Both the position numbers and the translations under genes were made by a program. Shown in pieces: positions 1 to 64,000 of a stretch of 64,000 nucleotides of DNA (the stretch's first letter is position 1; every line of letters starts with the position of its first letter). Below the pieces are notes generated by a model. It saw only the letters and a program-made list of their open reading frames with translations, was not told the DNA's origin and did no database searches. The stretch is from Planctomycetota bacterium (GTDB lineage Bacteria > Planctomycetota > UBA1135). The stretch covers positions 232,695 through 296,694 of the forward strand of contig QQUA01000002.1 of NCBI GenBank assembly GCA_008501825.1. Reading direction: 5' to 3'.

Positions 1-69
1 GTTTTGAGCGATTGCGGATGGTGCAACCACGGTCAAGAACAACAAACTGAGGAAAAAGGTGGTTTTCAT
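1..69 (-). CDS. 5' end of a secreted-protein gene running off the left window edge (only the signal peptide is visible)
   Basis: The reverse complement of 1-69 reads ATG AAA ACC ACC TTT TTC ..., giving MKTTFFLSLLFLTVVAPSAIAQN. This is an n-h-c signal peptide with an AxA cleavage site. It is absent from the ORF track because the window truncates it. Confidence 0.4.
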   Translation of the reverse strand, partial: MKTTFFLSLLFLTVVAPSAIAQN

Positions 70-251
70 GGTGTTTGAAGGCTACGAGTCCGCCCAGGGG
101 GCCAGCCTGACTCTACGAAAGGAGTAGAAACCGATTGGCCTGCGGCAACACCCGGTTTGAATTCGTGAGGCTTTCCCGACACCCCCTCGAAATCGGCTTC
201 GCCGGCGCCAAAACCGGCTACCATCGAAGCCCCCTCCCATCCGGAGCTGCC

Positions 252-2678
252 ATGCTGCTGGTTCTCTGCCTGCTTTGTCCCGGTCTTTCCGCCATGCCCC
301 AAGGCCAAACCCTGCAATCGGATTACCCGATTCAAGCCGTTCCCATGACCCAGGTGCGGGTACAAGGAGGTTTCTGGGGACCGCGATTGGAAACCAATCG
401 CCGGGTCACGATCCCTTATGATTTTCAAAAATGTGAAGAAACCGGAAGGATCGACAACTTTGCCAAAGCCGGGGGCTTGATGCCCGGTCCTTTTATCGGA
501 ATTCGTTATAACGATTCGGACGTCTTCAAAGTCATCGAAGGGGCTTCTTATGCCTTGGCTCTGCAAGCCGATCCGGAGCTGGAAGCTTATCTGGACCGCT
601 TGATCGCCAAAATCGCCGCCGCCCAGGAGGAAGACGGTTACCTGTACACCACGCGAACCATCGATCCGAATCGCCCGGCCCGGGCCGCTGGAGAAACGCG
701 CTGGGCCTTTTTGGAACATAGCCACGAGTTATACAACGTTGGTCATATGTATGAAGCGGCGGTAGCTCATTATCAAGCCACCGGCAAACGATCGTTGTTG
801 GAAGTGGCATTGAAAAACGCCGATTTGATCGACCGGACTTTCGGGCCGAACAAGCGCCGAGACATTCCAGGTCATCAAGAAATCGAAATCGGCTTGATGA
901 AGTTGTATCGCCTGACCGGCGAAGCCCGCTACCTGCACCTGGCTCGCTTTTTTCTGGATGAACGGGGCCAAGCCAACGGTCGCAGCCTGTACGGGGAGTA
1001 CTGCCAAGACCATGCTCCGGTTACCGAGCAAAAAGAAGCCGTCGGCCATGCGGTCCGAGCGGTTTACATGTATTCCGCCATGACCGATGCGGCGGCTTTG
1101 TTTCAAGATTCCGCCTATCGCCGGGCGGTGGACTGGTTGTGGACCGACGTAACCCAGCGCAAGATGTATCTCACCGGCGGAATCGGCGCCCACCGTCACG
1201 GGGAAGCTTTCGGCAAGGCTTATGAACTTCCCAACGCATCGGCTTACAACGAAACTTGCGCCGCCATCGCCTTGGCTCTTTGGGCCCAACGCATGTTTCT
1301 CCTGAACGGAGATGCCCACTACGTCGACGTTTTGGAACGGGTCCTTTACAACGGCTTTTTGGCCGGCGTCGACCTGAGCGGAACGGAATTCTTCTATCCC
1401 AATCCGCTGGAAGCCAGCGGCCGCAGCCCGTTCAACCAGGGTTCGCCGGTGCGAGCCCCTTGGTTTGATTGTTCCTGTTGTCCTGTCAACGTGGTTCGCT
1501 TTCTGCCGGCCATTCCGGGCTTCGCCTTTGCAATTCAGGAGACCTCTCTGTTCGTAAATCTATTCTTGCAAGCGGAAGGTCGGGGGCAAATCAGCGGGCA
1601 GGACGTGGCTTGGAACATGCAAACGGAATATCCCTTCCAAGGCAAGGTGCGGCTGCAATTTCCTATGGAGCGAGGGGTCGACTTTGCCTTGAAATTGCGC
1701 ATTCCGGGGTGGGCTCGAAACCAGCCGGTGCCCAGCGATCTCTACCGTTTCGCAACCCCTTCCAAGGAGAAAGTGGAAATCACCGTGAACGGAATCGAAG
1801 CGGAATGGAAATGGGAACGAGGCTACGCAGTGCTCGAGCGCCGATGGGAACCTGGAGATTGGCTGGAAATGCAGTTGCCGATGCCGATTCGCCGAGTGGT
1901 GGCCGACTCTCGAGTTCAAGCCGACCGAGGCAAGGTCGCCTTACAACGAGGTCCCCTGGTTTATTGCGTGGAAGGTGTGGATCACGCCGGCGCCGTTTCC
2001 CACCTTTCTTTGCCGGCACAAGCCGATTTCCAAGTTCTTCAGAATCCGGACTTTCTCGACGGTTGTCCGGTTTTGGTTACGGAACAGGCTGAAGCTTCCA
2101 AGAGAACTTCCGGTGGTGAAGTCGAAACCGCCAACGCCCTCTTAAGGGCCCTTCCTTATTACGCCTGGGCTCATCGCGGTGCGACCGCCATGACGGTTTG
2201 GTTGCCGGAGGACGGCGAATATGCCAAAGCCCTGCCGATTCCAACCATCGCTTCCCTGGCCAAGGCCAGCGCTTCCCATTGTTGGAGTGGAGATACCGTC
2301 GAGGCCATTCACGATTTGGAGATCCCGCAACATTCCGGAGATCACGATCTACCGCGATTGACTTGGTGGGACCACCGCGGAACCCGGGAATGGGTGCAAT
2401 ACGATTTCGACCAACCCACGACCCTGGATCATTGCCGGGTGTATTGGTTCGACGACACCGGTCGCGGTTCCTGCCGGCTCCCCAAAAGCTGGCGCCTGCT
2501 TTATGTTCAAGCCGGTGAATGGCGAGAAGTGGAAGCCTGGAAAGTGGATCGGATCCACCGGGACGCTTTCAATGAGATGCGTTTCAAAGCCCTAACCACC
2601 ACGGCCTTGCGACTGGAGGTCGATCTCCAAGAAGGATTCTCCGGTGGAATTTTGGAATGGCAAGTTGGAAGCGAGTAA
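252..2678 (+). CDS. GH127-like beta-L-arabinofuranosidase (DUF1680 family) with a C-terminal discoidin/F5-8-type-C-like carbohydrate-binding domain
   Basis: Motifs HELYNVGHMYEAAVAHY, YNETCAAIA (Glu-x-Cys) and DCSCCPVNVVRF (Cys-Cys) match the Zn/nucleophile cysteine signature of HypBA1-type GH127. The C-terminal ~130 aa (WWDHRGTREWVQYDF...TTALRLEV) looks discoidin-like. I moved the start from 135 to ATG 252, which gives the signal peptide MLLVLCLLCPGLSA. Confidence 0.85.
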   Translation: MLLVLCLLCPGLSAMPQGQTLQSDYPIQAVPMTQVRVQGGFWGPRLETNRRVTIPYDFQKCEETGRIDNFAKAGGLMPGPFIGIRYNDSDVFKVIEGASYALALQADPELEAYLDRLIAKIAAAQEEDGYLYTTRTIDPNRPARAAGETRWAFLEHSHELYNVGHMYEAAVAHYQATGKRSLLEVALKNADLIDRTFGPNKRRDIPGHQEIEIGLMKLYRLTGEARYLHLARFFLDERGQANGRSLYGEYCQDHAPVTEQKEAVGHAVRAVYMYSAMTDAAALFQDSAYRRAVDWLWTDVTQRKMYLTGGIGAHRHGEAFGKAYELPNASAYNETCAAIALALWAQRMFLLNGDAHYVDVLERVLYNGFLAGVDLSGTEFFYPNPLEASGRSPFNQGSPVRAPWFDCSCCPVNVVRFLPAIPGFAFAIQETSLFVNLFLQAEGRGQISGQDVAWNMQTEYPFQGKVRLQFPMERGVDFALKLRIPGWARNQPVPSDLYRFATPSKEKVEITVNGIEAEWKWERGYAVLERRWEPGDWLEMQLPMPIRRVVADSRVQADRGKVALQRGPLVYCVEGVDHAGAVSHLSLPAQADFQVLQNPDFLDGCPVLVTEQAEASKRTSGGEVETANALLRALPYYAWAHRGATAMTVWLPEDGEYAKALPIPTIASLAKASASHCWSGDTVEAIHDLEIPQHSGDHDLPRLTWWDHRGTREWVQYDFDQPTTLDHCRVYWFDDTGRGSCRLPKSWRLLYVQAGEWREVEAWKVDRIHRDAFNEMRFKALTTTALRLEVDLQEGFSGGILEWQVGSE

Positions 2679-2684
2679 GGCCAA

Positions 2685-4247
2685 TCAAGGATTCGACCGC
2701 TTCTGAAAAGCGATTCGCTCGTTCTGGTAATCCAAAACCAAACGAAACGGCTTCAGGAAATCGCCGCCAATGTTGCCTAGGGTCCAAGCGTCCTTGAAAG
2801 CTCCTTTGTCGACAACGCCAAAGCCCACTTCCGGATTTTCGAAACGATGTCCGGCCAATTCGAACCACCGAATTCGACCTTGTTTGATCGGCAACATGCC
2901 ACCCACGCCCCCGGCGCCACCATCGCTAACCTCCCGATCCTGCAACAGGGAAAGCTCCTGAACCGCCGGAGTATGAAACATTACCGTGGAACCGGCAGCC
3001 CCGGTATCGAGCCGAAACCAGCCGCGATGATCGCCTTCGAAACCCGCTTCCACGCAGGGGTGACGATCGTACAAGACCAAGTCCTGCCAAGCTCCGGATT
3101 TCAATTCATAGCTTGAGGAGGGATGCAATTGAACCCAACCTTCCACCATATCCACCTCGGCGACGCATCGTGACAGCACTCCGTAACCGATGATGCCGGC
3201 AATTTCCACTCCGAATACCGGCTCCAGAAAACTCAAATCAAGTTCCAAGAACACCGACTTTTCAATCCGAAGCGGCCCGATGCGAAATTCGGGTCCTTGC
3301 ACGAAGCGGGTTTTCACTCGACCGCCGATTCCCACCGCCGTAATTTCTCCAACCTCTTGCAACTGCAGGGAAGCTCCAACCGTGGTGGAAAGAGTGGAAG
3401 CTCCGGCGCCGGTATCGAAAATGAACCACTTTTCTTCTTCCAAACCGAGATCCACTTGAACCAACAAATGTCCGGTAGGAGCTTGCCGGCACACCAGTTT
3501 CGGCGACACCGCAGGATCAAAGCGAAAATCCGCTCTTAGCTTCTGGCGCTTTGGAAACCAACTTTCCGCAGCCGTTTGCGGCCTGGAGATGGAAGTAAAT
3601 TGAACAGTATCCACCTCGTCTCCCGGCCTCTGAATCCGCAACTCAGCCGGGAAATGAACCTGGTCGATTTGCCGGTAGTTCAAATAGTGAATCTCATCCA
3701 ACCATTTGCCATTGTCGAAAGTACAGCTTTCCACCAGGTTTTCATCATTCAAGCTAAGGCTTCCCCGAAAACGCCCGTCTTTTGCCGTCCAGTGCAAGCT
3801 CCGCTGGCCTTCTATCCGTTCCACGCGCCAATGGAAGCGATCTCGATGAGTCCACCAGTGCCCGCTCATGAACAAAAGCATGGCGCGAGCTTCTTCCTTT
3901 TCCCGCAAAGTCAAACGGCGGGGAGTTCCCATCCAATCTCGTTCCCAGCCGCTTTCACCGTCACTGCTCAAGAGATATGGCATGGCGCCACCAAAATCGA
4001 ATCGATAGCGCAACTCCTTGTCCATGGCGAGAGTGATCTCGCCCGGATTGCCGTTATAGCTGCCTTCGCCCCGAGCTAAGACCAAGTCCACAGAGGCACC
4101 TTCCCAACCGGAAGCTCGCCCGTAATCGGCCAACCAAGCTTCCGCTTCTTGGGCGGTCAAGGCCGCAGGAAGGACTAGGCCCAGGGCGGCTAATGCAAGG
4201 GCGCATCGAACCGAACTCGAAGGGTTCCAACGACTGAAAAATTTCAT
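2685..4247 (-). CDS. Secreted protein with two tandem retropepsin-like aspartyl protease domains
   Basis: Signal peptide ALALAALGLVLPAALTAQEA. Two catalytic-type motifs are present, FIFDTGAGAS (D278, nt ~3414-3416) and FRLDTGAAGS (D414, nt ~3006-3008). Each is followed by a flap-like motif (GIIGYGVL and GNIGGDFL). There is a 4-nt ATGA overlap with the upstream regulator gene. Confidence 0.7.
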   Translation of the reverse strand: MKFFSRWNPSSSVRCALALAALGLVLPAALTAQEAEAWLADYGRASGWEGASVDLVLARGEGSYNGNPGEITLAMDKELRYRFDFGGAMPYLLSSDGESGWERDWMGTPRRLTLREKEEARAMLLFMSGHWWTHRDRFHWRVERIEGQRSLHWTAKDGRFRGSLSLNDENLVESCTFDNGKWLDEIHYLNYRQIDQVHFPAELRIQRPGDEVDTVQFTSISRPQTAAESWFPKRQKLRADFRFDPAVSPKLVCRQAPTGHLLVQVDLGLEEEKWFIFDTGAGASTLSTTVGASLQLQEVGEITAVGIGGRVKTRFVQGPEFRIGPLRIEKSVFLELDLSFLEPVFGVEIAGIIGYGVLSRCVAEVDMVEGWVQLHPSSSYELKSGAWQDLVLYDRHPCVEAGFEGDHRGWFRLDTGAAGSTVMFHTPAVQELSLLQDREVSDGGAGGVGGMLPIKQGRIRWFELAGHRFENPEVGFGVVDKGAFKDAWTLGNIGGDFLKPFRLVLDYQNERIAFQKRSNP

Positions 4248-4825
4248 GGTGAAACATCCTCCTCTTTAGGCGGAGCTTGGGTTCCGGATTCCGGAGTCAA
4301 AACGTAAGTGAAGGAACACAATTGCCCTTCGTTTCCTGCTCGGTTGCGCTCCAAGATTTCCACTAACTTGCCCAGTAACTCCAGCACTTCTCCCATGGCT
4401 TCCGGAGCAAGCCAAGCTTTGACCCGTCCAGCCGAAGCGTTTTTGTCCTCGCCGCGAATCACCGCCCGGCCGTTCTCCATGCCGGCCCGGATGCTGCGGT
4501 CGGCCAAGCGCAACATGGCGGAAACCGCCCGGGAAGTTGCGTCGACGTTGGCCGGGTTGTCGGGATCGAAGTGCAGTCGAATCTTTTCCGCCGGCAGCCC
4601 GTAAAGCACCTCACGGCGACGGCCTGCCATGCGACTCCCCTTTTCCACCACCAAGCCGACCTGGCGAAGTTTGCGAAGGTGGTAGTAAAGAGAATCGGGC
4701 GCTCGCCCCAACAGCTCGGCCAACTCGGCCACCGCCAAGGTTCCGGCACTCTCCAGAGTGCTGACGATTTCTTGGCGAGGAGGAGAGGTGAGAGCTTCCA
4801 GTTGTTCTTGGCGTTGGATGCGCAT
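4244..4825 (-). CDS. ArsR/SmtB-like winged-helix transcriptional regulator
   Basis: 193 aa. The segment LAVAELAELLGRAPDSLYYHLRKLRQVGLV is a typical ArsR-type HTH plus wing. It is translationally coupled (ATGA) to the downstream protease gene. Confidence 0.75.
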   Translation of the reverse strand: MRIQRQEQLEALTSPPRQEIVSTLESAGTLAVAELAELLGRAPDSLYYHLRKLRQVGLVVEKGSRMAGRRREVLYGLPAEKIRLHFDPDNPANVDATSRAVSAMLRLADRSIRAGMENGRAVIRGEDKNASAGRVKAWLAPEAMGEVLELLGKLVEILERNRAGNEGQLCSFTYVLTPESGTQAPPKEEDVSP

Positions 4826-4858
4826 GTCCGAGATCCAAAAGAGTACGCTTGGGGCCTC

Positions 4859-4897
4859 TTTACTGGTGAAATTTTTTTAATTTTTTTCACCAGTAAA
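4859..4897. promoter_or_regulatory. Candidate operator: perfect 13-bp inverted repeat with a pure A/T spacer
   Basis: TTTACTGGTGAAA (4859-4871) and TTTCACCAGTAAA (4885-4897) flank the spacer TTTTTTTAATTTT. The repeat is centred ~53 nt upstream of the regulator ATG (4825), in the divergent intergenic region with the GH29 gene. Confidence 0.5.
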
Positions 4898-4938
4898 CTT
4901 CATTCATTCTTAGTAGGCCCACTAGATAGGCATTATGA

Positions 4939-4953
4939 CGCCAATTATTGGCG
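4939..4953. promoter_or_regulatory. Second short palindrome in the same divergent promoter region
   Basis: CGCCAAT-T-ATTGGCG is a perfect 7-1-7 palindrome. Its function is unknown. Confidence 0.25.
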
Positions 4954-5080
4954 GATTCACGATTCTTACTGCCCTTACCGAAGACCGGCCATTCTCCCGC
5001 TGTCGCGCCGCTCACTTCGAGACATTGGCCACAAAAAGCGATGAAATTGCCGCCTTGGCCCCCCACCTGAGCCCGGGCGA

Positions 5081-7420
5081 ATGCTAGAAAGCCGACCGAT
5101 GCCTCCGCTCTCCCTCCTCCTGCTATTGGTGCCGTGGGTGGCCCCTTCACCCTGGGCCCAGGCCCCCTCTCCCAAGCCCCAAGCCGCCGGCTTCGAACCC
5201 CTGCTTCAAGACGGCCCGATAGAGCAACATTGGCAAGCCAACCCGGCGTGGAAGTTGCTGGAAGGAAGCTTGGTGGGCTCTCCCGGAGAAATCCTCTTGA
5301 GCCGGGACGATTGGCGGAACTTTGAATTTCGTTGCCGCTGGAAAGGGGAAATCGGGGCTCGGGGCAAACTCCATCTTCGGAATTTGGCCCAGGTCTCGGT
5401 GGGCGATTGGGAAGGAGGGGCCGGTGGTTTGTGGACTTTGACCGGCCACCCCACGCCGCCGATGGCGAACCGCGCTCCCGACCCCGCGACCTGGCATCGT
5501 TTGCAGGTGCGGGTGGTGCAAGACCAAGTCTCGGTTTGGATCAACGGCGTCCTAACCGTGGTCGCCGCAGCAGTCCCCAAAGCCAACGCCGGAGCTGCGC
5601 CTATGGATGATCGCGGCCCCCTCGGCTTGCAGGTGGATCAGGGTTTATTGGAAATTCGCGATCCGGAAATTCGAGTGCTGGATGAAGGAGCGGAAGCCTT
5701 GGGCCCGCCACCTCCCGAAGACCGCCAAGCTTTCGAGCGGCGCATGCAATGGTGGTCGGAAGCTCGCTTCGGCATGTTCATCCATTGGGGCTTGTACGCC
5801 ATTCCCGCCGGCACTTGGAATGGCCAGCGGGTCGGAGGCATCGGTGAATGGATCCAACATCACGGCAAGATTCCGCCGAGCGAATATGAAGTTCTGCAAG
5901 AGCAATTCCTCCCGCTCGCTTTCGATGCCGATGCCTGGGCGAAAGCCGCCCACGATGCAGGCATGAAATACATCGTGATCACTTCCAAGCATCACGACGG
6001 CTTCGCCCTGTTCGATTCCAAATATTCCGAGTGGGACGTGATGAACACTCCTTATGGAAAGGACCTTCTCGCGCAACTGGCCGAAGCTTGCGCCAAATAT
6101 GGTCTGAAGATGTGCTGGTACTACTCGATCATGGACTGGCACCATCCCGACTATCTGCCTCGCAAAAATTGGGATCCGCGACCGGATGAGCAGGCTGAAT
6201 ATTTGCGCTACGTCGAATACATGAAAAATCAGTTGTTCGAACTGACCACCCGCTACGGTCCGATCGGCGTCCTTTGGTTCGACGGCGAATGGGAAGCCAC
6301 CTGGAAGCACGAGATGGGGGTGGAACTTTACGACTACGTGCGTTCCTTGCAGCCGGACATTTTGATCAACAACCGGGTGGACAAGGGCCGGCGCGGCATG
6401 CAGGGCATGACTCGAGAAGGGGGCTTTCGGGGCGACTTCGGCACTCCTGAACAGGAAATTCCCGGTACCGGACTACCCGGAGCCTATTGGGAATCCTGTA
6501 TGACCATGAACGATACTTGGGGATTCAAATCCTATGACCAAAATTGGAAGTCCTCGGAAACTTTGATCCGAAATCTGTGCGACACCGCTTCCAAAGGCGG
6601 CAATTACTTGCTCAACGTCGGCCCGACTGCGGAAGGACGAATTCCGGAAGCTTCCCTGCAGCGAATGGCCGAAGTAGGACGTTGGCTGCAATTGTACGGA
6701 GAGGCCATTTACGGCAGCCAGGCAGGTCCCTTTGCCCGGTTGCCTTGGGGCCGTTGCACCCGCAAGGGCGATTTCCTCTATCTCTTGGTATTCGACTGGC
6801 CGCAGCCGACCTCGAGGGAATTGGAAATCCCCGGCTTACAGAATCGAATTTTGGGGGCGAAGATCCTGGGCGAACGCCCCCTGCATTTGGGAATCCGTCG
6901 CGGAGAAGAATCTTCCTTCCTGCGAGTGCCGGCCAGTGCACCGGATCCGGCAGCCAGCGTCATTCGCATTCAAGTGCAAGGCGAGCCGGTTGTGTTCACG
7001 CCGAGCTTGAAACCGGATGCCGAAGGAGTCTTGACCCTGAGAGCACGAGACGCCGAAATTCACGGCGCCCACGCCCGCTACGAACATGGAGCCGATCGCG
7101 ACAACATCGGCTTTTGGACTTCGGCGGATGATTGGGTTTCCTGGACGGTGGCGGTTCCAAAACACCAAAAGTACAAGGTTCGGCTGCGCCAGGCTTGTGA
7201 AGATGCTTCCGCCGGTAGCCGTTTCGTCCTTCGCATCGGCGAACAGGAGCTCGGCGGAATCGTTTGGGGCACTGGAGGCTGGGCTAAGTTCACCGACGTC
7301 GACCTTGGCCTAATTGAAATCCCGGAAGGGCGCCGTTCCCTGGAGTTCCGGGTGACCGAGCTCAAAGGGCATGCCGCTCTCAACTTGCAGAGTCTCCGTT
7401 TCATTCCGGTGGAGCCGTAG
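5081..7420 (+). CDS. GH29 alpha-L-fucosidase with an N-terminal DUF1080-like domain and a C-terminal CBM-like beta-sandwich
   Basis: GH29 motifs FGMFIHWGLYAIPAG, HHDGFALFDS and GVLWFDGEWE. The N-terminal ~190 aa resembles the DUF1080/3-keto-disaccharide-hydrolase lectin fold (KLHLRN..., GLQVDQGLLEIRDPEIRVL). The C-terminal ~130 aa (IGFWTSADDWVSWTV...LNLQSLRFIP) looks CBM-like. A signal peptide is present. Confidence 0.9.
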   Translation: MLESRPMPPLSLLLLLVPWVAPSPWAQAPSPKPQAAGFEPLLQDGPIEQHWQANPAWKLLEGSLVGSPGEILLSRDDWRNFEFRCRWKGEIGARGKLHLRNLAQVSVGDWEGGAGGLWTLTGHPTPPMANRAPDPATWHRLQVRVVQDQVSVWINGVLTVVAAAVPKANAGAAPMDDRGPLGLQVDQGLLEIRDPEIRVLDEGAEALGPPPPEDRQAFERRMQWWSEARFGMFIHWGLYAIPAGTWNGQRVGGIGEWIQHHGKIPPSEYEVLQEQFLPLAFDADAWAKAAHDAGMKYIVITSKHHDGFALFDSKYSEWDVMNTPYGKDLLAQLAEACAKYGLKMCWYYSIMDWHHPDYLPRKNWDPRPDEQAEYLRYVEYMKNQLFELTTRYGPIGVLWFDGEWEATWKHEMGVELYDYVRSLQPDILINNRVDKGRRGMQGMTREGGFRGDFGTPEQEIPGTGLPGAYWESCMTMNDTWGFKSYDQNWKSSETLIRNLCDTASKGGNYLLNVGPTAEGRIPEASLQRMAEVGRWLQLYGEAIYGSQAGPFARLPWGRCTRKGDFLYLLVFDWPQPTSRELEIPGLQNRILGAKILGERPLHLGIRRGEESSFLRVPASAPDPAASVIRIQVQGEPVVFTPSLKPDAEGVLTLRARDAEIHGAHARYEHGADRDNIGFWTSADDWVSWTVAVPKHQKYKVRLRQACEDASAGSRFVLRIGEQELGGIVWGTGGWAKFTDVDLGLIEIPEGRRSLEFRVTELKGHAALNLQSLRFIPVEP

Positions 7421-9686
7421 AGGCTCTTTCCCCAGTTTCAGAAACGAACCAGCGAGTGAAACGACGGCTCCACGCTTCCGCTCGACAAGTGAACTCACTC
7501 CAAGCCAAGCCGCTTTTCGCCACCTCCAACAAAAAGGCATTGAAGGAATCTTGCGGCTGATAACCCGAATCCAACAGTTGCAGGAAAACTTCTCGGGCCG
7601 TCTCGGGGTCGTTCAACTGCAGTCGGCTCAAGCCAAAGCGTAATCCGCTTCGCAAAACTTCCGGGTGATCCGGGCTGTGGGTTTGCAAATAGCTCTGCCA
7701 GGCCCTTTGGAAGCAGTGGTCGGACTGCTTCAGATTGCCTTGGAGTGCATAAACGGTTCCCAAACTGATAGCCAGTTGCTGCATCAGCGGATGATGACTT
7801 CCCAAGGAAGGCAGGTATTCCTGCTCAAGCTTTAACATGGATTCGATCGCTGCTGCGTATTTCCGCTCTTCTCCGTCCAGAATCGCCAGGTTCAATCGGA
7901 TAAGGAGAGCACGGTTTCGGCTATCCGACAGATCCGCTCCCTGTTCCAAAAGCGAGGTTAGCAATGATCGAGCTTCGGCAAAATTCCGCTCGTTGATGAA
8001 GCCGGCGGCCAAGTTCAGGCGGGCGTCAAAAGCCTTGTCTCCCTCGTGGCCATTCTCTTCCTGGTACATCGTGGCGGCGATCTCCAGCCGCTCCTTGGCC
8101 AAAGTCATGTTGCCGCCGGCAAGGGCGTTGTTTCCGGCTCGCAAATAATATTCAGCCAAACTCGAATCCGAATCTCCCAAATGCTCGGCCATGACCGGCA
8201 GCATGCGCCGATAGAGGGCTTCCGCTTCCGTGTAACGGCCGCTCAAGGAAAATTGATGGGCGACTTGCAATCCCAAAATGGCATGCAGATAGGGTTCGGT
8301 TTCCAGATGCTCTCCAGCCAGCTCCAAGATGGAAGCCAGGAATTGATCGCTGTTCAGGCCGCTCGATGAGCGAAGGTTTTGTTGCAGGCGATTCACCATT
8401 TTCACCATCCCGCCGGTGAACTGATTGAGCGAATCCACCTTGGCCTCCAGAGCAACTTTCACACGATCGGCCTCATTCCAGCCGAGTTCGGCCCTTTCCT
8501 TTTCCACTTGGACCTGGCGATGAAGTCCTGCCAGCGAGATCAAAGCGATCACGGCAGCAAACAATAAACCGGAAAGTTTAGGATTCCTGCGAAGCGTCCC
8601 TTCCCCCACCCGAAACCACCCGGGCTTCCTTGCCGACACGGCTTCTCCGCAAAGATAGCGGCGCAGGTCATCAGCAAACTCTTTCATGGTGGCATAGCGC
8701 CGGCGGGGATGCTTGGCGATGGCCCGCATGCACACGTTGGAAAGCGATTTTGGAGCCTGGACCAACTTTCGCGGCTCTTCAGGATCCAAATACTGAATTC
8801 GGCGGGCGACTGCGGAAAAGCTGGCTCCCTCGAAGGCCCTTTGCAAAGTCATGGACTCGAACAAGGAGGTACCTAGGGAAAAAACGTCGGTGCGATGATC
8901 CAAATCGAATAAATCAGAATTGATCTGCTCCGGACTCATGTAGTAGGGAGTTCCAATTCGATCTCGGGTTCGAGTGAGGCCGAGATCTCCTTCCAAAAAA
9001 GCCAGACCGAAGTCGACCACTTTCGGTTGTCCGTTCGGGAGCAGCATGATGTTGGCGGGTTTTAAATCCCGGTGCCAAACTCCGACTTCATGAGCTGCGG
9101 CCATGGCTTCGGCTACGGCGAGGTGGATTTCGGCCACCCTCCGAAAATGACTCTCGTTCAGGTCCGGACGCTTTCGGTGCTCGTCCAGCCAATCGGCCAA
9201 GCTCCGGCCGCCTTCGATAAGCTCCTGGACGATATACAAATCACCTTCATCCTCGCCGACACCATAGATTTGGGCGATTCCCGGGTGAATCAATCGACTT
9301 CCGACGGCGGCTTCTTTCTGGAACCGTTGCAAAGAGGAAGCCCTTAAATTGTAAATCGGATAGAGCAATTTGACCGCCACCTTCTTTTCCAAGGATAATT
9401 GAATTGCACTCCAAACTTCTCCCATGCCTCCTCGGCCAATTCTTTCCAGAAGCCGATAGTCTCCCAACACGCGACCGCTGTGGTCGCAGGGCTCGGCTCC
9501 CAATAGGCTGACCAATTCCACGTATTCACGAAACAGCGGTTCAGCTTCGGAGCGAAGCGGGGCGGGCAAACTATCCAGGAAGCGATTTTCATCCATGGAT
9601 CCACCCTTGCGAGCGTTTACCAAAAAACGGTGCAAGGCTTCCTGCACTCTCGCTTCGTTTGAATTTTCCTGGAAATGATCTTTCAT
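7401..9686 (-). CDS. Membrane Ser/Thr protein kinase with a C-terminal TPR-like repeat domain
   Basis: Hanks motifs GRGGMGEVW, HRDLKPANIML, VVDFGLA and GTPYYMSPE. One TM segment (LLFAAVIALISLAGL) is followed by a helical-repeat C-terminal half. The track start 9713 is TTG, and the first ATG is at 9686. The 3' end overlaps the convergent GH29 gene by 20 nt. Confidence 0.9.
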   Translation of the reverse strand: MKDHFQENSNEARVQEALHRFLVNARKGGSMDENRFLDSLPAPLRSEAEPLFREYVELVSLLGAEPCDHSGRVLGDYRLLERIGRGGMGEVWSAIQLSLEKKVAVKLLYPIYNLRASSLQRFQKEAAVGSRLIHPGIAQIYGVGEDEGDLYIVQELIEGGRSLADWLDEHRKRPDLNESHFRRVAEIHLAVAEAMAAAHEVGVWHRDLKPANIMLLPNGQPKVVDFGLAFLEGDLGLTRTRDRIGTPYYMSPEQINSDLFDLDHRTDVFSLGTSLFESMTLQRAFEGASFSAVARRIQYLDPEEPRKLVQAPKSLSNVCMRAIAKHPRRRYATMKEFADDLRRYLCGEAVSARKPGWFRVGEGTLRRNPKLSGLLFAAVIALISLAGLHRQVQVEKERAELGWNEADRVKVALEAKVDSLNQFTGGMVKMVNRLQQNLRSSSGLNSDQFLASILELAGEHLETEPYLHAILGLQVAHQFSLSGRYTEAEALYRRMLPVMAEHLGDSDSSLAEYYLRAGNNALAGGNMTLAKERLEIAATMYQEENGHEGDKAFDARLNLAAGFINERNFAEARSLLTSLLEQGADLSDSRNRALLIRLNLAILDGEERKYAAAIESMLKLEQEYLPSLGSHHPLMQQLAISLGTVYALQGNLKQSDHCFQRAWQSYLQTHSPDHPEVLRSGLRFGLSRLQLNDPETAREVFLQLLDSGYQPQDSFNAFLLEVAKSGLAWSEFTCRAEAWSRRFTRWFVSETGERASTAPPE

Positions 9687-9777
9687 GCTTTGCAGTTCAA
9701 GAAAGGCAGCCAAGCACCTTCCTGTTCGATTTGGAATCTCCTTTTGCTAAGCTGGCTTTGCATTCGCAAAGCAGGCC

Positions 9778-10500
9778 ATGGCAACCCATTCTCCCCTTCC
9801 AGCCGATACCCTGGAAAAGATCCTGATCTGGACTCGCGCTCACTTGGGAGAAGCCAGCGGCGCATTGCTCCAAGATCCGACCGTGCAGGAGCGGATCGCC
9901 CAGAGATTGATGCAAGGTGCCGAAACGGAGGACGCCGTCCTTGCCGGAATCCACGGCGCCATGCATAAATCTCCCTATGCGATGGATGAGTTCATTGCTT
10001 ATTTTCATCATTCCATTCTGCTGCTCAGCCGGAGAAACATGTCGCCGGCCTTGCGCCGGGCTCTGGACACCGCCGACCTGGCCCAGTCGGTGTGGAAAGA
10101 TCTGGTGGCCGATCTGGGAGACATTCGATTCTATAACCGGGCGGCGTTCATTTCTCTGATGGCCAAACGCTTGAGATGGAAGGCCGCCGATCGGCTTCGA
10201 AACTCGAAAACCCTCTCCAGGCGCTTGGATTTGCAGGTTTCGTTGCAATCTGACTTGGACGGCGTGGATGGCGAGAAGGCCCGGAAAACGGTTCATCCTT
10301 TGTCCAATTTGGTGCGGGAAGAAGAAAGGCGGGAACTTGCGGAACGAATTCTTCAACTTCCCAAGGCCGACCGAGAAATGATCCGCTATCGACTTCAGGG
10401 TATGTCGAAAGAAGAAATCCAGGAACGGACCGGCTGGACCGCAGCTCAAATAAAAGCCTCCATGCAAAGAGCCCGGAGGCGCTTGCGGAATCCGGAATAA
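9778..10500 (+). CDS. ECF-type (sigma-70 family) RNA polymerase sigma factor with a ~65-aa N-terminal extension
   Basis: Sigma-2-like segment DTADLAQSVWKDLVADL. Sigma-4 HTH segment ADREMIRYRLQGMSKEEIQERTGWTAAQIKASMQRARRRLR. It is divergent from the kinase gene, ~91 nt apart. Confidence 0.8.
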   Translation: MATHSPLPADTLEKILIWTRAHLGEASGALLQDPTVQERIAQRLMQGAETEDAVLAGIHGAMHKSPYAMDEFIAYFHHSILLLSRRNMSPALRRALDTADLAQSVWKDLVADLGDIRFYNRAAFISLMAKRLRWKAADRLRNSKTLSRRLDLQVSLQSDLDGVDGEKARKTVHPLSNLVREEERRELAERILQLPKADREMIRYRLQGMSKEEIQERTGWTAAQIKASMQRARRRLRNPE

Positions 10501-10501
10501 A

Positions 10502-10530
10502 CCGTCCCCGGAAATGATTTCCGGAGACGG
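10502..10530. terminator. Hairpin between convergent genes
   Basis: CCGTC-C-CCGGAAAT-G-ATTTCCGG-A-GACGG sits 2 nt after the sigma-factor stop. The T-run is only distal (~10543). Confidence 0.4.
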
Positions 10531-10555
10531 CGCCAGCATTCCTTTTTCCCCAAGA

Positions 10556-11500
10556 TTATTGAATCGTCGTCGCCACCGTATTGGACAGGGTGCAACTGGA
10601 AAGATCCAAAGCCTGAAACCAAATTTGCAGGCCGGTCAAACCAGGAGGCACGTTGCCGGCGAACACCGCGGTTCCAGAAGCATCGGCGATCACCACGCCC
10701 AACACCACCGGGCTCAACAAATCGACGTCGAGGGTACCGCAGGAACCGGCGTTCACGCTGGTGGTTCCCAATCCGGTAACCGAGTAAGCAAAACCGACCG
10801 GCCCTTGGGCGGTACCGTTGGAGGCGGTCAAGGATCCAGGATTTCCGGACACCAAGGCGGAAGCTTGCAAATCAAAGGCCGGACCTCCGTTCGGGTCGAC
10901 CACGTCGATCAGATCGATCCAACTTGTGGGCAAGTCGGAGTTGGCCCAGCGGTTGACGAAGATGCGAACTTGGCTCAGGCTGCCGTTTCCGGGCCCGCTG
11001 GAAATGAGGGAGCCATTTCGGAACAGGCTTACATTGCCGGAGTTGTCTCGAGAATATTGATAGGAGTCGCCGGGGACGTAAGGAAACAACCCTCCTCCCC
11101 CAGGTCCGGAAACCACCGTTTCCAAATTACCCGAAGCATTCTCGAAGATGCGGATGCTGAATCCGCCGCCGCCCAGCAAAGACAAGTTGAATTCCCCTTG
11201 CTCATTGAGGACTTTCGAAAACATGATGCCGCCGAATTCGACTTCGAGGGCGCCGCTGGTTGCAGGGAAATCGCGACTCACTTCCAAGGTCGAACTCATG
11301 CTGGGATTGACCGGAGTCAATTCGAAGATCTGCAGCATGGAGTTGAATTCGGCGTAAGACCAGTCACTGGCATTGGTCATCGACGCATTCCAATCGGCGT
11401 GCAATACGCCGTCGTCGAAGTCATCGTGCAGCAGGGTCTGCTGGGCGAAGGCCGGGCAGGCCAAGGCTCCTAAAGCCAGCAAAGCGAATGAACGGTACAT
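10556..11500 (-). CDS. Secreted protein: LamG/jelly-roll-like N-terminal domain plus the shared C-terminal module
   Basis: Signal peptide MYRSFALLALGALACPAFAQQ. The mid region is Gly/Asn/Ser-rich and beta-type. The C-terminal ~105 aa is colinear with the ends of the genes at 46856-47809 and 59546-60583 (IWFQALDLSSCTLSNTVATTIQ). Confidence 0.6.
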   Translation of the reverse strand: MYRSFALLALGALACPAFAQQTLLHDDFDDGVLHADWNASMTNASDWSYAEFNSMLQIFELTPVNPSMSSTLEVSRDFPATSGALEVEFGGIMFSKVLNEQGEFNLSLLGGGGFSIRIFENASGNLETVVSGPGGGGLFPYVPGDSYQYSRDNSGNVSLFRNGSLISSGPGNGSLSQVRIFVNRWANSDLPTSWIDLIDVVDPNGGPAFDLQASALVSGNPGSLTASNGTAQGPVGFAYSVTGLGTTSVNAGSCGTLDVDLLSPVVLGVVIADASGTAVFAGNVPPGLTGLQIWFQALDLSSCTLSNTVATTIQ

Positions 11501-11634
11501 GGGTTGCTCCTCAATGGTTGGGGTTGCTATTCAGGGGTTGGGCTGATTCAGCCCTGCCCGTTGAAGAGCGAACTCCAAGACGGAGCACGGTTTCTTTGTA
11601 GAAAATCCGAAACGGAGATCTTTCCGGTAGGCGG

Positions 11635-12051
11635 CTAGAGCAGGCGATAAGTGCCGTCGCCCATGGCCTTCAGCCGGCCTTCGGAAGCCAATTTTTGCCA
11701 GATCTCCTCGGAGAAACCATTCGGCGGTTGAATGCCGGCGATGCTGGTATCCCGTCCGGAGCTGAAGGGCCCGCCGCCGATTTTGGACTCGTCATCCAAA
11801 ATCATCAGCTTCCATCGTTTCTTAAACGCCTGTAAGGCCTGGCGAGCCTTGGCTTTCTCCGGGTCGGCCTGGCTCAGCCGGTGGCACAGGGCCTCCAAGC
11901 CGTCCAAATCTTGCTCCAAGACGATGGCCTCAACCTCTTCCTCAGGCACCTGATCCGCCAATAAAAGCTCCAGAGCTTGTTCCCATAGGGCCTCCTCCTC
12001 TGGACTTTTCTTAAGTTGGCGTAACAGTTTCCGGAGTTTGTTGAGAGACAT
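11635..12051 (-). CDS. Hypothetical protein (acidic helical N-terminal half)
   Basis: 138-aa ORF with an ATG start and coherent composition. I recognise no motif. Confidence 0.45.
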   Translation of the reverse strand: MSLNKLRKLLRQLKKSPEEEALWEQALELLLADQVPEEEVEAIVLEQDLDGLEALCHRLSQADPEKAKARQALQAFKKRWKLMILDDESKIGGGPFSSGRDTSIAGIQPPNGFSEEIWQKLASEGRLKAMGDGTYRLL

Positions 12052-12113
12052 GAGCTAGCTCCAGCCTAAAGCCGCGGCCACTCCTGCGCCGTTCCTATGG
12101 CAGAATTCATGGG

Positions 12114-13925
12114 ATGCGTTTCTCCCCACTTCCCCTCATCGCCTGCGCCGGCGCCTTGGGCCTCGGCGCCCTCGCCAGCCTGGACGCGGTCCCTGAGCCC
12201 CTGGAATGGGGTCCCGGGCCGGTTCACCTGCTCCCCTTCGGCCTCATGGACGAGGTCCGGGATCCGGCCTACCAAGTGCCGATGCAGGTCCAGGCTTACC
12301 ACGAAGGCCAGGGAGGGGTTCATTTGCTGGCCCTGGAAGTCTTCGGACCCGGGGGGCAAGAGGTGGACCGCCTCGACCTTCAAGGCGAACGCCTAGAAGG
12401 CGATGACGGCCTGCTGAAGGGTTTCCACCAAATGCTGGAACGCCTGAATCCGGATATCTCCCACCGCCACCGCCAGCGCTTGTTCCTGCCGTTGAAAGAT
12501 CGGCCGAAACTGAGTCCGGAACAGGAAGGAGATCTGCTGCAACAAGTTTTGAAGGAAAGCGAGCGGCTACGGCGGCAAGGGGGCCAGCAGATATCGAACC
12601 TTAAGTTTTCCGTAGACCTGAACCGTTTGTTCCCCATGGACGCCCTGCCGGGAGACTCGGTGCCGTTGGAGATCGTGCTCCATTACGAAGACGCCCAAGG
12701 TCAATCCCAAAGCGTTCGTTACCGGCATGCCGTTCGCCTGTTGCCGCCTTTCCTCGGCCCGCCTTCAGGATGGCAAGCCGGCCGCGGCGGTGGCTTCTGG
12801 GCCACCGGCGACTTGCACGTCCACAATTGCCGCGATCAGGCTCTGTTGGGTTGCCCCAATTGCGCAGCCGAGTCCTTCAACGTCACCGGGGCTTACACCA
12901 ACGCCGATCTGAAGCCGCAGTATCAATCGTTGGGCTTCAGTTTCTTCAGCACCACGACCCACTCTTACTGCATCAATAACGATACCGAATTCCAGTTGAT
13001 TGCTTCGGAAGCGTCCAGCCTGGACGATCCCCAGTTCCAAGTGGTCCTGGGAACGGAATTGACTTGCCGGGAAACCGGGCCGCAGAGTGGCGCGGACATC
13101 AACGACGCCGTTTGCCTGTTGGGCGGAAACTTTTTCACCGGCATCAACCACATGGGCGGCCATTTCCTGCAGACTCGCAAACCCGGCGGCCAAGAAGGTT
13201 TCTTGGACAATTGTGATTCGCCCCTGTACGACCAAAGCGTCAACGTCAGTGAAGTCAATGCCGAAGGCGGTTTCACCATCGCCAACCATCCCGGTGGCGA
13301 CACTATCAGTTTCAATTCGGTCAGTTGGTTTCGCGGATTGGAAAGCGGCCAAGCCCACGGCACCGAAATCTGGAACGGAGGTCAATTCAACGCCAACTTC
13401 GATCACAAGAAGTGGTGGGTCGATCGCCTGTTGGAAGGCAAATTCACTTACCCCTACTCCGGAAGCGACACTCACGACGCCGCGTACAACTTCGGCGCCG
13501 TTCACACTTGGGTGGAGGGCGCTCTAAGCGATCAAAGCCTGAGAGATGCCCTGAAAAGCGGCCGGCACTACTTGAGTAACGGCCCCTTCCTCAGCGGGCG
13601 TTTGTTCGACAATGGCGGCCGCAGCCTGGAAATGGGTCAATACGTGATCGTGGCCGCCTCCTCGGTACCGCCGAACTACCCGGTGTCTTACGAAGTGAGC
13701 TACAACATCGGCACCGATACCGCCGACATTTACGTCTTCCGGGGCACGGTCGGGGACGCCAGTGAGGTGGAAGTTCAAGTCTTCCAAGGCTTGACCGGTT
13801 CGGGAACCGTAACCGCCGTCACCACCGTGCCGACCAACGGCTCCTCCTGGTACCGAGCGGAACTCTCAGGCGCCGGCGGCTCCCTGGCCGCTTACACCTC
13901 GCCGAGCTTCGTAGTGTTGCAGTAA
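12114..13925 (+). CDS. Exported PHP-domain (CehA/McbA-like) metal-dependent phosphoesterase
   Basis: Signal peptide MRFSPLPLIACAGALGLGALA. PHP-like metal-ligand series WATGDLHVHN, TTTHSYC, GTELTC, IANHPGG, GTEIWNG and YSGSDTHD. The C-terminal tail is beta-rich. Confidence 0.6.
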   Translation: MRFSPLPLIACAGALGLGALASLDAVPEPLEWGPGPVHLLPFGLMDEVRDPAYQVPMQVQAYHEGQGGVHLLALEVFGPGGQEVDRLDLQGERLEGDDGLLKGFHQMLERLNPDISHRHRQRLFLPLKDRPKLSPEQEGDLLQQVLKESERLRRQGGQQISNLKFSVDLNRLFPMDALPGDSVPLEIVLHYEDAQGQSQSVRYRHAVRLLPPFLGPPSGWQAGRGGGFWATGDLHVHNCRDQALLGCPNCAAESFNVTGAYTNADLKPQYQSLGFSFFSTTTHSYCINNDTEFQLIASEASSLDDPQFQVVLGTELTCRETGPQSGADINDAVCLLGGNFFTGINHMGGHFLQTRKPGGQEGFLDNCDSPLYDQSVNVSEVNAEGGFTIANHPGGDTISFNSVSWFRGLESGQAHGTEIWNGGQFNANFDHKKWWVDRLLEGKFTYPYSGSDTHDAAYNFGAVHTWVEGALSDQSLRDALKSGRHYLSNGPFLSGRLFDNGGRSLEMGQYVIVAASSVPPNYPVSYEVSYNIGTDTADIYVFRGTVGDASEVEVQVFQGLTGSGTVTAVTTVPTNGSSWYRAELSGAGGSLAAYTSPSFVVLQ

Positions 13926-13945
13926 AACCACACCACGCTTGTTGA

Positions 13946-13983
13946 AAAACCCGGTGGCTTCAGGGCCATCGGGTTTTCTTTTT
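13946..13983. terminator. Rho-independent-type bidirectional terminator
   Basis: AAAACCCGGTGGC (13946-13958), loop TTCAGG, GCCATCGGGTTTT (13965-13977). There is one G-U wobble, an A-tract upstream and the T-tract TTTTCTTTTT downstream. It lies between convergent genes. Confidence 0.6.
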
Positions 13984-14011
13984 GAACACTGCCCTCAGCC
14001 GCAAACCAAAA

Positions 14012-14776
14012 TTACGAGGCAGGAAGCAAGCTGCCCTCGGAAATGATTCGCTCTAAATCTTGTTCCACTCCTCGAACACAGGTTTGGAACAGTTGCTCGC
14101 CGGCTTGGGAACTGGCCAACTCCGGAGCCGATCCGATGCGCCCGTCCGGATAGAGGCGGCGATATTTCTCGGGGCTTAGCGGCCACTCGTCCGGGTAATC
14201 CGCCGCCACTCCTTGGGGAGCGGTCCCGACCTTGCCTGGACACAAAAACATGGTTTGCGAAATTTCGCTTGGAGTGGCGTGGCAACCGTTTCGATCGCCG
14301 AACAACTTTTGGTCCAAAGCCTCGATCTCCTCAAAGGTCCACCAGGAACGGCAATGAACCCGAGTCGGGTGAGCCGGCTCCTCCTGGTTCCAGGCGTCTC
14401 GAACCTGCTCGAGAGATTCATCGTTACCACCATGGCCATTCAAAAAGTAAATCCACGGCAACGGCCATCTGGCAATGGATCGGATCAGGTCCTGCAGGAC
14501 CGCCTGTAAAGTCTCCGGACGCAAAGAAACGGTCCCTGGAAAGCCCAAGTGGTGATCGCTGGCCCCGAGGGAAAGGGTCGGGCCCAACAGGTGGCCGCTA
14601 CGTTCACAAGCCGCCGCCGCCACCGCTTGAGGAATGAGAAAATCGGTCCCGATCAATCCGTTCGGTCCATGTTGCTCGGTGGCTCCGATCGGTATCAAAA
14701 TCCCGCGATTCGATTTCGCCGCCCGTTCAACTGTAGGCCAACTTAATTCAAAAAGGGCATGAGAATCCATGGCCAA
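14012..14776 (-). CDS. Creatininase-family amidohydrolase
   Basis: The family hallmark is ILIPIGATEQHGPNGLIGTDFLIP, plus FLNGHGGN. Confidence 0.8.
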   Translation of the reverse strand: MAMDSHALFELSWPTVERAAKSNRGILIPIGATEQHGPNGLIGTDFLIPQAVAAAACERSGHLLGPTLSLGASDHHLGFPGTVSLRPETLQAVLQDLIRSIARWPLPWIYFLNGHGGNDESLEQVRDAWNQEEPAHPTRVHCRSWWTFEEIEALDQKLFGDRNGCHATPSEISQTMFLCPGKVGTAPQGVAADYPDEWPLSPEKYRRLYPDGRIGSAPELASSQAGEQLFQTCVRGVEQDLERIISEGSLLPAS

Positions 14777-14837
14777 ATGCTACCAAACCTGGAATCACTC
14801 CTTTGAATTCGAGGGCAACTTGCCCCAAAATGGATTT

Positions 14838-15338
14838 ATGAAGTTCGCTCTGAGGTGGTTCTGCCTATGCTTCGGCATCGCCGGAGCGGCCGGGTGCGGT
14901 GATTCGAACCAAGCTCCCACCGATTCCATGCCGGGTACCAAGCAGATTGACAAGCTGGTGCTGAGCGAAGAGGACTGGCAGCAAAAGTTAAGCCCGGAAC
15001 AATTCCACATTCTTCGGGAAGAAGGAACCGAGCAAGCGTTCACCGGCCGCTATTGGGATACCCAGGAAGACGGGATCTACCACTGCGCCGGCTGCGATTT
15101 GGCCTTGTTCGACTCGGCCACCAAATTCAAAAGCGGCACCGGCTGGCCCAGTTTTTGGAAACCGATCGATCCGGCCCACATCCTGGAAAACGAAGACCGC
15201 AAACTGTTCGTGCTGCGGACGGAAGTTCTATGCGCTCGTTGCGACGGCCACTTGGGTCACGTCTTCGACGACGGGCCACAGCCTACCGGCTTGCGTTACT
15301 GTTTGAACTCGGCAGCCTTGATGCTGAAAAAGCCTTAA
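14838..15338 (+). CDS. msrB: Peptide-methionine (R)-S-oxide reductase MsrB, predicted lipoprotein
   Basis: MsrB signature with two CxxC pairs: GIYHCAGCDLALFDS..KFKSGTGWPSFW, CARCDGHLGHVFDDGP and RYCLNSAAL. The start is set at ATG 14838, giving MKFALRWFCLCFGIAGAAGC with an AAGC lipobox. Confidence 0.9.
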   Translation: MKFALRWFCLCFGIAGAAGCGDSNQAPTDSMPGTKQIDKLVLSEEDWQQKLSPEQFHILREEGTEQAFTGRYWDTQEDGIYHCAGCDLALFDSATKFKSGTGWPSFWKPIDPAHILENEDRKLFVLRTEVLCARCDGHLGHVFDDGPQPTGLRYCLNSAALMLKKP

Positions 15339-15781
15339 AGAAGAACGGAGGTCTGTCCCTCTTCCGGGGTTTCCATTTCCGAAATCGGAGCGGTATTCGG
15401 CGCCAGGAAAAACCGGCCGACAGCGGCTTCAAACTCATCGCCGTTATCCCGTTCCATTCCATAATGCCCTTCCATCGAGCCCCATTCGGTCGGCAAGGGG
15501 CACCAGCTCATGTACTGAAAGCTTTCTCCAGGCTCCAGGCGCGGTTGGTGGCCCACCACTCCCGAACCGCGGACTTCCCGCTTATGGTTTTCGGAATCCA
15601 AGATGAGCCAATAACGCTTGAGCAGCCGGGCGGCCAGCTCGCCTTCATTGGTAACCACCACTCGATAGGCATAGACAAATTGACCGTTGTCCGGATCCGA
15701 GTGCTCCGGCACGAATTGGGCCGCCACTTGGATCCTTATTCCATCCGTGGTTGTATCGGAATGTCCTGATTGTTTCGCCAT
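15335..15781 (-). CDS. apaG: ApaG (DUF525) protein
   Basis: GIRIQVAAQFVPEHSDPDNGQFVYAYRVVVTNEG...GVVGHQPRLEPGESFQYMSWCPL matches the ApaG fold signature. The start is set at ATG 15781. Its stop shares a TTAA with the msrB stop. Confidence 0.85.
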   Translation of the reverse strand: MAKQSGHSDTTTDGIRIQVAAQFVPEHSDPDNGQFVYAYRVVVTNEGELAARLLKRYWLILDSENHKREVRGSGVVGHQPRLEPGESFQYMSWCPLPTEWGSMEGHYGMERDNGDEFEAAVGRFFLAPNTAPISEMETPEEGQTSVLL

Positions 15782-15867
15782 GGTGCTCCTGCGCCTATCC
15801 AATCTAGGCGAAAAGACCATCCTCTCCAAGCCCAGAACCGTTTGGCCTCAGCGCTCAAAGTGGTAAT

Positions 15868-17712
15868 TTGGCTGCTTGCGCCCTCCTGGACGCGTTCCAC
15901 CCCTTAACCCCTCTCATACCCGGAGTTCTCGTGCAGCTCGCGACCCTTTCCCTTCTCCTTTTTGGGATTTGTGCTGCCCCGCAAACAGGGCAACAAGATG
16001 CCCTTTCGACCCTGGCCCCCCTGGGGGAAAAGCCTGCCGCCACCCTGATTACCGAGGACCACGATCCTCGCCTGGTGCAGGTCAAGTTCGTCCACGACAG
16101 CGGAGTGCGTCTCCGCCAAGGCCGTTTCGTCGGCACCGGGGACGATCTGGAAGCCATCAACGGCACTTTGGACGGCCTCGGCGTCACCCGGAAACGGCTG
16201 TTCCAGCAATCGGAAAGCTGGTTGGAAAACTGGCGGCTGCAGGGGGAAGCCCGCAGCGGCATTGCGCTCCACGACCTCAACCTGTTCTTCCTGGTGGAAT
16301 TGCCCGAGGACGGCCTGGTTGGCTCGGTGTGCGATTGGTTGAACACCTTTGACATGGTGGAGCTGTCCTGGCCGGTCGGAAGGGTGGAAGACCCCAACGT
16401 GATTCCGGTCCATCTGCAGAGCAACTTCAGCACCCTGTTGCCCTCCCCCGATTTCCAGAACCTGCAAGGCTATCGGGAAGCGGCTCCCCTGGGAGTCGAC
16501 GGCGACTGGGGCAACCTGTTCAGCGGTGGCCGGGGTATCGGCACCGTGATCGCGGACGTGGAAACCGGTTGGACCGACGACCACGAAGACATCGCGCATA
16601 AGGCTTTGGGCAACTACGTCGGCCTGCCCATGACTTACTACCCGTGGGACCACGGCACCGCCGTGTTCGGCGAACTGATCGGGGAAGACAACGGGGAAGG
16701 CGTGCTGGGCTTGGTCTACGAGGCGGACGTCCTGATGTCGACCCACCAGGGCAACTCAAACAACATTCCGACCGCCATCGCCCACGCCGCCAATGCCGTC
16801 GGGGTTGGTGACGCCGTGGTTTTGGAAGTGCAGTGCTACCACGGTCCGCCCTCGCCTCACCCCTGCGAATACGACGCCGGCATTTTCGCCACCGTGCAAA
16901 CCGCCACCGCCAACGGCACCCACGTCTTCGCCGCCGCCGGCAACGGCGACAACGACCTGGATAGCGGCGCCTACGGCGGAGCCTTCGACCGCAGCGTGCG
17001 CGATTCCGGAGCGGTCATGGTCGGCGCCAGCAACGGCAGTTCCCTAGACAAGGCCGGCTTCTCCAACTACGGCAGCCGTTGCGACGCTCATGGTTGGGGA
17101 TACGACGTCACCACCGCTGGCTACGGTTACCTCTACTCCGGAGGCACCGTGCAAACCGAATACACCGACTCCTTCTCGGGGACTTCCAGTGCCACCCCGA
17201 TCGTGACCGGCGCCGGCTTGATTCTCAACGCCGTCCACCGGGAAGCCTTCGGTTCGCCGATGGATCCCTTCGTCCTGCGGGATCTGTTGACCAACACCGG
17301 TACTCCTCAGGGAGCCGGCGGCAACATCGGCCCGCGGCCTGACGTGCGCCTGGCCCTGGAACGCCTGCAAGTCCCCAAAGTCATCATCGCCGGGAATTTG
17401 GTTCCGGGCGGCAGTGGAACCGCCACGATTTACGGCCCTTCTGGCGATACCTTCCACATGATGTACTCGAAGACCTTGGCGGCGACTCCGGCCTACATGC
17501 CGCCTTACGGCTACCTTTACTTGAGCACGCCCCTCGACCGTCATGAAATTGACGTACTGCCGGCCAGCGGGCAATTCACCTATAACTTCAACATTCCCAA
17601 CAACGGCGGGTTGTCCGGAACCACGATTGGCTACGTCCAAGGTGCGGTGCTGTTCAACACCCTGCCGGGAACCGGAACCTTCACCAACTATTACCCGATC
17701 GAAGTTCAGTAG
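15868..17712 (+). CDS. Secreted S8 (subtilisin-like) serine peptidase with a C-terminal beta-sandwich module
   Basis: Catalytic triad motifs GTVIADVETGW (D230), DHGTAVFG (H262) and GTSSATPIV (S440). The track start is TTG, and an alternative GTG at 15931 precedes the hydrophobic signal segment. The C-terminal ~110 aa (17374-17709) loosely resembles the shared module. Confidence 0.85.
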   Translation: MAACALLDAFHPLTPLIPGVLVQLATLSLLLFGICAAPQTGQQDALSTLAPLGEKPAATLITEDHDPRLVQVKFVHDSGVRLRQGRFVGTGDDLEAINGTLDGLGVTRKRLFQQSESWLENWRLQGEARSGIALHDLNLFFLVELPEDGLVGSVCDWLNTFDMVELSWPVGRVEDPNVIPVHLQSNFSTLLPSPDFQNLQGYREAAPLGVDGDWGNLFSGGRGIGTVIADVETGWTDDHEDIAHKALGNYVGLPMTYYPWDHGTAVFGELIGEDNGEGVLGLVYEADVLMSTHQGNSNNIPTAIAHAANAVGVGDAVVLEVQCYHGPPSPHPCEYDAGIFATVQTATANGTHVFAAAGNGDNDLDSGAYGGAFDRSVRDSGAVMVGASNGSSLDKAGFSNYGSRCDAHGWGYDVTTAGYGYLYSGGTVQTEYTDSFSGTSSATPIVTGAGLILNAVHREAFGSPMDPFVLRDLLTNTGTPQGAGGNIGPRPDVRLALERLQVPKVIIAGNLVPGGSGTATIYGPSGDTFHMMYSKTLAATPAYMPPYGYLYLSTPLDRHEIDVLPASGQFTYNFNIPNNGGLSGTTIGYVQGAVLFNTLPGTGTFTNYYPIEVQ

Positions 17713-17732
17713 ACTCGAAACGATCGACATGG

Positions 17733-17770
17733 ACCCGACTTTCCCAGGGAAGTCGGGTTCTTTCGTTTCT
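17733..17770 (+). terminator. Hairpin terminator after the S8 peptidase gene
   Basis: ACCCGACTT (17733-17741) pairs with AAGTCGGGT (17750-17758) and is followed by TCTTTCGTTTCT. Confidence 0.5.
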
Positions 17771-17775
17771 ATCGT

Positions 17776-18234
17776 TCAACCACGCTCGGGAAAGCGATAA
17801 CCGACTTTCTCGCTCAGGCGAACGGCGGATCGCATAAAAGACCCGGAACCCCGGGCGATCTCGCGCTGGCGCTGATCGTAAAGCACCGCCTCGGCCACGA
17901 ACATGCGCAGAGATTGATGCAGCAGTTTGCCTTTGGCGACGATGAGCCCCTGAGTCACCGGCCGCAATAGGTGAATGTGAAACTGAGAAGTCAGGATGAA
18001 AACATCCTTGACCTTGGAAGCGGCGGCGAACCAGGCGGCGTCGTCCAACATCTTGAAATACACCGAGCCGTGGACGGAGTGGGCGGCGTGAAACATGCGC
18101 GAATCCACTTCCATGGAAATTTCGGCGGTGCCTTCCCCGACTTGAAGCTTAGGACGGTAAAAATCATTGATCGGGCCGGAGGCATAGGCGGCTTCCAAGG
18201 CACGGTAATGATCTTGATCGTTGATCGTTTCCAC
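17776..18234 (-). CDS. PaaI-family hotdog-fold thioesterase
   Basis: 152 aa. HGSVYFKMLDDAAWFAA and the overall pattern fit PaaI/YdiI thioesterases. Confidence 0.7.
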   Translation of the reverse strand: METINDQDHYRALEAAYASGPINDFYRPKLQVGEGTAEISMEVDSRMFHAAHSVHGSVYFKMLDDAAWFAAASKVKDVFILTSQFHIHLLRPVTQGLIVAKGKLLHQSLRMFVAEAVLYDQRQREIARGSGSFMRSAVRLSEKVGYRFPERG

Positions 18235-18249
18235 GTTTCCGGCAAGTAG

Positions 18250-19530
18250 CTATTGGTTTTCTGGATTCGATGCAGGCTGGCTGCGCCATAGAAAAACGCC
18301 GCGTTTGTTGGCGACGGCGATTTCCACCCGGCCGTCGCGATCGAAATCTCCGGCTTGCACCTGGGTTCCCACGCCGGAATCCCGGTGCAGGGTCTTGATC
18401 TCAAAGGCCGCCGGCTTTCCCGGCCGCAAACAAAGCGCCAAGAGCAAAGGAGTGCCGCCAGGGTCCACGTCGCCTTTCGGCCCGTGGGCCCACCAGCGCT
18501 TTCCGGTAATCAAATCGGGCCGCCGGTCGCCATCGACGTCGGCCACCGCCATGGCGTGAAGTTGGGAAATCTTCAAACCGTCCCCGGCTTCGGGTGCAGT
18601 CAAGATCTTTCGTTCTTCGAAACGGATGCGATCTTGGTCCCGCACTTGTCGCCACCAGCTCAAGCCATAGCCATGGGCGTCGTGTCCGGAAAGCACGTCG
18701 GCCAAGCCATCGCCGTCGACGTCGAAGACGAACATCTGGGCTCCGCCGCGGCCCGGGGCAAAAGGAAAGGCATGCCGCTTCCATGGCGGGTCGCCGGCCA
18801 AGGACGCGGGTTGTTGCCACCAAGCGCCTTTCTCCAGGAGATCGGGGCGGCCGTCACCGTCGACGTCGCCGAGACCCAATCCGTGAGTAAAGCGGTGCAA
18901 TCCCAGATCCGGAGAGATCGGATGGAAGACCCATGGCTTTTGGGGTTGCTCCGGATCGAAGGCGGCCCAACCGAAACGCCCGCGGTTTTGGCACAGCAGG
19001 TCTTTTCGACCGTCACCGTTGACGTCGGCAAAGGCGGGAGACTCGTTGTCTACCGAATCCAACGCCTGAAAACGGGACCAGGAGCTTTTCAGCTTCTTTG
19101 GACCCGGATTTCGATACCAATAAGCGGGTTGTCCAGGCACTCCGACTTGCAGCACGTCGGTATGGCCGTCCCCATCGAAATCGTGGAGCCAGCAAAAAAA
19201 AGTATCCGAATAGGCATGGGGGTCAAAAACTTTGCCTGGGCGGAATTCCTGCTTGCGGCCGTCGGGTCCCAGGAACAAAACGTGGCCGGCGACCACGTCC
19301 AAATGCCCGTCCTGATTCAAATCGCCGCAGGCGGCGCCTTCGGCGTAGAACTCCCGGCTTAGGACCTGCATTCCGATCGGCGCCTCACGATCCGATGGAT
19401 CTCGGTGATCCCCTTGATCCCGCGAGTCCAGTTGGGGAACGAAGAGGTGGGCGGCGGCGAGGAAACAAATGGCGACCGGCAAAGCTCGGGAATTATAAGC
19501 CGCGTTCGGACTTGACCATGGATCTACCAT
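18250..19530 (-). CDS. FG-GAP/VCBS repeat (beta-propeller) protein
   Basis: Seven Ca-binding-type repeats: DLNQDGHLDVV, DFDGDGHTDVL, DVNGDGRKDLL, DVDGDGRPDLL, DVDGDGLADVL, DVDGDRRPDLI and DFDRDGRVEIAV. The start is set at ATG 19530 (MVDPW...), just before a hydrophobic signal segment. It lies 15 nt upstream of the thioesterase gene. Confidence 0.8.
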   Translation of the reverse strand: MVDPWSSPNAAYNSRALPVAICFLAAAHLFVPQLDSRDQGDHRDPSDREAPIGMQVLSREFYAEGAACGDLNQDGHLDVVAGHVLFLGPDGRKQEFRPGKVFDPHAYSDTFFCWLHDFDGDGHTDVLQVGVPGQPAYWYRNPGPKKLKSSWSRFQALDSVDNESPAFADVNGDGRKDLLCQNRGRFGWAAFDPEQPQKPWVFHPISPDLGLHRFTHGLGLGDVDGDGRPDLLEKGAWWQQPASLAGDPPWKRHAFPFAPGRGGAQMFVFDVDGDGLADVLSGHDAHGYGLSWWRQVRDQDRIRFEERKILTAPEAGDGLKISQLHAMAVADVDGDRRPDLITGKRWWAHGPKGDVDPGGTPLLLALCLRPGKPAAFEIKTLHRDSGVGTQVQAGDFDRDGRVEIAVANKRGVFLWRSQPASNPENQ

Positions 19531-19564
19531 GAGTCCCGACTTCCCCTCCCGCCGCCCTCCTGTC

Positions 19565-20416
19565 ATGAAGCTCATTCGTTTCGGCCCCCCGACCGCGGAA
19601 AAGCCGGGTTTCATCGATCCCCAAGGCCAACGTAGAGATTGCTCCACTTTGGTATCCGACTGGGATCGGACCTACTTTCAAACCCATGGCCGCGACGCCA
19701 TGCAAGCAATGCAAGCCCAATGGCAGGACCTTCCCGTGGTGGAAGACTCCGAGCGCTGGGCGTCGCCGATTGCGCGGCCGGGAAAAGTGCTTTGCATCGG
19801 CTTGAATTACCGCGAACACGCCGCTGAATCCGGCTTGGAAATTCCCCCGGAGCCGGTGATCTTCATGAAAGCGGCGAACACCGTCATCGGTCCCTACGAT
19901 CCGGTCTGGATTCCCCGCGGCAGTCAGAAGACCGATTGGGAAGTCGAGTTGGCGGTGGTCCTTGGGAAGGACGCCCGTTATTTGAAGGACGAAGCGGAAG
20001 CCATGGCCCACGTCGCCGGATATTGCATATCCAACGACGTTTCCGAGCGGGAATTCCAATTAGAGCGACAAGGCCAGTGGACCAAAGGCAAGAGCTGCGA
20101 CCATTTCAACCCTCTCGGTCCTTGGTTGGCCACCGCCGATGAGATTCCCGATCCACAGGATCTGCATTTGGAATGTCGGGTAAACCAACGAATCATGCAA
20201 AAGGCCCACACCGGGGACATGGCCTTTTCGGTGGCCGCGATCGTGTTGTATCTGTCCCAGTTCATGACCTTGGAAGCCGGAGATTTAATCAATACGGGAA
20301 CCCCTTCCGGAGTTGGGCTGGGGCAAGATCCGCCTTTGTATTTGAAAGCAGGAGATCAAATGGAATTGAGCATCGATCACCTGGGTTGCCAGCAGCAAAG
20401 CTGCGAGGAGGCTTGA
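19565..20416 (+). CDS. Fumarylacetoacetate hydrolase (FAH) family protein
   Basis: MKLIRFG start. KVLCIGLNYREHA, DWEVELAVVLGK, GYCISNDVSERE and DLINTGTPSGVG are typical of FAH-family hydrolases/decarboxylases. Confidence 0.85.
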   Translation: MKLIRFGPPTAEKPGFIDPQGQRRDCSTLVSDWDRTYFQTHGRDAMQAMQAQWQDLPVVEDSERWASPIARPGKVLCIGLNYREHAAESGLEIPPEPVIFMKAANTVIGPYDPVWIPRGSQKTDWEVELAVVLGKDARYLKDEAEAMAHVAGYCISNDVSEREFQLERQGQWTKGKSCDHFNPLGPWLATADEIPDPQDLHLECRVNQRIMQKAHTGDMAFSVAAIVLYLSQFMTLEAGDLINTGTPSGVGLGQDPPLYLKAGDQMELSIDHLGCQQQSCEEA

Positions 20417-20417
20417 A

Positions 20418-21269
20418 TTGAGCCTTCCCGCTCTGGTCGACGCCCACCTTCATCTTTGGGACCCGGAAGTTCTGCACTATTCCTGGTTGGAAAAGTTGCC
20501 GGAACTGAATCGGGCCTTTTCCATGGCCGATCTCGACCGGGAATTGCAAGGCATCGAAGTGGAAGCGGCGGTATTCGTGCAATGCGATTGTTCCGCCGAA
20601 CAAGGTGAAGCCGAAGTCGATTGGGTCACGACATTGGCCGGCGAGGATGCCCGAATTCAAGGCATCGTCGCCTTTGCTCCTTTGGAATCAGATTGCATCG
20701 AGCAACTGCGCCGCTATTGCGATCATTCCTTGGTCAAGGGCGTGCGCCGGCTTCTGCAGGACGAAGACGATCTCGATTTCATTCTCCAACCGCCCTTTCT
20801 GCCATCGCTTCGGGCTTTGGCCGATCTGGACCTCAGCTTCGATCTGTGTATCCGCCACCCGCAAATGCCGGCGGCAACGGAATTGATCCGGCAGTGCCCG
20901 GAAGTTTCCTTCGTGCTCGATCACGCCGGAAAGCCGGGGATTCGCGATCAGCTTTTGCAGCCCTGGACCGAACACTTGCGGGCCATGGCGGAACTACCGA
21001 ACGTGGTGTGCAAACTCTCCGGTTTGTTAACCGAAGCCGACCCGAATCGCTGGCGTCCGGCCGATCTTCGGCCCTATGTTCAAACGATCCTGGACAGCTT
21101 CGGCGAGAATCGGGTGCTTTACGGCGGCGACTGGCCGGTCATGCGCTTGGCCGGACGCTATCCGAATTGGCCCGCCACTTTGGATCGCCTCCTCGGCGAC
21201 CTGCCGGAGCCGGCTCGCCAGGCGATTTTTTCTGAAAACGCCCGGCGGGTTTATCGCTTGACTCCTTAA
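20418..21269 (+). CDS. Amidohydrolase-2 family protein (lactonase/decarboxylase-type metal hydrolase)
   Basis: LVDAHLHLWDP N-terminal metal motif, FVLDHAGKP and VLYGGDWPV. The TTG start lies 1 nt after the FAH stop. Confidence 0.75.
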   Translation: MSLPALVDAHLHLWDPEVLHYSWLEKLPELNRAFSMADLDRELQGIEVEAAVFVQCDCSAEQGEAEVDWVTTLAGEDARIQGIVAFAPLESDCIEQLRRYCDHSLVKGVRRLLQDEDDLDFILQPPFLPSLRALADLDLSFDLCIRHPQMPAATELIRQCPEVSFVLDHAGKPGIRDQLLQPWTEHLRAMAELPNVVCKLSGLLTEADPNRWRPADLRPYVQTILDSFGENRVLYGGDWPVMRLAGRYPNWPATLDRLLGDLPEPARQAIFSENARRVYRLTP

Positions 21270-24200
21270 GTGGACGGCTTGATCCGACGACTCGCGGCTT
21301 TCTTTGCCCGGCCGGCGGCTTCCGGAACCTCGGCCGGTTTCCCGGCGACGAAAAACGGTCGCCGCATGATGTGTTGCTGGTGGTACGGGAACATGGCGGA
21401 AAAGAATTCGCTCCACCCGCCCATTCGCACTCGAACCAAATCGTATTTTTCCGGGAAGCGGGCCGCCCCCTGAAAGGTCTCGGTATTGCCGCAGGTCACG
21501 GTCATCAAGTTGGACCCCAGGCGACCTTGGGCGAAGCGGCGCAACACTTCCACCAACTCGGATTGAGGAAACTCTTCGTGGATGTTCAGGTCTACCGGAG
21601 CTGCGTTGGACAAGCCGAAATTGATGGCCGGCAGGTTCCAATCTTGCAAAGCTTCGAAGATGTTCCGGGGATCTTGCTGGATCGGCAAATCCTGGGGCGA
21701 AGGAGCCGGGCTGAAATCATCGGCGATCGGCTCTCCCATCAGGCGACCGTCGGCGGAGGCTCCCATGCCGACCCCGAGACCGACGTTGTCTTCGAAGGTG
21801 CCGACTCCCGGAGTGACGGTAAAAGCGAACGGACGTTCCTTGCTCCCGTATTTCTCCTTCAGCTTGCCATAGGCTTCCTCAATGGCGGGAATCGGATCTT
21901 GCAGGGCTCGATGGACTTCGGCTACGCAACGCTCCACCACCTGAGACGCCAATTCCACCAGCTTCGGTTCTTGCCCTTGCCCGAACTTGGGTAACTGCAA
22001 GGCGGTTTTTCGAAGGGCCTTGAAGCGTTGAGCTCTTTCCGCCGCCCGCTCCGGGCCGGCCAATCGATTGAAAAAGGGCTCGATCATGTTCTCGCCCCAA
22101 TTGCACTGCAGGCACAACAAGAATTCCGGCAGAGTGGTTACGGCGGTATTGCGGTCGTACACCATCTTCTTCACCGCATACAAGGCATCGATGGTGTTGG
22201 TAATGCCGCACAGCATCGGTGCCACGATGTGATAGCGAGCTCCGCCATCGGTCATGTCGCGACCGGTGTCCAGACAATCATGCACCATGGAAGAAAATAG
22301 CGGGCTGGGACAAACCGGTGCCAGGTCTCCGTATCCGTTCATCAAGGTGTTAAAGAATTGATTGATGGTCCAGCGCCAGTGGGTAAAGAAGATCTCCAAG
22401 AACTCTTCAAAGGAGTCGATTTCCTCGGCCGGTGGCGAGTTCCAGGATTGCTTCAAACCGCGCAGGTGCAGAGGACCCGCTCCTTCAATGGTGGCTCCCT
22501 GGTTCATGGCCATGCCCACCAGAGGAAGAATCGGGGTATAGCTGAACGCCCATTCCGTTTTGCCGGGAATGATCGGCTCGTAGCAACCGTCGCTGGCGTA
22601 GTCGCGAGCATCGGCCAATTGCAGCGGCCCGCTTTCCATCAGAGCCGGAATCAACTTATCGTCCTGCAACAAAACCGGATGAGCCCCGCCGCTTAACAAC
22701 GCTTTGGCTGCTTCCTGGAGATATTCCTCCCCGATCTGGCCATGGACTCGGAGAGATAGGCAAGGTGCGTTCATCGGCAACCTTCTTGCCGCCCGCAAGC
22801 ACATCATGGTCACTTCATTGCAAGCGTCCTGTGGCTGATCGGAATTGTCCGCCACGGTTCCTCCGACCGTAAGTTGCTGCACCCATTGATTGATGGCGGC
22901 CCCTTGAGGGAAATTTCCGGCTGAATAAAACACCGCACCGGTGCCATAGTTCAGATAGTCGTTAAGGTGCTTGCGGTCGAACAGGACGGTCTCGTCCATT
23001 TTCAACCAAAACGCATCGATGATTTCTTGAGCGGAGGCGGGATCCAAAATGCCGGCCGCCACATCTTCGCGGTAGCTGTCAATCAAGAGTTGATCCAATC
23101 GCCCGATGGACATCGGTTCACCGGTCTGATGCAAGGCGCAATTGATCAAGAAAATCAGTTGCAAGGAATCGAGGAAGCCTTCCGGCTTCTGCCAGCAAAT
23201 TCTCTTCAATCGATGGTGAATTTGAATCAGGTTTTCTCGAGCTTTCACTTCGCTCTTGGGAAGTTCCTCGGCACGCCGTTTGGCTTGATCGGCATAGGCG
23301 TTGATGAAGGAAGCCAGGCCTTCCAGAGCCCAAAGCACGGCTTGGTAGAATTCTCGTTGCTGATCTTGAGCATTTTCCATCTTTTTGCCATAAGCGGCAT
23401 GCAAACCTCCAATGCCTTCGGCCAGCACCCAAGCGTAATCCGGGACGTTGTGGCCGGTGGCGGAATACTCGTTGAGGTTGCCGAAGAAAGCGGTCAAGCG
23501 CTCATCCTCGTGCAGATATTCCATGACTTGAGTTCCAATGCCCAAGGAAAGCTGGGGCATATTCCCGACGATGATTTCCTGAGGGGTGATCAAAAACAAG
23601 TTCGCCTTGATCGAATAGGATTTGCTGACCAGGACCTTGGACAAGGATAATTGCACCGATTTCGCCTTTCGCAGCATGACGGGAGCTTCCAAAATCCAGG
23701 CTTCATCCGGATCCAAATGATCTCGCAAATGGCCGAGCGGCGGGGTTTGCCGCTTCCGGTACCACCCGTCGTGCCAGCGTGAAAACTGATCGCCCAATAA
23801 GTGTAGGATGCGATCGCTGAGCGGGAAATCATCCGCATCTTGCTGCTTCCCCCTGGCGTAGAGGAAGTCTTTGGCGTTATAGAACATCAAGCCGTTCCGG
23901 CTGCGGACTTGGAAATATTCCGGCAACGGAATTCGGAAGTCTCCTTCGGCGGTCGGAAGTTGCAATTCCTTAGCCGAGGGGACGTACCAAAAATTGCCGG
24001 CTTGAGAATGACTGACGTTCATCAATTTGTCTTTGATGAAGCCCTGCTCCGGCCCGACCATGCCTTGGATCAGGTCATCGAATACGGCGCTGGATTTGGC
24101 ATAGGCGGCGAAATAGACTCCCTGCTCCTCTCCCGGATTGGAAGCTTCCGCTCCGAAGGGGAGAGCTTGCCGCATCAAACGATCGTTTATCCTCTCCTCG

Positions 24201-24898
24201 TTCAGTTGGCGCACGCATTTGATGTGGCTGCGGTCGTCCTCGATCGCCAGCAACATGTCGTCTTCATCCCGGCCGATCATGTCCTCTTTGTCCAGCTCGC
24301 TCATGTCCCGCAGCCGCCTCCAATTGTGGACGAATTTCTGCGAGATGGCGAAACAAGAGCCACGGTGATTTGGATCTTCTTCCCCAACCATGACTCGTGC
24401 GGATAAGTTCACCGGATCGACCGGATTGATCAAAGCATCGGTAAAACGGCCGCCCAACACCCGGCCTCCCGGGCGCTTGGCCGCCAAGGTGAATTGTTTT
24501 TCATCTACCAGCTCACCGAGCTCTTGTTGGATCACTTCGAAAAGCCCTTTGCATTCGCTCGGTTCATTGGACTTGACGTGAAACCAAAGATCGCCGCCGC
24601 TTTCTTGAAAGGGCGGATGATATTCGGCCAACAGCCGAGTGGTGCCCATTCCCGCCGGGCGTTCCCATCCCAGCTCATGCCCCCACGCTTGCCACAACGG
24701 AAAGGCGACCCCGCGGATTACGACCGTTTGATAGTCCGTGGAAGCACAATAGCGATCGGTGACCTGAGCCAAGTTCAAAAACGCCTCATAGCTCTTTTTT
24801 GGCGGCGTCTTTTTCAAACTAAAGGTCCCGAAGAGACCGTATTCGGGAAAATAAGGGAGGCCGATTTGACCCAAACGAAGGCTCAGTTCTTGGCTCAT
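21266..24898 (-). CDS. Fusion protein: N-terminal DyP-type peroxidase domain plus C-terminal glycyl-radical enzyme (PFL-like)
   Basis: DyP-like landmarks in aa ~1-345: GGDLWFHVKSN, RFTDALINPVDP (GxxDG-region Asp, D154), MIGRDEDD, SHIKCVR (candidate proximal His225), RLMRQALPFG (Arg243) and GVYFAAYAKS. GRE landmarks in aa ~440-1180: Cys loop SDGCYEPIIPGK (C772, nt 22583-22585), ASADGRLMGEPIADDFSP, and the Gly-radical fingerprint LVRVRMGGWSEFFSAMFPYHQQHIMRR (G1161, nt 21416-21418). Confidence 0.85.
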   Translation of the reverse strand: MSQELSLRLGQIGLPYFPEYGLFGTFSLKKTPPKKSYEAFLNLAQVTDRYCASTDYQTVVIRGVAFPLWQAWGHELGWERPAGMGTTRLLAEYHPPFQESGGDLWFHVKSNEPSECKGLFEVIQQELGELVDEKQFTLAAKRPGGRVLGGRFTDALINPVDPVNLSARVMVGEEDPNHRGSCFAISQKFVHNWRRLRDMSELDKEDMIGRDEDDMLLAIEDDRSHIKCVRQLNEERINDRLMRQALPFGAEASNPGEEQGVYFAAYAKSSAVFDDLIQGMVGPEQGFIKDKLMNVSHSQAGNFWYVPSAKELQLPTAEGDFRIPLPEYFQVRSRNGLMFYNAKDFLYARGKQQDADDFPLSDRILHLLGDQFSRWHDGWYRKRQTPPLGHLRDHLDPDEAWILEAPVMLRKAKSVQLSLSKVLVSKSYSIKANLFLITPQEIIVGNMPQLSLGIGTQVMEYLHEDERLTAFFGNLNEYSATGHNVPDYAWVLAEGIGGLHAAYGKKMENAQDQQREFYQAVLWALEGLASFINAYADQAKRRAEELPKSEVKARENLIQIHHRLKRICWQKPEGFLDSLQLIFLINCALHQTGEPMSIGRLDQLLIDSYREDVAAGILDPASAQEIIDAFWLKMDETVLFDRKHLNDYLNYGTGAVFYSAGNFPQGAAINQWVQQLTVGGTVADNSDQPQDACNEVTMMCLRAARRLPMNAPCLSLRVHGQIGEEYLQEAAKALLSGGAHPVLLQDDKLIPALMESGPLQLADARDYASDGCYEPIIPGKTEWAFSYTPILPLVGMAMNQGATIEGAGPLHLRGLKQSWNSPPAEEIDSFEEFLEIFFTHWRWTINQFFNTLMNGYGDLAPVCPSPLFSSMVHDCLDTGRDMTDGGARYHIVAPMLCGITNTIDALYAVKKMVYDRNTAVTTLPEFLLCLQCNWGENMIEPFFNRLAGPERAAERAQRFKALRKTALQLPKFGQGQEPKLVELASQVVERCVAEVHRALQDPIPAIEEAYGKLKEKYGSKERPFAFTVTPGVGTFEDNVGLGVGMGASADGRLMGEPIADDFSPAPSPQDLPIQQDPRNIFEALQDWNLPAINFGLSNAAPVDLNIHEEFPQSELVEVLRRFAQGRLGSNLMTVTCGNTETFQGAARFPEKYDLVRVRMGGWSEFFSAMFPYHQQHIMRRPFFVAGKPAEVPEAAGRAKKAASRRIKPST

Positions 24899-25147
24899 GC
24901 CAGGTCCTAGTTTCGAGGGGTACGAGCCTAAAGCAGCACGGAAATTGAATAGGATCCGAGCGGCCCAGGCAAGCTGGGAAAGGAGGAGACGCCAGTCCGG
25001 TTTAAATCAAGGGTGGCTACTTCTATCTTTCGGCTGGAGCGGGTGATCCTGCCGGAAAAAATTCAACTTCCTGAATTCCTTAAAAAAAGATTAAGGCTTC
25101 CAAACCTGTTTCCAAGGAGATCTCCCCGAAACAGGAACGAATTACAT

Positions 25148-25189
25148 GAAAAAAACTTGTAGGCCGAGTTTTTACAAAAAACCCGGCCC
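25148..25189 (-). terminator. Hairpin terminator after the oxidoreductase gene
   Basis: On the minus strand: GGCCGGGTTTTT-TGT-AAAAACTCGGCC (one G-U), then TACAAG and a run of 7 T. Confidence 0.45.
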
Positions 25190-25220
25190 ACGATGTTCTT
25201 GGTTGGAAGCGAAGCGAGGT

Positions 25221-26657
25221 CTAACCGAGGCGGCTAGGAACCACGTAGGGCTCCCGATAAGCTCGGGTCAGCAAGGCGTTTGCTTGATCGGCCATAGCCC
25301 CGTGGAAAGCCTCCTTTTCCGAGTGGAAAGCCAAAAGAGGCCCGTACTGCACCTTCCATTGATCGGCGTTCAAACCGTTCGCCAACAAGTGTTCGCGAGT
25401 TCGGGCCACCGAATCGTTGGCTTCCTGATGACCGGCGAAAGGTTCCAAGGTGTCAGACAGACTGCGAGCTTGACCCAAGCGGTAGGAAATATTTCCCAAA
25501 TGGCATAGAGCGCTGGACCAATGACCTTCCAAGATCGGCGCCGTCAAGCGATTGGAATCTTCGGCCTTGATCGCGTCCAGGAAGTTTTGGAAATGATTGG
25601 CGTCGCCGGTGAAAGTTTTGATCACCTTGCCGTCGTGATCGAAAGCCTGCAGCTTGCCGTAACTGGCGCTGACCAAATAACCGTGTTCGCCGTAGAAAAT
25701 CACGCCGATGTGAGCTCCGCGATAAGCGTCGGTTTTCAAGCCGCGGACTTCGAAGATGATTTGCTTTTCGCCGTAATCATAAAGAGCGATTTGGGTGTTG
25801 GGAGTATTGCCGTCGTCGACGTAGCCGACGCGGCCGCCCCAACTTTGTACCCGTTTCGGCAGGCCCTTCAGGTCCAAACCCCAACGGGCGATGTCCATTT
25901 GGTGCACGCCCTGGTTGCCGAGGTCGCCGTTTCCGGTTTCAAAGACCCAATGCCAGTCGTAATGGAGATTCTTGCGCATCAGCGGCTGCATCGCCGCCGG
26001 GCCGGTCCACAAATCGTAGTCCAGACTTTCCGGCACTTGCTGCGGGCCGGCCACCTTGCCGATCGAATTGCGCCGCTTGTAGCACAGAGCCCGAGCCAAG
26101 CGGACTTCCCCGAGACCACCACTCTGGAGCCAGGCAATGGCTTCGCGGGTGGCGGTGGCGGACCGGGATTGGGTGCCATGCTGGACGATGCGGCCGTACC
26201 GCTTGGCGGCTTCCACCACCTGCCGGCCTTCGAAGACGTTGTGGCTGACCGGTTTCTCGACGTAAACGTGCTTGCCGGCTTGCAGCGCCCAAATCGCCGC
26301 CAGGGAATGCCAATGATTCGGCGTCGCAATCGACACCGCGTCAATGTCGGGAGCCTCGAGCAGCTTCCGTAAATCTTTGTAATACCTGGCCTTGGGCACC
26401 GACTTCATGGCCGGTCCGATGACTCCCTGATCGGCATCGCAGATCGCCACGACGTCGGCATCGGGAGACTGCTTCCAGGCGCCAATGTGGCCGCGCCCAC
26501 GTCCACGCACGCCGATAACCGCTAACCCCAGGCGGTCGTTCGGCCGCCGCTTCCGGCGTTTTTCGGCGGCGCCGAGAGCCGGGGTCCAGGGAGTGGCCGC
26601 CGCAGCGGCCGCGAGCAAACTTTGCTCAAGGAAAGTCCGTCGGGAGGGGCGTGCCAT
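25221..26657 (-). CDS. Gfo/Idh/MocA-family oxidoreductase with a twin-arginine signal
   Basis: TAT-like N terminus MARPSRRTFLEQSLLAAAAAA. Rossmann segment LGLAVIGVRGRGRGH. VSIATPNHWH and VYVEKPVSHN are typical of the family. Confidence 0.9.
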   Translation of the reverse strand: MARPSRRTFLEQSLLAAAAAATPWTPALGAAEKRRKRRPNDRLGLAVIGVRGRGRGHIGAWKQSPDADVVAICDADQGVIGPAMKSVPKARYYKDLRKLLEAPDIDAVSIATPNHWHSLAAIWALQAGKHVYVEKPVSHNVFEGRQVVEAAKRYGRIVQHGTQSRSATATREAIAWLQSGGLGEVRLARALCYKRRNSIGKVAGPQQVPESLDYDLWTGPAAMQPLMRKNLHYDWHWVFETGNGDLGNQGVHQMDIARWGLDLKGLPKRVQSWGGRVGYVDDGNTPNTQIALYDYGEKQIIFEVRGLKTDAYRGAHIGVIFYGEHGYLVSASYGKLQAFDHDGKVIKTFTGDANHFQNFLDAIKAEDSNRLTAPILEGHWSSALCHLGNISYRLGQARSLSDTLEPFAGHQEANDSVARTREHLLANGLNADQWKVQYGPLLAFHSEKEAFHGAMADQANALLTRAYREPYVVPSRLG

Positions 26658-26743
26658 GACAAGGAACGGTTTCAGGGTAAGCTTGGAACCAAAACCAGCT
26701 TAACTTGGAAATCCAGAATTGGGTCCTTGTTGAAATTGGGTCC

Positions 26744-27559
26744 CTATTGGGCTTGTGAAGTCCCCTCTTCCGGCCCTTCTCGCAGAATGCGGAAGCCGAG
26801 GTGGTTGCCGTCGGGGATCCACCAAACGCCGGGGGGGAAATTGGGGTCCTTCAAGGTCCAGTCTTCGTCGAAGCCTAAACGGTTTTCCGGGGTCAGTTGA
26901 TCGGCGGTGTCTTTCCAGGAACCGCCGCGCAGCACCGCCCGTTCCGAATCGCTTGGGTCATAAGGATTGCCGCAATATTCCCAAAGATTGCCAAGGACGT
27001 CGTACAAACCATGTTCGTTGGCCGCCTTTTGTCCGACTTCCTGGGATTTCTCCTCGCTGTTGTCGGCGAACCAAGCTCGATCGGCCAAAGGACCGCTTCC
27101 GCCCTGGCCGCAAGCCATCTGCCATTCCTCTTCGGTCGGCAAGCGATAGCGATGGCCGGTATTCATCGACAGCCATTCGCAATATTTTTTGGCTGCGTTC
27201 CAACTCATGCCTACTGCCGGCCTTCGGCCGACGCCCCAGTTGTGGTCGTAGGGCACCCAATCCAAAGGCTTGGACGGCTTGCTGACTGCATCGGCGTCCG
27301 GCGGCACTTCCCCCTTCTGTTCAAAATCGCAGTACAGCAAATATTCATCCCAGGTGACCTCGGTACGGCCGATCCAAAAGCCGCCTTGGTCAATCCAAAC
27401 CATGTCGAATTCGACCGTGGAGCCTTGAATGCTTTCGGTGTAGTGAAGGGATGCCTCTCCATCCTCCTCATCAGCCGAAGCCGAGGAATCGGAGCAAGCC
27501 ACGATCGAGAAGCTGAGAGCGAAGGCAAAAAGACAGGCGCGGAGGGAAGCCATGAGCAT
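26744..27559 (-). CDS. Formylglycine-generating-enzyme (SUMF1/EgtB/PvdO) family lipoprotein
   Basis: Lipobox IVAC. RPAVGMSWNAAKKYCEWLS, YRLPTEEEW, GLYDVLGNLWEYC and VLRGGSW are typical of the FGE-sulfatase domain. Confidence 0.85.
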   Translation of the reverse strand: MLMASLRACLFAFALSFSIVACSDSSASADEEDGEASLHYTESIQGSTVEFDMVWIDQGGFWIGRTEVTWDEYLLYCDFEQKGEVPPDADAVSKPSKPLDWVPYDHNWGVGRRPAVGMSWNAAKKYCEWLSMNTGHRYRLPTEEEWQMACGQGGSGPLADRAWFADNSEEKSQEVGQKAANEHGLYDVLGNLWEYCGNPYDPSDSERAVLRGGSWKDTADQLTPENRLGFDEDWTLKDPNFPPGVWWIPDGNHLGFRILREGPEEGTSQAQ

Positions 27560-27617
27560 TACCTGGACTCGGTTTAACCGATTTCGAGGAATCCCGCCAG
27601 GTCTTTCGTCCCCCCCT

Positions 27618-28436
27618 TCAGGAACCGGCGAATTCAGCCAAGCGGGTTTTCAATTCGGCCAGGAAGTCTTCCCGAACTTGCCGCTCCAACCACGGGTAAT
27701 GGCCGCATTCAGGCCACTCCCGATATTCCAATTGAGGCAAAACCGGCCGCAAGGAATCGCGAATCGGTCCTCCAGGGTGAGGATCCTCGGCGCCGTGGAT
27801 CATCCACACCGGACATGCAATGTTTTGAAATGCGGCCGGATATCGGCCTTCCTGCTGCAATCGAAGCATGTCCTGCCAACTTTCGCGGTGAGCCTGGGCG
27901 TCGCAAGCCGGCAAAGGAAAGGAGATGGCCGCATCTTGGATCAGATCGACCGAAAAAATCGGCAACAAAAGCTCTCCCATCCGGGCCAAGGCTTCATCGG
28001 CTTTCGCATCCTCCGCGGGCAGGCCGGATAATTCCTGATGCACCGGTTCGGTCATTCTGTATTCAAGATTTCGTTCGAACATCCGGCGGGCTCGCTCATC
28101 GAAGGTGCCGCAAGCTACCAGGATCAAAGCCTTCGGCAGCTTTGGAAATTGGGCGGCGAAAACCAAGGCCAACATCGCGCCCCAGGAATGGCCGAGCAAA
28201 ATCGGCGCAGCCGGCGATTCCATCGAACGTACCAATTCGGCCAAGTCCTGGACATGGCGCTCGACCGTTAAAGGAAGAGCTCCCGCACCTCTTTGCCAGG
28301 GTTCCCAAACCTGAAAGGAATCCGCTAAGGCTTGAGCCAATGGAGCGAGATATCCGGGCGCTCCAGGCCCACCGTGGATCAGCACGACAGGCGGACCCGT
28401 TTCGCCGTAGCGGTCGCCCTGGAATGCGGTCACCAC
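27618..28436 (-). CDS. Alpha/beta-fold hydrolase (proline-iminopeptidase-like)
   Basis: [12 protein letters not shown] and the nucleophile elbow LLGHSWGAM. The track ORF start (28559) overlaps the GH95 gene by 130 nt, and there is no internal ATG. A GTG at 28436 sits just after the GH95 stop, so the start is uncertain. Confidence 0.7.
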
Positions 28437-31400
28437 TGGGTAATCGCCAGCAATTGATATTCCGATGACGGCTCCAGTTCCAAAGCCAATAGACCCGGTT
28501 CCAAACGCACGCTTTCCACCGCCAAGCCATCGCGCCGTACTTGCAATTCTTGGCGACAACGAAGCAGGACCTTCCTGGCTCTAGGGCCGGACCGCAACAC
28601 CCCACTCACGAGGTGGCCGTTGCGCCAGCGGAGATCCAACTCCAAATCACCTCGAGCCCGGAAACCGCGCAATTCGCCGTCGCTCCAAGCCTTCGGAAGG
28701 GCCGGCAACAAGTGCAGCTCTCCGGCGTGGCTTTGTAGCAGCATTTCGGCTATTCCGGCCGTGCCACCGAAGTTGCCGTCGATTTGAAACGGCGGATGGT
28801 TGTCGAACAAATTGGGCAAGGTCGATTTCGCCAGCAAGGCTTGTAGATTGTCGAAGGCCGCCTCGCCGTCGAACAAACGGGCCCAGAAATTGATGATCCA
28901 GGCTCGGCTCCATCCGGTGTGGCCGCCGCCGTGGCGCAACCGCTCGTCCAAGGTTCGGCGAACCGCTTCGGCCAATTCCGGCGTGCGTAACGGATGGATT
29001 TCCCATCCCGGGTGCAAGCCATAGAGATGGGACATGTGGCGGTGACCAGGTTCCGCCTCTTTGAACTCTCGCGGCCATTCCAAGATTCTTCCGTCGGAAC
29101 CGATCCGAGTTGGAGCCAATCGCCCCAAGGCCGCTCCAACTTCCCGGGTAAAGGCGTTTTCAATCGCCAATTCGGCTGCCGCCTGCAAGGTGTGGGCGAA
29201 CAACTCCCGGACGATTTGCTGATTCATGGTCGGCCCCATCACCGCGTGGGCCCGAATCGGTCGTAGGGCTTGTTCAATCTCCTGCATTTCCCGCCTTAGT
29301 GGAGCTTTGGCCGCATCCATGCTGCGGTGGTAGTCGGCAAGGACTTCCCGTTCCTTGCCAGACCGGGAAGCCGGCGATTTTTGCAAGGCCGCTTGCACCG
29401 GCCAGGGCCAATCCGCCGACAGCATTTGAAAGGCAAATCCACTGGCGCCGCCGTTGTTGACCACTTTCAGTAATAGCTGGTTGCTTCCTTCTTGAAGTTG
29501 GACGCGCACCCGATCCTGATCCAAGGCGGCTCCTCGATACACCTCCCGAGCCAAGACTTCTTCCCCATTCCACCAAACTTTCAAACAGTCATCACTGCCC
29601 AGCGCCAACACGGCTTCGCCGGCTTGAGGCGCCACGATATCTCGCCTCAAGTAAAACGCCCCAAGACTGGAACCAAGAGAATGGACTTGGCCGTCGCGCC
29701 ACTGAGGCCGAGTCTGCCAAGTCGCCGCAGCCGGATTTTGTTCCACCGGAAAAACTTTGCCGAAGGCTTCTTTGCCGGTTTTCGCCGGGAAGGGTCCACA
29801 TAACTGCCACGGAGAGGGCTCGGTTTTCAAGGCCGCGGCTTCCAGCACTTTCGTTCGACTGCTTTCCAGCCATTGCCGGCGAGAAGCGAGCAAACTTTCA
29901 TCTTCGTTTTGATATTCGGTTTGCAACTCGGCCAGCCTCCGGCGCAAATCCACTTCCTTCCCCTGCACCTCCGGGTTCAACACCAAAAAACTGTTTTCCG
30001 GTGAGATGGAAGGCCCGCAAACCAACCAGCCGGTTTCCGGATCTTCGCACAAATAATCCAGGAAGAACTGAGAGGCTCCTTGCAAGGTCGGCCAGACCCG
30101 CTTGCGCAGAAATTCCCGGTCCAAACCGAAACGGTAGTGTTCCCACAAGTGGCGGGAAGACCACGCCCCACCGGTGGGCCATAGCCCGTATTGGGTGGCG
30201 CCAATCGGACTGCTGAAAGCCCATGCATCGGAAACGTGGTGCGCCACCCAGCCGCGACAGCCATATAAATCCTTAGCCGTAGCGGTTCCGCTTGCTTCCA
30301 GAGCTTCCATCCAATCGAACAAGGGTTGATGGCACTCGGCCAGATTGGTGACTTCCGCCGGCCAATAGTTCATTTGCAAATTAATGTTGATGTGATAGTC
30401 CGCATTCCAAGGTGCATCCATGTGATAGTTCCAAAGTCCCTGCAAATTTGCCGGCATGCAACCGGGCCGACTGGAACCGATCAGCAAATAGCGGCCGAAT
30501 TGAAAATAGAGCTCGTGCAACTGAGGATCGACGGCGCCGGCCTTGACTTGGGCCAGGCGTTGGTCGGTAGCCAAGCCCTGAGGAGCCGCCCCAAGGTCCA
30601 GGGAGCAGCGACGGAACAAACGGCGATGTTCCCTAACGCTGGCTGCCAGCATGGCATCGAATTCCAATCCGTCTGCCAGGGCCAAATCGGCGGCGGCGGC
30701 CGTGGCCGGATCCGCACCGCGATAGTCGGTGGCGGCGGCAAGCCGAATCAAGAATTCGCTTGTCCCTTTTATCTCGATCCCGGTCGGCGTAGGCCATACA
30801 CGACCGCCTTGGTGCTGCATCGCCATCACCGCGGCGAAGCGCACTCCCTCATGTTCTTCGCCGCGATCGGCCTGACCGAGAAACAGCCAGGATTTTTCGG
30901 ACAAGGGAAGAGAAGTGAAGTGCTCCTGACGATCCATCCGCACACGGCAGTGCAAACCGTCGGGATGGTCGGTAGTGACGCGCAGGACCAGTTGCTGGTG
31001 AACCGGGCTGGCGAAGAGTTCCCGCCGGTAGTTCCGCCCTTCATGGCTGAACGCCACCACCGCCAAGCCGCGATCCAAATCCAAGGAGCGGCGGTAGTTT
31101 TGGACCTCTTCGATGCCTTCGAATTGCAGCCAAAGGTCAGCCAAACTCTGGTGGCTGCGAACCCAACGGGGCCCCATGAATTCCCGCTGCATCAAAGCCT
31201 GGCCTTCGGCATATCGTCCGGCAAAGAACAGCGAACGGGCTTGCTCCAGGTATTGATGGGCGCCAACCCGATCGCGGCTAACCTTTTTTCCCGCCCAAAG
31301 AGAATCCTCGTTGAGTTGCAGCCGCTCTTGCTCCACGTCGCCGAAGATCATGGCGCCGAGGCGGCCGTTTCCCACCGGAAGTGCCTCGGTCCAGGCGGAA

Positions 31401-31501
31401 GCGGGCTGCCGGTACCAAAGCTCTAGATCGGAAAAAGCGTCGCCGGCCTCCTGAGGCTGGAAGCCGGCGAGAATGAGCAAAGGGAGGAGGGAGGGGAGCA
31501 T
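28430..31501 (-). CDS. GH95 alpha-L-fucosidase with a large internal insertion
   Basis: GH95 landmarks [58 protein letters not shown] and [13 protein letters not shown]. The protein is 1023 aa, and ~245 extra residues (aa ~506-752) sit between SPENSF and TMNQQI. Confidence 0.9.
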
Positions 31502-31532
31502 CTCCCCCGCAGTCTACGACCGGAGCAAAACC

Positions 31533-32117
31533 CTACTCTTTGAGCACCATATCGATGCAGAGGACCGCCGCCATGATCAACATGCGGACCGGATTGTCCG
31601 GGTTCACCCCGTCCTTGATTTCCAACATGTAGTTGTCGGCGCTGGTAAACAGCTCCTTGCCGACACCGGACCATTTCTTGCTGACGTGAGCCAGTTCTTT
31701 TTCACCGAGCAAGAAGCGGAAGTTCCAGCCGGTCCACTTGCCCTTCAAGGTACACATCACCTTGTCGGACGGCCCCAAAACTTCGAAGGAGCCGCCGATG
31801 GAAAACTTCTGTTTGAAGCCGCCCATCCGCCTTCCTTTGGCGTCGAGGACGTCCACCTTGGAAAACAAAAAAGTCACGCCACGTTTGATCTCAAACACGA
31901 CGTCCCCTTCCGGTGTTCTGACTTGAATGTGAAAGGGAGTCATGCGCTTGTAATCGGTAAAGCGCAACATCTTGGTAAAGAAACCCAACTTCTCTTCCCG
32001 GCATTCCAGCAGCACGTCGCCGGATTCCGGATGGTAGATGTCGAAGTTGTTGGCAGCTTTAAACATGCCAATGTGTTCCTTGACCAAGAAGAGGTTATGG
32101 GACAGTGCAGGATGCAT
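31533..32117 (-). CDS. Scramblase/LURP-one (tubby C-terminal-like) family protein
   Basis: The pattern FDIYHPESGDVLLECREEKLGFFTKMLRF...FEIKRGVTFLFSKVDVLDAKGRRMGGFKQKFSIGGSFEVL...KWSGVGKELFTSADNYMLEI resembles bacterial PLSCR-like proteins. The start is set at ATG 32117, after the upstream stop. Confidence 0.6.
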   Translation of the reverse strand: MHPALSHNLFLVKEHIGMFKAANNFDIYHPESGDVLLECREEKLGFFTKMLRFTDYKRMTPFHIQVRTPEGDVVFEIKRGVTFLFSKVDVLDAKGRRMGGFKQKFSIGGSFEVLGPSDKVMCTLKGKWTGWNFRFLLGEKELAHVSKKWSGVGKELFTSADNYMLEIKDGVNPDNPVRMLIMAAVLCIDMVLKE

Positions 32118-32134
32118 GATCGGTGGATGTGGGT

Positions 32135-33145
32135 TTAGGCGCGGCGCAACCATCGGCGGGCGATCTGGGAAAGCAAATCGACTCCCACCACCAAGGCGGC
32201 CCCACAAAGGACGAAGAACATCATGTGGTCGTAGCGCATGCGGGCGCGGGAATCCTGGACCCAATAGCCCAAAGAAACCACCCCCAACATGCCAAGCACG
32301 GTGGCTTCACGCACGCAGGTTTCCAAGCGGTAAAAGAAATACAGCAGAAACCTGGAAAGAGCCATCGGTGGCAAGATCAGACCGGCGAGTTGCCGGCGAC
32401 CGGCTCCTAACATGCGCAAGGAACGGAGGCAGGCCGGCGACAGGTTCTCTACTGTATCGGCTCCCAGCCGACTTAGGATGCCGGCGTTGTGGATGGCCAG
32501 AGCAAGGACCGCCGGCCAGGCCTGAGGCCCTAATACCGCCAGCAAAAAGAACGCCCAAATGTATTCGGGAATCGCCCGCAGAAACATGGCGAAGCCACGA
32601 CTGGCCCACACCAATCCGGCCCACGCCAACTGCCTGGAACCGCTGGCCTTGCCCAAGACGAAAGGATCCCGATTCATAAAGTTGCGAGCGCCAAGCAAGC
32701 TCAAGGGTAGAGAAGCGACCGCGGCGAGCATCATGGCCGCCACCGCCATCCACAAGGTGGTCATGAGAGCTTCGCCGCCTCGCTCTTGAAACATGGCGGC
32801 CAACCAAGACCCGAGGCCGTCGCCGGTGGCTTCGTTGTCCGCTGCGGACGGCCGCAGCGGAGGCGGCAAGGCTTCCTCGAAAAAGAAACGCCTCAGGTTG
32901 GCCATCCGCCTGGGAGTCCAAAGCTGACCGAACCCAATCTCCGGAGAGATCCAAGCCCAAAGGCCGAGCAATATCAAAACCCACCAACTGAACCGGAGGA
33001 AGCGATTGCGTGGCCGTTCCCGGTGAAGTTGGGCGATCCGTCGTTGCGCTTCGCTCGCTTTCACGCCACCAAAGCCCTCCGCAACTTCCAACTCCAAACT
33101 TCCAATAGCACCACCACCAGGAACAGGGCGTACAGATAAGTCCAC
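32135..33145 (-). CDS. phnE: Phosphonate/phosphite-type ABC transporter permease (PhnE-like), copy 2
   Basis: Multi-TM protein with an EAA-like loop region (GAGRRQLAGLILPPMALSRFLLY). It lies immediately downstream of another PhnE-like gene and the phnC/phnD-like genes. The start is uncertain (85-nt overlap with the upstream gene). Confidence 0.7.
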   Translation of the reverse strand: MDLSVRPVPGGGAIGSLELEVAEGFGGVKASEAQRRIAQLHRERPRNRFLRFSWWVLILLGLWAWISPEIGFGQLWTPRRMANLRRFFFEEALPPPLRPSAADNEATGDGLGSWLAAMFQERGGEALMTTLWMAVAAMMLAAVASLPLSLLGARNFMNRDPFVLGKASGSRQLAWAGLVWASRGFAMFLRAIPEYIWAFFLLAVLGPQAWPAVLALAIHNAGILSRLGADTVENLSPACLRSLRMLGAGRRQLAGLILPPMALSRFLLYFFYRLETCVREATVLGMLGVVSLGYWVQDSRARMRYDHMMFFVLCGAALVVGVDLLSQIARRWLRRA

Positions 33146-33933
33146 ACCTCTCGAAAGTGGAGGTTGTCGAAACTAGCCTTCAAATACATTCCCAAGGTGG
33201 GAATGCCGAAGAATCCCATGACCGCCGCCGAACGAATGGCGCATTCGAATCGGTAGAAAGCATAAGCCGCCATGTCCGGCAACGCCCTCGGCAAAAGACC
33301 GAAACCAAACACCCACGCCGGGGGGGCGCCCAGGGCTTGCAAGGCCGCCGCCGATCCGGTCGGCGCTTCGTCCAGCATTTCGGAAAAGATCTTGGCCAGG
33401 GTACCGGTGTAGGGAAGAGCAATGGCCAATATCGCCGTGGCTGGGTGCAATCCGAAAGCGGCCAAGAAGATGACCGCCCACAAAAGTTCGTGGATCGATC
33501 GCAACAGGGCGATCAAAAGACGCACTGCGGCAAAACAGATCCCGCGCCAAACTTTTCCCCAGCCCCGTCGGCGGCCGAGAGCATGGCCGGAAGTCCGCCA
33601 CCAGGATTGAGAAGCCAACAAACCTAGAAAGAAACCGGCTACCAAGGCCACGCTCATGGCGGCGGCGGCAAATAGCACGGTTCGATAGATCGCCTGACCG
33701 AGCCTGCTTAGAAAAGCGGGCGTACCGGACGGAACCGGATGCTGGTAATCAAAGGCCGGCTGTACGGCGGCTTGGAAGAATTCGAGAGCCAAACGCCGGC
33801 CGCCGGCATGAGGCCATAGCTGGGCCAAGGATAGGTCCAAAGCCCAAACGGAGGCGGCGGCCAACGGCAGTGCCAGCAGCAGCAACAAGCCCCGTCGACC
33901 GACAGGGAAGGGCCGGCCTTCAGGAGGGTTCAT
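33061..33933 (-). CDS. phnE: Phosphonate/phosphite-type ABC transporter permease (PhnE-like), copy 1
   Basis: Multi-TM protein. The segment ALGAPPAWVFGFGLLPRALPDMAAYAFYRFECAIRSAAVMG is typical of PhnE. The start is set at ATG 33933. Confidence 0.75.
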   Translation of the reverse strand: MNPPEGRPFPVGRRGLLLLLALPLAAASVWALDLSLAQLWPHAGGRRLALEFFQAAVQPAFDYQHPVPSGTPAFLSRLGQAIYRTVLFAAAAMSVALVAGFFLGLLASQSWWRTSGHALGRRRGWGKVWRGICFAAVRLLIALLRSIHELLWAVIFLAAFGLHPATAILAIALPYTGTLAKIFSEMLDEAPTGSAAALQALGAPPAWVFGFGLLPRALPDMAAYAFYRFECAIRSAAVMGFFGIPTLGMYLKASFDNLHFREVWTYLYALFLVVVLLEVWSWKLRRALVA

Positions 33934-34693
33934 CCGCCTCCAGCCGATAAAGCCGTTTGAAATCAAGTTCGCTGAGATAGCGGGTGGGCCCGTCGTAAGC
34001 CACCTTGCCCCCTCGCAGACCGACGATCCGCGGGAAGAAGTCCCGTGCCAATTCCAAATCGTGCAGGCTCACGATCAAGCACAAACCATGCTCTCGGGCC
34101 AAGCCACGCAACAGATTCACCACCCCCCAAGCTCGGGCCGGATCCAAGGAAGCCACCGGTTCATCGGCCAACAATATTTCCGGCTCCTGAAACAAAGCCC
34201 GTACCACCGCCACTCGCTGTTGCTGGCCGCCGGACAGTGTGTCGACTCGTTGATACAAGGTGTCGCCGATGCCGACTCGATCCAACAAGCGAAAAACCCG
34301 TTCCACTTCATTTTTCGCCGGCCACAACACCCGGGTCAACCCCGGCCAAAAGCCTTGCCTTCCCAACTGCCCGGTCAAGACGTTCGGCAACACCCGCAAG
34401 TTGGGCACCAGACCGAGGTCCTGATGGATGAAACCCACTTCCGATCGCAGCCGTCGCAATGCTTTCGGGCTAAGTTGCCGCAAGGATTTGCCCTGCAAGC
34501 GGATTTCACCGGCATCGGCCGCCAGCGTTCCGTTGATGCAACGCAACAAAGTGGTTTTGCCGGACCCGGAAGGTCCTAGGAGAGCTAAAGCTTCTCCAGG
34601 TCGGACCTGCAAATCCACGTTTTGCAATACCGGTCGCCCACCCAGGGATACGGAAAGATCCTGGATTTCTAGAACCGGTCGGGGAGAAGTCAT
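33920..34693 (-). CDS. phnC: Phosphonate-type ABC transporter ATP-binding protein
   Basis: Walker A GPSGSGKTTLLRCINGT, signature LSGGQQQRVAVVRAL and Walker B ILLADEP. The start is set at ATG 34693 (MTSPRPVLEIQDL). Confidence 0.85.
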   Translation of the reverse strand: MTSPRPVLEIQDLSVSLGGRPVLQNVDLQVRPGEALALLGPSGSGKTTLLRCINGTLAADAGEIRLQGKSLRQLSPKALRRLRSEVGFIHQDLGLVPNLRVLPNVLTGQLGRQGFWPGLTRVLWPAKNEVERVFRLLDRVGIGDTLYQRVDTLSGGQQQRVAVVRALFQEPEILLADEPVASLDPARAWGVVNLLRGLAREHGLCLIVSLHDLELARDFFPRIVGLRGGKVAYDGPTRYLSELDFKRLYRLEADEPS

Positions 34694-34700
34694 CAGCCGG

Positions 34701-35579
34701 CTAAAAGCCCAATTCGGTGGCGACTTTTGCCAAGTTTGAATAATCCTCGTTCTTGGCGGCGATGAACCCATTGGGGCGGGAGAATGCTTCCAGGGCGGCG
34801 GGATCGTCCATTTGCAACAAAACCTTTTGGAGTTTTGCGGTCAGGCCTTCCTGCCAATCTTCCAGCTTTGGATGAACGGTCCACTGGTAGTCCACGTATT
34901 CCGGCGTCACCCAGATCACCCTGCATAGTTCGGGATCCAACTTCCCCTCTCGCACCATTTGATCGTATTGAACGAAGTTCATCGCCCCGGCTTCGAAACT
35001 TCCGGCTTCGACCAACTTGGCGGTTTTATCGTGAGCATTGGAAAAACTATTGGGCCGGCCGAAGAATTGCTCCGGGCTCATGCCGGTATGTTGGCGAATG
35101 AAATATTCCGGCATCAAACGGCCGGAGGTCGAGTCTGCGGACCCAAAGGTGAAACGCCGCCCCTTCAACCCCATGGGGAAGTCTTCACTTTTGGTCAAAC
35201 CTGTGTCCTTGTGGGCCACGAAATAACTTTTGAAATGGGGATCCAAGCTTCCTTGGGCCAAGGCTTGGGCTCCGGGAACCGCCCTTCGAGCTTGGACGCC
35301 GGTCAATCCTCCAAACCAGGCCAATTGCACGTCGCCGTTTTTAAACGCCTCGACCGACGCGTTGTAATCCGGAGTCGGCACGAATTCCACCGGCATTTGC
35401 AAGCGCTCGGCCAAATGACGGGCGAAGGGGTCGAGGCGCTCGACCATATCGGTGTTGTTCGAATCTGGAATCACGGTAAAGCGCAATACCGGTCGTTCGC
35501 CGGCTTCGGCGTCGCCGCAAGATGCGCAAAGGGAGATCGAACCGAAAAGGAGGGCCAAGCCCAAGGAGCGGATTCTCAT
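34701..35579 (-). CDS. phnD: Phosphate/phosphite/phosphonate ABC transporter substrate-binding lipoprotein
   Basis: Lipoprotein signal MRIRSLGLALLFGSISLCASC. LRFTVIPDSN, DVQLAWFGG and SGRLMPEYF are PhnD-like. Confidence 0.8.
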   Translation of the reverse strand: MRIRSLGLALLFGSISLCASCGDAEAGERPVLRFTVIPDSNNTDMVERLDPFARHLAERLQMPVEFVPTPDYNASVEAFKNGDVQLAWFGGLTGVQARRAVPGAQALAQGSLDPHFKSYFVAHKDTGLTKSEDFPMGLKGRRFTFGSADSTSGRLMPEYFIRQHTGMSPEQFFGRPNSFSNAHDKTAKLVEAGSFEAGAMNFVQYDQMVREGKLDPELCRVIWVTPEYVDYQWTVHPKLEDWQEGLTAKLQKVLLQMDDPAALEAFSRPNGFIAAKNEDYSNLAKVATELGF

Positions 35580-35707
35580 GTCCAATCCTGATTCGTCGGT
35601 GAAAGAACCGGAGCGGGAGCCCCGGGGAGGAGGGCGAATGGAGGGCGGCGGCGCCCCGGATCGGGACGCCGCCGTGCGCATTCTAGTAGTGCCGGAGAGG
35701 AGACCGG

Positions 35708-38500
35708 TTAACCGCCTTCCGCCGGATTTCGCGGCGTGGAGAGGATTTCCTCCAACTTGGCTTCCAACTCCTGATTCTGCCGCCGAACCTGCTCCAACAG
35801 CTCCTGCAAATCTCCCCCCTGGGGTTCCTGTTCCTCCAACCGGGCTTGCTGCAAGCGCATGCGCCGGGCTTCGTCCAGCAGTTGGGCCAGCTCGTCCTGG
35901 GGCGGCAGCGCCGCGATCAGGCCTCGAGCCCGCTCCACCATGTCGCGCAATTCCCGCACCCGGGCGTCCGAGGGAAGATCCCGGACCAAGCGGCCGACTT
36001 CTTCCTGCAAGCGCTCGTAGGTGTCGCCCCGTGCCCAGTAGCTGCGACGCAGCACTTCGGCGAATTGCGCCACCACCGCCGCCTGCCGCAGCCGCGGTTG
36101 CGCCAGGCCGAAGCGGCTCAGCGTCGCCGAGGCTTCCAGCGAAAAGGCCCGCTCCTGGACCTCGCCGCCGCCGTCCGGCTTCCAGCGCAAGCGCACCGTC
36201 GCCAGCGAACCGGCCTCTTCCGCCGCCATCTCCAGTTCGTACAGCGCCACGATCTGATGACCGGCACCGACTTCCCCGGCGTCCACCGCGTCGTTGCGGA
36301 AATCCTGATCCGCCAGCGAGCGGTTTTCATAACCAAGCTGGCGCCAGCGCTTCACCGAGGAGCCGAACTCCACTTGCAGCTTCACGTCTCGGGCCACCGT
36401 TTGCAGCGTGCCGGTGAACTGCTCCAAAAACACCCGCTTGGCTTCCTCGAAGTCGTCGACGTAGTGACAACTGCCGTTGCCCTCATTCGCCAACTGCTCC
36501 AAGAACACGTCGTTGTGGTTGCCCATGCCGACGCCGATGCTGGTCAGATCCACTTGCCGTTCCGAGAAGGAACGCACCCGATCCAAAATCCGCTTCTGAT
36601 CGGTCTCGCCGCTGTTGGCCACGCCGTCGGAACAAAGAATCACCCGGTTCACCGTTTGCTCGCGGAAATGCCGTTCCGACATCTCGTAGCCCATGGTCAA
36701 ACCGGCTTCGGCGTTGGTGCTGCCGCCGCTTTTCAACTGCCGGATCGCTTCCCGAATCTTCCAGCGCTCGTAACCGGGAGTTGAATCCAGCACCCGCCGC
36801 GCACTGCTGTTGAAGGTGATGATGCCGACCCGGTCTTGGTCGTCCAACTGATCGACCAGTAGTTCCAAAGAACGCTTCACCAACTCCAAGCGATTGCCGT
36901 CCGCCATCGAACCGGAACTGTCGATCACGAACACCAAACTCAAAGGCTTGCGGTCGGCGCGGGAAACTTCCCGAGCTTTCAAGGCCACCCGCAACATGCG
37001 GACGTCGTCGCGATGGCCGAAAGGACTGGGGAAGGCGTCCAACTGCACCGCGAAGTCTTCTTCCTGCGGTGCCGCCAACTGGTAGTCGAAGTAGTTCAGA
37101 AACTCTTCGGTGCGGACCGCTTCCTTCGGCGGCAAGTGGCCTTGCTGCAGATAGGAACGGGTCAAGGGATAGGAGGCCGTATCGACGTCCAGAGCGAAGG
37201 TGCTGAGGGCGTCTCGCTGGCGGTCGACGAAGGGATGGTCGCCGTAGTAGCGGAAAAACATGTCCCGCGGCGCTTCCCGCTCCCGGCACGGCCGAAGGTG
37301 GTGCAGGATGTCCCGGCCGTGATAGCGGCGGCCGTAGCCGTCGACCACCCAGTGATGAGGTAGAAAGGCACCCTGAGCGGCTTCGACGTCGAAATCACCC
37401 CAAAGGTACCGCGCGACCCCGGCTTCATTCTTTCCCTTTCGAGGGTCGAGACCGAAAGTCGACTCGGGCTGCAGGCCGTAGGAATCCACCTTCAGGGCCA
37501 GGGATTCGCCAAACTTCTTCGAATCCGGAGCCTTGCCGGCACCCCGGGCCTTCAAATTTTCGGCCGGAGGCAAGCTCGGTTGCACCTGGTAACCGAGAGC
37601 ACCCTGTTTCACGTCCACCAAAGCCAGGGCGACCGACTCATGATCGACCCGACCCAACTGCTCAGTAGCCTGATTGTGAGGCTGCTGGAGGTGGTAAGCC
37701 CTCCCCAAAGAATCCTGTCCCTGGGCTTGCTCCTGCGCCTGTTTCCACATCGCCCCCAATTCGATCGGGGTTTGGGTCGAAGCATCGGGAGCCCCGTTGA
37801 CGGCAGCCAAGTTGGTTTGAAACAGGTTTTCGACCCTGGCCTTGAGGTCCACCTCAGCCTGAGGCAGACCACCTCCGCCAGCCTCGAAGGCGGGTAAGCC
37901 GGCGAAAGCGGTTTCGTTGCCCAGGGTGGCTTCGCCCTCGGCCAAAACGGTGGAATCGCCAGTATCCCTCGGAACCCCCAAGGCATCGACCGTTTCAGGA
38001 GCCGTCGAATGGAGGATTTTGACCCCGGCAGAGTCCTTCGCCGGCACGCCATCGACCGGCGCCGGATTCTCTCCCAGCATGCTTTCGGACAGCCGCACCT
38101 CGGTGGTCGTCTCCTCGGGATCTGACGGCGCAAACCAGGGTTCCAGTCGGGTGGCCAAGGCGGCGACCACCAACACCGCGGCGGCCGCAGCGGCAAAACG
38201 GCGCAGCCAGGGACCGGCCAGCAAACGGGAAGACGAGGTCGAAGAATGAACTTCGCGCTCGGCCTCCTCCATCACCGCCTGGAACCGCTCGGGAGCCAGC
38301 TTTTCCGTTTCGGGAGCGTCGTTTTGCAGCCATTGCACCGTTTTCTGCAACGGCAGCAGTTGCTGCTGCAGCTTTGGATCCTGTTCCAGGGCTTCGGCGA
38401 ACTCCCGCCGCTCAGGCTCAGCCATTTCCCCCAACAGAAAGTCGACCATCCGGTCTTCGGCCGAAGGCCGATCCGCTTCGGAATTCGATTTGGCATTCAT
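35708..38500 (-). CDS. Anti-sigma-like membrane protein fused to a vWA (YfbK-like) domain and a C-terminal coiled coil
   Basis: N-terminal DFLLGEMAEPERREFAEALEQDPKLQQQL (anti-sigma-type helix). TM segment FAAAAAAVLVVAALA. vWA MIDAS segment LVFVIDSSGSMADGNRL...GSTNAEAGL...ILCSDGVAN. There is a 4-nt ATGA overlap with the sigma gene. Confidence 0.75.
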   Translation of the reverse strand: MNAKSNSEADRPSAEDRMVDFLLGEMAEPERREFAEALEQDPKLQQQLLPLQKTVQWLQNDAPETEKLAPERFQAVMEEAEREVHSSTSSSRLLAGPWLRRFAAAAAAVLVVAALATRLEPWFAPSDPEETTTEVRLSESMLGENPAPVDGVPAKDSAGVKILHSTAPETVDALGVPRDTGDSTVLAEGEATLGNETAFAGLPAFEAGGGGLPQAEVDLKARVENLFQTNLAAVNGAPDASTQTPIELGAMWKQAQEQAQGQDSLGRAYHLQQPHNQATEQLGRVDHESVALALVDVKQGALGYQVQPSLPPAENLKARGAGKAPDSKKFGESLALKVDSYGLQPESTFGLDPRKGKNEAGVARYLWGDFDVEAAQGAFLPHHWVVDGYGRRYHGRDILHHLRPCREREAPRDMFFRYYGDHPFVDRQRDALSTFALDVDTASYPLTRSYLQQGHLPPKEAVRTEEFLNYFDYQLAAPQEEDFAVQLDAFPSPFGHRDDVRMLRVALKAREVSRADRKPLSLVFVIDSSGSMADGNRLELVKRSLELLVDQLDDQDRVGIITFNSSARRVLDSTPGYERWKIREAIRQLKSGGSTNAEAGLTMGYEMSERHFREQTVNRVILCSDGVANSGETDQKRILDRVRSFSERQVDLTSIGVGMGNHNDVFLEQLANEGNGSCHYVDDFEEAKRVFLEQFTGTLQTVARDVKLQVEFGSSVKRWRQLGYENRSLADQDFRNDAVDAGEVGAGHQIVALYELEMAAEEAGSLATVRLRWKPDGGGEVQERAFSLEASATLSRFGLAQPRLRQAAVVAQFAEVLRRSYWARGDTYERLQEEVGRLVRDLPSDARVRELRDMVERARGLIAALPPQDELAQLLDEARRMRLQQARLEEQEPQGGDLQELLEQVRRQNQELEAKLEEILSTPRNPAEGG

Positions 38501-39096
38501 TGGTTTCCCCCCTCAAGACTTTCCAGGCCCATGCCCCGGGCTTGCAGGCGCTCCGACAAGGTTTGAATGCCGCGACGGATCGCCCAAGCCACATAAGAAG
38601 ACTTCAAGCCGGTTTGATCGGCGATCTCCTTGTAAGTAGCTCCCTGCACCATCTTGCGCCGGAGCAGGTCCTGGGTCTTCGGTTCCAAGCGCCGCAGCTC
38701 GGCTTCCAAAAAGCCGTGGAGGTCTTTTTGTTCCGCCACCGCACTGGCTTCCTGCCATGGAGCCGGCCGCGCCGCTTTTTCCCGTCGTTGACGTTCGCGT
38801 ACTTCCATTTTTGCCCTGTCAAAAGCGAGGTTTCGACAAACCCGAAACAGCCAGGGCGCCGCCGACCCGTTGATTTGCACCTGGGCCTTTCGGCGAACCA
38901 GACGCAGGAAGGTTTCCTGCACCAGGTCTTCCGCCGAATTCCGATCGCCACCGGACAAAGCCTCCGCGTAACGCAACAGCGCCGCCTCGTGGCGGCGCAG
39001 GAGCGTCTCGAAAGCAGCCATTTCCCCGCTTCGGTAACGATCGAGGAGCTGGCCGTCCGCTGAGCTGGAATCTTGGCTCCCGGCCATGGGTTTCAT
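38497..39096 (-). CDS. ECF sigma factor
   Basis: AEDLVQETFLRLV (region 2) and QDLLRRKMVQGATYKEIADQTGLKSSYVAWAIRRGIQTL (region 4 HTH). The track start is TTG 39099, and an ATG follows at 39096. Confidence 0.85.
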   Translation of the reverse strand: MKPMAGSQDSSSADGQLLDRYRSGEMAAFETLLRRHEAALLRYAEALSGGDRNSAEDLVQETFLRLVRRKAQVQINGSAAPWLFRVCRNLAFDRAKMEVRERQRREKAARPAPWQEASAVAEQKDLHGFLEAELRRLEPKTQDLLRRKMVQGATYKEIADQTGLKSSYVAWAIRRGIQTLSERLQARGMGLESLEGGNQ

Positions 39097-39145
39097 CAAG
39101 TCAACGACGAGGCAGGAGCTTGCACGAGGCGGCTTTTTGGAAAAA

Positions 39146-39973
39146 TTAAGAGTCTCCGGGCAAAGGCCGCACCCAGATGTTGCGGAACCGGACCGGATTG
39201 CCGTGGTCCTGCAACTGAATCGGTCCCTTGGCCTTGTGGGGTCGGTATTTCGCTACCGAACGGTGGGCAGTCGCGCCGAGGAATTCGCGGCGGTAGTGAA
39301 CCAGGACGCCGTTGTGCAACAGAGTCAAGACGGCTGGCTTGACCAGCCGCTCTCCCTCAAATCGAGGCGCTTCGAAGAAGATGTCGTAGCTCTGCCAGGC
39401 TCCCGGCGGCCGGCAAACGTTGACCGCCGGCGGGTATTGGCCGTACATCGCCGCGGCTTGGCCATCAGGATAAGTTTGGTTTTTCCAGCAATCCAAAACC
39501 TGGATTTCGTAACGACCCATCAGGAAAACGCCGCTGTTGCCGCGCCCTTGACCTTGACCGACCACTTTTTCCGGAGTGGCCCACTCCACGTGAAGGTGCA
39601 GGTCGCCGAATTCCCGCCGGGTTTGAATGGAGCCGGTGCCGTTGACTTCCATGAAATCGTCTTCCAACCTCCACTGGGCGTCCCCGCGAGCTCCGCTCCA
39701 GCCGCTCAAGTCGCCGCCGTGGAACAACACAACGGCGTCGGCGGGAACTTGGCCCATGGGAAGACGAGGTCCGGGGTCGACCACTTTCGGCTGGGGCCGA
39801 GTACCGTCGTGGACCCGCCACTGGTCGCCGGGCAAAAACGGCGTGTCCTGGTATCCCAAAGCGGGCTTCGGTTGCTGCCCATCCGGGGAAAGGGCCGCGG
39901 CCGGGGAAACTCCGGCCCCAATCAGCAACAGAATCACCGCCAAAAAACGGGAGGAAGGAAGGTTTCGGTTCAT
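39146..39973 (-). CDS. DUF1080 (3-keto-disaccharide hydrolase-like) domain protein, secreted
   Basis: Signal MNRNLPSSRFLAVILLLIGAGVSPAAA. GNSGVFLMGRYEIQVLD and GPIQLQDHGNPVRFRNIWVRPL are hallmark DUF1080 motifs. The antisense 329-aa ORF was rejected. Confidence 0.85.
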   Translation of the reverse strand: MNRNLPSSRFLAVILLLIGAGVSPAAALSPDGQQPKPALGYQDTPFLPGDQWRVHDGTRPQPKVVDPGPRLPMGQVPADAVVLFHGGDLSGWSGARGDAQWRLEDDFMEVNGTGSIQTRREFGDLHLHVEWATPEKVVGQGQGRGNSGVFLMGRYEIQVLDCWKNQTYPDGQAAAMYGQYPPAVNVCRPPGAWQSYDIFFEAPRFEGERLVKPAVLTLLHNGVLVHYRREFLGATAHRSVAKYRPHKAKGPIQLQDHGNPVRFRNIWVRPLPGDS

Positions 39974-40203
39974 GGCTACAGGCGGCGCCGGCCGCTCTTG
40001 GAGCCGGAAAAGCCTCGAAAGGAGGGTTCCGATTCGGGTCCGGTCCACGGGCTCGGCGGATCCAATGGATTGTAAGCCGAGTGAAATCAAGGAAAGGCCT
40101 GAAGAATCGGAGCGCGCGGCCGTAGGCTGCTACCATGGCTCCGCTCATTCCGCGCGGGAGATTTCCAAAGCCGCGGAAGAGGGATTCCCACTAGGAGAAT
40201 GAA

Positions 40204-40341
40204 ATGAAGAAAACCCGTAACTTGTTCGTCTTCCTTCTGCTGGCCTTCAGTGCCGCGCTCATCCCTGCTTGCGGCGGTGATGCCGCCGAAGAAGGCGGAA
40301 ACGAGCCCGCCGCCGAGGAAAACAACGAAGGCGGAAACTGA
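40204..40341 (+). CDS. Small acidic lipoprotein (45 aa), not in the ORF track
   Basis: An AGGAGA sequence lies 5 nt upstream of the ATG. The product is MKKTRNLFVFLLLAFSAALIPAC-GGDAAEEGGNEPAAEENNEGGN, with a lipobox-like IPAC and a ~22-aa acidic, Gly-rich mature peptide. A hairpin follows. Confidence 0.5.
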   Translation: MKKTRNLFVFLLLAFSAALIPACGGDAAEEGGNEPAAEENNEGGN

Positions 40342-40364
40342 GCCAGCTCTTCCTTTTCGAACCC

Positions 40365-40404
40365 GGGAGCGTCCTGAAAATGGAGGCTCCCGTGGTCGTT
40401 TTTC
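40365..40404 (+). terminator. Hairpin after the small lipoprotein ORF
   Basis: GGGAGCGTCC (40365-40374), loop TGAAAAT, GGAGGCTCCC (40382-40391), with one mismatch. GTGGTCGTTTTTC follows. Confidence 0.45.
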
Positions 40405-40455
40405 TATAGCCGTCCCGGGCCGCAAAGGCGGCTTTCCTGGGGATACACTACCGCC

Positions 40456-42816
40456 ATGGCGGTGCGCTCCCTGCTCGGCTTGGTCGGCCTCTTTCTGATA
40501 CTGGCTTTGTTGCTATGGGCGCCTTGGCGGCCGGCCTCTGAAGATCCACGCGCCGAAGACACCCGCCAATCGGAGCAGGCGGTGGCCGAACACCAGGTTG
40601 AAGAAACGGCCCCGGATTCACTTGGCTCGGAAGACCACCCCGAGCTGGATGCCGGCGAAAAACGGGAAGCCTTGGCGGCTCCGCCGGAAACCGAAGTGGA
40701 GGCCGAACCGCTACCCGAGCGGGCCTTGCAGGTTCAGGTGGTGGACCCGGAGGGAAACCCGGAAATCGACATTCCGGTCGTGTTTCAAGTAAGCCATCCG
40801 CAGTTTGCCGGCGGCCGATTTCCTCTATTGGAAGTGAAGACTGAGGGCCCGAAGGGCATCGCCATATTGGATTTGGATCAGGCTCGGGGAGTCAAGGAAC
40901 CGGAGCCGCCTGCTCGTTTGGAGTACAGCCTGGCTTTGGCCTTGCCGTCGGGCAAGGGACCGAGCTTGGTGTTGGAGCCGCCGATCGATTTCGGTGCCTT
41001 GTATCAATTGGTTTTGGATCCGGAATTAAAGAAGTGGGCAGGCCCGTTGAAAGTCCAGGTCGTCGATGCCTCCGGCAACCCGGCCCCTGGAGTTCCGCTG
41101 GAACTTCGGGCGGAAAGGCGCAATGAACCCGGTCAGGGAAATGACATGGCCCGGGCGAAAACGGAGGGACCGGAAGCCATCGCCGAATTGGAAATCAAAG
41201 GCGTCCGCATCATGCAAAGCCTGCCGTTGGCTATGGGTATCGAGATGGATTTATTGGTTCGATCGGAGCTGCCTTTTTCTGAACCTCTGACGCTCATATT
41301 GGACCCGGACAACTTCATGGAGAAGGTCCAAGTCATGGAACTGCCCCCTCACGGCGGCTTGCGGGTGGCGGTGGTAGATTCCAAAGGTAAGCCTTTGACG
41401 AAAGACCAAGGAGCCAGCGTTTATCTTCGTTATCGCCCGCTGGGAAGCCCGGAAACGGTCGGCTTTCAACGTTTCCGCGATGATTGGAGGCCGGTGGAAA
41501 ACGGAGTCGCTTATTTTCCCTACATCGGTCTAAACGTGGAATTGAATATGTGGGCCGGGATCCACGGCATCGGCACACAAAGTGAATCCATTAGCTTTCC
41601 CGGGCCGGTCAGAGCCGGAGAAGTGTTGGAGAAAACCTATTTTCTGGGAGAACCCTGGCCTTATGTGACCGCCCGGCTGTTCGATGTTTCCGGAGAAGCC
41701 TTGGCCGATCAGGAATTTTGGATGGCGATCCGCCATGATTCGATTCAGCCTCGAAACCCGGCTTCCGGGCCGTACCGGCCTAGTTATCGCAAGTACAAGA
41801 CTGACGGAGAGGGCCGCTTTCAAACCCAGGTGGCCGGGCACGTGCGAGACGGTTATCGCCGGTCCATGGAATGTTTGATCTATGAAAAGGGCCGCCGGGA
41901 CGTCCTGCGCTCCTTCGTACGCCATGACCTGAACGTCGAACTCCGCGCCGATTCGGACAACGATTTGGGCGATTTACACCTACAAGCCGTTCCGCTCCTT
42001 GCCGCCGGGCAGGTAGTGAACGAACAAGGCCGCCCGGTCTCCAACGCCCGAGTCGCACTTTGGATTCCATGGGATCGGGGCACTTACCAGAGTTGGCGGC
42101 GGGCGGAAATCGGCCCTTTCAGTACCGATCAAGACGGCCGTTTTGCCATCTATCGGGTGGAATTTCCGAGTACCTTTCGTTTGGAAGCCTGGTCCCACCG
42201 CAACACCGCCACGCTGGATGATCTGCAACCGGGTTTGGACAACCATTTGCTGGTGTTGAAGAAAACCGTACCGCGGGAGAAGGATCCCAATCTCGGTCAT
42301 TTGAAAGGCCACTTTCTGATCGACAAAGGGATTGCCATGGACCACTTGGAATTGCGGATCCGGATACCCAACGTAACTTCCCGCGGCCTGAGCCTGATGG
42401 AAATCGGTCCCCGCTACCACGTCCGGGGCATTCAACCGGGTATCGCCAGCGTCGGCTTGCGCACCCATGGCACTCGTTTCAACTTATTCCAAATTGAAGG
42501 AGTCGAGATTCTCGCCGGCCAAAGTTGCGAAGACCCGCGGCTGCAAGGCGTGGACCTGCGCGGCAAACTGCGTTACTTGCGCTTGCAATTGACCGATGGG
42601 GCTGGGCGCTACGCCGCCAAGGAACACGTCTGGATTTATGATGCCGAAGGCAAAGGCGGCGGTTCCGAGCGAACCTCTCAGGATGGGCGAGTCGCCTTTT
42701 TGGTGCCGACCGATTCCGCCGAATTTTCGATCAACATCCGAGGTTCCAAACCGGCCACGGTTCGCTGGCAGGAGGGTTTTCAAACCGTGATCATGGAACC
42801 GAAAACCGAAGACTAA
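40456..42816 (+). CDS. Single-pass membrane protein with an array of CarboxypepD_reg-like beta-sandwich repeats
   Basis: N-terminal TM LLGLVGLFLILALLLWAPW, then an acidic linker. Recurring V-x-V-V-D-x-x-G-x-P strands: LQVQVVDPEGNPE, LKVQVVDASGNPAPGVPL, LRVAVVDSKGKPL, AAGQVVNEQGRPVSNARV and LRLQLTDGAGRY. Confidence 0.6.
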   Translation: MAVRSLLGLVGLFLILALLLWAPWRPASEDPRAEDTRQSEQAVAEHQVEETAPDSLGSEDHPELDAGEKREALAAPPETEVEAEPLPERALQVQVVDPEGNPEIDIPVVFQVSHPQFAGGRFPLLEVKTEGPKGIAILDLDQARGVKEPEPPARLEYSLALALPSGKGPSLVLEPPIDFGALYQLVLDPELKKWAGPLKVQVVDASGNPAPGVPLELRAERRNEPGQGNDMARAKTEGPEAIAELEIKGVRIMQSLPLAMGIEMDLLVRSELPFSEPLTLILDPDNFMEKVQVMELPPHGGLRVAVVDSKGKPLTKDQGASVYLRYRPLGSPETVGFQRFRDDWRPVENGVAYFPYIGLNVELNMWAGIHGIGTQSESISFPGPVRAGEVLEKTYFLGEPWPYVTARLFDVSGEALADQEFWMAIRHDSIQPRNPASGPYRPSYRKYKTDGEGRFQTQVAGHVRDGYRRSMECLIYEKGRRDVLRSFVRHDLNVELRADSDNDLGDLHLQAVPLLAAGQVVNEQGRPVSNARVALWIPWDRGTYQSWRRAEIGPFSTDQDGRFAIYRVEFPSTFRLEAWSHRNTATLDDLQPGLDNHLLVLKKTVPREKDPNLGHLKGHFLIDKGIAMDHLELRIRIPNVTSRGLSLMEIGPRYHVRGIQPGIASVGLRTHGTRFNLFQIEGVEILAGQSCEDPRLQGVDLRGKLRYLRLQLTDGAGRYAAKEHVWIYDAEGKGGGSERTSQDGRVAFLVPTDSAEFSINIRGSKPATVRWQEGFQTVIMEPKTED

Positions 42817-42854
42817 CTTGCTTCCGGCAAGCCGTCCTTTTAGCTTCCTAAGGT

Positions 42855-43910
42855 ATGGCGGCTCGCGCAAGCTCCCGTACCCGGCGTAGGGCTGGAAAAA
42901 GGCCTTGGTGGCTGAATCTCAGTTATGAAGAATTGTTGCAGGTTCGCATTTGCGATTTGAAATTGGACATTCGCGGCACAGCTCTGGAAGCTCGTGTTGA
43001 ACGGTTAAACGCCGAATTGCACCACCGCGGCCTTTGCTTCCGCCCCTATATTTGGTTGAGCACCGATTGGTTCACGCCCGATCATCTCACGGGGTTCGCG
43101 ATTCCATTTTTTCTCGCCCACCCCCGCTTGGCGCGCTTGGAGTACCAGCAAATGTTTGAGGTGGAAGGAGGAGGCCACGCCGCTTGTATGAAGTTACTGA
43201 GGCATGAAACCGGCCATGCCATCGACCACGCCTTCGGATTGCACCGGCGCAAGCGCTGGCGAGAAGTTTTCGGCAAGGTAAGCCAGCCGTATCGGACCAC
43301 CTATACGCCCAATCCCCGCAGCCGATCGTTCGTCTTGCACTTGGATCATTGGTACAGCCACAGTCATCCCCTGGAAGATTTCGCCGAGACCTTCGCTGTT
43401 TGGCTGCAGCCGCGGGCGCAATGGAGACGCCGTTATCGGGATTGGCCGGCACTGAAAAAACTCCAATTCGTAGATGAATGGATGGCGGAATTGGCCGGGC
43501 AGAAAGCTCCGACTCATACCCGAGAAAAGCCGGATTCTCTATCCAAGCTTCGCTTTACCCTCGCCGAATACTATCAACGACGGAAAACCCTATACCGAAA
43601 CAGCGCATCGGACGAGCACGACCGGCAATTACTGCGGGTCTTTTCCAAAGATCCTGCTTACCGCCGCCGCGAAACCGCGGTTGCTTTCCTAAAGAGGAAC
43701 CGCACAGCATTACGTTCGCGAGTGTCCTTCGTTACCGGCTACCACCGATACGGGGTGGATCAAGCCCTGAACATCATGATCACCCGGTGCCGGGAACTCG
43801 GGTTACGCAAGATGCGAGCCGAAACCGAAAGCCGCATGGCTTCCGCAGTGTTCTTGACCGTCTTGACCACCGATCTCCTGCGCGGCACTCGCCGCCCCTA
43901 CCAACGATGA
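42855..43910 (+). CDS. Putative zinc metallopeptidase (HExxH)
   Basis: LLRHETGHAIDHAFG (HExxH) with a downstream candidate third ligand in HPLEDFAETFAVW. The termini are basic. Its stop overlaps the ATP-grasp start (ATGA). Confidence 0.65.
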   Translation: MAARASSRTRRRAGKRPWWLNLSYEELLQVRICDLKLDIRGTALEARVERLNAELHHRGLCFRPYIWLSTDWFTPDHLTGFAIPFFLAHPRLARLEYQQMFEVEGGGHAACMKLLRHETGHAIDHAFGLHRRKRWREVFGKVSQPYRTTYTPNPRSRSFVLHLDHWYSHSHPLEDFAETFAVWLQPRAQWRRRYRDWPALKKLQFVDEWMAELAGQKAPTHTREKPDSLSKLRFTLAEYYQRRKTLYRNSASDEHDRQLLRVFSKDPAYRRRETAVAFLKRNRTALRSRVSFVTGYHRYGVDQALNIMITRCRELGLRKMRAETESRMASAVFLTVLTTDLLRGTRRPYQR

Positions 43911-44950
43911 AAAAACTCAAGGTTCTGGTACTGATGCATCAAGAGCTGATGCCTCCGGCTACCACGGAAGGCTTGAGCGCCGAAGAAATCCATCCCTGGA
44001 AGATGGAATACGACGTGCTGTGGGCTCTGCAGGAACTCGGCCACGAAACTCTGCCGCTGGGGGTCAAGGATGAATTACTGCCGGTACGGCAAGCAATTGA
44101 AGATTGGAAGCCCCACGTAGCTTTCAATCTCATGACCCATTTTCACGGCGTCGGCGTTTATGACGCCCATTTGGTCTCGTATCTTGAGCTGCTAAAAACT
44201 GCTTATACCGGATGCAATCCACGGGGCATGCTGGTGGCAGGGGATAAAGCTCTTTCCAAACAGATCCTAAACTGGCACCGGATTCAAGTACCCGGACATC
44301 AAGTCTTTCGTCGCGGTGATCGCTTTCGCATCAATGCCAACTTGAAGCGACTGCGATTTCCCTTGATCGTAAAATCGGCGGTCGAACACGCCTCTCAGGG
44401 AATCGCCCAAGCTTCCGTGGTGCAAGACTTTGGAAAGCTGGAAGAACGAGTGGCCTTTATCCACCGGACCATCGGTACCGAAGCCATTGCCGAAGAATTC
44501 ATTGAAGGGCGAGAAATTACCGTCGGCGTGTTGGGCAATCGCCGCTTGCAAGTCTTTCCTCCCTGGGAAATGACGTTCAACAATCTGCCGGAAGGCGCCG
44601 CCAACATCGCCACTTCCAAGGTGAAATGGGACCTCAAATATCAAAAAAAGGTCGGATTGAAGACAGAAATGGCGAAAGGGCTTCCGGAAAATTTGGAGCG
44701 CCGCATTCCCCGCCTGGCTCGACGCATTTATCGTGCCCTTCGCCTCTCCGGCTACGCTCGGATCGATTTCCGCTTGACCAAGGAAGGGCAGTTGTTTGTG
44801 TTGGAGGCGAATCCGAATCCAGATCTCAGTTTCGGCGAAGATTTTGCTGAAGCGGCGGAAAGTCAGGGGCTGGCTTACCCGAAGCTGGTGCAGACTTTGT
44901 TGAATCTGGGGCGACGGTATCAGCCTGCCTGGAAGGAGGCTGGTACCTAA
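43907..44950 (+). CDS. D-alanine--D-alanine-ligase-like ATP-grasp enzyme
   Basis: The start MKKLKVLVLMHQE is in frame within track ORF 43478-44950. The ATP-grasp series is FPLIVKSAVEHASQGI, EEFIEGREITVGVLGN and GYARIDFRLTKEGQLFVLEANPNPDL. Confidence 0.8.
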   Translation: MKKLKVLVLMHQELMPPATTEGLSAEEIHPWKMEYDVLWALQELGHETLPLGVKDELLPVRQAIEDWKPHVAFNLMTHFHGVGVYDAHLVSYLELLKTAYTGCNPRGMLVAGDKALSKQILNWHRIQVPGHQVFRRGDRFRINANLKRLRFPLIVKSAVEHASQGIAQASVVQDFGKLEERVAFIHRTIGTEAIAEEFIEGREITVGVLGNRRLQVFPPWEMTFNNLPEGAANIATSKVKWDLKYQKKVGLKTEMAKGLPENLERRIPRLARRIYRALRLSGYARIDFRLTKEGQLFVLEANPNPDLSFGEDFAEAAESQGLAYPKLVQTLLNLGRRYQPAWKEAGT

Positions 44951-46062
44951 CCGTGGAGGTAAATCAATGAATCTTATGTAACTTTTTGGGTCGAATTCGT
45001 CCTCATTATCGAACCCTTTCGCCAGGAAATCTCAAATGCCCTCCTTTCGACCATTGCATTGTCCTCGAAATGACTGCCCAAGCCGCAATTCGACCTCGCT
45101 ATTCTCTTTTCAAAAGCGAGGATTCTACAGCAACAAACATCATCGTCGAATTCAACGGTTTTGGTGCAAAGCCTGCAATCGATCATTCTCTTCACAAAGT
45201 TTTAGATTTCATTACCGACTCCAACTTCCACGGCTGCACTTGGAGTTTTGGCCTTTTATCATCAGCAAAGTCACCCTTCGACAAAGCGCACGAATGCTCG
45301 GTGTGGATCGCCGAACGCTCGCTGACCGTCTTTGGCGAATGGGTCTTCACGCGAAGAAATTTCATTTCCAGAGACTAAGGAACTTTGCAGATAAATCCAA
45401 AATTGAAGGAGTTTTTCAACTTGACGAGCTTGAAACCTACGAAACAGATCGCCGCCTACAACCCGTTACCGTGCCTGTACTTATCCATCGACAAAAATAT
45501 TTCGTTGTTGCTCTTACAGCAGGAACTTTGCCTTGCCGGGGTCCGTTGTCACCTAAACTCTTAGAAATGAAAAAGGAAAGAGAAAAAGAGTTTGGAAAGA
45601 GAAAATCAGAATCGAGAAAAGTGGTCAACGAAGTCTTATCGACCTTAAAATCGTTGATTCCGATTGAAAATCGCATTTACATTCAGAGCGATCGCAAAAA
45701 ACTCTATCCATCGGTCATTAAACAGGTTTTTGGGAAAAATGGCTTTGTTCATCTTCAAGAATGCTCCAAGCGAAAAAGGGATAAAGGAAATCCATTATTT
45801 CCGATCAATCATACGTTGGCACAGATGCGAGACAATATTTCCCGGTTGGTTCGTCGCAATTGGGGAGTTTCTAAGAAAAGGAACTGGCTTGTTCCTCATC
45901 TTTGGCTCTGGCTGGTGTGGCGAAATTACGTTCGCCCGATCACCGCCGATGGAAATCCCCCTACCCCGGGTGAACTCGTAGGAGCTAGTTCTCACCGTTA
46001 CTGCCCAAAAGAAATCTTCCAGTGGAGGATTTTCCAATTCTGAGCCTCCATTTCTTTGTACC
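44942..46062 (+). mobile_element. IS-like insertion (IS1/IS1595-superfamily transposase); boundaries tentative
   Basis: A sharp G+C drop (22/60 in 45601-45660, versus ~60% in the flanks). There are imperfect terminal inverted repeats, GGTACCTAACCGTGGAGG (44942-44959) against the reverse complement of 46045-62, GGTACAAAGAAATGGAGG (12/18 identical). No target-site duplication was seen. Confidence 0.4.
45036..46043 (+). CDS. DDE transposase with an N-terminal zinc ribbon (IS1/IS1595-like)
   Basis: Zn-ribbon HCPRNDCPS...WCKACNRSF, then HTH-like LRQSARMLGVDRRTLADRLWRM, then the DDE-type segment FQLDELETYE. Confidence 0.6.
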   Translation: MPSFRPLHCPRNDCPSRNSTSLFSFQKRGFYSNKHHRRIQRFWCKACNRSFSSQSFRFHYRLQLPRLHLEFWPFIISKVTLRQSARMLGVDRRTLADRLWRMGLHAKKFHFQRLRNFADKSKIEGVFQLDELETYETDRRLQPVTVPVLIHRQKYFVVALTAGTLPCRGPLSPKLLEMKKEREKEFGKRKSESRKVVNEVLSTLKSLIPIENRIYIQSDRKKLYPSVIKQVFGKNGFVHLQECSKRKRDKGNPLFPINHTLAQMRDNISRLVRRNWGVSKKRNWLVPHLWLWLVWRNYVRPITADGNPPTPGELVGASSHRYCPKEIFQWRIFQF

Positions 46063-46084
46063 AGTTTCCGGTTATGGTAAGTAA

Positions 46085-46879
46085 ATGCCCCCGCTACCTC
46101 TCCTCCTCCTCAGCTTCCTTAGCTTCGCTCAGGATCCACCTTCGCCTGAAGGGGAAACGGCGAATAAACTGCCTGAACCGCGAAGCCATTATCTCGGTAG
46201 GCAAATCGCTCCCACCATGTCCTGGCATGGAGCTGGTTGGTTGACCCGAGACAGCCGTGAACGGGAGGAAGCGACCAGTCAAATGTTGAAAGCTCTGAAT
46301 GTTCAGGCCGGTTGGACTGTATGCGATTTCGGGTGCGGGAATGGATACCACACGTTGCCGTTGGCGCAACAGGTTGGGCCCAAAGGCAAAGTTTTCGCCG
46401 TCGACATCCAATCGGAAATGCTGGCGATGCTCCAGAAGAGGGCGAAACAAGCCGGAGTGCGGAACGTCCAATCCGTCTTGGCCGACTTGGCGAATCCGAA
46501 ATTGCCTCCGAACAGTTGTGACTTAATATTGATGGTCGACGTTTATCACGAGTTGGGCTATCCCGAACGAATCCTGGCAGCCTTGGCTAAAGCCCTAAAA
46601 CCTGAAGGTCGGATTGCCTTGGTTGAGTTTCGAGCGGAAGATCCGAAAGTTCCGATCAAGGCTCTACACAAAATGTCCAAGAAACAAATCCTCAAAGAAT
46701 TCGGCGCCAATCAATGGCAATTGGACCGAAGCTATGACCGCTTGCCTTGGCAACATTTGATGTTCTTTACCACCAAATCCACCAAGGCAAGCCAAACCAA
46801 GAAATCCGGCAACGACAATTCAGAATCCGATGCCGGAGATCCGAAAATCAAAGAATCAAGGCAAGGAATTTTGAACTAA
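46085..46879 (+). CDS. Class I SAM-dependent methyltransferase with an N-terminal signal peptide
   Basis: Signal MPPLPLLLLSFLSFAQD. Motif I VCDFGCGNGYHTLPLA. Also KVFAVDIQ, LILMVDVYHEL and LKPEGRIALVEF. Confidence 0.8.
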   Translation: MPPLPLLLLSFLSFAQDPPSPEGETANKLPEPRSHYLGRQIAPTMSWHGAGWLTRDSREREEATSQMLKALNVQAGWTVCDFGCGNGYHTLPLAQQVGPKGKVFAVDIQSEMLAMLQKRAKQAGVRNVQSVLADLANPKLPPNSCDLILMVDVYHELGYPERILAALAKALKPEGRIALVEFRAEDPKVPIKALHKMSKKQILKEFGANQWQLDRSYDRLPWQHLMFFTTKSTKASQTKKSGNDNSESDAGDPKIKESRQGILN

Positions 46880-47809
46880 ATTCCCCACCGTGCAAGTACT
46901 CAAATCCACGGCCTGAAAATAGAGCATTCGACCGCTCGCGGAAGCGGGAAAATACTGACTGGCCCCACCAAAACCAACCCCGTCGTTAGGGTAAATTCCG
47001 GACAAGATTGGATTTGCCAAGTCCACTTGTAATCCCTGGCAACTTTGGTTCAAAACCGTAGCTCCGGGCGCAGTGGCGTACAAAAGAGCGACCTGCCCCA
47101 TAGGAGTGGCACCGGACCACTGAATGCTGTTTTCCACTCCGGCAATACCCGGTTGCAACGTCCCAAGCTCGAAGCCGGGAACTTCCTTGTAGTAAACGGT
47201 GCCGTTCCATTGCCGATCTGGATACGTCGGCCCGGTAAACGCCGGCGTCCCCTTACCGCAGTGGGTAATTAGTTGTAAGTCGGCGTTGAAGTATTGGCCG
47301 GAACCGTTGGTGTAACGCAGTACTTGAGTATTCCGTTCGTAACTTATTAAGTCCACGTACAAGCCGTACACCTGGCCTTGAAGGAAGGTAATCCCATTTC
47401 CTTTCAGATCTACATAACTGGGTTGATCGATTCCGGCGCTCATCCCCGGATAGCGACCGAAATACAACCAAGCGGCCGCTTGGCCTTCGACTCCCTGGCT
47501 GCTTCCCAACCGGAACCAAAGTTCGATTTCAAATGGAGTCGATCCGGACACGTTTAGGTCCAAACCGGTAAGTTCCAGATCCCGCATGGGAATCAGGTCA
47601 AACATGTTGCCGGCGAAACGATTGTCGCTGGCGAAAAGGGTGGTCAAGGCCCCAGGGCCTTGTCTCGGAACCCCAACATGTCGCTGGGCTGAGACCGGAG
47701 CGCCGTCATCTCCCGAAACCGGCCCTTGTTGAGCCGGAATCCAAGCGGCGAAACTGAAACTCCAAAGGAGGAGCCATGAAATGCGATTTTGAAGGAACAT
47801 GGTGTCCAA
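46856..47809 (-). CDS. Secreted protein of unknown function carrying the shared C-terminal module
   Basis: Signal ISWLLLWSFSFAAWIPAQQ. The C-terminal ~105 aa (46859-47176) ends in MLYFQAVDLSTCTVGNLVQNSLP. The 3' end overlaps the convergent methyltransferase gene by 24 nt. Confidence 0.6.
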   Translation of the reverse strand: MDTMFLQNRISWLLLWSFSFAAWIPAQQGPVSGDDGAPVSAQRHVGVPRQGPGALTTLFASDNRFAGNMFDLIPMRDLELTGLDLNVSGSTPFEIELWFRLGSSQGVEGQAAAWLYFGRYPGMSAGIDQPSYVDLKGNGITFLQGQVYGLYVDLISYERNTQVLRYTNGSGQYFNADLQLITHCGKGTPAFTGPTYPDRQWNGTVYYKEVPGFELGTLQPGIAGVENSIQWSGATPMGQVALLYATAPGATVLNQSCQGLQVDLANPILSGIYPNDGVGFGGASQYFPASASGRMLYFQAVDLSTCTVGNLVQNSLP

Positions 47810-47924
47810 GGGGCTGAGGCTGGACCCGGTGGCAATGCCTCCGGGCCTCTGAGGGGACTGGAATTATAGCTTGAGCATTCCAGTCGCCTCCCCTAGCCCC
47901 TTGTCAGGGAAGGGATTAGACCTT

Positions 47925-49493
47925 CTAGCTGGACGAAGCCGCGGTTTCCTCGGCCGCGTGGGCCGGAAACGCCGCTTTCAAATTGCCGCGGAATCCCTGA
48001 ACCGCCACTCGCTGCATGTAGAACTCCAGGCCGCGGAGAGCGCCCAATTCTTCGCCGCCGCCGGCCCGGCCGGGCCCGCCATGAATCATGGCCGGAAGCA
48101 CCATACCGGGAGGTAGAGACTGGGAAGCCATGCGGTCGCTACCGACCCAAACCCGGCCGTGCCAGGGGCCGATACCGAGGATGACTTCGCGACACCAGGC
48201 CGAATCGTTGCTGTACAAACTTGCCACCAGGCCACCGCCACCGAGATTGGCCAAACGAATCGCCTCTTCGGCACTGCCGTCATAGGGCAATAACGTGGCC
48301 ACCGGTCCGAACACCTCGTCGCTGTGAAACAAAGGATGGCTGGAATCTCGGGCCTTCAACAAAGTGGCGGCTACGAAAAAGCCCTTCTCCGCAATGGGCT
48401 CGGGGCCGCCACATAAAGTGTCGGCATGCTCCTGGAGACGACGGATGCCTTCCTGAACGTCCCGGAACTGAGCCGCGCTGGAGAGAGGTCCCATCCGATT
48501 CTTCGAATCGCTCGGATCGCCAACCCGCGTTCTCTGCAAGGTGGCGATCAAATCTTCGGCCACTTCGTCCACCCGGTCCGCAGGGACCAAAATGCGCCGG
48601 ACCGCGGTGCACTTTTGGCCCGTCTTTTGAGTCATATCCAGGGCCACGTTTTGCAAGAAAAGATCGTAGCTTTCACTGTCGGGATCAGTGTCCGGCCCCA
48701 GCACCGCAGCGTTCAAACTATCGGCCTCGATGTTCACCCGAACGTTTCGCTGCACCACGTTGGAATTTCCTTTTAACTTGGCTCCGGTACCCGAGGATCC
48801 GGTGAAAGCCATGCAATCCTGAGCTTCCAGGCGATCCAGCAAATCTCCGGTGCTTCCGCAGATGAATTGAAAAGAGCCCTCGGGCAACAAACCGCTTTCC
48901 ACCAAGATCTCGGCGGTTCGCCAAGCCACCAAAGCCGTGGCGGTTCCCGGCTTCTCGATTACCGGCACCCCGGCCAAAAATGCACAGGCCACCTTTTCCA
49001 TTTGCCCCCACGCCGGGAAGTTGAAGGCATTGATGTGAACCGCCGCCCCGAGCCGCGGCACCCGCAGGTGTTCGCCCCAAAAACGGGCGGTGCGGCCGAG
49101 TTGGACCCCTTCCCCGTCGACCAAATACTCGCCACCGGAAAGTTGCTTGGCGAAATAGGCGTAGGCGGCCAGGGTTCCGGTAGCTCCATCGATGTCGAAC
49201 TTGGCGTCGCCCCGGGTCGATCCGGCATTTTGGATCGACAAATCGATCAGTTCCTCCCGATGCTCCTGCAGGGCGGCCGACATGCCTTTCAGCAACTTGC
49301 CGCGCTCGGCAAAGCTCATGGCCCTCAAGGCCGGGCCGCCTTTCTGGCGCGCGTGATTCAACACCGCCTGGAAATCGATGCCCTCACTATTGCATTGGGC
49401 GATGGCTTCTTCCGTGGTGGCGTTTACCAAAACCGCCGGGTCGCCGGTTCCGGTGTGCCATTGATCCAATACGTAGCTGCGCAGGGTGATCAT
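47925..49493 (-). CDS. Aldehyde dehydrogenase family protein (PaaZ-N/BoxD-like)
   Basis: N terminus MITLRSYVLDQWHTG resembles the PaaZ-type ALDH domain. Catalytic Cys segment TGQKCTAVRRILV, plus AFTGSSGTG. The start is set at ATG 49493. Confidence 0.8.
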   Translation of the reverse strand: MITLRSYVLDQWHTGTGDPAVLVNATTEEAIAQCNSEGIDFQAVLNHARQKGGPALRAMSFAERGKLLKGMSAALQEHREELIDLSIQNAGSTRGDAKFDIDGATGTLAAYAYFAKQLSGGEYLVDGEGVQLGRTARFWGEHLRVPRLGAAVHINAFNFPAWGQMEKVACAFLAGVPVIEKPGTATALVAWRTAEILVESGLLPEGSFQFICGSTGDLLDRLEAQDCMAFTGSSGTGAKLKGNSNVVQRNVRVNIEADSLNAAVLGPDTDPDSESYDLFLQNVALDMTQKTGQKCTAVRRILVPADRVDEVAEDLIATLQRTRVGDPSDSKNRMGPLSSAAQFRDVQEGIRRLQEHADTLCGGPEPIAEKGFFVAATLLKARDSSHPLFHSDEVFGPVATLLPYDGSAEEAIRLANLGGGGLVASLYSNDSAWCREVILGIGPWHGRVWVGSDRMASQSLPPGMVLPAMIHGGPGRAGGGEELGALRGLEFYMQRVAVQGFRGNLKAAFPAHAAEETAASSS

Positions 49494-49671
49494 CGGGGTG
49501 GGAGCTTTTGGCCGGTTCGAGGATTCGGGCAAACAGGTTTGGAACGGGGGTTCCTCCTGGCCGAGCCACACAATGTAGCCGCCTCCAAGCCTCGAGGCGA
49601 GGTCGGGGAATTCCGGCCGGGCATGAAGAAAGGCTCACTTCGAGGCGGCTGACCCCGTAGGCTGCCCAAAC

Positions 49672-51030
49672 ATGTCCGAGGCATCCCCGCCCCCGAATTC
49701 CACCTCCAGAGGGTGGCGCCCATCTTTGAACCTGCGTCAGGGCGAAGGCGGCCTCGTCCTGCTGGGGATGCTTTACCACTTTTGTTTGTTGGCCTGCAAC
49801 TACATCTTGCGGCCGGTACGGGATGAAATCGGCTCCGCCTATCGCGAAGGTTTGGCGGAAGCGTGGACCTGGGTGTTTTTCGTCATGCTTCCGGCCGCTC
49901 CGCTATACGCCTTTTTGGTCAGCCGCTGGCCGCGGCGAGTGTTCATCCCGCTGGTCAACAGCTTTTTCTTGCTATGCCTGATCGGTTTCGCCTGGCTGCT
50001 GGAGTGGCTGCCGGAGGATTCCCGCCAACCGTTGGAATGGACCTTCTACGTATGGCACGCAGTATTCAATATGTTCATCATCACCGGATTTTGGGGTTTC
50101 ATGGTCGACCTGTTTCACCATGAACAAAGCAAGCGCCTGTTCGGCTTGCTGTTCATGGGCGGCTCGCTGGGAGGAATCGCCGGACCGCTGTTAGCCGGTC
50201 GCCTGGTCGAACCCTTCGGCCGTACCGGTTTGATGGTGGTGGCCATGGTTTTTCTGGTTGGGGCCACTTGCACCATGCTGGCCATGGATCGAACCGCCTT
50301 GTGTAGCCGGCGGCTGCACTCCTACGAGGACCAAAAAGCCCAAGGACGTCAAGCTCCCGGCGGAGGCGTATGGCAAGGATTGGCCGTGGTTTTTCGCTCT
50401 CCCTATCTATTGGGCATTTGTGGCTATCTATTCTTGCACTCCTTGCACTCGACTTTTTTGTATTTCACCAAGGCGAACATCGCTCGTGAAGCTTTCGTCG
50501 ATCGCGCCGCCCGCACCGAGTTTTATGCCAACGTAGATTTGCTGACCAACGCCCTGACCTTGTTGGCTCAGATGTTTTTGACCGCCAAGGTCTTGAAGAA
50601 AATCGGCGTCGGCTGGACCCTGGTGCTGCTCCCGCTTCTCAGCTTGATCGGCTTCGCCGCTTTGGGAACTTGGACCACCTTGGCGGTATTGGTCAGCTTC
50701 GAAGTATTAAGACGAGCCACTCATTACGGGTTGTCGAAACCGGCCCGGGAAGTTTTGTTCACCGTGGTCAGTCGGGAACAAAAGTACAAAGCCAAAGCCT
50801 TCATCGACACTGTGGTTTACCGGGGCAGCGACGTAACCAGCGCTCGCTTGTTCGAAGGCCTGCAAGCCGGTTTCGGCTTCGCTCCTCTAGCCTTGGGCTT
50901 GCAAGGAATTGCTTACTGCGCAGTCCCTTTGGCCGCCTTGTGGGCCCTCCTCGCCGCGAACTTGGGCAAACAGCAAGTTCGCCGGCAGGAACGGCTGGCC
51001 GAATCGGGAATCGCAAAGCCTCAGTCCTGA
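49672..51030 (+). CDS. Multi-pass transporter, MFS-fold / ATP:ADP-antiporter (Tlc/Npt)-family-like
   Basis: About 11-12 hydrophobic segments. The N-terminal NYILRPVRDEIG resembles the conserved N-terminal motif of Tlc-like transporters. The substrate is unknown. Confidence 0.5.
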   Translation: MSEASPPPNSTSRGWRPSLNLRQGEGGLVLLGMLYHFCLLACNYILRPVRDEIGSAYREGLAEAWTWVFFVMLPAAPLYAFLVSRWPRRVFIPLVNSFFLLCLIGFAWLLEWLPEDSRQPLEWTFYVWHAVFNMFIITGFWGFMVDLFHHEQSKRLFGLLFMGGSLGGIAGPLLAGRLVEPFGRTGLMVVAMVFLVGATCTMLAMDRTALCSRRLHSYEDQKAQGRQAPGGGVWQGLAVVFRSPYLLGICGYLFLHSLHSTFLYFTKANIAREAFVDRAARTEFYANVDLLTNALTLLAQMFLTAKVLKKIGVGWTLVLLPLLSLIGFAALGTWTTLAVLVSFEVLRRATHYGLSKPAREVLFTVVSREQKYKAKAFIDTVVYRGSDVTSARLFEGLQAGFGFAPLALGLQGIAYCAVPLAALWALLAANLGKQQVRRQERLAESGIAKPQS

Positions 51031-53582
51031 TCCAAGCTTTTCTGCCTTGGAACAAGGTTCTCAAAACTTGGCTCGACCGGCAAAGCCAGGCTAAGGGATT
51101 CCAAGCCAGCGGGCACCATCAGCCGACCTTTTGGATCGGCAGCCCCAAGGCCCTGCCAGCGCACCGCAAAGGATTCGGTAGCAGCACCGCTCCACTGCCA
51201 AAGCCCGATAGTCTCTGTTGGATGAAAGGCAAAGCTCAAGCCTTGCGGAACGCCTTCAACGATCAATTTCCCGGCGGAATCCAGAGGCAGGCCGAACTCG
51301 TTCTGAATGCGAATTTCCACCAAGCGGCCCGGCTGAAGCCGAAAACTTTGGAGATCGGAAACGGCTCCCACCGGCGGCGTCCAAAGCCGACATTGTTCGC
51401 CGTAGCCTGGGGCTCCAACATGGATCCAATGCTCCCGAGGGGCTAATTTCGAAAATTGGCACCGTTTATCCCAAAGGTTCTGCTCCAACAATAGCTTTCT
51501 CGGAGCAGGGGGGGCCGAAAGCAGGCGAACCGTTGCTCCCGGTACGCTTTCGCCGGTTTGGTCCGAAACAACTTCAACCTGAAGATCGGTTCCTGGGGGA
51601 AGCTCCAGATAAGCCCGATCCTCCCCCGCCGTGAACCGATAGCGAGGCCATGCTTGCCAAGCCCAAAGATCGACCAGGTAATCCCCCCGGCCAAGATTTT
51701 GAATGGAAAAGCTGCCATCGGGACGAATGGACCCAATTCGATCCTCACCCTGGCCATCAGCAGGCGTGGCAACGATTCCACTACGATTTTGCTGATCCAG
51801 CCTCGGGATTTGATCCCAGCCCAGAATGTTGCCCGAAATGGCCCAATCTTGCTTCACCTCCTGGCCCTGAGGCCAAATGACCGGGACCTCCAAGGAGTCA
51901 CCAAGACGAATCGGGACATCCACTTTTCCGGTCTGTCGGACTTTGCCTCGGGCCGCCAGCCAATGCCAAGAGCTTCCCGGCGGAAGGAAGAAGTCCACCC
52001 TCCCTCCGACCCCTGAGCGGCCGGTGAGCGATGTTGCTTGTTCCTCCCAGGGCCGCCGTTGCTGCCCTCGAAGCCGAGGGAGATCGAAGGATCGGTTTGC
52101 GGATAGGGCAACGACCACATCCGGAAGTGGGAACCCTGAAGCATCTCGCACCTGAAAACTCAAGCCATTCTGCTGCGGTTCTAAATCAAAAGTCCAAGGA
52201 GGAGGCCCGAGCTCTTTCAATGATTGGTTACCGAAATCACGAAAACGGCCGGAGTCGCTTTGTACCGTGAGTCGAAAACTGCGCAACAAGGATTTTGAAT
52301 CGTGAGGAATGGGAAGCCAACAAGAACCGCCATCTGAAAAACGCCGCTTGCCTTGTTGCTCCTTAGCTCGGAAATAACGCCTTTCCATCAACGTAGGCTC
52401 TTGATCCTCGTACATGTAATGCACGGGAATAAAATAGGACCACTGAATCTCGACGCTTTCTTTCAATACTTCCCCCCCAACCAATAAACGAATCTCCGTT
52501 TCACCGGCGGGCTCCATCGCCAAGGCAAATTCAGCCATCTCTCCTTCGTCGGACTTCTGGAGGCAAACCAAGGTTCGAGGAAGGTACCCATCGGCTTGAA
52601 ACTCATACAAAGGGAATTTCTTGTGTCGCGCATGGCTTGCCAGGAGCTCCGATCTAGTCGCCAAAGCCTCGAGGGAAGCCATTCCAAGATTGGCTGGAGG
52701 CCTGGATCGGACCTCCACATTGAGAATCTGTTGTCCACTTCGCCGGTCGAAGCAATGCCACCGTGGCGGCGCCGGCCAAGGCGACAAGGCGATTTGATTC
52801 CTTTGCCCTGAAGCCAGGACTTGGATTTTTTCAGTCCTTCCCCGATAGGCCGCGGTAGGCGGAATAACTAGGGTACCTGGCCCGGGAGCGGGAGCAGCCA
52901 ACTTCGCTACTCCGTCAACTCCGCTAATCCCAACGGCCACACGCGAGTCGTTCAAGGCTTCGTAAACGACTCCCACACCAGCCAAGGGCCGACCTCCCGG
53001 CAGGTCCACGAGATCCACCTGAAGAGTCAGCCCCTCCTTCAGTTCGAAATCGACCCATGCCAAGGAGGGCAATGGCGGTTCCTGCCAAACTTCAAACAAT
53101 AAGCCCGGACAGTAAGCTCGTAACCAGCCTTGCCAAGAACCCTTCGACTTGACCCATTCCTCCACTTCAGAGGATGGGATTTCCAATTGGAACCAACCTC
53201 GAGCGTCGCTTCGGGTATGCCAATGCCTTTGCCCCAGCCGGGCCTCAACGACTCCTCGGTGAATGGGCTTTCCATCCGGCCCTTTCAGAACACCCTGCCA
53301 ACCCCAGCCTTGTAAGGAAGATGCCGAGGAAGGGGATAAGATCGGTCGTCGCCGGAGCTTGACCACTTCCGCCGCGCTTGAAACCGAAACATTCGCAGTC
53401 TCGGTCATTCTTTGCAGATGATCCACTCGCTGCGAAGAAGAAATCAAATTGGAACGTGGAGCTTGAGCTTCATTCGCGTTCATAGCTCGCCAAATCCAGG
53501 CCGCCGCCCAGGACGAGACCAGGAATAATATGCCGATCCGGATAAGCCGGCCGAACTTGCTCAAACTTCCGAAATCTCTCAT
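51021..53582 (-). CDS. Single-pass membrane protein with CarboxypepD_reg-like beta-sandwich repeats (853 aa)
   Basis: N-terminal TM IRIGILFLVSSWAAAWIW. Repeat strands GVLKGPDGKPIHRGVV, LQVDLVDLPGGRPLAGVGV, LSFQVRDASGFPLPDVVV and LQVEVVSDQTGESVPGATV. There is an ATGA overlap with the upstream gene. Confidence 0.55.
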   Translation of the reverse strand: MRDFGSLSKFGRLIRIGILFLVSSWAAAWIWRAMNANEAQAPRSNLISSSQRVDHLQRMTETANVSVSSAAEVVKLRRRPILSPSSASSLQGWGWQGVLKGPDGKPIHRGVVEARLGQRHWHTRSDARGWFQLEIPSSEVEEWVKSKGSWQGWLRAYCPGLLFEVWQEPPLPSLAWVDFELKEGLTLQVDLVDLPGGRPLAGVGVVYEALNDSRVAVGISGVDGVAKLAAPAPGPGTLVIPPTAAYRGRTEKIQVLASGQRNQIALSPWPAPPRWHCFDRRSGQQILNVEVRSRPPANLGMASLEALATRSELLASHARHKKFPLYEFQADGYLPRTLVCLQKSDEGEMAEFALAMEPAGETEIRLLVGGEVLKESVEIQWSYFIPVHYMYEDQEPTLMERRYFRAKEQQGKRRFSDGGSCWLPIPHDSKSLLRSFRLTVQSDSGRFRDFGNQSLKELGPPPWTFDLEPQQNGLSFQVRDASGFPLPDVVVALSANRSFDLPRLRGQQRRPWEEQATSLTGRSGVGGRVDFFLPPGSSWHWLAARGKVRQTGKVDVPIRLGDSLEVPVIWPQGQEVKQDWAISGNILGWDQIPRLDQQNRSGIVATPADGQGEDRIGSIRPDGSFSIQNLGRGDYLVDLWAWQAWPRYRFTAGEDRAYLELPPGTDLQVEVVSDQTGESVPGATVRLLSAPPAPRKLLLEQNLWDKRCQFSKLAPREHWIHVGAPGYGEQCRLWTPPVGAVSDLQSFRLQPGRLVEIRIQNEFGLPLDSAGKLIVEGVPQGLSFAFHPTETIGLWQWSGAATESFAVRWQGLGAADPKGRLMVPAGLESLSLALPVEPSFENLVPRQKSLDQD

Positions 53583-54415
53583 GCTCCAGCTCCCGGTTCG
53601 GCGGAGGCGGAATCGACCTTGGATTCATGGTCTGTCCAATACCAAAACCACAGCACACCTTTCTGGTCGCGGGCACAGCAGAGCAGCGCCTCTTTTTTCA
53701 TCGGACCGGACTGCAAATCACCTTGCGGCAAAAATACAGCAGGCTCCCCTAACTTGAATTGGGCGAAGCCGGGAGAAACCACTTCGCAAGCTTGCAAATT
53801 CGGGTGGAAGTCCGCCTTAAGCCGCCCTTTGCAAACCAGCCATCGTGTTTGCCAAGGGGCCTGATCCCATTCCGGTTCCCGAGCGCCTTTGGGCTGAATT
53901 CTTCGAGTGCGGAGGCGGACCTCGCCAGTCCCCTTTGAGGCGGGAAGCGGTACAAAGGCGGCTTCCCCAGTAATCGGATCGAGACGAAAAGCAAGCCGGC
54001 GATCCGCCGGCATGTAAGCCCGATCGGCATTAGGAACGGCTTCTGATTGTCCTTGAAAGGACTCATTCAAACTCGAGCAATAGCTCAAAAACTGGCTCAG
54101 GGCCTGTTCTTCCAACCAGAGAACATCTTCCTGAACTCGTTTTCTCCTTAGTTGAATCCGCCCCTCCGAATTCCGATGGATGGCCGTGGTTTCTGAAGCT
54201 CCGACGGTAAACCACTGAAGGGGAATCTCAAGCTTTTCGCGCCTCAGCTGGAAGAGGAGCTCCACCTGGGTTCCTTTCGAAAATGGTTTCAAAGAAGCGA
54301 AGGTCTCTGCTCGAAAAACCCAAGCAAGTAAAGCAACCAATAGGACTGTAGAGCCAATCCATGAAAACCGGAAAGAAGACCTAAAAGTCTCTTTAGCCTC
54401 GGAAGCAATTTCCAT
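53579..54415 (-). CDS. Hypothetical single-pass membrane protein
   Basis: TM segment IGSTVLLVALLAWVF. I recognise no motif. The start is ambiguous (ATGs at 54442, 54433 and 54415); 54415 lies 8 nt after the upstream stop. Confidence 0.45.
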   Translation of the reverse strand: MEIASEAKETFRSSFRFSWIGSTVLLVALLAWVFRAETFASLKPFSKGTQVELLFQLRREKLEIPLQWFTVGASETTAIHRNSEGRIQLRRKRVQEDVLWLEEQALSQFLSYCSSLNESFQGQSEAVPNADRAYMPADRRLAFRLDPITGEAAFVPLPASKGTGEVRLRTRRIQPKGAREPEWDQAPWQTRWLVCKGRLKADFHPNLQACEVVSPGFAQFKLGEPAVFLPQGDLQSGPMKKEALLCCARDQKGVLWFWYWTDHESKVDSASAEPGAGA

Positions 54416-54423
54416 CGGAAAAC

Positions 54424-54840
54424 CTAAGGGCATTTGCACCATTGAAAACTGTGGCCGTGATACCCCCCTTGGCAAGTGGATCCACAGTTGAAGTTGCTGC
54501 ACACCAGAAGCCCAATTCCATTCTCTTCGACGTAATAACCGTCACACTCTTGGCCGCTGCCCGGATGTCCGCACACATCACACCAATAGTAGGTCCCTCC
54601 TTCATCGTCCACGTCGGTGTAAACCGAACCCGAGTTACAAGTTTCCGGGACCGGGCAAAGCCCGAAACAATATGGGTTTCCCAAATCTGGAATTTTCAGC
54701 TTACAGCCGATGTAGAGAGCCGAGCCAGTGAATCGCCCATCGGGATCGTAATCCGAACTCTCGGAAGTCCGAAGACCCGGACCCAACCAACCAAGTAGGA
54801 AAGTGAGAACTACCAAAGACAAGCCAGGAAAAGTAGCCAT
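54424..54840 (-). CDS. Secreted cysteine-rich miniprotein (12 Cys in a ~110-aa mature region)
   Basis: Signal-like LSLVVLTFLLGWLGPGL. Cys clusters CKLK, CFGLCPVPETC, CDVCGHPGSGQEC, CSNFNCGSTC and CKCP. GGAAG lies upstream of the ATG. Confidence 0.55.
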   Translation of the reverse strand: MATFPGLSLVVLTFLLGWLGPGLRTSESSDYDPDGRFTGSALYIGCKLKIPDLGNPYCFGLCPVPETCNSGSVYTDVDDEGGTYYWCDVCGHPGSGQECDGYYVEENGIGLLVCSNFNCGSTCQGGYHGHSFQWCKCP

Positions 54841-54996
54841 GCTTCTTCCAATGGCAGGGACTTAGAAGATGAAATGTTTCGGGCGGCTCTCTTGAGGCAG
54901 CTACCCAGAAAATCGACCATATGCTTTCTCGCTCCGATTAGCAAGCAAGAAATTCAAATTGGATGGAGTTTGGCAAGCTCACCCTCATAAGGCCCA

Positions 54997-56436
54997 TCAA
55001 AAAAAAGGATGTTGCAAATTCCCAAGCAAGCGCAATCGCTCCAAAAGGGCCATCCAATCCGAGGCCTCGCTTCTGGGATTCATGAAGCAGCAACGCAGAT
55101 AGGTTCGGTCTCCTAAATCGGTTTGAACCAAAAAGAAACGGCCCTCCTCAATCAGTCGGCGCCGTAGATCCCGTTGATGCTGATTCCAATCTCGTCCTGC
55201 AGGCGGCCGATGCCGGAAGCAAACGATATTGGCTTGAGGTTCCAGCGCTAACTCGAATTCGGAATCAGAACGTAGCTGCTGAGCAAAGGCTTGAGCTTGC
55301 TGTACTCGCCCTTCCAGATGCTCGATCAAGACCTCCTCTCCATATAGGCTCAGCACCCCAAAGAGCTTCATGGCCATCATTCCCTTGGTGCATTCCAAGG
55401 TTCGATGCCCGAGATTGAACCATTCCCGTTCCGCTCGCTCTCGAAACAAATAAGAAGCCTCGCTGGCAAAGCTGCTCCAGGCGTGCCGGCCCTCGCGAAA
55501 CAATACTGCCGTGAGCAGGCTGGGAACCATCATCATTTTGTGAGCATCCCAGACCACCGAATCGGCAAATTCAATGCCGTCTAAGCGAGATTTCAGCCTG
55601 GGGCTGAGACAGAAAGGAGCTCCATGAGCGGCGTCAACGTGAAACCAAAGCCCATGTTGTCGGCAAACCGCCGCCAGAGCTGCCAAAGGATCGAAACTCC
55701 CGGTGGCGGTGCTACAAGCATTGGCGACCAACACGAAGGGAAGCTTTCCCGCTGCTTTTTCTTTCTCGATCGTGACCTGCAGGGTTTCAGCAGTTAAGCG
55801 ATAGTCAGCGCCTGTCGGCAAGGACACCACTTGATCGGCGGCAAGCCCCATCACTTGAGCGGCCCGGAGCACGCTGTAATGTGCTTGATCGGAAACCAGA
55901 AGTCTGGCATCGGAGGCCGGAAGTTGCGGGTAACGGCTCCGAAAAGCGGACCTGGCCGCCAACAAAGCGGTCAAATTGCCCAAAGAACCGCCGCTGGTAA
56001 ACAGTCCTTGACTGGTGTCGGGCAAGCCCAATTTGTCGGCCATCCATTGCAGCAGGCTCCATTCCATCGCCGCCCCAGCCGGAGCCATTTCGTAAACCGC
56101 CAAGCCATTGTTCAAGAATGCGGCCAGGGCGTCCAACAAAGCGGCTGCCGGCAACGGCGGACCGACTTGGTGCCCGAAGTAGCCCGGATGATGAAGACGA
56201 ATCGAGCGTTCCAAGACTTGCTCGACGAACTCGGATAGGGCCATACCTTTGCCACGGGCCAACAGCGCTTGCCAATCCTGCCACTGTTTCTCCGGCGGAT
56301 GCCAGGGTAGGACGGTTTCTCCTTCCCTGCCGTTCATGGACTTCAAATGATCGGCCAACCGATCAATCAAAGCGTGGCCTTGACGGCGAAATTCTTCGGG
56401 GTCAAGAGCTTGTTGCAAGGGGCTGGAAGTCATCAC
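54997..56436 (-). CDS. Group II PLP-dependent amino-acid decarboxylase
   Basis: HHPGYFGHQVGPP, TSGGSLGNLTALLAAR, and WFHVDAAHGAP with the PLP-lysine segment DSVVWDAHKMMMVP. Confidence 0.85.
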   Translation of the reverse strand: MMTSSPLQQALDPEEFRRQGHALIDRLADHLKSMNGREGETVLPWHPPEKQWQDWQALLARGKGMALSEFVEQVLERSIRLHHPGYFGHQVGPPLPAAALLDALAAFLNNGLAVYEMAPAGAAMEWSLLQWMADKLGLPDTSQGLFTSGGSLGNLTALLAARSAFRSRYPQLPASDARLLVSDQAHYSVLRAAQVMGLAADQVVSLPTGADYRLTAETLQVTIEKEKAAGKLPFVLVANACSTATGSFDPLAALAAVCRQHGLWFHVDAAHGAPFCLSPRLKSRLDGIEFADSVVWDAHKMMMVPSLLTAVLFREGRHAWSSFASEASYLFRERAEREWFNLGHRTLECTKGMMAMKLFGVLSLYGEEVLIEHLEGRVQQAQAFAQQLRSDSEFELALEPQANIVCFRHRPPAGRDWNQHQRDLRRRLIEEGRFFLVQTDLGDRTYLRCCFMNPRSEASDWMALLERLRLLGNLQHPFF

Positions 56437-56439
56437 CGC

Positions 56440-58128
56440 TTACCAGAACAGGGCGTACAAACCGGCAGTCAGGACGATAATCGAACATCCATACAACCGA
56501 GCTCGCGGGTGGGGTTCCAAATTCAATTGAGAAACAGGAAGTGGCTTGGCTTTCTGAAGAGGAGCTCGCCAGGTCCAGATCAACAGCATGGCCACTAAAA
56601 CCAGAAAGACCAGCAGCATGTGGTGAAGAAAAGCCAACTGGTGAAAGGATCGCATCCAGTCGGCTTGAATCCATGCGTCCCCAAAGCGGCAAAAGCCGTA
56701 CAAGGGAATGCCCGCCAGTAACGCCACCTTCGCCGCCGCAGGCGGAGTTTTCGGCACCAGCAAGCCGACCACGAAGACCGCCAGGATGCCAGGAGAAATG
56801 AATCCCCAAATCTCCTGGATATAAGCGAAAACTCCTTCAAAGCTGGAAATCACAGGAGCCCACAAACAGGCAAGGATGGCCAAAACGGCCGTGGCCCAGC
56901 GTCCGGTTTTCACGTCCTCCTGAGGAGAGCTCTCCGGTCTCCAATAACGCTTGTAAAGGTCCATGGTGAAAATGGTGGAAGCCGAATTCAATCCCGAATT
57001 GAACGTGCTCATTACGGCTCCACAAAGAGCGGCGAACATGATGCCGCGCAGGGATGCAGGCAAAAGGCGGGCAATCATGTAGGGATAGGCTTTGTCGCCG
57101 GCATGGCCACCCAAGGCGGAGATTTCCTGGCCGTACAACTGAAAAGCCATGATGCCGGGCATCACGATGATGAACGGAATGATCAACTTGATTAGGGCGG
57201 CCAGAAAAATCCCCTTTTGCCCTTCGGCCAAGCTTTTGGCTCCCAGGGTTCTTTGGGTAATGAATTGATTGAGCCCCCAATAAAACAAGTTCGGGATCCA
57301 AAGTCCGCCGATGAATACCGCCACCCAAGGAATATCGGGATCGTTCCAGGGCAATACGGTGTGCAATTTGTCCTGATTGAAGTCGACGAAATCCCGCCAT
57401 CCCTGGGTGAGGCTGCCATCGCCAATTTCTTTCAAAGCCAAAAAAGCCACCACTCCCCCGCCGAGCAGCAAGGCGCCGCCCTGCAATAAATCGGACCAAA
57501 CCACCGCCGTCAAGCCACCGTAGACGGTACAGGCGGCGGCGATGATTCCCACCATCCAGATCCCACAAAGGGTGGCCCAAAATTCGGCGCTTTCCCGCCA
57601 CGGAGCTTCGGCAGCCAAGGACAATCCGAACTGCTCGTGAAAAACGCGGGGCAATTCGAAAATCCCGTTCAAAGCCATGGCGCCGGAATAAAGCACCGTG
57701 GCCAACAACACGATCACATAGGCCACCATAAGAAAGGCGGCCATAATCGCTCTTGTTCCACCGTCGTAACGGTATTCCAAAAACTCCGGCATGGTGTAAA
57801 TACCAGCCCGCAAAAAGCGAGGAAGAAACCACCAAGCCACGAAAACCAAGGTCACCGCCGCCATCCACTCATAAGAAGCGATCGCCAAACCCACTCGTCC
57901 GAAGGCGGAGCCGGCCATGCCGACGAAGTGTTCGGTGGATATGTTCGAGGCGATCAAAGAAACCCCGATCAACCACCAAGTCAGCTTGCGGCCGGCAAGA
58001 AAATAATCCTCGGTACTTCTTTCCCGGCGGGAAACGTAAAGGGAAATACCGACCACCGCCGCCAAGAACAGCAGGAAGACCAAGGCATCCAACCCGGTCA
58101 GGGAAAGCGTGGCGAGGAGGGGAGTCAA
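56440..58128 (-). CDS. Sodium:solute symporter (SSF) family transporter
   Basis: About 13 TM segments. YFLAGRKLTWWLIGVSLIASNISTEHFVGMAG is the canonical SSF N-terminal signature. Its stop lies 3 nt before the decarboxylase start. Confidence 0.9.
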   Translation of the reverse strand: MTPLLATLSLTGLDALVFLLFLAAVVGISLYVSRRERSTEDYFLAGRKLTWWLIGVSLIASNISTEHFVGMAGSAFGRVGLAIASYEWMAAVTLVFVAWWFLPRFLRAGIYTMPEFLEYRYDGGTRAIMAAFLMVAYVIVLLATVLYSGAMALNGIFELPRVFHEQFGLSLAAEAPWRESAEFWATLCGIWMVGIIAAACTVYGGLTAVVWSDLLQGGALLLGGGVVAFLALKEIGDGSLTQGWRDFVDFNQDKLHTVLPWNDPDIPWVAVFIGGLWIPNLFYWGLNQFITQRTLGAKSLAEGQKGIFLAALIKLIIPFIIVMPGIMAFQLYGQEISALGGHAGDKAYPYMIARLLPASLRGIMFAALCGAVMSTFNSGLNSASTIFTMDLYKRYWRPESSPQEDVKTGRWATAVLAILACLWAPVISSFEGVFAYIQEIWGFISPGILAVFVVGLLVPKTPPAAAKVALLAGIPLYGFCRFGDAWIQADWMRSFHQLAFLHHMLLVFLVLVAMLLIWTWRAPLQKAKPLPVSQLNLEPHPRARLYGCSIIVLTAGLYALFW

Positions 58129-58210
58129 AGGCGGGCGGGGTCAGAGAGGCTCCGGCAGCAAATGCCGTTTGCAGGATCCTACGCCCTGCGCCAAAAGCGG
58201 ACTCCGGGAT

Positions 58211-58609
58211 TCAGCAGGTGGAGTGCAAAAGGGCGCCGACCGGAGCTTGAAGCCGTAAGCGGTTATAAACCCGAACCGCATCCCAAGTCGGTAACAAATG
58301 CACCCGAACTCCGCAACGGCGGCAATACTCCAGAGTTGTGGGACTGATGCGCAAACGCAACAAAACGCCTCGGGAAAGGACCAGAACCCGAGCTCCTCGG
58401 GCGATGAGTTCTTCAACGTCGGCCGGCAGGATCCCCGGCCGATGACGGGTACCGGTCTCTCGCCAATCCCACTCTCGAGCTCCTCCGGGATACAACTTGG
58501 CGTCCCGAAAAACGAGGCCCTTTTCCACCTCGACTCGTCCCCACTGTAGGCCGGTCACCTTGGGTGAGCTTTGCACCTCTCCGGCGAGCCTGGCAGGGAC
58601 GGGCTCCAT
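58211..58609 (-). CDS. Mth938/DUF498 (NDUFAF3-like) domain protein
   Basis: The pattern ITGLQWGRVEV..., ARVLVLSRG and GVRVHLLPTWDAVRVYNRL...VGALLHSTC fits the Mth938-like fold family. The start is set at ATG 58609. Confidence 0.55.
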   Translation of the reverse strand: MEPVPARLAGEVQSSPKVTGLQWGRVEVEKGLVFRDAKLYPGGAREWDWRETGTRHRPGILPADVEELIARGARVLVLSRGVLLRLRISPTTLEYCRRCGVRVHLLPTWDAVRVYNRLRLQAPVGALLHSTC

Positions 58610-58619
58610 AGCTACCAAT

Positions 58620-59333
58620 CTACCGCAAACAACGCCAAAGCCAGGCCTGAACCCTGGCAAGAACCGTACGCGGCCGTTCCATCGGACTGAAATGGCCGCA
58701 TTCCGGCAGAATGTGGCATTCAGCTCCGGTCAAAGCGGAAGCCATCGCCCGGCTGCAATCCGGCGGCGTCACTTGGTCTTGTTGCCCGCACAGCACCAGG
58801 GCCGGAGCTTGAATCCGATCAAGATGAGGCCGCCAATCCCGGCGCAAGAGCATGGCCTTTTGCTGTTGCAAAAAGGTCTGGAAGCCGTTTCGAAGCAGCA
58901 TGCTGCGGAGGCTTTCTCGGAGCTCCTCCCGTTTCAGGTGCCGGGGGTGCAAAAACCGCGGCAGCATTGCTTCCACGATGTCTTCGAAATCCTCCCCTCG
59001 AGCTTGGTGAAGCCAGGTTTCCCGCTGCCGCCGCTCCTCCGCTCGATCCGGTCCGGCTCGAGTGGACAGCAAAGCCAATCCGCCCAAGCGCTGGGGAGCG
59101 CGACAAGCCATTTCCAAAGCCAGATAACCACCGAAGGAAAAGCCGACCAGGAGGAAGCGGTCGGGCAGCCGGTTCAAAAGTCGATCGGCCAGTTGCGGCA
59201 GGCTTTGATTGCACTCCCAGGACGGCAGCGTTTCGACTTCGGCGTACTCCTCCAGCCCCGGGCGCAAGCCCTGCCAAAGCGCCCGGTCGCAAAGCAGGCC
59301 GGGCAGAAGCAACATGGGTAGGGCGGCTTCCAT
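58620..59333 (-). CDS. Alpha/beta-fold hydrolase
   Basis: Nucleophile elbow LVGFSFGGYLALE and C-terminal ECGHFSPMERP. ATG 59333 or 59315 is the probable start. Confidence 0.7.
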   Translation of the reverse strand: MEAALPMLLLPGLLCDRALWQGLRPGLEEYAEVETLPSWECNQSLPQLADRLLNRLPDRFLLVGFSFGGYLALEMACRAPQRLGGLALLSTRAGPDRAEERRQRETWLHQARGEDFEDIVEAMLPRFLHPRHLKREELRESLRSMLLRNGFQTFLQQQKAMLLRRDWRPHLDRIQAPALVLCGQQDQVTPPDCSRAMASALTGAECHILPECGHFSPMERPRTVLARVQAWLWRCLR

Positions 59334-59545
59334 GTGCGCAGGAGAAACCCGAAACGGCCTGAATTCCCTAATTCCTGGACCGACGACCGGCCAGGGCCGG
59401 AGGGCGGCCGGAAACATCCGCTCCTGGAATCCAGACCTTGCCTTCGGGATTTCAGCATTTATGGCTTAAAATTGAATCACTCCCCTGGCTGGAAAGCCAG
59501 AATCCCCAAACCGCGGACCCTTCCCCGTCCGCCCAAAGGAAAACC

Positions 59546-60583
59546 ATGCTCCGGATCCGATCCCTTTTCCTGGCAGGTCTTTGCACTCTTGGCCTAAGCC
59601 CCGGCCTGACTTCACAGGAATACCTGACCATTGCCTACGAATCGTTCGACTATGCCGCAGGCCCGTTGCAGGACATGAATGGCGGCCTCGGCTGGGCGGT
59701 GGATTGGTGGTCCGGCGACCTGGGCGATCACGCCATGGTGACCGACCCGGGTTTTGACGGCGTCGGCTTGAAAGCCACCACCCAAATCGAACACGGCGGC
59801 AGCTATCGGACGCTGGACAACGCTGGTTTCGACCCGATTTTGGACGCCGGCCGCTTCGGCCTCGATGGAACCGAAATCTGGCTCAGCTTTGAATGCGAGC
59901 GGGACCTTTTCAGCGACGATTGGTACGGCGGCATTTCTCTTTACGAGCAGTGGGTCGGAGAAAAACTGTTCGTCGGCAGCCCCTGGGGCGGTGACGAATG
60001 GGGTTTGGACCTACCCTTCGTCCTGTTCCCCGGCGTGGTGATCGGCACCAACTGCTCGGTGAAGGCCACCTTGTGGATGCAGGTCCGTTTCCTGCCCGGA
60101 GACGAGGAAGTCAATTTGTGGGTGGATCCGGCGACCGATTACCCCACCACCACTCCCGACGTGCAGATGTTCTTCCCGGACTTCCGCTTCAATGAAATCC
60201 GCCTGCAATCGGGAAGTGGAGTCACCACCGGGTTCCATTTCGACAACATTTCCATCACCACCCCGAACTTCCGTCCGGTCTTGGCGGTGTCCAATCTGAT
60301 CGGCGGGCAGGTGGCGGATTTCAACCTGTCGAACTTCACCCCGAACAGCACCGCCTACTTGATCTACTCGCCGTTCGGCCCGGGACCGACCCAGACCGCC
60401 TACGGCACCATGGACCTGACCATGCCGGTCACCGTCCTGCCCCAGTTGACCACCGACGCCAACGGCGACGCCCTGCTCCAGGCTCCGGTTCCGCCTTCGG
60501 CCACCGGCCGCACCCTGTGGTTCCAAGCCCTGGATTTCGCCCAGCCGATGTTCAGCAATATGGTGGAACAAGTCGTCGGCTAA
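59546..60583 (+). CDS. Secreted LamG/jelly-roll-like protein carrying the shared C-terminal module
   Basis: Signal MLRIRSLFLAGLCTLGLSPGLTSQ. The N-terminal domain has GGLGWAVDWW, GGSYRTL, TEIWLSF and YGGISLYE (LamG-like pattern). The C-terminal 60269-60580 ends in TLWFQALDFAQPMFSNMVEQVVG. Confidence 0.65.
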   Translation: MLRIRSLFLAGLCTLGLSPGLTSQEYLTIAYESFDYAAGPLQDMNGGLGWAVDWWSGDLGDHAMVTDPGFDGVGLKATTQIEHGGSYRTLDNAGFDPILDAGRFGLDGTEIWLSFECERDLFSDDWYGGISLYEQWVGEKLFVGSPWGGDEWGLDLPFVLFPGVVIGTNCSVKATLWMQVRFLPGDEEVNLWVDPATDYPTTTPDVQMFFPDFRFNEIRLQSGSGVTTGFHFDNISITTPNFRPVLAVSNLIGGQVADFNLSNFTPNSTAYLIYSPFGPGPTQTAYGTMDLTMPVTVLPQLTTDANGDALLQAPVPPSATGRTLWFQALDFAQPMFSNMVEQVVG

Positions 60584-60607
60584 TTGCCTTCGGAACGTTC
60601 CCTCGCC

Positions 60608-60650
60608 GCCGCGACTCGGACCCATCGGGACCGGGTCGCGGCCCTTTTGT
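60608..60650 (+). terminator. GC-rich hairpin terminator
   Basis: GCCGCGAC (60608-60615) pairs with GTCGCGGC (60635-60642), with inner pairing, and is followed by CCTTTTGTT. Confidence 0.5.
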
Positions 60651-60731
60651 TGGTCAGATACTGCCCCTTTGGTTACCATTTAGGGTGGAGCCCGCCGGAT
60701 CCATCTTCACCGGCACCCGATTGAAGGCCAA

Positions 60732-60776
60732 CCCGAGAGTGGTTTTCGACGGCGAATCGCACTCTCACACTCTCGG
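60732..60776 (+). promoter_or_regulatory. Structured 5' leader of the RRM gene with two alternative 3' pairing partners
   Basis: CCGAGAGTG (60733-60741) can pair with either CACTCTC (60760-60766) or CACTCTCGG (60768-60776). The latter ends 9 nt before the ATG at 60786. Confidence 0.3.
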
Positions 60777-60785
60777 AATCGGACG

Positions 60786-61067
60786 ATGAACATTTACGTG
60801 GGCAACTTGCCCTTCTCCGTTGAAGAGGAGGACTTGCGTCAGCTTTTCGAGGCCTTTGGAGCGGTTCAATCCTCCAGGGTCATTCAAGACCGGGAAACCG
60901 GTCGCTCCCGTGGATTCGGTTTCGTCGAAATGGACGACGCCGAAGGCCGGATGGCCGTCGAAGCCCTAGATGGCTCCGAACTGCAAGGCCGTCGCCTCAA
61001 GGTGAATGAATCGCAGCCCCGCGAAGACCGCCGTGGTGGCGGTGGCGGCGGTCGGCGGCGCTTCTAA
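60786..61067 (+). CDS. RRM-type RNA-binding protein with a Gly/Arg-rich tail
   Basis: RNP2 NIYVGNLPF, RNP1 RGFGFVEM and a C-terminal RRGGGGGGRRRF. Confidence 0.9.
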   Translation: MNIYVGNLPFSVEEEDLRQLFEAFGAVQSSRVIQDRETGRSRGFGFVEMDDAEGRMAVEALDGSELQGRRLKVNESQPREDRRGGGGGGRRRF

Positions 61068-61193
61068 GCTCTCGAAGGGACCTTGCAATGGGGTCCCCAT
61101 CGGCATCGAATGCCGGTGGTTCCGGGAGCCGCCTAGGAGGCCCTCCTCCTGAAATCCAGGTCTGTTCCCTATTTCTCGTCTTCGGCGGGAACC

Positions 61194-61237
61194 GCCTCTC
61201 CCTCGAAGGGTTCGCCCATCGAGGGAGAGGCTTTTTC
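61194..61237 (+). terminator. Strong rho-independent terminator
   Basis: A perfect 13-bp stem, GCCTCTCCCTCGA (61194-61206) with TCGAGGGAGAGGC (61219-61231), is followed directly by TTTTT. It abuts the stop of the convergent OsmC gene. Confidence 0.7.
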
Positions 61238-61785
61238 TATAGTCGTTTTTCTATGGTCAGATGACCACGAAGCGGAACGCCTTGGGCCAAGCTCATGCGA
61301 TTGGGACTCTGCCGCTCGACTTGCCGGTGAAGATGTTCAAATTGCTCCCGGCTGCCGTCGCCGGCAAGGTGCACCTGATACTCAATCTCCTGAAAAGCCA
61401 CCGGCACTTGCTCTTCGACGCCGAGGAAACCCCGTAAATCCAAATTCCCGCGAACTTGGATCTGCAATTTTTCCAATTGGATGCCAAGCACCGAGGCACC
61501 GACGGCATAAGCCACCAACAAGCAACCGCCCAAACCGGACAACAGGACTTCCTGTGGATTGGGCCCGTGGTTTTGACCCAACAGCGGTCTGGGCTCGTCG
61601 ATGGTCCATTGGAATTCTCTGGCCAGGCGATGGCGACCGAGTTGCATCGCCAAAGCGGTGACCTGAGATCGGGTGCCACTCTGCCAATCGAGCTGAACTC
61701 CGTAGGAAGCTTGGGCTTCTTTGCCGTCCTGCTTGACTTCGTGGACGAACTCGCTGAGACCGGAAAGGGAAATGCCGTTTTTCAT
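61237..61785 (-). CDS. OsmC/Ohr-family peroxiredoxin-like protein
   Basis: These are the last 182 codons of track ORF 61237-63033, starting at MKNGISL. DEPRPLLGQNHGPNPQEVLLSGLGGCLL is typical of the OsmC family. There is an ATGA overlap with the upstream PLP-enzyme gene. Confidence 0.8.
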   Translation of the reverse strand: MKNGISLSGLSEFVHEVKQDGKEAQASYGVQLDWQSGTRSQVTALAMQLGRHRLAREFQWTIDEPRPLLGQNHGPNPQEVLLSGLGGCLLVAYAVGASVLGIQLEKLQIQVRGNLDLRGFLGVEEQVPVAFQEIEYQVHLAGDGSREQFEHLHRQVERQSPNRMSLAQGVPLRGHLTIEKRL

Positions 61786-63164
61786 GCCAGCTCCGAATGG
61801 GAAGCCAAGGCGCTTTCCAAGGCTTGGTTCAAATCTCCGATGAGATCGGCGGGATCTTCGATGCCAACGGACAACCGGACGCAACCGGGCCGGATCCCCA
61901 TGGCTTCCCTTTGGGCGGCGGTAAAGGCCGCATGAGAAGTGTTGAAGGGAAGACTGACCAGGCTTTCGACTCCTCCCAGACTGGTGGCTTCTGTCGGCAG
62001 CTTCAATGCCTGCACCAAAGCCAAGGCCTGCTCGTCGGTGCCGTCGATTTCGAAAGTGATCATGCCCCCGACCCGGCTCAGCAAACCTTTGGCCAGGGCG
62101 AAGTCCGGGTGACTTTCCAATCCGGGAAAGAGCACTCGCCGGACTTTGGGATGAGTTTGCAGGAAGCTGGCCACTTGAAACGCGTTTCGATGGTGGGCTT
62201 CCATGCGAAGTGCCAGAGTTTTCAAACCCCGCTCCAACAGAAAACAAGCGTGAGGGTCCAGAGAACTGCCGAAGACCAACATTCGCTGCCAAATTCGGTC
62301 GACGAGTTTGCGTGATCCGATCGCTGCTCCGGCAATCAAATCCGAATGGCCGTTCAAATATTTGGAAGCGGAATGAACGACGAGGTCGGCCCCATGCTCC
62401 AAAGGACGACAGCCGATCGGCGAAACGAAGGTGGCGTCGACGACCAATCGCAGGCGATGGCGGGAAGCCAGGGCAGCCAAGGCCGGTAGATCCGCCACTT
62501 TGAGTAGAGGGTTGGAAAGCAGTTCGACGAAGATCAATTCTGTATTCGGTCGAATCGCCGCTTCCATCCCCTTCAGCTTCCGCGGATCGACGAAGCTGAC
62601 GGAGCGGCCCATGTTGGCCAACTCCTCTTGAAAAAAGTTGTAGCTGCCGCCGTATAAATCGGTCGAGGTCAGCAAATGTCCTCCCGGTTCCAATAAAGCC
62701 AGTACGGTGGCGGCGATCGCCGCCATGCCGGAACTGAACACCAGGGAGGATTCGGCGCCTTCCAAGGCGGCCAACTTTTCCTGCACCGCCCATTGGTTGG
62801 GATTGCCGTAGCGACTGTAGAGGAAACGATCCCGGGCGAAACCTTGTTCCACCGCCTGATAAGACTCCGATCCCAAAACGAAGGTGGAGTTCTGGAAGAT
62901 CGGGGTTCCCACCGCCCCGGTGGTGGCGTCTTCCATGGTTCCGGCGTGGACGCAAAGGGTGGACGCTCCCCCATTCCGGAGGTTTTCCCCCAGGGCCGGC
63001 CCAGCCAATCGCCGCCGCTGCAAACGATTGCACCAGGACGCTCCCGATCCAGGCGTTTGGGCACGAGGGTCGCCGTGAATGGAACGAGGTTGTGACTTCA
63101 TGGGCTTTGGAAGGGGCTCGACGGGACCGAGAAGAGATCTCGGATTTTTTCCAAATTTCCGCAT
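61782..63164 (-). CDS. Cys/Met-metabolism PLP enzyme (cystathionine gamma-synthase/beta-lyase/methionine gamma-lyase family)
   Basis: GAVGTPIFQNSTF, RYGNPN, SSGMAAIAA, and SASKYLNGHSDLIAG (PLP-Lys). The start is ambiguous (TTG 63173, ATG 63164, ATG 63101). Confidence 0.85.
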   Translation of the reverse strand: MRKFGKNPRSLLGPVEPLPKPMKSQPRSIHGDPRAQTPGSGASWCNRLQRRRLAGPALGENLRNGGASTLCVHAGTMEDATTGAVGTPIFQNSTFVLGSESYQAVEQGFARDRFLYSRYGNPNQWAVQEKLAALEGAESSLVFSSGMAAIAATVLALLEPGGHLLTSTDLYGGSYNFFQEELANMGRSVSFVDPRKLKGMEAAIRPNTELIFVELLSNPLLKVADLPALAALASRHRLRLVVDATFVSPIGCRPLEHGADLVVHSASKYLNGHSDLIAGAAIGSRKLVDRIWQRMLVFGSSLDPHACFLLERGLKTLALRMEAHHRNAFQVASFLQTHPKVRRVLFPGLESHPDFALAKGLLSRVGGMITFEIDGTDEQALALVQALKLPTEATSLGGVESLVSLPFNTSHAAFTAAQREAMGIRPGCVRLSVGIEDPADLIGDLNQALESALASHSELA

Positions 63165-63173
63165 GAACGTCAA

Positions 63174-63236
63174 CTTATTATTTTAAATACGAATAAAAAT
63201 CAAATCCATGCAATTACATCGAAATTTTATACTTCA
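63174..63236 (-). promoter_or_regulatory. AT-rich block upstream of the PLP-enzyme gene (probable promoter region)
   Basis: About 63 nt of strongly A/T-rich sequence (CTTATTATTTTAAATACGAATAAAAATCAAATCC...) sits in an otherwise ~60% GC context, directly 5' of the gene. No specific -35/-10 assignment is made. Confidence 0.3.
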
Positions 63237-63340
63237 GCGAGTCATCGATGAGCGCCTTAGGAGAAGATCCTTCGCCATCTGCCGAGGCCTAGGAAAACGG
63301 ACCCTCTCCTTCCGGGGCCCCCGCGCCGGAGCCGCTCCAA

Positions 63341-64000
63341 TCAGTGCCAGCCCGGAATCGGCATGCGCACCCGGTATAGCGAAGTTCCGGCGGTGACGAA
63401 GAGCCAACGCCGATCCTGGCCACCAAAGGCGCAATTGGTCGGTTTCTGCGGAATCGGAACCGCACCTAAGGCCCGGCCTTTGGCATCGAACACCTCGATG
63501 CCGGCCTTGGCGGCAACATAGACGTTCCCGGCTTGGTCCACCGCCATGCCGTCGGGCCGGCCGGTGGTTTGGGCCCAAAGCCGGCCCTCGCCCGCTTCCC
63601 CTCCGCCTTTCAAAGGAAAGATCAGGATCTCGCCGGAATCGGAGAACGCCAAGTAGAGGCGGTCCTGTTCCGGGGAGAGATGGACGCCGTTGGGTCGCCG
63701 GCTTTCCCCCCCTCGCCAAAGAGAGCGCAAGCCTTTCTCGGGATTCCAGGCGAACAGGTGGTGGCCGTCGATCTCGGCCGGACGATCGCCGCGACCGTAA
63801 GGCGGATCGGTGAAATAGAGCACGCCCTCACGACTGAGAACCAAGTCGTTCGGCGAATGAAAGCGCTTCCCCTCAAAGGAGTCGACCACCGTTTCTCGCC
63901 GCCCGCCCACCGGGCCACGGCTCACCCGGCGGCCGCCGTGTTCGCAAGCCCAGAGCATGCCCTCCCCGTCGATCCATAATCCGTTGGTTCGGGCTTCCCC
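63341..64000 (-). CDS. SMP-30/gluconolactonase/LRE-family beta-propeller protein (5' end beyond the window)
   Basis: PNDLVLSREGVLYFTDPPYG, RPNGVHLSPEQDRLYLA, PDGMAVDQAGNVYVA and NCAFGG are typical of the family. The reading frame stays open to position 64000 (..GLWIDGEGMLWACEHGG). Confidence 0.75.
   Translation of the reverse strand, partial: GEARTNGLWIDGEGMLWACEHGGRRVSRGPVGGRRETVVDSFEGKRFHSPNDLVLSREGVLYFTDPPYGRGDRPAEIDGHHLFAWNPEKGLRSLWRGGESRRPNGVHLSPEQDRLYLAFSDSGEILIFPLKGGGEAGEGRLWAQTTGRPDGMAVDQAGNVYVAAKAGIEVFDAKGRALGAVPIPQKPTNCAFGGQDRRWLFVTAGTSLYRVRMPIPGWH

Follow-up and report, generated by a model that had tools for sequence, protein, structure and literature searches.

A conserved module at the C terminus of diverse signal-peptide-like proteins from Planctomycetota and Thermodesulfobacteriota, a candidate surface-attachment or export tag

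C-terminal signals and domains of exported proteins

The signals of the PEP-CTERM/exosortase, LPXTG/sortase, MYXO-CTERM/myxosortase and GlyGly-CTERM/rhombosortase systems are segments of ~25-35 amino acids in which a motif is followed by a transmembrane helix and then by a basic tail. According to the NCBIfam/TIGRFAM descriptions, C-terminal anchors are carried by proteins of the HAF repeat, choice-of-anchor, DUF4394 and TSP3 families. Dockerin, SLH, LysM and WxL domains are add-ons to unrelated secreted passengers, mostly placed at the C terminus and sometimes at the N terminus or repeated two to three times. The T9SS CTD (TIGR04183 / PF18962 Por_Secre_tail for type A; TIGR04131 for type B) is ~70-100 amino acids long and forms the very end of proteins that have a signal peptide and widely differing passengers, and its many cargo genes are dispersed in each genome. 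To our knowledge, T9SS has not been described in Planctomycetota or Thermodesulfobacteriota. The fold of the T9SS CTD is an Ig-like beta sandwich (PMC4804311).

Here we describe a module of about 105 amino acids found in three genes (A, B and C) of a 64-kb window from a Planctomycetota-like bacterium, the window being the whole stretch of DNA that was analysed. The module is genuinely conserved, its position is fixed at the very end of diverse proteins with signal-peptide-like N termini, and it is a promising candidate for a new tag that serves surface attachment or export. A preliminary description of the locus set it apart from the named sorting signals, and this view is upheld. In fact, the T9SS models TIGR04183, TIGR04131, PF18962 and PF13585 had no match at E<=1 in the three window proteins or in 78 isolated modules, and they are not among the families listed for 113 homologues, so that T9SS CTD membership is ruled out. 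Membership of the PEP-CTERM-type signals is likewise ruled out, since the NCBIfam PEP-CTERM, LPXTG, MYXO-CTERM and GlyGly-CTERM models did not match the three window proteins and the tails finish in a polar beta strand (...SNTVATTIQ, ...GNLVQNSLP and ...SNMVEQVVG). With these short tripartite signals the module shares its architectural place and its passenger families (HAF repeat, choice-of-anchor, DUF4394, TSP3), but it is a soluble beta domain of 105 amino acids that lacks a terminal hydrophobic helix. The anchor-named passenger models recorded in the 113 homologues (MtsC in two, ScyF and RbtA in one each) do not cover the module. Like the T9SS CTD, the module is C-terminal and predicted to be folded and all-beta (pLDDT 91.8), a resemblance and not a homology, and it differs in having nine predicted strands and a putative conserved disulfide where the T9SS CTD has seven strands. 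To the dockerin, SLH, LysM and WxL domains it has no sequence or fold relationship, WxL having matched the isolated modules once at a noise level (E 0.12), and these domains usually show a weaker positional bias.

Tails of the three window proteins

The three genes and their module copies are listed in Table 1. Judged by sequence comparison, the last ~105 residues of their products are homologous. The tail of A matches that of C with 55 bits over 120 amino acids and that of B with 50 bits over 97 amino acids in blastp, while tails B and C share 30 bits; moreover, a family profile built from 177 module copies scores copies A, B and C at 120 (aligned part 10559-10870), 106 and 93 bits, respectively. 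Both sets of scores rule out a chance similarity and bear out the three colinear tails of the preliminary description, as well as its remark that exactly 15 residues follow the Asp of (W/Y)FQA(L/V)D in each protein, which is true of all three translations. Searched with the same profile, the six-frame ORFs of the window contain nothing significant beyond A, B and C.

Table 1. Genes, module copies and subtilase tail in the window
Feature	Coordinates	Strand	Description
Gene A	10556..11500	-	314 aa; signal-peptide-like start, passenger of ~200 aa, C-terminal module
Module copy A	10559..10885	-	~105-109 aa; Cys pair; last residues WFQALDLSSCTLSNTVATTIQ, then stop codon
Gene B	46856..47809	-	314 aa from ATG 47800; 317 aa from TTG 47809
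Module copy B	46859..47179	-	Cys pair; last residues YFQAVDLSTCTVGNLVQNSLP, then stop codon
Gene C	59546..60583	+	345 aa from ATG 59546; alternative start TTG 59438
Module copy C	60266..60580	+	lacks both cysteines; last residues WFQALDFAQPMFSNMVEQVVG, then stop codon
S8 peptidase tail	17374..17709	+	in gene 15868-17712; possible, very divergent copy

The coordinates first assigned to the three genes are correct, although a public gene call (314 aa, same contig, bioreactor metagenome) places the start of gene B at ATG 47800 and not at TTG 47809. For gene A, an exact look-up returned no record. All three N termini are signal-peptide-like, as had been proposed: in gene A the segment is MYRSFALLALGALACPAFA, followed by QQ, in gene C the start at ATG 59546 puts such a segment at the N terminus, and genes B and C have the same order of signal-peptide-like N terminus, passenger and C-terminal module as gene A. 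Outside the tails blastp detects no mutual similarity among A, B and C, in line with the claim that their passengers are unrelated. The further suggestion that some of these passengers are LamG-like jelly rolls found no backing, the genes having no Pfam or NCBIfam match and the passengers no match at E<=1 against PDB sequences.

A fourth copy had been suspected in the tail of a subtilase, whose Pfam Peptidase_S8 domain covers residues 225-479, and as a claim of membership this did not stand. The tail has no blastp match to the other three, hhalign gives it a probability of 3.9% against the module, and the whole ORF obtains 4.6 bits (E 1.6) with the family profile, lower than two non-coding frames; the signature QAxD and both cysteines are missing. 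Taken in isolation, the tail scores 8.7 bits and is colinear over model positions 14-95, a score reached by 0 of 2000 shuffles, and its end TNYYPIEVQ aligns with SNTVATTIQ. A word-indexed homology search returned no homologues from which to build a profile for it, and its single-sequence AlphaFold2 model (pLDDT 32) is unusable. We regard its likeness to the module as only suggestive.

Family range, position and passengers

When 1.84 billion cluster representatives were searched with a profile, 2,796 proteins of the module family were recovered at E<=1e-3, and 370 at E<=1e-10. Members whose names and taxa were taken from 30 cluster look-ups come from MAGs of Planctomycetota and Thermodesulfobacteriota and are mostly labelled hypothetical, so that the module is not lineage-specific in the narrow sense in which it was first described. 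Narrower queries recovered less: in the word-indexed search the three-tail alignment had no match and an alignment of 78 tails found one unnamed protein, a metagenome scan with a small alignment gave one 1.9-kb contig, and a scan of the genome collection gave three loci (L001-L003) because the back-translated pattern used as query was narrow. The module sequence was absent from the RNA runs (metatranscriptomes) of the same sample.

No description of the module was found in the literature. When the 78 isolated modules were compared with Pfam-A and NCBIfam at E<=1, only scattered single matches appeared, the best being MG4 (E 0.0041, one module) and Big_6 (E 0.013, two of the 78), while the commonest curated families reach at most 7 of 113 full-length members and are passenger families. 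Since no model covers the module region, membership of a Pfam Ig-like, Big or CBM family is ruled out, and the concern that the tails might belong to a common generic family of this kind is met by the lack of any Pfam or NCBIfam model for them. The family is large and extends over more than one lineage, and the domain databases searched do not contain it.

Position and architecture were counted in the best 150 of the 2,796 family representatives. The end of the module coincides exactly with the end of the protein in 113 of them (75%) and the protein ends within -3 to +2 residues of it in 145 (97%), where uniform placement would give 1.8% by chance. Most binding modules are less strictly placed than this one, in which the chain terminates as soon as the last strand is complete. 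A C-terminal enrichment had been anticipated in the preliminary description and is clearly present, but it is not universal: three proteins (P0133, P0112 and P0100) carry the module just after the signal peptide and one (P0067) internally, 4/150 in total, and internal copies preserve the same motifs although they do not end the chain. A single copy is present in 125 of the 150, and the remaining 25 have tandem copies (two in 19, three in 6) spaced ~3 residues apart; by its tandem, N-terminal and internal copies the module is unlike the T9SS CTD. A hydrophobic N-terminal segment was found in 105 of 122 full-length members. The sequence upstream of the module does not have the composition of a flexible linker in these best 150 members, and the module therefore directly abuts its passenger.

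The passengers are very diverse. Among 113 members they include HAF repeat, choice-of-anchor Q and J, NxxGxxAF and DUF4394 families together with cupredoxins, propellers, TSP3, C-type lectin and proteases, and the member at locus L003 has a metalloprotease passenger. Several members may occur in one genome, as illustrated by the three in the 64-kb window and three named proteins in the MAG DWQ01, and pairs of module proteins were found on single contigs.

The strict terminal placement is the pattern expected of a terminal export tag. Under this explanation, which we consider possible although rather unlikely, the module would be an analogue of the T9SS CTD, recognised in its folded state by a translocon or a sortase-like enzyme; the passenger would be moved across the outer membrane and the module removed, or the protein linked to the surface. 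The prevalence of single copies, the diversity of the passengers (with choice-of-anchor-type families and proteases among them), the many copies per genome among unrelated genes, dispersed like T9SS and PEP-CTERM cargo genes, the Ig-like sandwich fold also found in the T9SS CTD, and the concentration of the most conserved residues (QAxD, C and SN) in the last two strands all argue for it. It is weakened by the lack of a match to any T9SS CTD or other sorting-signal model, by the tandem and non-terminal copies, and by a region upstream of the module that has no flexible linker composition hinting at a cleavage site. Furthermore, no candidate machinery was seen in the window or the related loci: the annotated neighbours in the 64-kb window and flanks of ~10 kb include no secretion component, and in the window and at L001-L003 the neighbouring genes have no family in common and include no partner for secretion or proteolysis. 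It appears unlikely to us that Planctomycetota and some Thermodesulfobacteriota have an undescribed pathway for outer-membrane export or surface attachment that recognises its substrates by this module; were it so, the module would correspond functionally to the T9SS CTD and be served by a translocon or processing enzyme of its own, and the module-bearing proteins would define the cargo of the pathway.

Predicted fold and proposed role

AlphaFold2 predicts module copy A as a nine-strand beta sandwich with the pLDDT given above. In the 177 copies of the profile, a pair of cysteines far apart in the chain (model positions 51 and 100) is complete in 147 and wholly missing in 27, copy C belonging to the latter class, and only 3 copies have one of the two. 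This joint presence or absence suggests a Cys51-Cys100 disulfide, and it fits an oxidising extracytoplasmic location. The preliminary description had left the fold to be established by profile and structure comparison, and an Ig-like sandwich is indeed predicted, but Foldseek against the PDB gave only weak, generic Ig-like matches (best E 5e-3, TM at most 0.64). The nearest solved structures are the neocarzinostatin/actinoxanthin apoproteins, small disulfide-containing Ig-like sandwiches as the module is predicted to be, with a marginal profile-versus-PDB match (E 8.6e-4, positions 12-84 of 107, including ...C....D...TADAxGxAS...) and Foldseek TM values of 0.5-0.58 (E ~0.02-0.03). This match does not extend over the final third of the module (QAxD...C..SN), the pair's second cysteine has a different position, and the Pfam model Neocarzinostat (PF00960) matched neither the window proteins nor the isolated modules. 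Neocarzinostatins are free-standing chromophore carriers and not C-terminal modules, and their family has two local disulfides.

These weak matches to a generic Ig-like sandwich, together with the beads-on-a-string tandem arrays and the direct junction with the passenger, could also be read as those of a structural cap, stalk or spacer with no targeting role, spread by domain shuffling and C-terminal because shuffled domains are most easily added there. We find this explanation quite unlikely, as a placement that is 97% terminal over dozens of unrelated passenger families would hardly arise without selection and the conserved polar Q, D, S and N of the last strands point to a surface for interaction more than to a scaffold. 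Moreover, conservation is markedly stronger in the module than in the passenger: the product of gene A, which is identical to family protein P0001, shares with its closest homologue (P0005, a hypothetical protein from a Planctomycetota MAG) 71% identity in the module and 33% in the passenger, and with three other homologues 41-46% and 26%, respectively.

The window, which encodes GH127, GH29 with CBM6 and GH95, comes from a polysaccharide degrader, and this raises the idea of a CBM-like domain that binds an external polymer, such as an algal or biofilm polysaccharide, and concentrates the passenger on the substrate and not on the surface of the producer. CBMs likewise show tandem copies and variable position, and the beta-glucan-recognition domain 3aqx (TM 0.54) is among the weak Foldseek matches. 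Nevertheless, almost no glycoside hydrolase is found among the families recorded for the 113 members, those of the window have no module according to the family profile, and the family copies show no conserved aromatic platform, all of which makes substrate targeting highly improbable.

The reading that we prefer is that of an attachment module. The tails of A, B and C would be copies of one autonomous extracytoplasmic Ig-like domain of ~105 amino acids with nine predicted strands, usually stapled by one disulfide. The carrier proteins would cross the inner membrane by means of an N-terminal Sec-type signal peptide, and the module would fold either in the periplasm or extracellularly, where it would most likely serve as an address, attaching without a covalent bond to some constituent of the cell envelope or the extracellular matrix and so retaining varied passengers (proteases, cupredoxins, lectin-like, propeller and unassigned domains) at the cell surface. 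We infer the export, the disulfide, the binding, the retention and the target, and assign to the explanation as a whole a probability of about 0.4. It is supported by passengers of surface-type families that use other anchors elsewhere, and the tandem, N-terminal and internal copies are more in keeping with a module for binding or attachment than with a strict export signal that is cleaved off. It is weakened by the strict terminal placement described above and by the low aromatic content (6%) of the module, which lacks the exposed-aromatic signature typical of carbohydrate-binding modules. Of the sorting, attachment or secretion tag first proposed, what stands is a real, unnamed and C-terminally fixed module, while the tandem and non-terminal copies, unlike a strict terminal sorting signal, and the lack of a partner gene near the copies qualify the proposal.

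How Planctomycetota place proteins on or beyond the outer membrane is poorly understood, and the module gives a sequence handle on the problem. It marks thousands of putatively exported proteins with unrelated passengers, thereby defining a candidate surface or secreted proteome and providing a profile for a genome-wide census and for phylogenetic profiling. As a small domain that folds with confidence in prediction, it is suited to expression, crystallisation, pull-downs and reporter fusions. It deserves a curated model even if it is merely an attachment domain, and most of the carriers sampled are currently annotated as 'hypothetical protein'.

Three proteins with a common C-terminal module

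Proteins A, B and C, encoded at scattered sites among unrelated housekeeping genes, carry homologous C-terminal tails behind differing upstream parts, as the preliminary description had proposed. All-against-all blastp matched the tails of A and C at 55 bits over 120 aa, those of A and B at 50 bits over 97 aa and those of B and C at 30 bits, with no shared similarity in the parts upstream. In the translations each chain ends exactly 15 residues past the Asp of (W/Y)FQA(L/V)D, and the three copies were recovered both by an HMM of the three sequences and by a later one of 177 copies, neither of which found a further significant copy in the six frames of the window. The shared tails are far beyond chance and constitute the core observation. 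Judged by eye from the translations, the N termini are basic, followed by a hydrophobic segment, a small-residue motif and Q (...CPAFA/QQ, ...AWIPA/QQ and ...SPGLTS/QE, listed together for the three), and look like Sec signal peptides.

The tail of the window S8 peptidase, previously put forward as a possible fourth copy, gave no blastp match to A, B or C; the whole ORF scored 4.6 bits against the family profile (E 1.6), lower than two non-coding frames, and hhalign returned a probability of 3.9%. Taken in isolation as one pre-specified target, the tail reached 8.7 bits, colinear with model positions 14-95, a score attained by 0 of 2000 shuffles (top shuffle 5.2). Its end, ...TNYYPIEVQ, aligns with ...SNTVATTIQ, the Asn lying seven residues from the end in both; QAxD and the two cysteines are missing from it. 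No homologues of the tail were retrieved for profile building, and its single-sequence AlphaFold2 model (pLDDT 32) is meaningless. The tail may be a highly divergent copy of the module, but its membership is not established.

Coordinates of the carrier genes and of other features of the window
Feature	Position	Strand	Remarks
Glycoside hydrolases	135-7420 and 28430-31501		GH127, then GH29 alpha-L-fucosidase fused to a 3-keto-disaccharide-hydrolase-like domain and CBM6, and GH95
Gene A	10556-11500	-	314 aa; ORF confirmed
ORF between gene A and S8 peptidase	12114-13925	+	603 aa; signal-peptide-like N terminus, no Pfam match
S8 peptidase gene	15868-17712		Peptidase_S8 at residues 225-479, then ~135 residues
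Peroxidase/lyase-like ORF	21266-24898	-	1210 aa; Dyp-type peroxidase C-terminal domain (152-310), pyruvate-formate-lyase-like, glycyl-radical-enzyme-type domain (469-997)
Cys-rich ORF	45036-46043	+	335 aa, basic; Cys-rich N terminus (CPRNDCPS...CKACNRSF), no Pfam match
Methyltransferase gene	46085-46879	+	convergent with gene B; 3' ends overlap by 24 nt (46856-46879)
Gene B	46856-47809	-	public gene call on same contig: ATG 47800, 314 aa
Two ORFs	51021-54502	-	853 and 307 aa, 4-nt overlap; sole matches weak CarboxypepD_reg-like beta-sandwich
Gene C	59546-60583	+	345 aa from ATG 59546; alternative ORF start TTG 59438

Family size, position and fold

A profile search of the kind that had been suggested, run exhaustively with the three tails against 1.84 billion cluster representatives, returned 2,796 proteins at E<=1e-3, of which 370 passed E<=1e-10 and 4 passed E<=1e-30; the top two matches were A and B. 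Pfam-A and NCBIfam gave no match to A, B or C at E<=1, 78 isolated modules gave only scattered noise against domain models at the same threshold, and the commonest Pfam/NCBIfam family among 113 full-length relatives occurs in at most 7, all shared families being passenger domains. The module is a real, sizeable family without a database model, and a literature search found no published description of it; in kind it would be an address domain at the C terminus of exported proteins.

The claimed fixation at the extreme C terminus holds as a strong bias. Among the best 150 representatives, re-scanned locally, the chain ends at the model's last position in 113 and within -3 to +2 residues of it in 145, against ~1.8% of ends expected <=3 residues from the terminus under uniform placement. 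Module proteins have a median length of 330 aa; 105 of 122 full-length members have a hydrophobic stretch at the N terminus and just 6 of the 122 look like lipoproteins, and the 25 residues before the module are of ordinary composition, with no Pro/Ser/Thr linker. In the three Planctomycetota MAG loci found by a genome scan (L001-L003), each protein ends 15 residues after WFQALD, the module being borne by large proteins, beta-helix/cadherin-like by eye, in L001 and L002, and by a protein with a HELGHNMGCAHD zinc-protease motif in L003.

Four of the 150 representatives depart from this placement: the module directly follows the signal peptide in P0133, P0112 and P0100 and is internal in P0067, with other domains downstream in all four, and the QAxD...C..SN motif is retained in internal copies, although these have no free C terminus. 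Moreover, two copies occur in tandem in 19/150 proteins and three in 6/150, ~3 residues apart and with the last at the terminus. Tandem, N-terminal and internal copies argue against a simple terminal signal. P0112 and P0067 share a downstream domain (...KVALVCEPP...GKLHLVDLD...), and a sub-family with 2-3 tandem copies (P0003, P0006, P0007, P0012, P0029, P0030, P0033 and others) has a distinct consensus, ...LLPLDPG.AG..NT..A..ATPNGDV.FIYGF...IC.G...GI.NPR...; organism names were obtained for two of its clusters, P0012 and P0010, both Thermodesulfobacteriota MAGs.

The AlphaFold2 model of copy A, built from only three sequences, is a nine-strand all-beta domain (pLDDT 91.8, pTM 0.81). The fold comparison that had also been suggested, made with Foldseek against the PDB, found only generic Ig-like sandwiches (lowest E 5e-3, TM <=0.64), namely Nir2 CTD, neocarzinostatin, macromomycin, a beta-glucan-recognition domain and antibody V domains, and a profile search of PDB sequences gave one marginal relative, neocarzinostatin (E 8.6e-4, positions 12-84 only). 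In the family consensus, ...ATPgG.V.faYS..G.GPT.....CG.l.vdLs.P....l.....AD.sG.As.s..VP....G..vw.QA.D...C..SN., residues G, P, G, Q, two C and N are nearly invariant. The cysteines, at profile positions 51 and 100, occur together in 147 of 177 copies, are both missing from 27 and occur singly in 3; within the window, A and B keep the pair and C lacks both. This coupling looks like the signature of a disulfide, and the module would therefore fold outside the cytoplasm.

Passengers and proposed function

Pfam/NCBIfam matches in the 113 full-length relatives revealed very diverse passengers: FG-GAP, Kelch and PD40 propellers, HAF repeat/DUF3466, DUF4394, plastocyanin/halocyanin-type cupredoxins, C-type lectin, TSP3, CotH, ThuA, GlxA-like radical copper oxidase, Peptidase_S8, InlB B-repeat, LTD, DNRLRE, XAC2610-related, choice-of-anchor Q and J, and NxxGxxAF domains. 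According to NCBIfam/TIGRFAM descriptions, 'choice-of-anchor', HAF-repeat and DUF4394 proteins elsewhere bear PEP-CTERM, T9SS, LPXTG or similar tails, so that the module occupies the architectural slot of an anchor. Furthermore, it is slower-evolving than the passenger in homologue pairs, with identities of 71% versus 33% between A and the family member P0005, and of 41-46% versus 26% between A and three other homologues.

The functions considered here are proposals; what the analysis shows is homology, position and a predicted fold, together with covarying cysteines, diverse passengers and the taxonomic spread. The pattern, with its inferred function and generic fold, is striking and directly testable. 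The best-supported reading, a tentative one with a probability of about 0.42, is an extracytoplasmic attachment module: the carrier would be exported by Sec, the module would then fold, form its disulfide and bind an envelope or matrix component, and the passenger would be kept on the cell surface. Such a role accounts for the range of passengers, the higher conservation of the module, its occasional N-terminal placement and the tandem copies, which would increase avidity. The main rival would make the module a genuine export or sorting tag, an analogue of the T9SS CTD, which has an Ig-like sandwich fold too (PMC4804311). This reading fits a terminal position in 97% and a multi-gene family that is dispersed, but not the tandem and N-terminal copies, and no candidate machinery (secretion, protease or sortase-like partner) was found beside A, B, C or the L001-L003 copies; it is rather doubtful. 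A purely structural role, as an Ig-like cap or spacer, is unlikely. In its way of working the module would most resemble the T9SS CTD or anchoring modules of the dockerin/SLH type. Every profile-based test of membership in those families was negative and a short tripartite sorting signal is ruled out by the module sequence itself, which agrees with the earlier view that the module is none of the named sorting signals.

Distribution and genomic surroundings

Source names were sought for 30 clusters, and all organism-named ones come from MAGs: the Planctomycetota DWQ01 (three proteins), MEM7310325 and MHC4540800, and Thermodesulfobacteriota, whose members are of the multi-copy type and include some cluster members named 'LamG domain-containing'. 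Cluster labels are mostly 'hypothetical protein'. Several copies occur per genome, as in the 64-kb window (three) and the DWQ01 MAG (three named proteins); P0003 and P0030 agree in the length of their longest contig (300,687 nt), as do P0021 and P0034 (570,646 nt), so that the members of each pair probably lie on one contig.

The window DNA comes from a bioreactor metagenome, and its gene content (GH127, GH29 with CBM6, GH95, FG-GAP, ECF sigma factor, Ser/Thr kinase) looks like that of a polysaccharide-degrading, planctomycete-like organism. The family HMM found the module on none of the window glycoside hydrolases; a CBM-like, substrate-targeting module is very unlikely. These hydrolases are directed at fucose- and arabinofuranose-containing glycans. 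Elsewhere in the window, the peroxidase/lyase-like ORF looks like an unusual fusion, the Cys-rich ORF just upstream of the methyltransferase gene and gene B may encode a transposase-like or zinc-finger protein, and the two overlapping ORFs probably form one operon.

Follow-up and report, generated by a model that had tools for sequence, protein, structure and literature searches.

A DyP-type haem peroxidase fused to a full-length glycyl-radical enzyme in a Planctomycetota bacterium, with a possible role for haem in radical priming

The Locus and Its Transcription Unit

The window analyzed here is a 64-kb (64,000-nucleotide) stretch of the genome of a Planctomycetota bacterium, in which a single intact open reading frame (ORF) of 1210 codons plus stop, starting with ATG, joins a DyP-type haem peroxidase domain to a glycyl-radical enzyme (GRE). 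The coordinates given for this 1210-aa ORF in an earlier note, which was made from the sequence alone, are exact, and the strand, which that note left unstated, is the minus strand.

21266..24898, minus strand: DyP-GRE fusion ORF, 1210 aa (ATG at 24898-24896, TAA stop at 21268-21266)
24899..25220, minus strand: 5' intergenic region, 322 bp; a hairpin inside it ends the upstream GFO/IDH/MocA gene

The upstream gap that had been estimated at ~320 bp is real and holds a terminator-like hairpin (25191-25159, a 15-bp stem followed by a T-run) right behind the stop codon of the upstream GFO/IDH/MocA gene. At the other end, the stop codon of the fusion gene shares a TTAA (21266-21269) with the stop codon of a convergent gene, as had been noticed before, and the reading of the gene as monocistronic holds, the fusion gene forming its own transcription unit. 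No sigma-70 consensus promoter was found in the 322-bp 5' region, and no E. coli-type Pho box was found there or elsewhere in the window. Control by the Pho regulon found no support, with the E. coli-type consensus CTGTCATnnnnCTGTCAT (up to 3 mismatches allowed) occurring upstream of the fusions 2 times against 2 expected.

The Haem Peroxidase Domain

By profile and by alignment, the N-terminal part of the fusion is a class P/B DyP domain whose catalytic residues are in place.

23939..24898, minus strand: DyP-type haem peroxidase domain, class P/B, residues ~1-320 (PF20628 and TIGR01413 above cut-off)
24437..24439, minus strand: Asp154, distal catalytic Asp (aligns with DypB Asp153)
24224..24226, minus strand: His225, proximal haem ligand (aligns with DypB His226)
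24170..24172, minus strand: Arg243, distal Arg (aligns with DypB Arg244)

The DyP match that had been anticipated at the N terminus was obtained from two profiles, both above cut-off: Pfam Dyp_perox_C (PF20628, cut-off 20 bits) covers residues 152-310 with 62.1 bits (E 7e-17), and NCBIfam TIGR01413 Dyp (cut-off 100.5 bits) covers residues 53-311 with 114 bits. The motifs quoted in the earlier note, GGDLWFHVKSN (101-111), RFTDALINP (151-159, with D154), SHIKCVR (H225), and RLMRQALPFG (R243), all lie at the residues assigned to them, and a proper alignment with DypB (D153/H226/R244) retains the distal Asp, the proximal His, and the Arg. Among 185 family members, over which all residue counts were taken, His225 is kept in 185/185 and Arg243 in 176/185, while position 154 is occupied by Asp in 146, Glu in 30, and His in 9; this conservation of catalytic residues, together with the alignments, led to the rejection of a dead DyP domain.

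The solved structures closest to the domain are those of DypB and of encapsulin-type DyPs, and the profile and pairwise alignment with DypB of Rhodococcus jostii and the encapsulin-cargo DyPs spans window residues ~70-313. In comparison with DypB, the GxxDG motif reads RFTDA in the window protein (RFTDALINP around Asp154 being a variant of GxxDGxxNP) and Asn246 is not conserved, whereas the difference from the encapsulin-cargo DyPs lies in the missing encapsulin targeting tail, the C terminus continuing instead into an 870-aa GRE. The AF2 pLDDT is mostly 86-96 in this domain, and the N-terminal sequence of the fusion protein shows neither a signal peptide nor a twin-arginine motif.

The Glycyl-Radical Enzyme Half

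Residues ~330-1190 form a full-length GRE fold with His483, Cys772, Glu774, and Gly1161, within which alignment predicts that Cys772 carries the thiyl radical and that Glu774 acts as general base of an eliminase.

23489..23938, minus strand: junction and helical N-terminal region of the GRE, residues 321-470 (Foldseek, conservation)
21599..23488, minus strand: ten-stranded barrel core of the GRE, residues 471-1100 (Pfam PFL-like, Foldseek)
23450..23452, minus strand: His483, position of the active-site His in diol-dehydratase-type GREs (G-H motif, alignment)
22874..22981, minus strand: clade-specific insert, residues 640-675 (...YGTGAVFYSAGNFPQGAAINQWVQQ), loop before the QQLTVGG strand
22577..22585, minus strand: Cys loop C772-Y773-E774 (aligns with PflB Cys419 and YbiW C441/E443)
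21344..21598, minus strand: glycyl-radical domain, residues 1101-1185, with loop R1158-M-G1160-G1161-W1162 (alignment)
21416-21418, minus strand: Gly1161, predicted radical Gly (aligns with PflB Gly734 and YbiW Gly786)

Foldseek aligned ~900 columns to whole GRE chains of ~800 aa (TMt 0.77), and the GRE half is therefore full length; its best match was 1,2-propanediol dehydratase (5i2g, E 3.4e-37, TMt 0.77), with CutC, glycerol dehydratase, and PflD/YbiW among the other best matches. Of the two Pfam models expected here, PFL-like (PF02901) was found at residues 469-997 (E 6e-97, 326 bits), whereas Gly_radical stayed below threshold in the window protein, although G1161 aligns with PflB Gly734. 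Gly_radical annotation is likewise absent from all family members listed in the homologue search, and an NCBIfam search gave a weak match of the GrcA model to residues 1114-1183. The GRE motifs G-C772-Y-E774-P, ASADGR, and VRVRMG-G1161-WSEFF were recovered at the residues previously reported, and the alignment of C772/E774/G1161 with C441/E443/G786 of YbiW bears out the claim of intact hallmarks, as the G-C-x-E sequence does that of an eliminase-type Cys loop. His483 aligns with YbiW H165 and with the G-H motif His of glycerol dehydratase (GDH) and 1,2-propanediol (PD) dehydratase, which we take to be H164 and H166, respectively.

Across the family, His483 is found in 185/185 members, C772 in 183/185, E774 in 184/185, G1161 in 183/185, and W1162 in 182/185, and a dead GRE domain was rejected on this conservation and on proper alignments. 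The active sites of both halves are near-invariant among the 185 members, and both catalytic centers are, judging from these aligned residues, under strong purifying selection. Position 773, between the Cys and the Glu, is aromatic (Y147/F34/W3, n = 185), whereas Val or Ile stands there in ordinary GREs, and the junction region carries the invariant residues Y340, F372, W375, and W379; further invariant Trp residues are W69, W72, W193, W672, and W934. No segment of the protein is better conserved than the insert, in which 31% of positions reach ≥95% conservation (17% in the barrel); in the alignment, PflB, YbiW, and ordinary GREs are gapped there. AF2 models the fusion confidently as one body (pLDDT 89.3, pTM 0.91), but pLDDT falls below 50 at residues 652-664 of the insert and to 52 at residues 1161-1170, where the Gly loop is modeled with low confidence.

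With the eliminase-type GREs (glycerol dehydratase 1r8w, 1,2-propanediol dehydratase 5i2a/5i2g, CutC, and PflD/YbiW) the window protein has in common the full GRE fold (TMt 0.77–0.79), the G-C-x-E Cys loop, the G-H motif His, and a Gly in an R-x-x-G-aromatic loop. Nevertheless, identity is only 17–23%, and the protein reaches none of the NCBIfam cut-offs for equivalogs or subfamilies: TIGR01774 gives 239.5 bits where 678.2 are required, and the equivalog models for CutC, HypD, HpfG/HpsG, and PFL all score far below theirs. The Gly loop reads R-M-G-G-W in the window protein and R-V-A-G-Y in the eliminase-type enzymes, and only the window protein has an aromatic residue between Cys and Glu, a conserved insert of ~20 residues, a Phe where GDH has Asp447, and a haem-domain fusion lacking an adjacent activase.

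Distribution and Earlier Records of the Fusion

Collinear full-length homologues are numerous (37–62% identity overall; >110 matches listed at 37–59% identity and 97–99% coverage), and the fusion is spread over many phyla, with at least 195 species genomes and >100 metagenomic clusters encoding it. Complete genomes with the fusion include those of Nitrincola (CP176580), Gallaecimonas (CP118480), Archangium gephyra (CP102578), Archangium minus (CP043494), Cystobacter fuscus (CP043491), Kordia (OZ245041), and a member of the Gemmatimonadota (CP070758). Hosts include Ralstonia, Paraburkholderia, Janthinobacterium, Massilia, Pseudomonas cichorii, and marine gammaproteobacteria, as well as Archangium, Cystobacter, Corallococcus, Saccharothrix, Actinosynnema, and Anabaena, and most of these genera are aerobes. 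A few hosts are anaerobic by name (Desulfobacca, and Methanosarcinales and Scalindua MAGs), and fungi also carry the fusion (PMC5041501). The identities of the DyP and GRE domains co-vary across the family (r = 0.94), so the two domains evolve as one unit. The fusion is accordingly genuine, and an assembly chimera or a frameshift joining two genes, against which the earlier note had advised a check of the junction, is ruled out by the comparative data; its probability is close to nil in view of the collinear homologues and the co-evolving domains, even though one relative (L088) is a natural split variant, in which an in-frame TAA takes the place of Tyr328, on the domain boundary.

The architecture itself is not new, and the window protein is a further member of a catalogued, uncharacterized family. 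The same layout, an N-terminal class-P/B DyP followed by a C-terminal PFL-like part in ~1200 aa, was recorded as "fused DyP B-PFL" (Zamocky et al., 2016; PMC5041501) and as "DyP subclass P2" (Sugano/Yoshida, 2022; PMC9719856), from which the window protein does not differ in kind, and Xylaria grammica gene g1956 (2021; PMC8469222) is a fusion of the same type. The earlier note knew of no characterized member; this stands insofar as the searchable literature holds only catalogue-level mentions and no report of a substrate, structure, or mechanism, but the architecture had been on record since 2016. Database members collinear with the window protein are annotated "Dyp-type peroxidase." For the Chaetomium orthologue, induction in culture was 18.5-fold with peracetic acid and 3-fold with H2O2 (PMC5041501).

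Activases and DyP-Less Sister Enzymes

Radical-SAM activases were sought in six-frame ORFs of the window and 85 loci (1.7 Mb) by a CxxxCxxC regular expression and by phmmer with E. coli PflA and YbiY (E ≤ 0.01), the flanks of the fused loci extending up to 10 kb and many of them being short. The absence of a CxxxCxxC radical-SAM ORF from the 64-kb window, reported earlier, was confirmed by both searches: phmmer gave no match, and the two chance CxxxCxxC matches lie in ORFs overlapped by a larger or Pfam-supported ORF on the opposite strand. At 0/84 distinct fused loci, the window included, was a GRE activase found within up to 10 kb, the radical-SAM genes present at a handful of them being MoaA/MiaB-like or otherwise unrelated.

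The nearest DyP-less relatives are stand-alone "GGW-loop" GREs (P0152-P0165, 750–840 aa), with 29–36% identity and 240–340 bits, against ~150–180 bits for ordinary GREs. They have in common with the fusion the R-x-G-G-W loop, the DGC[Y/W]E loop (DGCWE in these relatives), the G-H motif, and an N-x-W-[LV]-Q insert, but they have no DyP domain, and a radical-SAM activase adjoins them at three of the five loci examined. At two of these, which serve as positive controls, phmmer finds the adjoining activase (L092, E 2.8e-28; L093, E 1.6e-45), and a Radical_SAM+Fer4 gene is adjacent at the third (L094). An adjacent activase thus occurs at 3/5 sister loci, the other two being without one, versus 0/85 fused loci (Fisher p ~9e-5).

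In a second clade of fusions (P0164, P0178), the peroxidase part is a class-V DyP, whose best PDB matches are AnaPX (5c2i, E 2e-77) and DyP2 and which shows no similarity to the window DyP domain by BLASTP (E 0.27); the fusion has therefore probably happened twice. In a rough NJ tree, the activase-linked stand-alone GRE P0159 branches between both fused clades, which suggests that a DyP was probably recruited twice, independently.

Proposed Mechanism and Alternatives

In DyPs, long-range electron transfer gives rise to Tyr/Trp radicals at the surface, and class I ribonucleotide reductase (RNR) works by transfer from a Tyr radical to a Cys radical. Since no radical-SAM activase adjoins the fused genes, the haem domain may switch the radical enzyme on. 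The fusion protein would then be a cytoplasmic, self-contained radical enzyme, in which the haem would react with H2O2 or an organic peroxide to give compound I and the oxidizing equivalent would hop via conserved Trp/Tyr residues into the GRE half, leaving a radical at Gly1161/Cys772. If compound I does pass its radical to these residues, the DyP domain would do the job of the radical-SAM activase, standing in for it and re-priming the enzyme in oxygen-exposed cells, and the thiyl radical may carry out a 1,2-elimination (dehydratase/lyase chemistry) on a small beta-hydroxy substrate, with His483 and Glu774 as the putative acid-base pair. The priming logic would be as in prostaglandin H synthase, or as in class I versus class III RNR. 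In prostaglandin H synthase and class Ia RNR, a haem or metal oxidant produces an amino-acid radical and a distant site abstracts the substrate hydrogen, a proposed functional analogy that involves no homology to the fusion.

That haem and peroxide take over from an activase in making the protein radical is a serious possibility, to which we give somewhat less than even confidence. Among the three options raised by the earlier note (a peroxide or oxygen guard, a haem-based sensor, and an unconventional route of radical generation), the comparative data favor the last as a candidate mechanism. Counted for haem priming are the conservation of both centers, the co-evolution of the domains, the mostly aerobic genera, the lack of a nearby activase in comparison with the sister GREs, the recruitment of two DyP classes, the single-body AF2 model, and the peroxide-induced Chaetomium orthologue. 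O2 cleaves glycyl radicals, and a long-lived Gly radical in aerobes is therefore problematic for haem priming. Also counted against it are the two sister loci without an adjacent activase, the many short flanks, the few hosts anaerobic by name, the pLDDT of 52 in the Gly loop, and the chance that an activase is encoded beyond the searched flanks, a putative one being present in the Chaetomium genome (PMC5041501).

In a different reading, for which a peroxide-guard role of the DyP half has already been proposed (PMC9719856), the fusion is a conventional GRE used at low oxygen with an activase encoded elsewhere, and the DyP domain only removes H2O2, protecting the radical and the Fe-S cluster of the activase. 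This is unlikely, though it deserves to be kept in view, as the protein retains canonical Gly and Cys loops, the sister GREs with the same loops use adjacent activases, a putative activase occurs in one fungal host, where the gene is also induced by peroxide (PMC5041501), and a few hosts are anaerobic by name. However, an adjacent activase is found at none of the 84 fused loci in comparison with three of five sister loci, glycyl radicals are destroyed by O2 and not by H2O2, a peroxidase requires a reducing co-substrate, and the recruitment of two DyP classes, but of no catalase or peroxiredoxin, is hard to square with generic protection. The named hosts, moreover, belong mostly to aerobic genera.

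The two halves may instead catalyze successive or independent reactions with no radical passed between them, for example with the peroxidase oxidizing the product of the GRE half, or the GRE fold may be a non-radical scaffold whose Gly and Cys loops are kept for structure. Tight co-evolution and a confident single-body model would fit any obligate partnership, and residue 773, being aromatic, together with the conserved 640-675 insert, suggests a substrate site that is distinctive and common to the whole family; even so, this reading is rather improbable, as near-invariant G1161, C772, and E774 over a wide phylogenetic distance are unexpected for a dead radical site, and no non-radical activity is known for the GRE fold. 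A DyP domain that serves as a sensor of O2, H2O2, or NO and thereby gates the GRE domain, with no catalysis of its own, is more doubtful again, to the point of being very improbable: only the covalent coupling and the fungal induction by peroxide (PMC5041501) speak for it, whereas a pure sensor could do without the full catalytic triad (distal Asp/Glu, distal Arg, and proximal His) that is conserved here, and the source of the radical is left unexplained.

To our knowledge, every characterized GRE is treated as an anaerobic enzyme that needs a dedicated radical-SAM activase. The words haem, peroxidase, and fusion are all absent from a 2026 review of the GRE superfamily (PMC13450708). If haem priming holds, so that the fused peroxidase installs or renews the radical, it would be a third route to a catalytic protein radical in the GRE fold. 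It would also account for the common occurrence of GRE-like genes in eukaryotes and in aerobic genera, and would offer an activase-free, possibly oxygen-tolerant GRE scaffold for biocatalysis. Even if the DyP half acts only as a guard, the family is a large (at least 195 species genomes) and conserved one.

Gene Neighborhood and Possible Substrate

The earlier note had suggested, from a fucosidase-rich neighborhood, a substrate of the 1,2-propanediol type, which was not upheld. The convergent neighbors best match L-fucono-1,5-lactonase and 2,4-didehydro-3-deoxy-L-rhamnonate hydrolase, which belong to the oxidative fucose/rhamnose route leading to pyruvate and lactate and not to propanediol, and this context is shared by 0/83 homologous loci. 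The diol-binding Asp of the 1,2-propanediol and glycerol dehydratases is also missing, with Phe785 aligning with GDH Asp447.

Phosphoesterase-type genes (phospholipase C-like, HAD-like, and DNase II) adjoin the fusion at 31/83 loci, and because such genes so often adjoin the relatives, the substrate could, as a low-confidence guess, be a product of lipid head-group or phosphoester salvage of the choline, ethanolamine, or glycerol type. This recurrent gene link points to an unrecognized nutrient-salvage step. The wider proposal is put forward tentatively, as well short of probable: the fusions would be radical-SAM-independent, peroxide-primed glycyl/thiyl radical enzymes, with haem compound I in the place of the activase, so that GRE-type elimination could proceed in oxygen-exposed bacteria, fungi, and possibly invertebrates; they would have evolved at least twice, from different DyP classes, and their role may lie in salvaging phospholipid head groups or phosphoesters. 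A recurrent downstream protein of 430 aa has no Pfam match and no PDB sequence match, and its RHVEAHP motif hints at a histidine-phosphatase-like fold. Of the neighbor families, the two whose sequences were read directly begin with signal-peptide-like N-termini.

Domain architecture and catalytic residues

The earlier note had described the fusion as one uninterrupted ORF, and it was recovered as such, with every motif quoted there present at the residue numbers stated:

21266-24898, minus strand, DyP-GRE fusion gene, single unbroken ORF with an ATG start, 1210 aa

Of the Pfam domains that had been expected in the fusion protein, a DyP match (Dyp_perox_C, residues 152-310, E 7e-17) and a PFL-like match (residues 469-997, E 6e-97) were found, but the Gly_radical model remained sub-threshold. 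Among NCBIfam models, the DyP family TIGR01413 scored 114 bits over residues 53-311, exceeding the 100.5-bit cut-off, and the glycyl-radical enzyme (GRE) models TIGR01774, CutC, HypD, HpfG/HpsG, and PFL all matched far under their cut-offs. D154, H225, and R243 of the DyP domain correspond to D153, H226, and R244 of DypB in a phmmer alignment to solved DyPs. In a MAFFT alignment with E. coli PflB and YbiW (reference sequences taken from loci L086 and L087), G1161 corresponds to PflB Gly734 and YbiW Gly786, C772 to PflB Cys419 and YbiW Cys441, E774 to YbiW Glu443, and H483 to YbiW His165, and these GRE assignments agree with those from PDB alignments to glycerol and propanediol dehydratases.

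An alignment of 49 sequences yielded a confident AlphaFold2 model (pLDDT 89.3, pTM 0.91); only the Gly loop (1161-1170, pLDDT 52), the C-terminal tail, and a loop specific to the family (652-664) were of low confidence. A Foldseek search of the PDB placed 1,2-propanediol dehydratase first (5i2g, E 3e-37, TMt 0.77), followed by CutC, glycerol dehydratase, and PflD/YbiW. Identity over the ∼900 aligned columns was 17-23%, and residues ∼330-1190, the GRE half, therefore constitute a complete GRE. All of these PDB matches were ordinary GREs, with no solved fused structure among them.

A fused DyP-PFL was described in Chaetomium in 2016 (PMC5041501), in a paper that refers to an encyclopaedia entry of 2014 for the broader distribution of the fusion, and a DyP-PFL fusion gene was noted in Xylaria in 2021 (PMC8469222). 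Such fusions were defined in 2022 as subclass P2 and termed unexplored (PMC9719856). No report of a substrate, structure, or mechanism for them was found in the literature searched, and a GRE superfamily review from 2026 (PMC13450708) uses none of the words peroxidase, haem, fusion, and fused. The window protein is an added member of a catalogued, uncharacterised family, and the architecture itself is not new.

Distribution and conservation of the fused family

Full-length, collinear DyP+PFL proteins fell into more than 110 clusters in the protein search, with 37-59% identity to the window protein and ordinary GREs ranking below them at just 27-28%. One genome per species was also scanned, and at least 195 encode a relative. 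The junction is thus not artefactual, and an assembly or frameshift error has a negligible probability. The family is widely distributed over bacterial phyla: hosts of the 80 fetched loci include marine Gammaproteobacteria, Burkholderiales (Ralstonia, Paraburkholderia, Janthinobacterium, and Massilia), Pseudomonas cichorii, Myxococcota, Actinomycetota, cyanobacteria, Bacteroidota, Verrucomicrobiota, Planctomycetota, Gemmatimonadota, and Chloroflexota, and a few host MAGs have names suggestive of anaerobes.

Pairwise identities computed for the DyP half correlate closely with those for the GRE half (r = 0.94), and conservation is higher in the GRE half (mean identity 52% vs. 39% for the DyP half). 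Across the family alignment (n = 185), H225 and H483 are invariant (185/185 each), with R243 in 176, C772 in 183, E774 in 184, G1161 in 183, and W1162 in 182 sequences; position 154 is D in 146, E in 30, and H in nine. The DyP catalytic set and the GRE radical set, as assigned by alignment, are both intact within one co-evolving polypeptide.

Gene neighbourhood in the window

The following features surround the fusion gene:

135-2678, plus strand, GH127 beta-L-arabinofuranosidase-like gene
5081-7420, plus strand, GH29 alpha-L-fucosidase with a 3-keto-disaccharide hydrolase domain
12114-13925, plus strand, 603-aa ORF with no Pfam match
19529-21269, plus strand, two genes convergent with the fusion
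25191-25159, hairpin (15-bp stem and T-run) 3' of the upstream GFO/IDH/MocA gene
25221-26657, minus strand, GFO/IDH/MocA oxidoreductase (NCBIfam best match glycoside 3-dehydrogenase, sub-cut-off)
26744-27559, minus strand, FGE-sulfatase-family gene, two genes upstream of the fusion
28430-31501, minus strand, GH95 gene

The gene had been read as monocistronic, and it does form a separate transcription unit, with the hairpin after the upstream gene, the 322-bp gap preceding the ATG, and the overlap of its stop with that of the convergent gene in a common TTAA. The description of the neighbourhood as fucosidase-rich was fair, and the window is a glycan-degrading genome region (GH127, GH29, and GH95) of a sort typical of Verrucomicrobiota or Planctomycetota. 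The best NCBIfam matches of the convergent genes, 2,4-didehydro-3-deoxy-L-rhamnonate hydrolase and L-fucono-1,5-lactonase, are both under equivalog cut-offs; these enzymes belong to the oxidative, non-phosphorylative deoxy-hexose (fucose/rhamnose) route, which leads to pyruvate and lactate, not propanediol. The window's glycan/fucose gene context recurs at none of the 83 homologous loci. Because the FGE-type family is O2-dependent, the FGE-type neighbour would suggest a host that lives with oxygen.

Activase genes and neighbours across family loci

No radical-SAM activase occurs within the 64-kb window, as the earlier note had stated. In a six-frame translation of 85 family loci (83 distinct, flanks up to 10 kb) and the window (1.7 Mb together), phmmer searches with E. 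coli PflA and YbiY found no homologue at E ≤ 0.01, and with filters off the best match reached just E 2.7. Radical_SAM was not among the recurrent Pfam families in 91 same-strand adjacent genes from 68 loci; those that recurred were Phosphoesterase PF04185 (12), DUF2608 (8), and, more sporadically, PLD-like, DNase II, and Endonuclease_NS.

At least one phosphoesterase-type neighbour, such as a PF04185, DUF2608, DNase II, PLD-like, or Endonuclease_NS gene and often on the same strand and ≤200 bp away, is present in 31/83 loci and in 17/29 of those closest to the window protein (for example, L007:13718-16169, L016:13726-16172, L006:13646-16214, L062:13586-16153, and L088:3908-6479); the window's own locus has none. 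The best PDB match of the PF04185 neighbour is plant non-specific phospholipase C4 (E 1.8e-54), and the DUF2608 protein carries a HAD-type DDDDT motif. These neighbours suggest a link between the fusion and phospholipid or DNA phosphoester salvage; no enrichment of an E. coli-type Pho box was found upstream of fusion genes. A ∼430-aa protein recurs in beta- and gammaproteobacteria as the immediate downstream neighbour of the fusion (L024:13681-14964, L052:13619-14875, and six other loci), with no Pfam or PDB sequence match and an RHVEAHP motif reminiscent of histidine phosphatases. Its N terminus, like that of DUF2608, reads as signal-peptide-like.

DyP-less relatives and a second fused clade

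Searched exhaustively on its own, the GRE half returned three layers of relatives: the fused family (full-length members, ∼450-1150 bits), uncharacterised stand-alone DyP-less proteins P0152-P0165 (750-840 aa, 29-36% identity, 240-340 bits), and ordinary GREs (∼150-180 bits). A second, distant fused clade of ∼1300-aa proteins was also found (P0164, at L090:6001-9912, and P0178). The fused family, the DyP-less group, and the second clade have in common an R-x-G-G-W Gly loop (rarely F or L), a G-H motif, and an inserted loop ending in N-x-[WF]-[VLI]-Q-[QN]; the Cys loop is DGC[Y/W]E in the first two and AGCWE in the second clade. Ordinary GREs lack this set of features.

Among the five DyP-less loci examined (L089, L091, L092, L093, and L094), three have a directly adjacent GRE activase:

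L092, upstream, activase, E 2.8e-28 to YbiY
L093, downstream, activase, E 1.6e-45
L094, activase, 320-aa Radical_SAM+Fer4 gene

Fused loci, unlike their DyP-less sisters, are without a neighbouring activase (0/85 vs. 3/5, Fisher p ∼9e-5). The activases found in DyP-less loci validate the detection method and show that a GGW-type loop does not preclude classical activation. In L089, which has no activase, an overlapping Rieske [2Fe-2S] gene precedes SDR and aldehyde dehydrogenase genes.

In the second clade, the DyP domain belongs to class V (best solved relatives AnaPX 5c2i, E 2.4e-77, and DyP2 4g2c), and BLASTP detects no similarity between it and the class-P domain of the window protein (E 0.27). 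A rough NJ tree places activase-linked P0159 between the two fused clades. It is therefore simplest to suppose that DyP domains were acquired in two separate events, and the fusion is probably convergent, with two DyP classes.

Possible mechanism and substrate

It is plausible, at somewhat under an even chance, that haem compound I drives GRE radical formation in place of the activase. Haem with H2O2 or an organic peroxide would give compound I, which would oxidise the GRE half via conserved aromatic residues (invariant candidates in the conservation analysis include W69, W72, W193, W375, W379, W672, W934, and W1162) and so generate a Gly1161/Cys772 radical, the DyP domain substituting for the activase; an eliminase-type reaction with His483 and Glu774 would follow. 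A main weakness of this haem-driven reading is that glycyl radicals are O2-sensitive. An activase encoded in trans, with the DyP domain as a peroxide guard, is rather unlikely given the comparison of fused and DyP-less loci; a putative PFL activase does occur elsewhere in the Chaetomium genome, and the fused gene there is induced 3-fold by H2O2 and 18.5-fold by peracetic acid (PMC5041501), and DyP has been proposed to shield PFL and its activase from H2O2 (PMC9719856). Less likely again are independent or tandem activities of the two halves with no radical transfer, and a role as haem sensor is improbable.

The earlier interpretation stood in part, as to the two intact domains and the missing activase. 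Its 1,2-propanediol-type substrate was not supported, with the fucose context confined to the window and Phe785 aligning with GDH Asp447 in the PDB alignment, so that the propanediol/glycerol pocket is not conserved. Invariant Asp770, aromatic residue 773, and the conserved insert appear to define a distinct site. A head-group fragment is a reasonable but weak guess at the substrate, from the phospholipase-C-like and HAD-like neighbours. The question is of interest at the family level; comparative data sharpen it, and one recombinant protein could answer it directly.

Variant family members

A match in a shrimp (Halocaridina rubra) assembly (P0116) and several much longer representatives among P0128-P0144 (1300-1836 aa) suggest that the family extends to eukaryotes or includes versions with additional fusions; the Gly loop is apparently missing from the P0116 alignment, possibly through a gene-model error. 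At L088:1230-1270, one in-frame TAA divides a relative into separate DyP (345-aa) and PFL-like (856-aa) genes. This TAA occupies the Tyr328 position, precisely where the two domains meet, with the conserved Met M338 shortly downstream, and the split could reflect a sequencing error, pseudogene formation, or a real two-subunit form; the gene order DyP-GRE-DNase II-phosphoesterase is retained despite it.
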